A stretch of DNA of 64,000 nt, taken from positions 66,030,001 through 66,094,000 of the forward strand of contig OZ320317.1 in NCBI GenBank assembly GCA_976226885.1, written 5' to 3'. Under the pieces are notes generated by a model that saw nothing but the letters and a program-made list of their open reading frames with translations, was not told the origin of the DNA and searched no databases. A program made the position numbers and the translations under genes. How positions within the stretch are numbered: position 1 is the first letter of the stretch; the number at the start of each line of letters is the position of its first letter. Below are positions 1 to 64,000 of the stretch, in pieces. The DNA comes from Iphione sp. A-MEVVRFRX5 (lineage: Eukaryota).

Positions 1-2056
1 GACGTCACAGCGTCCCAGTAACACGACCTTGTCACTCAGAGAAGACAGAAAGATGGACGTCACTTCCGGTTGACATATCGTGGGTCATGATGATGATTCT
101 TTGGGTCTATCTTATGAACGACTTATTGCACATTACTAAAATGGTCAGCCGCACATATGCAGCCTATTTCTCGAGAGTACTTGACACATTCTGTGTAGGT
201 GATAAGGATGGAACTTTGACGGTCAAATTAAGAGGACAGACGTGTTAACTATCGCCTAACTTCCATTGGGCTGTATGCTGCTTTCATTTTACCTACCCTG
301 ATGAGAAATGCGTGTAAATAAGTTGGAATCGTATTTCCTTTGTAAATCCCGTAGCTACAATCATAATTGCTGAGCCGGATGGTAGAGAAAAGAGGTCGTA
401 TTGGAGGAAGATGGTTGCTTTAAGTCTGAGTAGGCTTGATACTTGCAAATGATTAACTGATATATGTATGGATACATTGTAGTAGAACTTCGGTATTGGA
501 CTGGTTCATAACAAGGACAACCTATTTACTTGGGGCAGATTCTGCTGGAATGAAGCCTTTTTCTGTAGTTTATCTCTTGGTACTGCGGCATTCAAGTCTG
601 TATAATTACTACTGAGACTTGTTCATGGTACACCTTTTTGTAGTAGTTGTCATGATAGTTAAATATGAAAAGACCCATAACAGTTGGATGATTTCTTAAT
701 GGGAGCAAGATCGTATCGACTCTCTATGAAAGGACATGTAACATGCTTCTGACGTATATTCATCGTCACATGTATCCATGCTACTGTACTATTCTGATTC
801 AAACGTCAATGTCACCCTCAATATTGTGTATGTCAATAAACGGTTATCATGCTGCTTGGATGTAAGGCAATGGGGGATGAGTCATGACTGTTTCCTAAAC
901 GTGACACCCGTGTGCGGGGGTGGGCAACAGAAATCTAATGTTGGGACAGACCCTTAAACTAGCCGATAAGGTACCTTAACTTTATGATCCAAATAATATT
1001 CCTCGCCCCTATCTACAACAGACGGACTACATTTCTCTTTGCAAATATAATAGGCCGTAATATCAGGAGGTAGTCTTTCCCCCTTATTTTAGAGAGACAG
1101 GATTGGATGGTGATCCTCGGTGAATTGAGGGGGCAAATGATGCTTCGTGGTAAAATTTAAAAAAAAAAACGTTGGAGTATCTGAATCCCGATGTCACTGC
1201 GGAGATAGAAAAAAAGACAAATTGGTGGCTTTTGTTGAACATATGTCTGCCTTCCCTTGGGATGCAACACCAGGCGTAGTAGCTTATACTACTGGCTACG
1301 GATTCTGTTGTGTTACACACGACAGCACTAGGATGGATGAAATAATCAGATAACGAAGGGAAACCACCTGATGAACGTAAGACCAGTCTTACTTTCGTTC
1401 GGTATATATGCTGCAGTATTTCATGACGTGTGAAGAGTTAGGGGCTAGTTTGACACGTTCCAAGTGAGAATACATCCGCAACAACAACCTATAATGTTCA
1501 TAAGGATAAGAGGAATACGATGTCAAATAGTTCCATTCACTAATCCCCTTGAGAACCTTCCTAATATTCGGGCAGTTTCTTTCCTCGAAAATTAGTCGGC
1601 TAGGAATACGCTTTGTCAACATTCTCGTGTCCTTTTGTAATTACCTTTCACAAGTTACTTCCGGTAATCGCTCAATCATTATCTAAACTTTAGATATCTC
1701 TAGATGATATGGCCACTGTGGTCCGTGCTTGACAAATAACGGATTACATTGGCAATTGAATCGCGTGTTCTGTGAGAGTGAGAGCTGGTCTTCTTGGTGA
1801 CGTTCGGGGTGCGTATATTTTTCAGTGTTGCGGCCTTGTCTATTTTATTCAACGTTATGATTGTGATTTCGGATGGAATAAAAGGATGTGGCTATTCATA
1901 GCTAATCCAACATGTGCCACATACTGACAGAGGGTAGGTAGATCCTGTTTTAACCTTATCACGGAATGATAATTGACAACCACACAGCGAACAGCTCGGT
2001 TTTGTTCAAACCTTGTGGTGATGTTTCTGTTTAGTTTGGGCAACCTTGCGGCAATG

Positions 2057-2172
2057 TTATTGTGTGGACTCCCAGAAATGCTTTAGTAATGAAACTTTTA
2101 CATGACTTGTCATGTTATTGGGTGGAATCCCAGGAATGCTTTGGTAATGAAACCTTTTAAAGAACTTGTCAC
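2057..2172. repeat. Tandem duplication, about 58-bp period
   Basis: TTATTG.GTGGA.TCCCAG.AATGCTTT.GTAATGAAAC...ACTTGTCA occurs twice. Confidence 0.85.
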
Positions 2173-5100
2173 ACAATCTTTAAACAAACAAAAAGGAAGA
2201 AGAGGAAGATTTCGTTATACCCCCCTACAACCCATTCAATGAATCAGACAGGGTATGGATGAACAACAAAAATATAATCATGGAGAAAATTGGCTGAGGA
2301 CTTGAATGGTCAAGGAGCCACATGAACAGGTTCCATCACATCTAAGGTACTGTAACCGCCAATGTAATCACAGTTGTTTTGGACTGTTTAGCCCTGTTAT
2401 TTTGCATCACATCTATTTTGCAGCTCAATAATTGATCCGTGTCTATTTCATATCTTGATCACTTATGTGATAAATGATTAGTTGTCACAAGGTTTTGTGA
2501 TAGCATTGTTACCCTGTATTTCTTTTATATTGCCACAATACTACATGCTGACTTAAATGTAACATTGCAATGTCACCACATCATTGCAGTATTGCCACAT
2601 TGTTGTTTTATGACGCTCCAACACTATCGATCGCTAATGACATTGACACAATGTCCTTTTCTTAAATGTTTCAGTCACAAACCTGTGGTAATACATGTAT
2701 TATGGCACCGTTGCGCCCTCAACGGGCAATGATTGGAAGTTATCCATGCTTATTAGACGATAACCTCAGAAGTGAAAAGAATTTGATGGGGTAACCTTCG
2801 TAATATAAAGCAGTCGTTGAGTACTTTAAGTTCATTAATATCATGCCTGAAACTGTGCAGCAAATACAATCATTGTGCATAAATCTACCGATACAATTAG
2901 GAAACCATGTTCCGAGGATTTAAAAATGGGACCCTAGTATAAGGCGAACTACAACCGAAACAAGCGACAGAATCAACTTGTAGGTGTAAAAAGGACTATC
3001 CCGGCTAGCCACAACTAAAAGGCTTCCTGACGTCAAACCGAAATGGGCTGATTTCAATAATGCCACGTGTGATGAAAAGCTACTTTTATCAATCGATCAT
3101 TCGTCGGCCGGGTATGAGTTCCTTTCCGGTCCTCATACAAATAATGCCACCAGCGACTTCGCATCCCTTGCTGCTTCTGAGTATGCAGGAAGCGAAGTCT
3201 ACATGACGAGGGGATTGTTCAACAATTACACGGAACCGGATGCACTCGGTTAAGAGGCATCTAGTGGCAAAAAATACAGAGGGAGCAAATCGATCGCTCT
3301 AACAATTCTTTTATTATTTATTTTTATAAATGAAATACCCAAGATAATCTCGAATTAAACAGAGTTTAATACTATCTATTGTATTCAGAAAAGAATGAAA
3401 CACCCTCTAGTGTTCTGGTCCACAGTAAGCTTTCTTGTGTCGAGCTTTCTTCTGTCGTAATTAACTAATTAAGCGACGTCTGTTAGTCACGTATAAACGT
3501 TCGGTACGGGCAGGTTAATCACATACACAATAACCGATGTAACATATCTGCACTTAAATAAAATGAAAAAAAATGGTTGGTTAGAAAGAAGGTCTACAAT
3601 CTAGCTTTCGTGATAACTGTTTGACAGAAACTTCATAAATACTGATAATCGAATCCTGTCTAAGTCATGTACGTCCAAGAGATTAAGTGAATTATTAGGC
3701 CTAATTTTGGGAGTAGATTATTGTCTCGTGACATGGAACCAGACAAGGGGACGGCAGCATAAAATGTAATAATTGTGGTCATTTGACACCTTCCTGAAGG
3801 ATTTTTATATTCATAGCGGCTATTGTATAGCTACCGTGTAAAGTTTCTGAATCATACATAAGCGATTATATGCATTTTTTTTGATATCGGAGATAAGAAT
3901 CTATTTTTCTATGCTATAAGCTGAAACAATGCACTTGACATGTGATAATAATGACCTTTCTCTGATCTCATGTAGTGTGCACAGTAAAATTGGGAAATCA
4001 TATTTGACTCCTCAAGTCAAGGGTTTGGCACGAGAACCTTATCACGTAGGCTCTCGGAAGAAGTCTGTAAAATACAAAGATCTGCTGGTAAAGCTTGTTC
4101 AGATAGTACAGAGTAACTGTAATCGTGCACATGTGAACGATCCCTTATTTTGAGGGGCAGTTGAATCTGACAAATCAAGGGTGGGAATTTCAAGCCTAGA
4201 CAAACAGAGCTATTAGGTATTGGATTCTATGGGAAGGTTAAATTACTGTGTTCATATTGCAGACAGAATTATTTGCTTTTGTATGCATAAAGAAGATATA
4301 CAGTGGAGACCCTGTGTATTGATACCCGACTACAGGGTACACCTCTTAAAATGTAAAGGAATCTCTGAAGAGTATTAAAGCCCTCTATTTCATGTCTAAG
4401 AGTGTCCAGCCACTGAAGACACTCATGTACAATGGACATCTGCCTATGGACACAACTTTACAGTCCAAAACCTTATTATCAGTGGGAACCAACAGATGGA
4501 ATGGCTTGGAGATAGGGGAAGACAGCCACAGACATTACCAGGCAATCCCTCAGATGTAACAGCACCTCTGAATGGTGTGAAAGTTCATGCTGGGAGAAGT
4601 CAGGAGGACCAGGGCACAGTGGCAGATATCTTCCCAGATCTACCAACACCTAAACCCACCAATTTGCATTTACAAGCCTGCTGATTCTTCTCATGCTAAT
4701 CTCTGGTTGCATCTTAGACAATTAATATCATCTCAGTGCTTTCAGCTTGAACATCTGAGGGAACACAGTGACCCCTCTGGTTGTATCTGTAGTTGCATCC
4801 ACTCCAGCCAACCATCCTACCACCTTGGCTGAACCTGTCCCTCGTACCATCCTGATATCAGGAATTGTTACAATTCATGCAAATCTGACCAAAAACGTCC
4901 ATAAAACTTTACTCGTTACTTATGATATATGACCTTTGACCACAATTCAACCATGGGGGATTGGTTGCATTGTGGCATTCAACTGTATTACTACATGTTT
5001 ACTCCATTCTTGGCTACTACCGACCCACCTTACTGCAGACAGAGTCCTTTCAGTGTCCACAGAAGTAAGGCTTTACTGTATTATTAATAATTCACAGTAT

Positions 5101-5730
5101 TTTTTTTGTATTTTTTGCTCCAGTTCCAAGGGCTCAGAGTTGAGTCTTTTAGCACTGAAAAAGCCTAGGGAGCTGGATGTCTGTGCCGGAAGCACTGGCT
5201 ACTATAACATTGGGAATTAGGAGGAGGTATCACCTCAAAAGTGATATGTGAATAGTTATCTATTTTAAATCATGCTGCGAGGAGCTCTGATTTTGCCGTC
5301 TTCGAGCAATAAGTATACATGTACATGCCAAAAAAGAGCATCTGTAAATGAGGCGGGTGATTTCGATGTTCCTACGTGAGTTTCGATTCTATTATGGATA
5401 AATTGAATTCGCTTGGTTTAACACTAGGTGCGGGTTATGTTCTCCTTGCCCTTCCTATGATGTTTTACATCTATAAATCTGTTCCTCTCACATTCAATTC
5501 GCTTCAATATTGTAAATAACAATATTGCTTTATGTCATTTCTCAAACTGTCACGACAATTTCATCTTTCTCAGTAGTATTCTTAATTTCAAGGTTACTAG
5601 GGAAGGAATTGTCAGAAAATTAAAAGACGTTCCACATATACAACAGAAAAATGAAATACATGTACACGTATAGACATTTTTGTATGCAGTTTTTACCGCA
5701 TTCAAAAGCCAATATAAAAATGATCCTTAC

Positions 5731-6907
5731 CTAGGTCTATACATGACTTTGTTCTTTGACCTGCTATTCCTTTCGTGTTCATGAGTTTTCTGTTAGGAGA
5801 TGGAGAACGCAGGCGTTGCCTAGCTGATACACATCCTCTCTTGGCTCCCTCCCATCTCTCAAAGCGAGCAGGTCGCAGTTCGCAATGCTGTGCTTTCATG
5901 TATCGCCTACCTTTACTAAGTGATCTCTCTGTTAGCAGTTTTTTATCCGTTTCTTCGACGGAAAGTCTGCCGCCAATCTGTTCATTTTCTTTACTAATCT
6001 TATTCAAATCATCTATCTTCCCAGTTCCTGTTTTTTGACAACGGGCAATTTGCTTTTGAAGTTGTTCGGACGACTTCCTGAGTGAATCAAGCATCTCCTG
6101 TCGCTCCAATTGCCTGTCTTCGTCTGTCCTTCTCCCCCCGCCGCCCACCCCTCTTCCTCCAGGCAGGCCTCCAGGGGTAGAGCAATACTGAGGCTGGAAC
6201 CTCAGCGCTCTCGAGAAGGGGGTGTTGAATCCGCATGGGTGACATGTCCGTTCTGACCGAGAGGGGCGTGGCAACCGCCGGGGAAGCAGTCTTCCGAACC
6301 TTCCTCTTCTCAGTCTGGTCGCTGCAAGACCTTTCTCCTTGCTCTCTTCTGGGGGAAGAGTAGGCTTCCCTGTTGGTTCTCTGCTGCTGGCCTTCGGACT
6401 TTCCTCCACCGGTGGCTCCGAAAACCACGGACATGGTCTTAGAGGCTCCGAAAAGGTGGAGTAAGTGGACGATTGGCTGGAAACGGGCGACCCAGGTGGT
6501 GCATCCAGGGTAGAATGTTCCAAAGGCCAGAACCAAGGAGGCGACGAAACTTGGGGGGCCTCAAGCAACAACGACGTCTCTGACTCAGGCATTCTGGCTG
6601 AGGCGGGTGCCGCAGCCCGATACGTGCCTGCTGTCTCCGGTGACGGGCCGGGGGTGATGAGATGCGGGGGGTCCTCCTTCTCATCAGAAGCAAGCGAAGC
6701 CTGCGACGACGGTCGTGACTGTGGCTGTGAGATGGGCGGTGACGACCTGGATGACAGCGCTGGTGACGAAGAATACGACGAGTTGGACGATGAATGGGAC
6801 GATACGGACGACGTATAGGACGACACAGAAGACATCGACGAACAAGTGGCGAACTTGAAACCAACGAGGCGTGGTTCAGAACAGGAATACATTCCTCGGA
6901 GACCCAT
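5731..6907 (-). CDS. Large Ser/Pro-rich exon with its own ATG (about 392 codons), probably an alternative first coding exon
   Basis: 401-aa ORF with ATG in a strong Kozak context (acaaccATGG) and an in-frame TAA 18 nt upstream. Donor CCTAG|gtaagg at 5731. Coiled-coil-like stretch RQLERQEMLDSLRKSSEQLQKQIAR. Confidence 0.75.
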
Positions 6908-9900
6908 GGTTGTAGGAATGTTTTAACCCTACACGTGACGTAGAGAGTCTTCACGTTGTACATGTATTCATATTGCTGGAGCTGAACTTACGTATAAATG
7001 TACATGAAAAGTATAATCCGGATGAAAATGCAGTTTACTGTAATGGTTTCTTAAGTCGAAAACCTTCCCCGGCATACCTACAGGTTTGCTGGAGAGGAAA
7101 TGCCGTTGACCTTTATCAGTCGCTATATACGAGGGCAGTCCTCCTCTGGTTAATTCCAACTGGGCCTGAAACCCGCTGAGCTCTTTATACGTGGAGAAAC
7201 ATATGGGTGCTCCTTGATCCGTACTTTATCCACAAAGGTCAGCAAATGTTCGGGGTCGTGAGGCACTGTGTGTCTTTCTCCGGAGACGCAACCAGAACTG
7301 GAACTTTGGAACGACGTTCGTGGGAGCGGTAGTGGATTTGGGGGTTGAGAGTGGGGGGGAGGAGTGCGGTTTACCAAGCAGACAGGGGTGGGACCCGACC
7401 CGAGGCTCTCGACCAACCCCTGAGCTCAACCCCCGACCCCGGCTGCTTCAGGACGAAGGTCGCGTCACTCATTCATACGCCCCACTTTCTTTTATACATT
7501 GCTTTCCTCCTTTTCTTTCAGGCGCTTGTTCCGATCGTCACATCTGTTAACACCTGTTAAGTCACAACGGATTTTAAGGATGAATTGCGACTTGATTTAT
7601 TTCCCGGTTTTGGTTCAGGTCGACACGACAGGGAGTACGTCTGTCTGTGAAATATCAGTGTCACTTTTCTGGGTTTTTTTTTCATGTTATCAACAGGTTG
7701 CTAAAAAGGTCGGTTTTGCTTTTCATTTCCCTCAATATAAAAGAATCGTCTTAACGTAGTTTCAACGCCCTGATGCTTTCTGTACTTGTTACTCTGTTCC
7801 ATTAATTGTTCATTATTATCTAGATATCTCTTTGTCTTTCTCTCCTGCCGTATATAAATCCATGACTCGTTCTCAGTTTACCTGTATTATAATCTCTTCT
7901 GCCAGTGCTTCGTATGTCCAGAAGACAGTGCTAATGTGTTGCATACATATATGTATTGTGTCTTGCAGCACACCTTCCAGCGTCGAGGAGAACATGAAGT
8001 CTTTCATGCAGGCAACAATAGGATATCACGATACACAATTCTGGACTTGTAGACTTCTCAGCCAGTCCATCCATGCACAATATGTGGTTCCTATCAGAGC
8101 AATCAGTATCCTGCTGGTAAGAGGATACAGCTTCCTTGGAGAATCCAGACCATAGACAAACCCTTTAGGAGCTTTTGTCCGCCATAGATCCCTACAGTAA
8201 AATGGTACGTCCACACGCCCACAAAACCAATTACATGAGCTTCTGATGTCACGTAGCAACAATACACATGCCCTTGCCAAGCTATTTAAAGTTAATGTGG
8301 TATCATTGGGAGTTGTGGGTCAAAGAATATACGACGTTCAAGACCATTCCCGTGAGCTGAGATGCCATGCATTCCTATGCATGTACACGTTAGCTTGTAT
8401 GGTCGCCGGCACGATTCCTGAGATGAACTCGGGCAACTCAACGACTACACTGTAGGTCCTATACACAATGTTAGCGATTAACTGGGAGCGTGCTTGGATT
8501 CCGAGGCCGAAAGAGGAGCAATACGTGGGTAAATGGCGTATTCCATGGGGGCTCCTTGGGTGGAAATCTATACATGTACTTGGTTTACATGAATGTTTCG
8601 TTGTCATTGGCAAAGTGATAGCGCTCCACAAAACTATCAAACTTTAATACCGATAGCTGGCTCTCACCTGAAAGGCTATACTTAAGTGGCATATCCTTGT
8701 CTTACCTACAGGTGGTACACAATGCAGGAGCAATTGGATGATGACACATAGAGTACTGATGCTCCACTTACTACGTCAGACTACGTGACACATTAAATTG
8801 CTCCTATGGTTACTGTCATACCAGCTACTGATGGTTTTTAAATCCTTATTCCCCCGAATGGAATACATGCATTACCATTCAACCGAGTAAATCCTCTCCA
8901 AGCCTCATGTTTCAATAACTTCCAAAAGAATCAAACATGAGTTACAAACCATCTAAGGCTAAGGATGGTTCTAAGCCTATGATTTGACGGATCGTTAGCT
9001 CCAGGAATCCAGAATGACATGTGAGGGTATCCTGTTTTACATGTTGACTCCCCTGTAGGTAAAATTCCAGGCCAAGGTGTTGATGGGGGTATTTCTGGAG
9101 AGAAGTTTAAGAGTGTGCATTCAAGGTGGGCCGGCTATAGACTGAGGGTGTGAATGACGTAGCGCGGGCTCACAGACCTCACTTGCGGAGGCGAGGGGCG
9201 GTTTCGTCAGGTACAGTGCAGGAACTGGTAGCCACATGAATGGAATGAGTGGGGGCAGGTGAGGAGGTCAGTACGGGGGGGATGGGGAAGAGTCAGTCAC
9301 TATGCACGTTCTCGGGGAACGAAGCCACCCCCGGGTTTCCTGACAACCACCCTATATATAACACACAAAGGTCGCTGGCAACATTACGCCCCTACGCGGT
9401 CGCTTGAAAAACTAGAACCAGTCACGTATATTTCGCAGTTACAAAGGGGGAAACTTTGACGGCACTAAAACATCTTAAATACTTTAAGAGTCCAAGCATG
9501 ATATTCCGCATTTGTACATTTGTTCCTAATTGAGGGTGAAGTGAATCATTTCATGTTAAAGGTACTTTGTTGCTACTAATTTGAGACGGAGATATACTTG
9601 CCAGAACTAGCACATGTCTCGCGCACCTGCACTGCCTTTGACCACTACGGGGTTTTGTGCATACGAACAGGTGATAAGGTGCACTGCCATTCATACTGTG
9701 GTCAGTACAGGGCGCTGAACTGTGCGGAGACTATAAGAAGGTTCCAGGAAATTCCTTAGGAAGTAGGTTTGTTTGCTTCATGGTTAGCAAGAGGATTAAC
9801 CTAGACTACGTACATTTCGCCGCTTTACACAGAAGTATTAGGCCAAATCTGAAACTAACTTGGAAACAACTGTACTTCCAATCACTCGCCTAAGCAGGAT

Positions 9901-10204
9901 TCGTATTAATTCATTTTATCATTCACTGCGTCAGATATTTTTCATTTCCCAACAGGATTTTCATCCTCGCATGTATTACAACTGAATAAGGGAAACTGGA
10001 TATCAATGTATTTATATACATTAACCTGTATAAATTAACATGCACAGGCGTTATTTATATATAACATTTTACATCCACAATAAGGAGCCGCATTACACAT
10101 AATTATACTTCCCACTTTGCTAATGTGATTATATAAACAGGATGCTGACATGTACTTCAGACCTGCCAAAATGTGGTAACTTCCTATCTAGTGACGGATG
10201 CCTA

Positions 10205-10370
10205 CAGTAAAATCTCGCTATGGATGGACACCTTTGGTTCCTAGTGAAGGTGTCCCTATTTAGGAGGTATCCCAAGTTCAGACTATAAATATAAGACTTC
10301 ATTCTGGCAACATCTGTCCCAATTAATCGGGTGCCCCTTTTTTGAGTGGCCAAATACAAAGGTTCTACTG
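10205..10370. mobile_element. Tc1/mariner-pogo-type MITE, 166 bp, TA target duplication
   Basis: ta|CAGTAAAATCTC ... AGGTTCTACTG|ta: imperfect TIRs with flanking TA on both sides. Confidence 0.7.
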
Positions 10371-11657
10371 TACATGAACAGGCATTAACGCTAACATATC
10401 CATGACAACAGCTACTACAAACATTTCTCTTTGTAGCATATGGAAGAAAAGTATGATGACACTCTTCCAATTTCGTGAAGTGAAATATGCCTCATTCCCC
10501 CTAGGGATATATAGTTCTGCAGTAACTCATCAGGAATTCGCCACATTCGTGTTAAAACGAACAGATGAGGTGGTGTGGTCTGTGGTAAGCAGAGCGGAAC
10601 CTCCTGCACTTTTCGTCAGGTGGATTAATCCTGAGGTCAATGCGGGTGATTCAGTGTGAATTTCCCGTAGGGCGTGACCCCTAGTCTAATAAAGCATGGT
10701 TTGCAAGTGCAACTGAGTGTTAAAGAGGTGCTTAATATTCTAGATGTGTGACGCGTCACGTGATTGATGGGTGACTCTTAGTGGATTATGTTTTAGGACG
10801 AGGACCCTCTATCTCTCTCAACTGAAATTTACCTGCCCCTCTCTGCCTCTCTATTTCTGTCTCTGACTCTGTATGCCTGTCTCTTTCTTCCAGTCTCCTT
10901 GACCTCACTATATCTCCACCAGCTTACCTCTGTGTATTGTTCTGTCTCGTTGTTTCTTTCTCCCTTCTGAGCTCCCGCAATCTCATTTTGAATATAACAT
11001 GCATTTTTACACGTACATGCACAGTATTTTGTATTATAAACAAATCAATGTGATCGTTATTTCAAGCACAGACCCTTTTTGTATATCATTTATAAATAAC
11101 AGAAGGAGACTAAAACAGTTCTTTTTTTATAAATACACAACATATTGTCAATATGTTGTAATTCGTGGAAATGAAGAAGAGAGATGAACAGTATGCATTT
11201 GTTCACATTACTTGTCGAACGTCTAAAGAAGACATGTACATAATATACAAGTACACATAAATATACTAACATGTATGCGTCTAGATGGTCGCAAAACTAT
11301 TGCTAATATGGCGAAATAAGACAATACGGCGTACGGAAAAGTGAATCCCATAGCATGGCAATTAGAGACAGATCTACACATAAACACCATAATGCACGAC
11401 TATTACTGCCATCTGCTGGAGCCCCTAAACACTATCACGAAACCTTTTTGACCTCAGACATGGCCTACCGCGCCATCTGGTGTCCATGATATGAGCTAAG
11501 ACTGAGTCTCCATGGGGTAGAAAGCAGTTTGTTACCTGGTATACAGTAAGTTTAGTCTGGCGCAAAAGAAAGGTATGATTGTTTTCCTACATTCTGGATT
11601 TTCCTCAGAACAATATTGACTGTTTTGGGGAAACGACTGATTTACATCCCTTTATCA

Positions 11658-11976
11658 TAAGCCGCCCCCCCCCAAAAAATATAGGTGTGCTTCTGCTTAC
11701 CCACCCCTACCTAGTAGAACCACAACCTACCTAAAATGTTTTAGCTCGAAAGAGTTTTCAAGGCTGAATTTTCTGAGAAAATATGTGTTCTGACAACACG
11801 TGTTTTTGGAAAATTCCATAGAAAAACAACAAAGTCCATGGAAAATTCAGCAAAAAACTATAAAACTGCAAATTGGTCAAAAGTCTTCATATTGTCTTTA
11901 TTATTGAAAGTACCCAGCCTCCCTACCTAGGTTTGTGGCTGGTTGTAACCAGAGATACATCTATGTTTTTGCGTAA
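11658..11976. mobile_element. MITE-like dispersed repeat, copy 2 (inverted relative to 38425-38796)
   Basis: Shared blocks such as ACCCACCCCTACCTAGTA, ATTGGTCAAAA.TCTTCATATTGTCTT and CCTCCCTACCTAGGT. Confidence 0.75.
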
Positions 11977-12364
11977 GTTTGGTGTTGATATAATGTATCG
12001 CATGTGTTATTACATGATCGGATGACCACTTGTATTGTACATACATGTATGGGGATGGATATTAAAATGTAGGCCTATATTAGATTACCATGTAGGTGTG
12101 TATCGGATGACCCATCAAGCGTGACTAGGTTTATCATTTGCTGGGAAGTGCACTTATCCAAGACCGACTCCTGTTGTCCAGCGACCAGAAAGAATTGATG
12201 GAATTTCTCCCTATCTGCTCCGACATTAATTCAACTTCCATGGAAACTAGATAAGATCTAAAAATATTTCAATACGAACTAACAAGTAGATAAAAATAAC
12301 AAGTTCACCGCCGTCAAGCTTTAGCTTCGCTGGAGATATATCCTCATAATATATCCTTAGTTAC

Positions 12365-12475
12365 TAGACTGCTTAATGACGGTATAGTATAAGATGGCCT
12401 TATGCCGCAAATTATCTGGAACAAAAGCTTCGTGATAAGGCCCCCCAAAACTATCTTTCTCTTCCTGGTAACATA
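12365..12475 (-). CDS. Candidate 111-nt exon (VCYQEEKDSFGGPYHEAFVPDNLRHKAILYYTVIKQS)
   Basis: Strong acceptor cccttcttttccccag|TATG, weaker donor TCTA|gtaact. Phase 1-1. Confidence 0.35.
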
Positions 12476-12833
12476 CTGGGGAAAAGAAGGGCCTGTATGC
12501 ATGAGTCGTTGTAATTCATGGGCGTGGACTAGTTTAGTGATACATGTACATGTGCATCATTATTCCAGGTTGCACCCTATATGTCTCCTTTATTATTAGG
12601 ACTAAGCACCACAGACTGGTCAACTTTGTTTGAGCTTCTGGACAGTCAGGCTTTATTCCACGTCCACCCACTACTATTCTTTATACTTATTTTATACACC
12701 TGTTTCCATTTGTTTATTAGCTCACTTAAGGAGATGTCTCTCCGTAGCTTACTCATTAAATTTCTTAGCTCAGCCTTATCTTGCTTTGCATGTGGCTTCC
12801 TTGGTAAGGAGGAGCAGCATTGGCGGCACTTAC

Positions 12834-13086
12834 CGAGGTCGGACTTGGGCCTGTCCCGGCTGGCTCGCCGCTCTCTCCGGACGGCGGCCGCCGCGTCTAG
12901 CCCGGCGACGTTGTCCGCCCAACGCACAGTCAGACAGTCCGATTTGGGTCTTTCCCGCGCTGGCGTCGTCACTCCGCCGCCACTGGAGGCGACACCGGAA
13001 GGCGCCGATGACGCCGACGATGCCGACTTCTCCGGCGACCCGTGTGGTGTGCGCCTACGGACGACGGTGGTATCCTCTGGTGACGT
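12834..13086 (-). CDS. Internal exon (TSPEDTTVVRRR...RERPKSDC...RDRPKSDL)
   Basis: Strong acceptor ctttctttccccctcacag|ACG and donor CTCG|gtaagt. Phase 0 to 1, compatible with the 19444 donor. GC-rich island in AT-rich intron. Confidence 0.8.
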
Positions 13087-13310
13087 CTGTGAGGGGGAAA
13101 GAAAGGACTTCCTTGTAGGAGTGTGGGACACAACCTAGCGTGACATACTAAAATGATGAAAATGCCGATGAAGAGAATGAATAGATTCAATGGCATATAT
13201 CATACACACTAGAATATAATAGCATGTACAAAAAGAGAATGCAGGGACACGTCTGGTGGCTTACCGAGTAGATCAGAGAGACTGGGACAGTTGAGGCCAG
13301 TATATCTAAG

Positions 13311-13314
<4 letters not shown>

Positions 13315-13371
<57 letters not shown>
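13315..13371. repeat. (GA)n microsatellite
   Basis: Perfect dinucleotide run. Confidence 0.95.
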
Positions 13372-13373
<2 letters not shown>

Positions 13374-13894
13374 TTGGGGCAGAGAGGTACAGAATGAGAG
13401 CGATAATTAGATATCGTGCGAGTAGTTGATCTACCCAACACAGAACAGACACACCATATTCAAGAAATGAAATAATTCTACGGTTCCAGCTATTTTGGTA
13501 TTTCTAATACCAGGTTGATATGGACATAAATATACATGTATCACCATAATACCCACATCGATAATATCACCATATTCAGGATTCATTTCACTGGTGGAAA
13601 GGTACGGGGGACGGGGTGAATAACCCCAAGTACATAGGGGGCTGTTAACCCTTTCTCTACTCATCTCGGCTATGGTGGTATCTAACCAAAGAGACTCTGG
13701 TCACGTGGCGCTCATGGCTCTTCCGAGGCTACCTATTAGATTAATATTGATCTACTTGGAACTGCAGGGCTGATGAAATAGTTAACAAGGCTGAGTCTTG
13801 TTTATGTTATACATACATTACATTACACACAAGGGAAGAGCCTGCTCACATTCTGCTCTTGCTCCCTTTACCAGATCCCGTTGACTAGACTGCC

Positions 13895-14158
13895 TCCTGT
13901 GCCTCCTTATAATGTACGTCCAGACAGCCTCCAGTATCTCTGTATACTACCTCGAGTGTGCATTGACTAACTCTAGTATCTATTTATACTACCCGAAGGG
14001 TGAACGTTATACATCAGGTACCTCCTTATATTGCTCCAGTGTGGATTGGCTTTCTCCGGTACCGCCTTATACTACCTCCAGGGTACTTTGACTACCTGCT
14101 TTACCTCCTCCGAATATTACTTCCAGGGTAGATTGATTACCTCGTGTGCCTCCTTATA
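13895..14158. repeat. Degenerate minisatellite, about 42-bp period, about 6 copies
   Basis: Units like TATACTACCTCCAGGGTACTTTGACTACCTC...CCTCCT recur. Two further copies lie at about 15548-15630. Confidence 0.7.
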
Positions 14159-14339
14159 CAGTGGGATCCCTATTTGTGACCATCCCTTGGGTCCAGCCAA
14201 AAGTGGTTGTATTACTGAATTTGGTCGCAAATAGATGACTGTTAATACAAGAAATCAACACTTCTGTTCCAAGCAGAAGTGGTCGTATATTAGTGAGCCT
14301 GGTCACAAAACGATGTGGTTGCAAATGGGGTTTCCACTG
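14159..14339. mobile_element. Tc1/mariner-pogo-type MITE, 181 bp, TA target duplication
   Basis: ta|CAGTGGGATCCCTATTTGTGACCA ... TGGTTGCAAATGGGGTTTCCACTG|ta: 24-bp imperfect TIRs. Confidence 0.8.
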
Positions 14340-15034
14340 TACAACTTGAAGAGTGAATTGTATGCCTCCCACACCCGGTTGTACATTAGAATCTCGACAA
14401 TATAGTCATCCTCCATTCGAGCAAAGAGGCCTCAACAACCTGTTGTCTGCACGTCTGAGTGTGTACCAATGTGGTCTTAACGATTTGCATGATCTCTGAG
14501 GAAGAATTACATAAGAGGCGTGGCCAACTGAAGTCGTCGACAAACTCTCTGATAAGCTCACCGTTATGCTTAACCCTTGTTACTTCAATGCCTTTTGTGG
14601 CTGCCTCCTACCCCAGTGGGAAGTTCTCTCTCTATTTCATGACACCTGGCACACTTGTCTACTGGTGATTTCACTTTAAGGCCCGGTTTCCTTACATGCG
14701 GCGATGTCTGTCAGCATTTCTATGTTGTGAATTATGTCATTCTTGGTTTATAGGCTATCAGTAAGAGGTGTTCCATACCTGTGGTGATGCGTGTGTGCAT
14801 TGCTGTGCGTTGACATGGGTTACCCATTTTCGGTCCCTTCCTATAAATTTGCAGCGCAACACACAGCAATGCACAGCAGTATAGGGAGATGAGGGTATCT
14901 AGAAATCATATTTCTTCACATTTAGTCACATTTATTCACAGTTCTTCACTTTTGGATGTGATTACTGCACATATCCATACATTTCCACACAATGCCTTTT
15001 TTCTGGAATTTTCCTACACATTTTTCCCATTTTG

Positions 15035-15155
15035 GGGGCTGTTTTCCATAAAATAAGCCATTTTTGGGCCGATTTTCCATGTAATATGCCATTTTTCGGG
15101 CTGTTTTCCATGAAATAGATCATTTTTCGGCATGTTTTCCATGAAATATGCTCGT
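15035..15155. repeat. 31-bp tandem repeat, 4 copies
   Basis: GGGCTGTTTTCCATGAAATA.GCCATTTTTC units. Confidence 0.8.
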
Positions 15156-17912
15156 TTTTAGTGGTTTTTCACCATTTTACATATTTTTTCCCCTCCTTTA
15201 TGCACACAAATGCACGCATGTATGGAACACCCCTCTGCAGGAGGGTGCAGGAAAAAACAAATGCACATCGCTGCAGCTGGACCTCTCCCACACTCTCCTG
15301 CACCTCACTGCAAGTATGGAAACCGAGTCTTAATAGGATATGTTTAACTGTACAGTATTAGGGTATGTCACTTTGGTACCCAATATTCAACAACCACAGA
15401 GTGAGGCAACAACAGTTTTGATCTGCCTGCAGTCCTGAGGTTCCTCCAAATGAAAATAAAATATAGAGGCGAACGGTTCATTCTGAGCTAATTCCACTGC
15501 ATTTGCCTGCCGCCTATATTTTGCAGTTGACCACATAATGAATTTCCCCTGTACTATCTGCAGGGTGCATTGAATACCTCTTGTATATCAGTATACTATC
15601 TCCAGGGTGGATTCAATTGTTCCTCCTGTGGCTGCATTGTTTCACCAAAATGCAGTCAACCGGTCAAGACAAGAAAGGGGACCTATGACGTCTATTGTCT
15701 CCCACCAGCCACTCAATCAATGGTTATTTTCTGCCTGGGTGAGCAGACTATGACATAGCTTTGTTTCAAATATAAAAACAAAAGGACTCTATGTATGTCA
15801 GTTTGTATGTGCAATCACATATTCAAATTTATTAATTTGACCTATAAATCACTCGGAATGACACAAAAATAAACCAATGTCAAAAGTCCATATGGGGAAC
15901 AGCCTATTGAAAATAGAGCATTTGATTCGATGGTTTAAAAGGAAATACACCCACAAGATTACGATGGAGATCAGACGATCAAACAGCAGCATTCCTGAGG
16001 TACCCCCATCCCAGTAGTCTCTGATTCCCTCGTCTCATATACCAAGGAAAGGAACTGGCAGGCGATGGATATAGGGTCCGGATTTTAGTGTCAATGTCGT
16101 TTAAAGTTCTGTTCAGACCCATGAACTTTGCAAAAAGCCATATTTGTGTGTGACCAGTTTCTAAACTGGGTTTCGCTTCGCTAATTCGAAAGCCCGTTGG
16201 TCTCATTCATCAACAAGGAGGGTCCCCAGGGGCTGATCACTAATTGAGTAGTTCTTGTGAGGCCCAAAAGATATCTTGGTACGCACGCATGTTCACTGAA
16301 ACGTATCAAAAGCAACCGAACCTGATGATTCTTTGTCAAAATACAGAACCACCGCACCAGCCTAATCACCGCTAGTTAGGCAAGTTCCACTTCAATACCA
16401 CTAGCATCGTTTTGTATCATACGCAGTTGTTTGGGGAGATTAAGTAAATCCTCCCTTGAGGATAATGACATTTTGAACTATCAGACCAAAATACGATAGT
16501 ATTGTGAGAAGGTTAAAAGTTATGATATGTATAAGAAGTGAGACTTGAACTTTTCAAATGGGAGTTCAATTGTAGACTGAGCCAGCCAGAGGAAAACTCA
16601 CTGGCAATACAGAAGGACGTGAACCGAATTGATTTCCTGATAAAAAATGATTCCATAACTTCGCAACAAAGTATAAATTCAGGAAAAGTTTCAGACGAAT
16701 TTGTACAGGATGGGGCCAACTTCACTGAATACGACAATAGAAATTCAATAATGAGACCCTTAATTTGATAACCACAGAGAAATAACTATAGGACATGTAA
16801 TTCATTCACATGTGACATAGGAAGATATTTTCGATCAATTTGGCGGCCTTAAGGTTTTCACTGGAAATGTAAATAGTGTCCTCCTGAAGTGAAAGCTTTC
16901 ACCCAGGATATCTGACACTGTATATGATTGATTCCTATTACTTCTTCAGCTGTGAGTGTGACTGCCGGCCATATTTCTATTGCAGAGGCAGTTACTTGTC
17001 TCTCCTTTTGTTATGCTGACTGCTCGACGTAGGCAGGTGGCACAGCCGACATGGGGGGAGGGAGGTGAAAGGTGGCAGGAAAGAATGAGTTAACAGTACA
17101 GCAATGTACATAACTGTCGACGATAGGCCAATACAATAGATACGTCAATCATATACACCTGTCTGTCCTTTTAAAAGAGCACACCCAAGGCCGGCCGCTG
17201 CTAGAAAACAGATATTGTAGCCAGGTACAATAAGGTTACGGATATGGTATCATAATATCATTTTGACCTCCACATTCATTCATTGCTGTACACATGTCAT
17301 TATATAAAACCACCCAGTGCCATTTTAGTGGCTACCATAACAAATGAAGCTAACGGTGAAATGTACACTGATCAGTATTTCAATCTACTTATTTTACATT
17401 TTCTAGAGCTTTTTTCAGTCGGTATTGTCAATACTTTTATTTGTATGACAGTGGTATAAACTAAGCCTCTCATAATGTAACTGAAAAATTTCAGTTATGT
17501 CATAAATGGGATAGGTAACTGAATATCGTAATTCAGATTGCACCTATGGGTACAAAAAATGTCGAGGGCAATTCCTGTTATTTTACTCCATCAGAAAACT
17601 TTCAAACTGAGAAGAAATCCTGAGCTATCATTCAGTATAATCAACAAAAACATATGGACGAAATGACATTTCTTGTGGATATGGGGCTAAACTGTCAATT
17701 ATGTAGTGGTAACACTGCCATCACCCGAATACTATCGAATGTAAATGATCTTTAATAAACAGCACTCTTATGATGGCCTAGAATCAATTTACAGTTATAC
17801 CGTGGACTACTATAGCTTGGCAATTAACCAGGTTTGTAATGTATGTATATCGCTTGTTCGTCCCTGAAGTAGGTCTTTGGTATAACGACACACATACAAA
17901 TACATGTATGTA

Positions 17913-19241
17913 GGGGAAAGGTGGGTAATTTGGACCAGTGGGTAAATTGGACCACATCAAGATCTCTGATTTTCAGGCAAAGAAGGAATATGAGCACCAT
18001 CCAACAACAAGTGATATACCTACACAATGTCTCAGAACTAAGATATGGTGGCTTCAAAAAAACATGTGCCAAACTGAGACACATTATTGGTTTTATGTCT
18101 CACTGATCTAATTTTACCAATTATATTTGGCAATGTAGTTGTGAGCACAAAGTACATAGAGCCCTATTATAACTTTATATCAATACTGTCTTACTCAGAA
18201 GCAATACTAACATCAAGTTTAGTCTCTGTCATCTACACAAAAATGAGCGGAAAACATTTTTCTTGGAGATTGGTGTGTGGGTAAATTGGACCACTATAGG
18301 GAGGGTATATTGGACCACTAGTCAAACTACCTGACTCAGTCCAATCTACCTACACAACCATTACCTTTTCTTTTATCTGTTAAGCAGACTTTGGAGAAAC
18401 CTTGTGGTATTCATATTTGGTCTCAACATGGAGCTATCATATGATGACAATCTATTTTGAACTAAGATAGTAAATGTAGTGCAAGTTTATGGAACTCCAT
18501 GATGTGCCTTTTTCTACTGTAAGTATTTTTTCACTGAAATGAAAGGCATCATTTAAGAAAATAAATAGAGAAACATTTGTTGGTTTTTATTTATTTACTT
18601 TTGGTTCTAACATATTTTAGACTTTTAATGACAAGATAATTGGTATAGATGTGTGGTAATTTGCCCGGGTATTCAAGAAGGTCATCAACAAAGCTCCTAT
18701 CATTAGTGCAAGGAGTTTTTTAGGCCTGAGAGGTTATCTTGTCAAATAAATGTTTCCAGTTTTTAAAATGTTTGGTGAAACATTTTAAATATACATGTAC
18801 ACATAGTTTATAAAGTTGCAGTAACAGGTATGAAAGGAATCTAATACCCCAAGAATGCAGGTCCCATTCTGTTGTACATATTTTGATGGTAGAAGTCACA
18901 AAGTCCATTAGCATTATAACTAATAGTGACCAAAACCTTTATAAGCCATGCTGTTGTTCATGGGACTTGCAATTCTAGGACCTAGATTCATTTTACACCT
19001 GACTGTTCAGACTATGGCACCTGGTCCAATTTACCCTCCCTGTTCTGTAAACTGTACCAGTCATAAAAAATTTTCAATTGCATTTTACTCAAAGACTAAT
19101 GTAACTAAAATTCCCCCAGTTTGTTAAAATATGCTGCAGCCCCTATTGCTTCAAAATAAGCAAAGTTTTTGTACAGTGGCTTAGACATTTTGATTTTAGA
19201 GCATGTTTTTCTTAGGGGGTCCAAATTACCCACCCTTCCCC
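17913..19241. mobile_element. Non-autonomous pogo-like DNA transposon (1.33 kb)
   Basis: ta|GGGGAAAGGTGGGTAATTTGGACC ... GGTCCAAATTACCCACCCTTCCCC|ta. Subterminal GGGTAAATTGGACC repeats at about 17941, 18279, 18305 and inverted at about 18340, 19023. No intact transposase ORF. Confidence 0.8.
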
Positions 19242-19443
19242 TACATTATATATGAGGAAGGGTGGTACCAATGTCTGTGTAACGAACTTGAACATTCTCA
19301 CAATATTTAAATTACAGGATCTTCATGCATGGTTGTCATGGTGGACACGACTTCCCTCGTTAAAAACATGCATCCTTGTTGGGCAAAAACACATGTACAC
19401 AAAAAATAACCTTTCCCTGAGACACGTCTCCTTGACAACGTAC

Positions 19444-20922
19444 CTCCTCAGCGCTCGGCGTCACCTTTCCACGGAATTCCCTGACGCTGACGAGACGCAC
19501 AATATGACCGTTGGGAGTGACCTTCCCCGACGAAAGGTCATTTCCTCGTTGCCATGGAAACCGAAGGCCGAGCAGTCGGGCAATGGGAGACGAATGACGC
19601 CAGTGCTGCTCGTGCCGTCGGCACCTTCCGGTGTCAGGTTCAGCGACCGTGGGAATGCCGACCGATGGAGCTGCGCAGCCATCGCAAATTGCGGCTTCCG
19701 TCGTCTCGCCACATCGGAGGCCAGTCCCGCCTGTATCTTGCACTTCATGGTTGATGCCAGCGACTGCTATTAAGCCGCTGCTCTCTTGGCCTCTTTCCTT
19801 CCCCTCGGACTCATCGCTCCTGCCCGGTAACCGTCCATCCCGACACGTAATCCACTCCACCGGAGATGGGTCGCCTTTTCCTTCAGGAGCAGTTGAAGGA
19901 CGGTGTTGCGTTTCTTTCGTCAAACTTACCCCATCGCATTCCCTGGAGCTCGCGGCTGATGGGTAGCTTTTATCACTGGCCACATTCACACATTCCCGTG
20001 GGTGCATGGCTGAGCCCGGAGGCAGTGGGCAAACCTCCATCTCGGATTGTATATGGGCGCTAGCCAAATCTTTGATTGGTCGACTAGTATGTAACGTAAT
20101 TGCATTTCGGTATGATGGGTCACCCTCGTTATGGACACCAACTGCACTTCTCGTTGTAGAGTTCATTGGTAAACGTCGTCTGTCGCACTCACGTGGTTTG
20201 CCTAATGATTGATTGACTTTGTCACTACATTCTACTGATGTGTTTACGTCAGTGTACCTGGACCCTGACAGATTGGACAGGCTATTGGTGACCGTGAGAT
20301 CATGGGTGCTCGTGTTGCTAATCGTTGGAAAAGATGCTTTGCTTGTCTCAATATCTTTACTGGTGAGGGACTCAATTGTGGTGTCAGGAGCTACCTGGGA
20401 GAAGTCAACGCCATCGGAAAGGGCAAGGTTTCCTGCTCTAGACGACCGAGTAGCGTCTGCCGATCTATGACACGGCCTAAAAGCGGCATTGCCCAGATCT
20501 AGAGCGGAAGTCGAAGGGTAACGGTGGTCAGTTGGAAGCCGACTGTCGCCATGTGCGACATCAGCGGCAGGATGGTCGATCGTCGAGTATATATCATCAA
20601 GTGAACTGTACCGGAAGACCTCTGTTTTCCGGTAGGAGCCTACGCAGATCGACAGACCTCTGTTTCCTGACTTCCGGTGGTCGTTGGTTACATCGTACCC
20701 ATGGCCACGCAACGTGTTAATCACATGACCTTTTGGGCGGAAAACATTGCTACACATCCTGAGGTTTTTTCGCAGCGATAGTTTTGCCAGCTTTCCTATT
20801 ATTGTTTTACTCGGCTTTGTGCCTTTTTCTCTTGCTCCGGACATAATTGTCACAAAACCGATTGATAATCGCATCCTTGGCCGTTTACTTCCATGTTTTG
20901 CTCTTACTCTCTTTGATATATA
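19444..20922 (-). CDS. Large exon (493 codons), Ser/Thr/Arg-rich disordered segment of gene B
   Basis: 523-aa ORF with acceptor ctcttatgcttcag|TATA at 20922 (or an internal ATG start) and donor GAGGAG|gtacgt at 19444. Phase 0. Confidence 0.8.
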
Positions 20923-23900
20923 CTGAAGCATAAGAGCGATGTTTCTTTAAACAGACACATTTCTGTATATATCTCTGGCCGGTAAATTCCAACGTATACA
21001 AAATGTCTCTCGAAACTGTCTCTTGAGAACGATGCTTGCCTTATTATATATAGATATAGATACCCATGTAGAGATGGTTCTCAAATTCTTTTGAATAAAG
21101 TACACAAAGCCTAGGATCCTACATACATGTACTTCAAAGTTAGCGGTAATTGATTGTCAACATCCAGACTCTGCAGGTGCGAATCTCCCATGGTGATCTG
21201 GTAAGTGTAACTTAGGATAGATTTGGGAGTCATACCCCGAGCCCAATACTGCACCCTGCCCTAGATGATGTTGGTTCGTATAGGTAAAGCAGATCTCATT
21301 TTGCTTATTTAGGAGTCGTGCAAGGCGTCGTGCGAAATACATGTATATATTAGCGTGATGATAACCAACTAATATAGGACAGCTGGGTAACTATACGTAC
21401 GCATAAACTGATCTTCGTTCGCAACATACTCTAATATTGCTCTTTATCTTCATTCTTCGATAAAGAGCTATCGTTACGATATGAATGCCTTGAGAGCATT
21501 GACCTACAAATGATTATATATAGGACCTATGTAAATATCTAGCACACATAGTTAAACTGAACATAGCCATCCAAGGGAATACTCAGACTAGAATACACGT
21601 ATTCAAGATGACTAGTCAAACTTGTGACGAAGGCGCATCCTATCTAATTCAAATCATATCGTCAGAAATATAAGTCCTAATTCATGTTACATGAAACACG
21701 AGGGTACTGTAGGCCGAATAGGCGGGCTACTGCTTCCATTCGTTAACACCACTGACTCTGAAATGTAAATATGCATATTCACGAGTACAACTGTTTTGTG
21801 AATGTATATATACTGTCTCCGACAGGGATCAAGTCTTCATTATCCAAATGTTCCTCTGAAGTCCTACCATTAGGGAATGCAAGTGTGTATTGTTTTACTC
21901 CACATGTGTGTATTGTATGCATTTCTTCCCAGTGATACTTTCCACGTGTAGCTGTCGTGTTCTTCGCATAATTTATATGGACATATAGATCTGCTGATTT
22001 AATTAACATACGCACTTGTAGGTGACGAGCAAAAATATACATAGACCTATAATTATCCAGATGTTTATAATAGAGCAACTTGCTCATAATAAACTGCTCC
22101 GCATACACTTTTTCCTTTGCCAACAGTAGTGCGCCTTGGCTTGTTTAGGCGACATGCATGCCTAATGCTTGGCGATGTCCTCCTTGAATAAAAGCCATAT
22201 AATTCTAGACGATCCTTGTCTCTTGTGTGTAGTAACTGTAGTGTCCATCGCCACTAATTATCCACTGCCGTATTGAATGCTTGCCTACAGCTAATTATTT
22301 CTCTTGCGGCCGGTTTTGTATCCAACATTGTGTGTATATATATTCAGAACTGCCTTTGTCAGATTAGTACGGTTTCCTGAAATCTCAGACATATCCTTTT
22401 CCAATTCTACGAAAAAGTGCAGTGAGGAGTAACCTGAACAATATTAGCCTACGTCTGCCAGGAGGACGTCTTCCTTGTCATACATGAGTCAATAACATCC
22501 TTCCACAACGAGACTTCCTATTAATATCGACTATCTGTGTGGATGTACATGTATTCTTTCGTAAACTTGTCAGTCGAAATCTTTAGAGTCTATATTAGTA
22601 CCACGTAAAAGATTCTAATGTCCATTGTCATTATCTCCAATCATATCCATGTATTGCAAGAAGTGCATGTTCTGTTTCCGGCCATATTGACGTTCTTATG
22701 TGAAATGGCTTGCTCTATGGAAATGTGCGGGCTGTTTCTGTAGTTCACATCCTCATGAACATCGCAATGCTCCACGATAAGTTGTAGGGATGACAAACAA
22801 TAAGGCTTCACCTCTTTATCCCCATAATATGCACGTAATAGGTTATTTCTGCCAATGTTTTGGGTGATATCCATTTAACCCTCTGCGAAGTTTAAACACG
22901 TACGCAGTATGTGGTATCTAGACAACGTCTGCTCCAGGTTTCCCTTGTATAAGACGCAAGCATCTGCCTCCTTTTTGCGATGCAGCAAGGTTCAACTTAG
23001 GCTCCGATTAGACTGGTATGCCACTATCACCAAACTGGCTTTCCCTGGACAAATGAACTTTCCTGTTTATCTACACAACTGTTCTAATAGCCCTATCACA
23101 GACCGGCCTTGTAAATAGATCTATACGCTGTGGGTCGGATGATACTGGGGGGGGGGGGGGATTTAGCAAGATTGGCCATGCACGCACCCACATCGTGAGG
23201 GAATGGAGGAATGTATGTCGTGAAGGAAATGAATATTCGGTTGACCTTTTAATGATGATTATGTTTCATTTAGCGTGAAGCAAATAAAAGAGAGAAACAC
23301 TGGAGAGTGAGGTAACGGATTGAGCCTACTGTTCTGTGCAACAAATATGCTACACATATACATATGATCAATAACCTATCGGGCTGATTCTGTCAATCAA
23401 AGGCGTCTTTCAGAGTGGAATACGCCAATAATTATATACCCATGCTTGCGTAATGTTGATAATATTAACCTGAACACCATAGTAGTATTGAATAAAGTCT
23501 ATTAATGTTAACCAGTCATACCCAATTCAGTTAGATGTTTTATTTATGGATTATACACGTGTTCTGTCTAGTTTATCATAAGTATTAATTAATTAAGCAC
23601 TTTGCCCGTCGAGCATGTTTCCTCTTTTTATCGCTCTGAGGTATATTAAAAACGTATGGCCCGGTGCATCTAAATGTATCTCAAAGTGTTGTAAGCTTTT
23701 TCAGGCCCGTCATGCAATATTAAATCAGCATATTTATGTATCTACTGTCAATATTTTATATACTTCTGCACTCAATTCCTTTTACTTATTCAACAATATC
23801 ATGGAGGCCTATCCTGAAATGGTTTCAAACTTTACATGTCTTACGATGTTTAATTTCAAAGACACCTAATTTGTTGTCAAGTTGCTGGAGTAGCTGTTAA

Positions 23901-24797
23901 TGAGAGTATTGACCCAATTAAATATCTATACACAATATTCTTCACCCCGACAATATACTTCTCACCTAGGGTCATGAGCATAATTAGGACTGCCTGAATT
24001 GCATTTCCCGAGCAACATTTATTGCGCAGGAAACACGAAGATATAGCCTCTATTCGGACATGGAGATAGGGTGGGGAAGGCTTGTTTTTAAAGGGAAAAT
24101 GGGACATTTCAGGGGTCAATCTCATATGTCTGTGACGACTGAGAGTTTGTTGTCAGGTCCAGTGAGCCATTGAAAGTTACTAGGGTATATTGGTTGCACC
24201 TATATACTTGTGATATTTCATTCAAATCCCCTCCTACTTACAAATCTGGAGAATGAGGCGATTTCATGTATATAACTTGTTCAAGTAATAACAGGGATCG
24301 AATTACGATGGGTAACATTATAGAGAAAATATGCTTGTCTTGTCATATAAAACCTTTAATCTAATCATATTGGCGACAATTCGCTAATGTGCTGAAGAAT
24401 ACAATTCTTCATTGAAGAGGCATCGGAAAATTAAAGATATCCTCCATCTTTCTGTGTCTATATATTAGTCAGAAAGTATAACGTGTCGAAATTTCAGTGA
24501 AAACCAGACATCCCACATTGTCATTACAAATGACAGAGAAGGAGAAGGAGGATGATTAGGAGTAGGAGCAAGATCTACGAAAGGTTAAATCGAATCTCAG
24601 GTATGTCACACGGAGTCCATCAAAGGGGAGGCCTGCCTGTGCAACGATCATTTCCAGCAGCTTAAGTGTATCCTTTTACTGCCTAGTCCACACCTTATGC
24701 TGTCAGATCCTGATACTCGCTTGTAATCCTCAAAGGGAGAGAGGGCATTCTTCACGGATGGATTTAGAGCCGCCATCCTTATCAATGATGGGTAATT

Positions 24798-24868
24798 GAA
24801 CAAAATCCGCAGAAACCGTAAATAGCAAGGTAATAGAACAAAATCCGCAGAAACCGTAAATAGCAAGG
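24798..24868. repeat. Perfect 33-bp duplication, 38-bp period
   Basis: GAACAAAATCCGCAGAAACCGTAAATAGCAAGG occurs twice. Confidence 0.9.
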
Positions 24869-26914
24869 CATGATTTTATGCAGCGAATAGAATATCGAAA
24901 AAGAAACATCAAAAGTAACTACCACAACTTTAAAAATAGAATTTACACTCGAAGGCGAGTGGCAAATCTAATAGTTATTGTATATAGACACTGGCAAATA
25001 CATGTATATTTATCTCTTGGTGGTGTGCCACACAGAATTAAGATGTTTACTTAGTCATAATCAACACTGACTATTGAACAGATCTCGCCAGCATAAAAAG
25101 ATTATTTCAATATTTACGGGTCATGCCTGAGAATCCCGAAAGTCACGAGCTTCTGTCTAAATTAAGGACGCAGCTTCCATGTTAACGTTGCATAAAAATA
25201 GAGTGAAAATAGTGCATACAGTTCCCTGCCTGTTAGTCGCCGCCGTGTGTGATGACATGGGTATTCGCTAAGCTCACGTCTAATAGTTTTGTTTTACTCA
25301 TTACTTTCGATTTCGAAGGTACAAATATAACCATTGGTTTCCTGGTGTCTGTAGAAATTATGATGGAGAATTCTTAAGTAAACAACGCATGGACTACTTT
25401 TTACAGTCGGGGAAAACCGTAATACATGTCTATGTACATCTAATCCTAACATCAAAAATACCTAGGGTATAAGAGTAGCATCCGAATCGAATATCCTCCC
25501 CAGCAAAAAGCACGCATTAAATTGTATTTCTGCGCTAGTTCCTGCCTTAGGCGTAAGTCTGTGTCTCGACAACCATGCCTAATCTGAAGACGTCGTCTGG
25601 ACAGTGGTCGCAGTGTTATCTGCTCCGTATAAAAACACAGTTCAAAGGAGCGATATCGAAAACTGATCGGCTGAATTAACTCTTGATCTACTGTCCCTCC
25701 ATGGAAACGACGCCAACTATTGGAAAGTAGGATAACTAACTGTTCAAAGAGCCCGAAGAAAAAGCAGCTCCACAACGTCTGAGATTCTATTTATGTGGCA
25801 TTGCATCTGAGGCCATTTCTTTTGAAGCAGAAAAAGGGAGACTTCTGAATGTCGGAGGTCAGTGTATAGATGTTTATGAGTATTTGTATTTGCCCTACCT
25901 AAGTGTATATGCATGTGTGCATCTTCAACATAAAACAACGGGGTTGATATGGCTTTAGAAAGGTAACCCTTCCATCTCAGTATTACCCGCGGACTAGGAT
26001 GACTGATCGGTTTTGCAAGTAGTAAAATTGCAGGCTCTTTTTATATTCATACCTGGCCCATGATGAATAAACATAGTCATCGGCATGCCCTATGACCTCT
26101 ACACTCTACATATTTTTGAAGCTACGATAGCGTAGGTCCACAGGATTGAAATGGCATGGCTGTAACATAATGCAGCTGTCAGTATAATATAGAGTACAAA
26201 ATGAATCAGCCTTTCGTTCAGCTTTTTTCATCTACACTGAACAAAGTGGTACCGATTTCTGATGAAATAAAAGGAAACATTTCCAAATTCACGTAGGACC
26301 AGGCTGTAAAGATTAAGACACTAACTTGGATCCTATGTTTACGTTGTGCGTGACGTCACAAGCAGTCCAGTGTAGTCTGGCAATCTGCAGATTTGTCAGT
26401 TTCTCAAGGGGAAAAAGTATGTAAAAGATGAGGACACTTGATGGGAGGAGATTAAAAATCTTTGATATAAATCCTGCTCAGGGATTTTCCTAACACTACT
26501 AAGCAACCAAGATCAATGTGAGGCAATAAGATCCTTTCAGCAGTAGACCTCCCCCCCCCTGCCCCCAGATTTCGCTAGACATAACCACCATCCTCCTAAT
26601 GGATCTCTTCATAATTTAAACTTAGAAGTCCGAAGTAAACGAAACAAGGCTGTATTAAAGGTGACGTTTTCCTAAAAGCATAGTCAATTGATCGTGCTTG
26701 CTCCATGTGTATCGTTACTTCCGTGGTGTTCTCGATGGAAATATGTTGCAATCCTGTCCAGCCATGTGTCTCGCAGTCCATAGAAATATCGATGTTTTGA
26801 CCTCTAGGGAACAAGAGGCGTGAAACATGATCTACATTGAGGCGTGGAACGTCACCTATATGGAGTAGCTCGTTACCCGCTAATGGATTTGAGACCTTCC
26901 TGAGAGTCGCTCAC

Positions 26915-27381
26915 CTGTTTATCTGACTCATCAAAAAACCATGCCCAGCCAATAGAACTCATAGAGCAATTATGTGTCTGAAGTTTTGAAGCAAGATTAA
27001 CTGACAAACCGTACGGCTTACACCATATTTTGGATAAAACTCCCATTCTATTATAGGCAATGTTTGTCAACCGTATTTTTTTCTGCAAGAACCACGACAC
27101 CGGTTTTCTATGAATGGGAACTGTCCCAATCAAAGAAGTACAGAGTCCACGTTGTTTTAGCAAAAGTACAGGGAGAAATAGGCTCAATTTACGGGGGGGG
27201 TATATCTTGAATTGCGTAGAAATGCATCGTTTAACACTTTCAAAGTCACGATATACCCCTTTTTTTGTCATCAGCATTTCAGCAAGGAGTATTATGTCCT
27301 TCTCAGAGGTAAAGGGTCTCCTCACTTGCTTTTGTAAAGTTTCTATTAGATCGACTGCCAGTATCCCCACCAAGCCTTCAC
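26915..27381 (-). CDS. Internal exon, 155 codons (EGLVGILAVDLIETLQKQ...WAWFFDESDKQ)
   Basis: 166-aa AT-rich ORF bounded by acceptor ttattgaccag|GTGA and donor AAACAG|gtgagc. Phase 1 to 0. Confidence 0.55.
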
Positions 27382-52430: not shown

Positions 52431-55400
52431 CTTGCGCGAACAAGACCTGTCAATGGCGTCCGACACAACGTCAGCACTTTTCCCCCTGTTAGTATCGTGC
52501 GGGGATTGGCCTCGTTCTCGACTAAGCGTTCTACGTACTCCATTAAGGAAGTCTTCAGCGGGTTCGCCAGCGGTCGACGACCGCGGCGACGTTGCGGCTG
52601 GTGATGGCGGAAGCGAGGTATGGGGCGACGACGGCGTCGACCGGCGGGGTGACGCAGGATGTGGCGTCATGGGCGATTCAGGCGGTGCCGACAGCGAGGT
52701 TAGCGTCATGCCTCCTCCTGCAGCCGCCGCCGCCGCTGCCGCCGCTGCCGATGAAGTTATCGATGAAGCAGCCGGAAGGTGATAATGCACGCCCCCATGA
52801 GGTGAACCTGAGCGTGACCCAGGCCGACCAGATGTCCACGGGTAAGAGCTGCTTAGGCGATGGGAATCGATCTGCTCAGAACGACTAGGACTTGAGATGG
52901 AGCGCGCCAGGTGGTGCGCCGACGGCGGATGAACACTTCCGTTTCCGGTGGTGCCGCCCACCTTGTGGTAGAAGAGCGTGACGTCATCTGATGACGTTCG
53001 ACGCTGACTGGTCCGACACTGGGCAGCGGTACCCGACACACCGCTGTAAGATCCCCTGTGGTTGGCTAAATGGCCATTAGAGGGGGCAGAAGGAGCACCA
53101 CTGTAAGATCCGATGTGATTGGCTAGTACGCCAGACGAAACGTTACTAGATGGTTTCTGATTGGTTACAGTACTACTGGAAGGAGCCGACGACCGCGGAG
53201 CGGTCGAACTAGTTGCAGAAGAGGAGGAGGATGCATCATGGTTTGTTACTCTCGTGTAGGACAGACGCTGTGTGCAAGGTCCTGAGCTCTCGCCTCCAGC
53301 GGAGGTGGGTGTGACTTCGGTACTCGACGATGGGCGCGACCAGCGCGAAGGACTCATGTGAACGATATAGGCGCCTCCCGGGGATATACGACGATAGCTA
53401 TCAATACCGATATTCCGATGACTGGTCCCTGAGCGGCGCTCGATGTTGGAGGCCACAAAGTTGCCACTCCCGGAGCCTAACGAGGACGCCGTCGACGTCG
53501 GCGTGGTGCGATGGTCGCTTCGGCGGTGGCTCGTTGCGTCATCGCCGTCGTCGTCGGGCGTCTTGATAATGATATTAGCAACCTCGACCGTGTGATGGCG
53601 CTGACGTGCGTAAGAACGCAGACCGTCGGCGCTCAACGCGTTCCGGTCGCGGCCACTAGAGGTCGCTGGCGTCGTGGAGGACATTGTTGGTTGGGGACCG
53701 CGGCGCACCGGCTCATCCTGCCGAGAGACTGATTTGTCAACGAGATCAGCGCTGTGGTGCTTCCGCTCACCATAACGACGGAAGCGCATGTGCGAAGTAT
53801 TCACCTCCGGTGCTGTTTTAGTGGGCGTTGGCTGAGAGGATCGCTCCCCAGTGCTATGGTCGCGCAGTCGGCTCAGGGTCGGGCGAGTAGCGAAGCTCGT
53901 AACCCTATTCGTGTCACACTCACTCACGCTACCGCCGGATAATGACTGTGAGTCTTTGCTACTCTCGGGAGCACATTGCTCGATCCCGGTCTTAGTTCCC
54001 AGCGTGTTCTGTGGTATCTCCACCGTCCCCGACGATCGGCGACTTCCTGTTATACGCGTCTCAGAGCGCGACCTGCTGTCACCCGCGCGTGAGTGCGCCA
54101 TATCAGCAATGGAAGACCGGCCCTCCACCTTTCCTCTTCCGCCAAACCCTATCTTTCCATGATCGTCGAGCGGCAGGGCGGACGATCCGGTCGTCGAAGT
54201 CGTCGTCGTCGTCGTCGTCGGTGTGGCGGTTGGGGTCGGCGGTGGAGCAACGGGCTTCGTCGGCGACATGAGAAGGGAGCTTATCTCCTGCTCTAAGCGT
54301 GGGGAGATTGGGCGCGGCCGACGACTGCCCCAATACGACGAGCCCGACCGCGGTGTAGGAATACAACAGCTACCTGTACCCGCTCGCTGATTAACATTCT
54401 GCCCACTAGTGGGCGCCACGACAGACAACGTGGATGGCGGAGAGATATGACTGCCGTAGGCAGCCGTAGTGGTCGGGAGGTTGTGTTTAGGTGTGTTGGG
54501 CACGGAAGAGATATCCTCGTCGCTGCTGAACACTGCGATCGGCGGCGACGGCGGTTGGTTTTGGTTCTCATCGCGTAGGGTCGTGACTGCAGCACCTGCT
54601 GAGTGCTTGCGGAAGCGCAGCCGGCTACGGTGGCGTCCTTCTACTGTTGACGTATTCGTCGTCCCACTGTAGGTACTTTTGCCCGTTCCCGTCTTACTAT
54701 CGTCACACCTTCCGGTGATGTTCCCACTTCCGCTACCGCCGTTATTGTTGTTAGGCTCCGGTCGCAGCTCCATCGATGCTGACGTGCGGATGGGCTCCTT
54801 GTCGCGACTCGACGATCGTCGCAGGTTGAAGATGCCGAAACGCTGCAGGAAGCTAGGGCTGTGCGGGCTAGGTGATCGTTGTGGACTGTCACGGGACAAT
54901 ACCTTGTCGCGCACGCCACTTCCGCCCACTCCGCCAGCAGTACCGCCACCGCCGCCATTGCGCACCAGTGACAGGAAGTTCTTGTCACCGTCGGAGGGGG
55001 ACCGGACATGACCCTTGTGTTTGACTCCGCTGGGTGGTTTGGCGCGACCAGAAGTTGGTGGTGGACCACGCACGCTCAAGTCGAGATGGAACTCGGCTGA
55101 CTTTGGACGCTGTTCTTTATTTGTTGGAACCGGAAGGCTAGTCCCGCGCGTCATCGGCGGCCGCAGTCGGCGCCATGGTAGCGCCGGCTCGAGGTCGCCG
55201 ACCTTATTACCAGAAGGCATATTGGTTAGACGTCGTGACTGGCCGTCTTGTTCCGCTTCCTGCTCCTCTGCGCCGTCTTCCTGTCCTGCGGTGTAGTCTG
55301 CCCAGTCTAGCACACCCTCTCCTATGTCACTGTCACTCTCCTGTAGCCCCTCAGATGGCACTAATGTCGGGATCTCGTCGCTATCGGAGCCATCCACGGA

Positions 55401-56159
55401 ACACCCCGACGCATCACCCTCACCGCTGAGAATCGCACCTTCACAGCCGCCGGCCGCGACGTATCGACGGAGTTGGTTGAAGTCTGGTAGAAGTGTGACA
55501 CCAAACTGACGCGCAGGCGTACAGATAGGTCGGCTCCCGAAATAGCGACGGCCACGTTGATGCGATCTATTTCTTTCTCCGAAGCCGCCGTCGTCGTCGT
55601 CTTCGTTGTCGTCGTTAATGTGGACCTTAGTGCGGTCGTCGCTCTTGTGCCTGTAGAGGTTGTCCTCTTCCTCCTCACCGTTCTCGTCGTCATCGATTCC
55701 CTCTTCCACGTTGGTCGGGTTTGTGATGAGCGTAACCTGGTCGTCGCCGACGGTCATGTGCGCGGTCACGTGCCGCAGAGTCGACGCCAAGCGGCGCCCA
55801 CTCGGCGCGAGCCCGACCGCTCGTCCACTGTTGCCGTTGCTTTCGGAGGACGCCGAACTTCCGGCGCCATCCTCTGCCTCGTCCTCTTTGGATGACGACG
55901 ATCGGCTATACTTCCGCTTCCGTTGGGTCCAGGCACTGTTATTACTCAAACCATTCGATGCAGCGTTGCCGGCTGTAGTGCTGCTACTACTGGAAATTGG
56001 CGCGCGTCGCCTTCCGTCGTTCCTTCCGGCGGAACTGCCAACGCTTCGCTTGTGGGAGTTGCGGAGAGCGTCCTGTGACCGACTGAGGACGGTGACGCTG
56101 GCCTCCCAGTTAAGGAGACGGTGCGTGTCCGGTTCGTCCTCCTCTGTCAGCTGCCGCTT
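52431..56159 (-). CDS. Giant internal exon (1,243 codons) of gene A; Ser/Arg/Gly/Thr/Pro-rich, predicted disordered
   Basis: The open frame extends the 1193-aa ORF upstream to a polypyrimidine acceptor (ttctttctctttccag|AAGCGG at 56159) and ends at donor CGCAAG|gtaaga at 52431. Length 3,729 nt, phase 0-0. GC-rich with codon-like triplet repeats. Confidence 0.9.
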
Positions 56160-57520
56160 CTGGAAAGAGAAAGAAGCATATCAATATGGAGCCGAAATGA
56201 AATATGCAAATATAGACTGAATGAATACGTATCAGAACAATGCATTCTGCAATGAGCGCGTTGAATTTGACTGAACAATTCATATATTCCTCTGAGCTTC
56301 GAAGGAAAAACTGCTGGAGAGATTTGATCGCTCAGATGTAATCACAGCACCTTCGTTTTGCTGAAATAAGACAAACGGTTACATGAAAACTACCTGAGAA
56401 CTCCCACGCCTAATGGCACATGCAAATACACATAGAAACTGAACATACACACGTGCGCCATGTCAAGGACAGGTGAGACGAGCAGTTGATGGTAGCTACC
56501 CTTACGTCATTCCTATAGCACTCCACAGTTACCCAAGAGGGCTTTTACGTCTCTCAGTCGCCCGTTACTCAGTTTTTATTTGACGTGTCTTCACCATACT
56601 TCCCCATACACTCTTAGCTGTCCTAGGGACCTGCCATTTTCCACCTCTAATCTTTAAGCGCTGACATTTTCCACTTCTTCGTTTCTTTTCAACCGTTTTC
56701 AAATAACACGTAATATTTGATGAATGTTCTCCTCCCCTTTTCTCCTCTTCCCATCCATCTATCTAACCCTCCCTCGTTGTTTTACTCGCTTTGTAGTACC
56801 TACTTCTATCATCCTCGACAAAGTATCCCTTGCCTTTGCATCTCTAATCCCCTTTGGCACCTCCGGCTAGTTCTCCCCCACTGCCCTCCATCATTCTCAC
56901 TAGGATTCTCCTCAGGAAAGGTCGTTTGCCAACATGGTATGCGTATTGCTTAGTAATTCTTGTCACCTCGAGAGGCGTGACCTGAAAGCAAGTGAGCTGT
57001 CTTGCATTACCTTCACTCAATACAGACCACGGCCAGTTCCTCGGTAATTTTCTTTTCCACAAATATCCATCGTCAATACTACGTTCTAAATGCTACACAT
57101 TCTGTCGCATTACAGAAAAAAAGTGAAAATTACCTGAAATATTTTCCTCTTCTGACATGTATTCAGTTTTCTACCTGTTCATTTTTTCTCTGTCGAGTCT
57201 CTTGCCTTCTTGTGAATATTAGGGCATAAAAAATCATCCAGTGTCAGTATGGACAAATATTTTCTTCTAACATGACTAATGATTAGTGGAGAATATATCC
57301 AAGGAATCCCTATTGCAAGACCTAAGAAAACAGTTTCTCGGGGTTCGAATATACATATGCATCAGTAATTTATTTCCCCTCGTTGTCATTGCTTGGTAAG
57401 AATTTATAAATGGTCAAAGAATATACCTACTGAACTATCATTTATGTACCGGTGCAATCATACCATCAAAAGAGCACTAAGTCCTACATATGGCCTTAAC
57501 AAAATAAAACAATTACTGAC

Positions 57521-57560
57521 CTCAGGAACAGCTCTGCAGATATATAGATCAGCTATATCA
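57521..57560 (-). CDS. 40-nt exon of gene A (SDIADLYICRAVPE)
   Basis: Acceptor ttataaccag|TGAT, strong donor CCTGAG|gtcagt. Phase 2 to 0 bridges exactly the 60978 exon and the giant exon. Confidence 0.55.
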
Positions 57561-59589
57561 CTGGTTATAAATTATTCCCCAGTGTTTATCACTTATCTGT
57601 CCTCTTACCTACTGCAAAAAAATTGAACAAGTACTGGACAGAGCGGTACAAATTATATACTCTATAGATACAAACAACAAATAATACAGAAATACAAGGG
57701 AATTACATCTCCACTACATGATGCAGAGTGTGCAGAGCAGAACGATATGTAACATATTGAACTTAATGTACAGGGCCATAAAAAATTGTACTGTCAGAAA
57801 GGACTAAGATTAAAACCACTAGAAACTCAGCTGGATCTCGGATTAAAACGTTCATCCCAAGAAATGACAAAATATGAAAATCCATAGCCTACAAAGGTAT
57901 TTGAATGTGGAACCAGATAGATCCAATGTATAGAAACATGACAGTTGATCATGAATTTGATATAGCAACACAAGTTTTATGTACAACTGTTTTCAATGCT
58001 ACCTACTGACGTGTTACTTACTCCTAATATCTAGCATTAAAACGAATCAATCAACTGTTTGCTAAAACAAATGCCATCATTTCATTTTCGTAGCTCATTA
58101 ATTTCATTGCATATTTCCCTTCTTTTCACCTGGTTATAAGGTAAAAATTGGTAAATATGAATTTGTATAGCCTTCTGTACTAGGAAAAAGGTCTGGTACG
58201 ACGATATTTTGTTATTATTATCATTATTATCATTATTATCAGGAGACATTTCTTGTTGCATTACAAAGACATTTCTACCATAGACTGGTGTTATATAACA
58301 CGAGCTTACTCTATACTCTAACCTCTTCAAAAGGCGTGGTTTGTACTTTTCCTTAGAGTAAATAAAACAGTGGTCCCTGTTAAAATAGCTATAGTCCAAG
58401 AAAAAAAGGTTTGAGGTTCCTGTACTTACTAAACTTAAAATTACGCTGGAATTTGCAAAGATGCATTTGTTCTTTGTCGGTTTATTCAATGTTTGGAAAT
58501 TGAGGAGTTTGCACGTATGTATACTGATAGGGCTATCCCCACCTTTCTGAAGACATATTCATATCTCTGTAGCCATGAATATAATTATTTAAGCGCATAG
58601 TTGTCTACTTCATTATATAGATGGCTATGCTTTTTCACAAAGAATTATATCCATACATGTATGTATATTATTATATTTAGGTGTGGATTTCAATATGTAT
58701 GCATGTGATTTCCCTTGAAAATTACCAACCAATATTAACTGAATAATTTGTGAAATAAAAGTGTAAGTATACTCAACAGCGACATTGAAATGCTCTTTAA
58801 ATTGACACACCAACAGTTTTACAAATTGTCAAAGACAAACTCAAAAAGAATTCTTTACTATTGCACAGGAGGACTCCAGATCTAGAATTTCAGAATATCT
58901 GCCTCTGAACAGATTTAGGACTTTGGATTTGCTGTCGATCAAGCCAGTCAAGAAGACCCACAGTCTGACTGATACCCACTCTGTGTAGCTACGTTAAGGT
59001 CACCACATCATCATCCGAGGCCCCCCCCGAGACCCTCTGTGTAAGCAGGTGACTGTCTACACCTAACAGATGTAAATTTCTATGTGGTCAGTAAAAGGGC
59101 ATGCTGAAACTATGCCAGACCATATTCCCTGTATAGGCAAGTGAAGAATTATACCTATCCTCGCTGCAGGCTGCACTTCCTATGCCGGAAAGGGAAGAGG
59201 CCCTATATACATTACAGTAAGATTAGACTCTCTGTATGTTAGTCAAATACGTTAACAAAGTTAAGGCTATCAGGAAAGGTTGTTTATTGCACAGTGTACA
59301 GACATAAGTGTTAACATCTACATATATGGTAGGTACAGCTGGATTCTGTTTATAAGCATATGGGGTATCTGTAATTAGGATTTATTGTAGTAGAGTATGG
59401 TTTAGTGTCTTGAATAATAAGAAAGATTCTTTATGTACATCTGTTAGACTTGACTTGCAAAAAGATCAAGGTATCGACATTCTTGGGTGCAGATACAGAA
59501 CAATATTATTTCCTTCTGTCACCTCACTGAAGTAGTTTTCACAGAGAGGATTAAACAGTATTACACTACCTCCCCTGAATGCTTGTTGA

Positions 59590-59659
59590 GTGTCTTGTAT
59601 ATTCTTTTGGATATATACATGTTAAAGTGTCTTGTATATTCTTTGGGATATATACATGT
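59590..59659. repeat. Near-perfect tandem duplication, about 37-bp period
   Basis: AGTGTCTTGTATATTCTTT.GGATATATACATGT occurs twice. Confidence 0.9.
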
Positions 59660-60977
59660 GTTTATGGTTAACCTAAATGACCAGATTAGTGTCTAAATTT
59701 ATAGTCTTTGTTAAAAGTCATAATTCAGGAAAAATACTACAGAGGTGAAAAGTGGGTGATAATCAGGGAGTTTCTGCATATTCTAATGTGAACTCTAATG
59801 CCTGTTAAAAACAAACCAGTGATAATTTTGACATTTGCACTTCATCTTAAGGTAGTTCTACATGTGTCCTAATCATGATGTCAGAGTTAGCATTAAAGTC
59901 AATGTCAAATTATTATTATGAGACAAAACAGTACAATGGCTCAAGGAGAGAAGTCCACTTGTTTTCACCTCCACACTGGGCTCCCTGACCTATATATGAC
60001 TAGGGTACCAGTCTTATCAGCCACTGTGACGTCATGCTCACTTGAAAATTAAGAGCATATAAATGTTCAGAGATACGAACAGCGATTAGTACCATGTAAC
60101 AGCATATGTGTGTTCTCTGGCCTGCTCCAAATTTGTGCTACTGTACAGGTGTTAATGCAATAACGCCCAATCGAACCAGACCTCAATTGGTTCTGAGATG
60201 TTATTTATCACTGTAGACTTGAGTATCTATACGTGAACAGACGAAAGGCCAAAAACATATGTCTTGTGTAAGCAGGAGAAACGTTCTCTACCTATCCAGG
60301 TAAAATTGGACTATCTATGCAGGCAGGTGCAGGGCCATTAATGTCAGTCAGCCTGCCCTTTGGTGTATTAATCAGGAAAATGGCAATAACATGAGAACAA
60401 TTCTATCTACTTTCAAAAGGGCAGGTTTTTCACTATTTTTGGTTGACATAATTATATATTTTGGTCATGTTTTTGTTGACATATTTCAGGTGCTGATGGC
60501 AACTCCATGTGCTCTAAAACTATTGTTTCTTTTGAGACGATTCACTGCAAGATTCACTGCCAGATTCCACTAAATTTGCTAGACATTGGCCAAATTTGTC
60601 TGACGCATGGCGCTATTGTAAAAATATACACGTAACCACATCTACACTATCACATAACCACATTTAAAGTGTCCATTGTGCTGAATGTGTTTCATATGAC
60701 GAAGGGTTTATTATTTGTAAAATGTAATTATCAAGACGTTCTGATAGAAAGCTTGGTCTTATATAAGCATGTACATATATTTTGAGATGTTCAGTCGATC
60801 ATATGCTCAGAAATAAAGCATGGACATTTTCACAATTGCTTATCAAAACCCATATTATCAAATATGCTTTGACATATACCAGGAGGAAATATCACACTAC
60901 GTAATATTCAGGGCATTTTTCTATCAATTTGAGGTACGATATTTTTTATTGGTGTAAAAAGAGTCGGGGCCCGTTAC

Positions 60978-61043
60978 CTGTATGGGTCCCCAGTGATGGC
61001 TTGGCAGCAGTATACGCCGGTCAGTGCCGCAGGGAAGAAGGTG
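60978..61043 (-). CDS. Small internal exon of gene A (RTFFPAALTGVYCCQAITGDPY)
   Basis: Acceptor cccacttacaatcag|CACC, donor ACAG|gtaacg. Phase 2 to 2, and reads in frame with the exon at 62239-62320. Confidence 0.7.
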
Positions 61044-62238
61044 CTGATTGTAAGTGGGAGCATGCTAAGGGAATTAGTCCTAATCAACTGACAGTACGCC
61101 CCCTGCCTCCAGTGGCCTCGACAGGAAGCTGTCACCGCCAGATTCGTGTGCTTCCAACGTTAAAAGTGGAGGAAATGTGGCGGAGGGAGGGTGGCGGGGG
61201 AGGGAGGGAGGATGCAGGGGTTTTTGTAATGTCGTGGCTAGGAGTTGAACTGCTGTTCCAGAGACGATGTCAAGTGCGGCAGGGATTTGTATGTTAATAA
61301 ATGCATCAACACAGAAGCGCGTGTGTCACATTTACACGTACACCCGTGACTCAGGGGCTTATACACAGACCAGCACCCACCTACACAAACGTACACACGC
61401 ATACAGTGCCATGCATATAGATGGGCACCGACACCTACATACAAGTGCACGTATATACAAGCACAGTAATGATATTAACATTCATCATTTTCAGCTGGAG
61501 CCTTTATCTGAACGGTACCCATAATGTAAAGGCGTATTGCAGCGTATCTGTCTAGTACTAGCATCGTAATCAAGCTGGCATTGCGAACTTCAATGAAGTA
61601 TACTACAGAACAACATTACTCGAAATTCATCTGAATGAAAAGACGTAATTATATCATATCTTGATAACCTTTTTGCATACCTTGATAACATTTTTGCATT
61701 AAGGATGTCGTTTTATTATCTAACATTGAATTGCAAAAGCTTCCCCAGGGATGTTCATAACATTTAAAAATATCTGCAGGCTTCCTTTGTGTCTACTTTG
61801 GTTGCATACCACCTACATGACTATTCAGTGAGTATTTCTTCCCTCCTGGGGATGAAACACGATGGCTATAAACACCTATTTCCGTAAATTAAATATTTAA
61901 GTTTGCAAGTTGATAGACTATAGGGGACAATGCTTCAAATGCCCACCCCATCGTAGATGATTTACACTCTGACACTGTAAGGTAACTTCAACGGATCATC
62001 ATAAGCGAGGTAGCTCACTGCAAAAACACGCTTATGTCATTCCATAGGGATCCGGAAAGGTAAAGTAAATAGGGAAAGGCCGGTGGATGAGGCGACTACC
62101 GATATGTATGTAGAGATATGCATCGGTTGGGGTCTGTGGGTCCAGCGTGAGTCCCGTTGCTTGCATATGTTTGCGGCCAAGCTCATCCGTATAGCTTTTT
62201 TTCTTGGCTAACGGAGCGCGAGCCTGGGGTCAGCTCAC

Positions 62239-62320
62239 CGACCATCCCTCATTCTGGCAGCTGCATCCGTTACATTCAAGAGCAGCTCATTCCATTTCCG
62301 CGTCAGGAGGGTATTACTTC
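62239..62320 (-). CDS. Small internal exon of gene A (SNTLLTRKWNELLLNVTDAAARMRDG)
   Basis: Acceptor ttaactcag|GAAG, donor GGTCG|gtgagc. Open in phase 1 to 2 and compatible with the next exon. Confidence 0.7.
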
Positions 62321-62776
62321 CTGAGTTAACACAGTTAAGCTCTGCCCTTAGACCTCACCCGCTAACGACCACTATCGTGACGAATGTTCACCGACAGTCA
62401 AAATAAGCAAAGCGTTATCATTTTTGAATATTCCCATTTTACCTCCAAGTTAAATAAGGATATTTGTATACAACAGCGCGTTTTAATGACAAATCGTCGT
62501 CCGTGTGCAATAACTTTGTGCTGAACAGGAAATACGTCTCCCGATGTGGAAATAACAGAGGAGTGCATGTGAGAGGAGAACTTATTTAAGACGGATATTG
62601 GTAACTACCGTAAGGTGAATACATCGAGGACCCAAGCCACAGAAAATCGGATCTTTAAACATTGTCTTTCAGGTTCGAACTTTTCAATGAGTACTGTTGT
62701 ACACAGGAGTAAGATGTCCATGTATACGTAATTCTTTCTGCGATGTGATTAGAGTTGCGCCTTTAAAATCTCGTTG

Positions 62777-62940
62777 NNNNNNNNNNNNNNNNNNNNNNNN
62801 NNNNNNNNNNNNNNNNNNNNNNNNNNNNNNNNNNNNNNNNNNNNNNNNNNNNNNNNNNNNNNNNNNNNNNNNNNNNNNNNNNNNNNNNNNNNNNNNNNNN
62901 NNNNNNNNNNNNNNNNNNNNNNNNNNNNNNNNNNNNNNNN
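62777..62940. other. Assembly gap (N run)
   Basis: Ns in the sequence. Confidence 1.
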
Positions 62941-64000
62941 TTCCCCGTCTCTTGCCCCTTGTCTGTTATTTTCCCTGATGCCCCTTCGCCTCCCCAACAA
63001 ACTCTCCAATGTTATGTATTTCCCATGCTACGGGTTTGAAGTTTTTTTTTTTCAGTCAGGTAAACCTGGAATCCCTACCTACCAAGCGACTATCTGTTAT
63101 CGACCCACAAACCATCTGACATCTACTCCAGCATTTTACCGCCCTTTGACACACCTTTATATCTCCAAAGCAGGTGGTATGCAGTACCCCAGCTCTTCTG
63201 GGGCTGGCAGGTAAGCGATTCCATGTGTCTCGCTCTCTCTCTCTTTCTACCCCATCATTCCACTGCCATCTGTGACCATGGCTCCCATGAGGCGGTGGGA
63301 TGCATCAGCCTAAGACCTGCACAGCAGTGCAAATAAAAATAAAATAAGTTTAAGTGGTCCACTTCTGACGAAGGTGGATGAGACTACGAAGTCCCCCCCC
63401 AAAAAAAAGTAATTAAATAAATAAAATAATTAGCTTCATAGGAGTAGACCGCGAATGCATATATTTTAGTGAACCTTGCTTGTGAAACAAATGAGAGAGG
63501 TATTCAGGTGTGGGCTGAGAAGGTAACCCGGACTACTAGTTTTGGATATGAGTTGATCTTGGCTTTCCTCTTCAATAGCCTTCAAAGGTCTGAATTGTAA
63601 AGTGACAACTTGATGGTGTCTCAAATCAGTAGCACCCATGGTGAGAACAGCAGCAGATGATCTTTAAGATAAACTTATGTGAACGATACAACACGTGTTG
63701 GGGAGTCGCCCAATGGGCTTCTTTTGCCTCACCAGTTGGGATTTTTGCGAAAGAAAATAAATAATGGCTATGCATAGAAATTGGCGTTGGTGTGAGATTA
63801 AACACAAAGATATTGTATGGTATATAGTATACTTTATGGCATCATAATAGTAGTCAAAAAGAATAATTCTGTTTAGCCCCGCAAGGAACTACAGTATTGT
63901 AGTGCTTGGGTACTCCCAAGCACTTGGTCGTGATAAGCTGCACTCAGTAATGGGGAGTTGTTGTTGAGCTTGGGTATACCCAAGCATCATGTACTGTTAA

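What the first reader, a model, noticed from the sequence alone, without database searches (positions are those of the whole stretch)
2692..58661. TACATGTA excess may be a fossil record of MITE excision footprints
Seen: at least 25 copies of the palindrome TACATGTA by eye (e.g. 2692, 5316, 5657, 6959, 8571, 12042, 12541, 13533, 17901, 18792, 21124, 21338, 22546, 24999, 37241, 48892, 51680, 58654). About 2 are expected from base composition, and none was seen in the large exons. Overlapping forms TACATGTACATGTA occur (48892-48905). Also seen: two MITEs bounded TA|CAGT...ACTG|TA (10205-10370, 14159-14339). Established: Tc1/mariner excision leaves the duplicated TA plus 2-3 terminal bases, and TA+CA+TG+TA is a described Tc1 footprint. 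Inference: the octamer accumulates through insertion and excision cycles of these CAGT-ended elements, with the tandem form marking re-use of a footprint TA. It could then have been co-opted as a regulatory motif.
Basis: partly seen in the sequence, partly recalled or inferred. Interest (0 to 1): 0.7.

Follow-up and report, generated by a model that had tools for sequence, protein, structure and literature searches.

The report
Over-abundant TACATGTA, probably old transposon scars
One eight-letter palindrome, TACATGTA, is far commoner in this animal genome than chance or any look-alike word allows; it is most likely an old, decaying record of jumping genes cutting themselves out of TA sites, but no direct case of such an insertion could be shown.

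Summary
The window has 28 TACATGTA sites against 1.95 expected, all reader-listed positions are present, and both TA|CAGT...ACTG|TA MITEs are real. The excess is genome-wide: 258,438 sites, against 41,996 for the mirror-order twin TATGCATA. The scan flagged this word in at least eight other windows of this genome.

The excess belongs to this one word. It is commoner than its single-transition intermediates, (TA)4 and spaced palindromes, so transition decay of alternating pyrimidine-purine (YR) tracts fails. It is not debris of (TACATG)n arrays. Most sites are solitary, in unrelated flanks, inside alternating tracts.

The footprint reading is the best explanation but remains circumstantial. In favour:
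- The word equals TA+CA+TG+TA.
- The flanks match the target preference of a TA-inserting family in this genome.
- Decay products indicate an old, unselected population, similar in age to the CAGT MITEs.
- One related species lacks the excess.

Against:
- No 6-bp insertion at a TA was found in about 168 kb of young paralogous DNA or at a favourable site.
- CAGT-tipped elements are about 25 times rarer than octamers.
- The commonly described Tc3 scars (TACATA/TATGTA) show no specific excess.
- The tips of the abundant pogo elements were not seen.

Nothing supports co-option as a regulatory motif.

The parts
2692..2699 (.). TACATGTA site, solitary
   Evidence: unrelated flanks
5316..5323 (.). 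TACATGTA site followed by CATG (TACATGTACATG)
5657..5664 (.). TACATGTA site, 38 bp outside ORF 5702-6907
6959..6966 (.). TACATGTA site, 52 bp outside ORF 5702-6907
8571..8578 (.). TACATGTA site, solitary
10203..10372 (+). Old MITE, TA|CAGTAAAATC...GGTTCTACTG|TA (the coordinates include both TAs). Its 3' TA is followed by CATGAA, a one-off relative of the octamer.
   Evidence: the best genome paralogues are only 69-74% identical
12042..12049 (.). TACATGTA site, solitary
12541..12548 (.). TACATGTA site followed by CATGTG
13533..13540 (.). TACATGTA site, solitary
14157..14341 (+). Old MITE, TA|CAGTGGGATCCC...GGGGTTTCCACTG|TA
   Evidence: the best genome paralogues are 76-84% identical, with about 1,577 first-look candidates
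17901..17908 (.). TACATGTA site followed by TG, then the TA target duplication of the young element (TACATGTATG|TA|GGGG)
17911..19243 (+). Young 1.33-kb non-autonomous element with inverted repeats, TA|GGGGAAAGGTGGG...CCCACCCTTCCCC|TA. Used here as a clock and as a measure of TA-target preference.
   Evidence: 454 copies carry both anchors; copies are 94-97% identical
18792..18799 (.). TACATGTA inherited inside the young element, so not a local event
   Evidence: 18 of 20 paralogues carry the intact word and the other two carry a single-base variant of it, with no gap
21124..21131 (.). TACATGTA site, solitary
21338..21345 (.). TACATGTA site, (TA)n on the 3' side
22546..22553 (.). TACATGTA site, solitary
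24999..25006 (.). TACATGTA site, solitary
29855..29862 (.). TACATGTA site, solitary
37241..37248 (.). TACATGTA site at the end of a (TA/CA) tract
39355..39362 (.). TACATGTA site, solitary
40521..40528 (.). TACATGTA made by substitution inside a satellite of 62-bp period. Sister units read CACATGTA and ACACATACAC, with no gap.
40850..40857 (.). TACATGTA inside the same satellite
45261..45268 (.). TACATGTA site in a YR-rich tract
47235..47242 (.). TACATGTA site, solitary
47707..47714 (.). TACATGTA site followed by CAGT
48892..48905 (.). Tandem form TACATGTACATGTA (two overlapping octamers)
   Evidence: it is the only such 14-mer in 264 kb
49277..49284 (.). TACATGTA site followed by TGTG
51680..51687 (.). 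TACATGTA site, solitary
52005..52012 (.). TACATGTA site preceded by CATGAACATG, 356 bp outside the 1193-aa ORF
58654..58661 (.). TACATGTA site followed by TGTA

Best explanation
Most TACATGTA copies are old scars left when cut-and-paste transposons that insert at TA and have CA...TG tips (Tc1/pogo-like elements and their MITEs) excised. Insertion duplicates the TA. Excision with a staggered cut leaves the tip bases on both flanks. End-joining then gives TA-CA-TG-TA, a 6-bp gain at a former TA.

The events happened mainly at TAs inside alternating pyrimidine-purine tracts, which are the preferred targets. They largely stopped at least about 0.1 substitutions per site ago, and the scars have since decayed neutrally.

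A minority of copies have other origins. About a fifth to a quarter is the ordinary background level for alternating words. Some copies arose by substitution in satellites, and some are carried inside transposons.

Shown: the word-specific excess, its context, its age signature, and the presence and age of CAGT-tipped TA elements. Inferred: that the word arises as an insertion, and which elements made it.
For: 1. The excess is specific to this word.
- There are 83 sites in 264 kb, against 7 for the mirror-order twin TATGCATA, 28.5 for each single-transition intermediate and 48 for (TA)4.
- The spaced palindromes TACA(TA)kTGTA have 4 sites each, and the median of the 81 alternating words is 17.5.
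- Genome-wide the counts are 258,438 against 41,996.

2. The word is TA plus the first two and last two bases of the TA|CAGT...ACTG|TA MITEs in this window. A Tc1/mariner-family transposase cuts exactly at the 3' ends and 2 nt inside the 5' ends (PMC2170065). Tc1 and Tc3 are listed as 2-bp-overhang enzymes.

3. The flanks are R at -1 (79%), Y at -2 (63%) and R at -3 (76%). The 21 insertion sites of a TA-inserting family in this same genome show R 95%, Y 71% and R 62%. Of 24 TA-element insertions seen, 4 sit in or next to an octamer or a one-off relative, where about 0.8 is expected.

4. Sites are solitary. The CATG density within 60 nt is at background (70 against 60.9), apart from spikes at 6 and 12 nt.

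5. Transversion neighbours carry an excess of 77, against 76 for the intact word. That ratio of 1.0 compares with about 0.5 for steady production, so the population is old and not maintained by selection. The CAGT MITE families are similarly old (best paralogues 69-84% identical). A young family (copies 94-97% identical) gained none.

6. The excess differs between lineages: 0 in 44 kb and 6 in 52 kb in two related species, against 27-44 per 100 kb here.

7. Pogo-type transposases, whose elements target TA and usually have CAG tips, are abundant. There are 3,156 candidates, and all 150 scored are full-length.

8. TAGGCCTA, the scar predicted for the GG...CC-tipped TA family, is the only other enriched non-microsatellite palindrome of this form (12 against 2.9).
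Against: - No direct case of CATGTA gained at a TA was found. In 454 copies x 369 bp of a young family there were none, where about 6 are expected under steady production. At that family's best target context there were also none: 5 copies gained only 1-4 bp.
- Recognisable CAGT-tipped TA elements are rare: 3 in 264 kb against 83 octamers. Scars would have to outnumber surviving elements by at least 25 to 1, and by more once decay is allowed for.
- The two most common described Tc3 scars, TACATA and TATGTA, show no excess over unit-permuted controls (170.5 against 144.5-196.5). That test has low power.
- Scars of the 3-nt and 4-nt type show no excess.
- No Tc1-type DDE_3 domain was found.
- I never saw the tips of the pogo elements.
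- The TAGGCCTA support is confounded by a MITE whose own ends read AGGCCT. Other TA-flanked families have tips whose predicted scars are not enriched.
- Flanks that alternate purine and pyrimidine are also what any process tied to alternating tracts would give.
Confidence: 0.45

Rival explanations
1. The word is carried inside many transposon families or other ancient dispersed repeats and was multiplied by their amplification. On this view it is inherited, not made on the spot.
For: The site at 18792 is inherited with a family of roughly a thousand copies: 18 of 20 paralogues carry the intact word and the other two a single-base variant. My 264-kb sample is too small to detect families of up to a few thousand copies. 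Only 119 of 5,228 tiles had any non-local match, so most sites could not be tested for paralogues.
Against: The flanks of the 83 sites share nothing except purine-pyrimidine alternation within about 6 nt. No position exceeds 57% for one base, and positions beyond -7 are at background. Many unrelated families would not give a common alternating flank, and one old family would give longer, stronger flank identity. This rival also does not explain why this word and not its twin would be carried.
Confidence: 0.15
2. An unidentified process specific to this word acts in alternating pyrimidine-purine tracts and does not involve Tc1/pogo excision. Candidates are scars of an unseen TA-inserting element with self-complementary CATG tips cut with a 4-nt stagger, or a repair or template-switch product peculiar to (TA)n-like DNA.
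For: The outcome is strikingly uniform. Only the full 8-mer is enriched, and the partial scars are not. Non-complementary 2-nt overhangs would not be expected to give that, whereas self-complementary CATG overhangs would (inference). 55 of 83 sites lie in alternating runs of 12 nt or more. Donor elements of the CAGT type are scarce.
Against: No TA|CATG...CATG|TA pair in 264 kb has inverted repeats beyond chance. The best is 16 of 30 matches, the same as the direct-orientation control. Spaced palindromes are not enriched, which argues against hairpin-templated correction. No such process is known to me.
Confidence: 0.2
3. The word is the product of ordinary microsatellite dynamics: transitions within (TA)n/(CA)n tracts plus slippage of a TACATG hexamer.
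For: Site 40521 arose this way in a satellite. The octamer alternates pyrimidine and purine throughout and sits in such tracts. Alternating words as a class run about 3 times above expectation. About 15% of sites have another CATG 6 or 12 nt away. Long arrays exist in both phases: 380 and 148 for the 20-mers.
Against: As the main cause it fails. The double-transition product is 3 times commoner than either single-transition intermediate and 12 times commoner than the equally probable mirror product TATGCATA (genome-wide). There is no CATG clustering beyond 12 nt. The other phases fall to the class level once overlaps are removed. It plausibly accounts for the background fifth to quarter of sites.
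Confidence: 0.07
4. The word is a functional protein-binding site kept by selection, for example a palindromic transcription-factor or chromatin-architecture motif.
For: It is a perfect palindrome of the kind dimeric factors bind. The same word is reported as a promoter motif in Phytophthora (papers listed, not read in detail). From my own memory, untested here, Iroquois-class homeodomains prefer ACATGT cores.
Against: About 258,000 evenly scattered sites (one per 4.6 kb) are embedded in simple alternating DNA. One-off decay products are more abundant relative to intact sites than even neutral equilibrium predicts. A related species has none in 44 kb. No new sites appear in a young repeat family.
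Confidence: 0.05

Closest known systems
Tc1/Tc3 excision footprints (2-nt staggered cut)
   Same: TA target duplication plus CA/TG tip bases retained at the donor site. The enzymes are listed as leaving 2-bp overhangs, and cleavage 2 nt inside the 5' ends is shown for the family member ISY100.
   Different: The most common Tc3 scars are TACATA and TATGTA, with tip bases from one end only. Here only the two-end form TACATGTA is enriched. No Tc1-type DDE_3 domain was detected in this genome.
Sleeping Beauty / mariner canonical footprints TACAGTA and TACTGTA (3-nt stagger)
   Same: The same logic: TA plus tip bases plus TA, at a TA target lying in bendable, alternating DNA.
   Different: Those 7-mers are not enriched here: 28 per strand against 20-27 expected.
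ISY100 donor re-ligation junction TATATA
   Same: A uniform scar formed because the 2-nt overhangs are complementary. This shows how a single word can dominate.
   Different: CA overhangs are not self-complementary. A uniform TACATGTA would need either retention of both overhangs or a 4-nt CATG overhang. Neither is shown here.
pogo/Tigger elements and their MITEs
   Same: They insert at TA and usually have CAG tips (my own knowledge). Their DDE_1 transposases are very abundant and mostly open-framed in this genome.
   Different: Their termini in this genome were not seen. Intact copies suggest recent activity, yet a young repeat family carries no new octamers.
TACATGTA promoter motif of Phytophthora
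   Same: The identical octamer is reported as a transcription-factor site (papers listed).
   Different: That is an oomycete promoter element at specific genes. Here the sites number about 258,000, are scattered in simple DNA and are decaying.

Membership tests
Tc1/mariner-pogo excision footprint | The sequence equals the duplicated TA plus the terminal bases of the element plus TA | tested here: met
   TACATGTA = TA+CA+TG+TA. The window's MITEs are TA|CAGT...ACTG|TA.
Tc1/mariner-pogo excision footprint | It arises as a small insertion at a pre-existing TA, so an allele, orthologue or paralogue shows plain TA or the element between two TAs | tested here: inconclusive
   No +6 CATGTA event was found in 454 copies x 369 bp of a young family or at its best target context. 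Those copies postdate the inferred activity. No sequencing runs were served, same-species records are withheld, and older paralogues could not be fetched.
Tc1/mariner-pogo excision footprint | Donor elements with matching tips and TA duplications exist in the same genome, in adequate number and at the right time | tested here: inconclusive
   They are present and of matching old age, but rare: 3 per 264 kb against 83 octamers. Pogo transposases are abundant but their tips were not seen. Tc1-type DDE_3 is absent.
Tc1/mariner-pogo excision footprint | Companion scars of the described spectrum (TACATA/TATGTA for 2-nt cutters) are also in excess | tested here: inconclusive
   170.5 per strand against permuted controls of 144.5-196.5. 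No excess is visible, but one as large as the octamer's would be hidden in the background.
Tc1/mariner-pogo excision footprint | The flanks follow the transposase's target-site preference | tested here: met
   The R-Y-R|...|Y-R-Y pattern appears at octamers and at 21 insertion sites of a TA-inserting family here. This is not discriminating, because alternating tracts would give the same pattern.
Microsatellite / cryptic-simplicity word | Its frequency is similar to words with the same units in another order, and lower than that of its mutational intermediates | tested here: not met
   83 against 7 (mirror word), 28.5 (intermediates) and a class median of 17.5; 258,438 against 41,996 genome-wide.
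Microsatellite / cryptic-simplicity word | Sites are remnants of tandem arrays, with neighbouring units in register | tested here: not met
   CATG density within 60 nt is at background. Only about 15% of sites have a CATG at 6 or 12 nt.
Selected protein-binding motif | Maintained by selection and conserved in position or abundance between related species | tested here: not met
   Decay products exceed the neutral-equilibrium expectation. There are 0 in 44 kb of one related species. Positional conservation itself could not be tested.
Word carried by dispersed repeats | Sites share extended flanks with paralogous copies that also carry the word | tested here: inconclusive
   This is true for 18792. 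No spanning paralogues were found for 80 of 83 sites in 264 kb, but the sample cannot detect families with moderate copy numbers.

The most novel reading that the evidence does not exclude
The octamer is a countable fossil record of germline excisions. There are roughly 216,000 surviving scars, and possibly several times more originally. They come from an ancient burst of TA-inserting cut-and-paste elements and outnumber the surviving elements by at least 25 to 1. If so, a simple word count measures how often DNA transposons moved out over evolutionary time. The near-exclusive full-length scar would point to an unusually uniform repair outcome, or to a 4-nt self-complementary CATG overhang, which I did not find described in the papers I could search.
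Probability: 0.4. Interest if true: 0.7.

Novelty: new variant of a known kind. Interest (0 to 1): 0.5.

Why it matters
Excision footprints are known from individual loci and from laboratory assays. I found no description of them shaping the word composition of a whole genome.

If the reading holds, the commonest non-microsatellite 8-mer of a 1.18-Gb animal genome is a tally of past excisions. That would give a direct handle on an otherwise invisible quantity: the turnover of cut-and-paste elements, as opposed to their standing copy number. It would also bear on germline repair outcomes, and on how much short-indel variation transposons create at TA sites.

If the reading fails, there is a strong, unexplained mutational or structural bias specific to one word, and that would deserve its own explanation.

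Tried and rejected
- **Polymorphism test.** The look-up of sequencing runs listed no run.
- **Paralogue test.** I anchored two conserved words of the young 1.33-kb family and asked for +6 spacing. The 369-bp interval gave 2 of 454 copies, both local tandem duplications.
- **Wider sampling.** Older families could therefore not be aligned.
- **Self-BLAST of the 83 sites** found spanning paralogues for only three of them, one inherited and two in a satellite.
- **TAGGCCTA as a second predicted scar** is enriched but confounded by a MITE with AGGCCT ends. I kept it only as weak support.
- **CATG-tipped TA elements:** none with real inverted repeats.
- **Scars from 3-nt and 4-nt staggers:** no excess.
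- **Hairpin-templated palindromes:** rejected by the spaced-palindrome counts.
- **Decayed hexamer arrays:** rejected.
- **Pogo copies in my sample:** none, so their termini remain unseen.
- **Orthologue contigs** are only 44-50% identical at protein level. That is too distant for site-by-site alignment, so I used them only for word densities.
- **Pfam** gave nothing for the window's long ORFs.

Full report
**Observation.** TACATGTA occurs 28 times in the 64-kb window, where dinucleotide-preserving shuffles give 1.95 (maximum 6). The flanks of the 28 sites are unrelated to one another. The word is the commonest non-microsatellite 8-mer of the window, and each one-mismatch neighbour has only 1-10 sites. 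Both MITEs are as described, TA|CAGT...ACTG|TA at 10203-10372 and 14157-14341. The assembly gap at 32484-32624 is more than 2.6 kb from the nearest octamer, so it does not bear on the count. I did not fill it, look it up or test continuity across it. The window is G000:C11:66030001-66094000 of a 1.18-Gb animal genome. Genome-wide there are 258,438 sites, one per 4.6 kb. A scattered 200-kb sample from two other chromosomes has 55 against 4.75 expected. Earlier notes of this scan flagged the same word in at least eight other windows, and one follow-up favoured scars. I treated these notes as leads only.

**Is the excess specific to this word?** The octamer alternates pyrimidine and purine throughout, and such words are generally about three times above expectation here, so composition-based expectations overstate the anomaly. 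I therefore used internal controls in 264 kb (window plus sample).
- TACATGTA has 83 sites.
- Its mirror-order twin TATGCATA has 7. The twin has the same bases and the same TA/CA/TG units, is palindromic, and needs the same number of transitions from (TA)4.
- The two single-transition intermediates have 28.5 each, (TA)4 has 48, and the other double products have 17.5.
- The spaced palindromes TACA(TA)kTGTA have 4 each.
- The median of the 81 alternating words is 17.5.

Genome-wide the twin has 41,996 sites, close to the composition expectation, against 258,438. That gives a word-specific excess of about 216,000. Other phases of the hexamer, such as CATGTACA and ATGTACAT, fall back to the class level once overlaps with the octamer are removed. 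Independent transitions in (TA)n/(CA)n tracts therefore cannot be the main source. CATG density within 60 nt of the sites is at background (70 against 60.9), apart from spikes at 6 and 12 nt that involve about 15% of sites. The octamers are therefore not debris of decayed (TACATG)n arrays.

**Context.** 55 of 83 sites lie in alternating runs of 12 nt or more, where chance gives about 19%. The pooled flank reads R at -1 (79%), Y at -2 (63%) and R at -3 (76%), often TA units, and fades to background by -7. A minority of sites have demonstrable other origins.
- Site 40521 aligns without a gap to CACATGTA and ACACATACAC in sister units of a 62-bp satellite, and 40850 lies in the same array.
- Site 18792 is inherited inside a young transposon: 18 of 20 paralogues carry the intact word and two a single-base variant, with no gap.

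**Direct tests of an insertion origin.** A young 1.33-kb element with inverted repeats, TA|GGGGAAAGGTGGG...CCCACCCTTCCCC|TA, lies at 17911-19243. Its copies are 94-97% identical. Its 21 sampled insertion sites show the same R-Y-R|TA|Y preference as the octamer flanks.

I anchored two conserved 12-mers 369 bp apart. 454 copies have near-normal spacing. Only two have +5 to +7 bp, and both are local tandem duplications, not CATGTA at a TA. Steady production at the rate needed to maintain the present density would have given about 6 events in that 168 kb.

In the family's most favourable context, the alternating tract around its inherited octamer, only five copies gained any bases. The gains were 1-4 bp, from slippage of TA or TACA, and none was CATGTA.

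So whatever makes the word has been essentially silent since this family spread. Polymorphism could not be examined because no run was listed. Same-species records are withheld from the contig look-up. I therefore have no single demonstrated case of TA turning into TACATGTA.

**Age and candidate donors.** I applied the same mismatches to the mirror twin as a baseline. On that baseline the 16 transversion neighbours of the octamer carry an excess of 77 sites, against 76 for the intact word. A ratio near 1.0 (roughly ±0.2) exceeds the roughly 0.5 expected for steady production with neutral decay. It indicates that production ended at least about 0.1 substitutions per site ago, or about 0.25 for a single burst. 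It also argues against selective maintenance.

The two CAGT-tipped MITE families are similarly old. The best paralogues anywhere in the genome are 76-84% identical (about 1,577 first-look candidates) and 69-74% identical (122 candidates). Such elements are scarce, 3 in 264 kb against 83 octamers.

A domain census found no Tc1-type DDE_3. It found 3,156 candidates for pogo-type DDE_1, and all 150 scored were full-length, mostly in open frames of 300-680 aa. No pogo copy lies in my sample, so their termini were not seen.

**Other predicted scars.** Among the 16 palindromes of the form TA-xy-y'x'-TA, only three are enriched: TACATGTA (12.5x), the microsatellite word TATATATA, and TAGGCCTA (12 against 2.9). 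TAGGCCTA is the scar predicted for the GG...CC-tipped family. However, three of its 12 sites are the ends of a 335-bp MITE that itself reads AGGCCT...AGGCCT. Other TA-flanked families have tips whose predicted scars are not enriched. This is weak support.

Scars expected from 3-nt or 4-nt staggers of CAG(T) tips show no excess. No TA|CATG...CATG|TA pair has inverted repeats beyond chance.

**Relatives.** The 1193-aa disordered ORF at 52368-55949 has orthologues of 44-50% identity in other assemblies. I walked along two of their contigs.
- Species B has 0 octamers in 44 kb (1.2 expected from its own composition; about 12 at this genome's density).
- Species A has 6 in 52 kb (1.8 expected).
- This genome has 27-44 per 100 kb.

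So the size of the excess differs between lineages.

[quoted passage not shown] SB and mariner cut three nucleotides inside (PMC7827188). [quoted passage not shown]

I found no paper describing TACATGTA as a footprint, nor any describing a genome-wide footprint word. The 6-mers TACATA and TATGTA show no excess here over unit-permuted controls (170.5 against 144.5-196.5). The background is high enough to hide an excess as large as the octamer's.

**Synthesis.** Three rivals can be set aside as main causes:
- substitution decay of alternating tracts;
- decayed hexamer arrays;
- hairpin-templated palindromes.

A selected motif is unlikely. The decay products are too many, a related species lacks the excess, and the sites number about 258,000 in simple DNA.

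The scar model explains the following:
- the identity of the word;
- its solitary occurrence at TAs in preferred target contexts;
- its neutral decay;
- its age matching the CAGT MITEs;
- its absence from a young family;
- its lineage dependence.

The model remains unproven because no insertion event was seen. It has three quantitative tensions: donors are scarce, the outcome is almost exclusively the full two-end scar, and the many intact pogo genes have left no recent scars. I put it at about 0.45. The remainder is split between an unidentified word-specific process, carriage inside old repeats, microsatellite dynamics (real, but a minor share) and a functional motif.

Noticed in passing
window 17911-19243: A young non-autonomous DNA transposon of 1.33 kb, TA|GGGGAAAGGTGGGTAATTTGGACC...GGTCCAAATTACCCACCCTTCCCC|TA. 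Copies are 94-97% identical, and at least 454 carry both test anchors. It inserts at R-Y-R|TA|Y sites.
   Followed up: yes
window 59623-60000 and beyond: Another young dispersed family begins here. All but one of the 40 matches to it are 92-95% identical over the last 378 bp of my query. I did not determine its full extent or type.
   Followed up: no
window 39550-41086: A 1.5-kb unit flanked by TA with a perfect 14/14 inverted repeat (TAGAAGAGCGCGGA...TCCGCGCTCTTCTA). It encloses the minisatellite of 62-bp period at 39885-40947, so it looks like a TA-inserting element carrying a satellite as cargo.
   Followed up: partly
window 51305-51564: A 256-bp MITE-like unit with a perfect 14/14 inverted repeat, TA|GTATTTGATGAAAA...TTTTCATCAAATAC|TA.
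   Followed up: no
L038:8295-8629; also L022, L037, L039: An older 335-bp MITE family, 72-84% identical between copies, with termini AGGCCTAAACAAAAAA...TTTTTTTTAGGCCT. Its target duplication is unclear. It inflates counts of TAGGCCTA.
   Followed up: partly
whole genome (G000): Pogo-type DDE_1 transposases are very abundant and mostly intact: 3,156 first-look candidates, and 150 of 150 scored are full-length, most in open frames of 300-680 aa. The Tc1-type DDE_3 domain gave no match at all.
   Followed up: partly
window 52368-55949 (- strand): A 1193-aa serine/proline-rich, apparently disordered ORF in a GC-rich island (57.6% against about 40%). It has no Pfam domain but has clear orthologues of 44-50% identity in other assemblies. 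Its function is unknown.
   Followed up: partly
L001 flanks of the young element copy: Two TAGGCCTA words lie within about 50 bp on either side of one copy of the GG...CC-tipped element. They may be the ends of a tiny GGCC-tipped MITE, or local scars.
   Followed up: no
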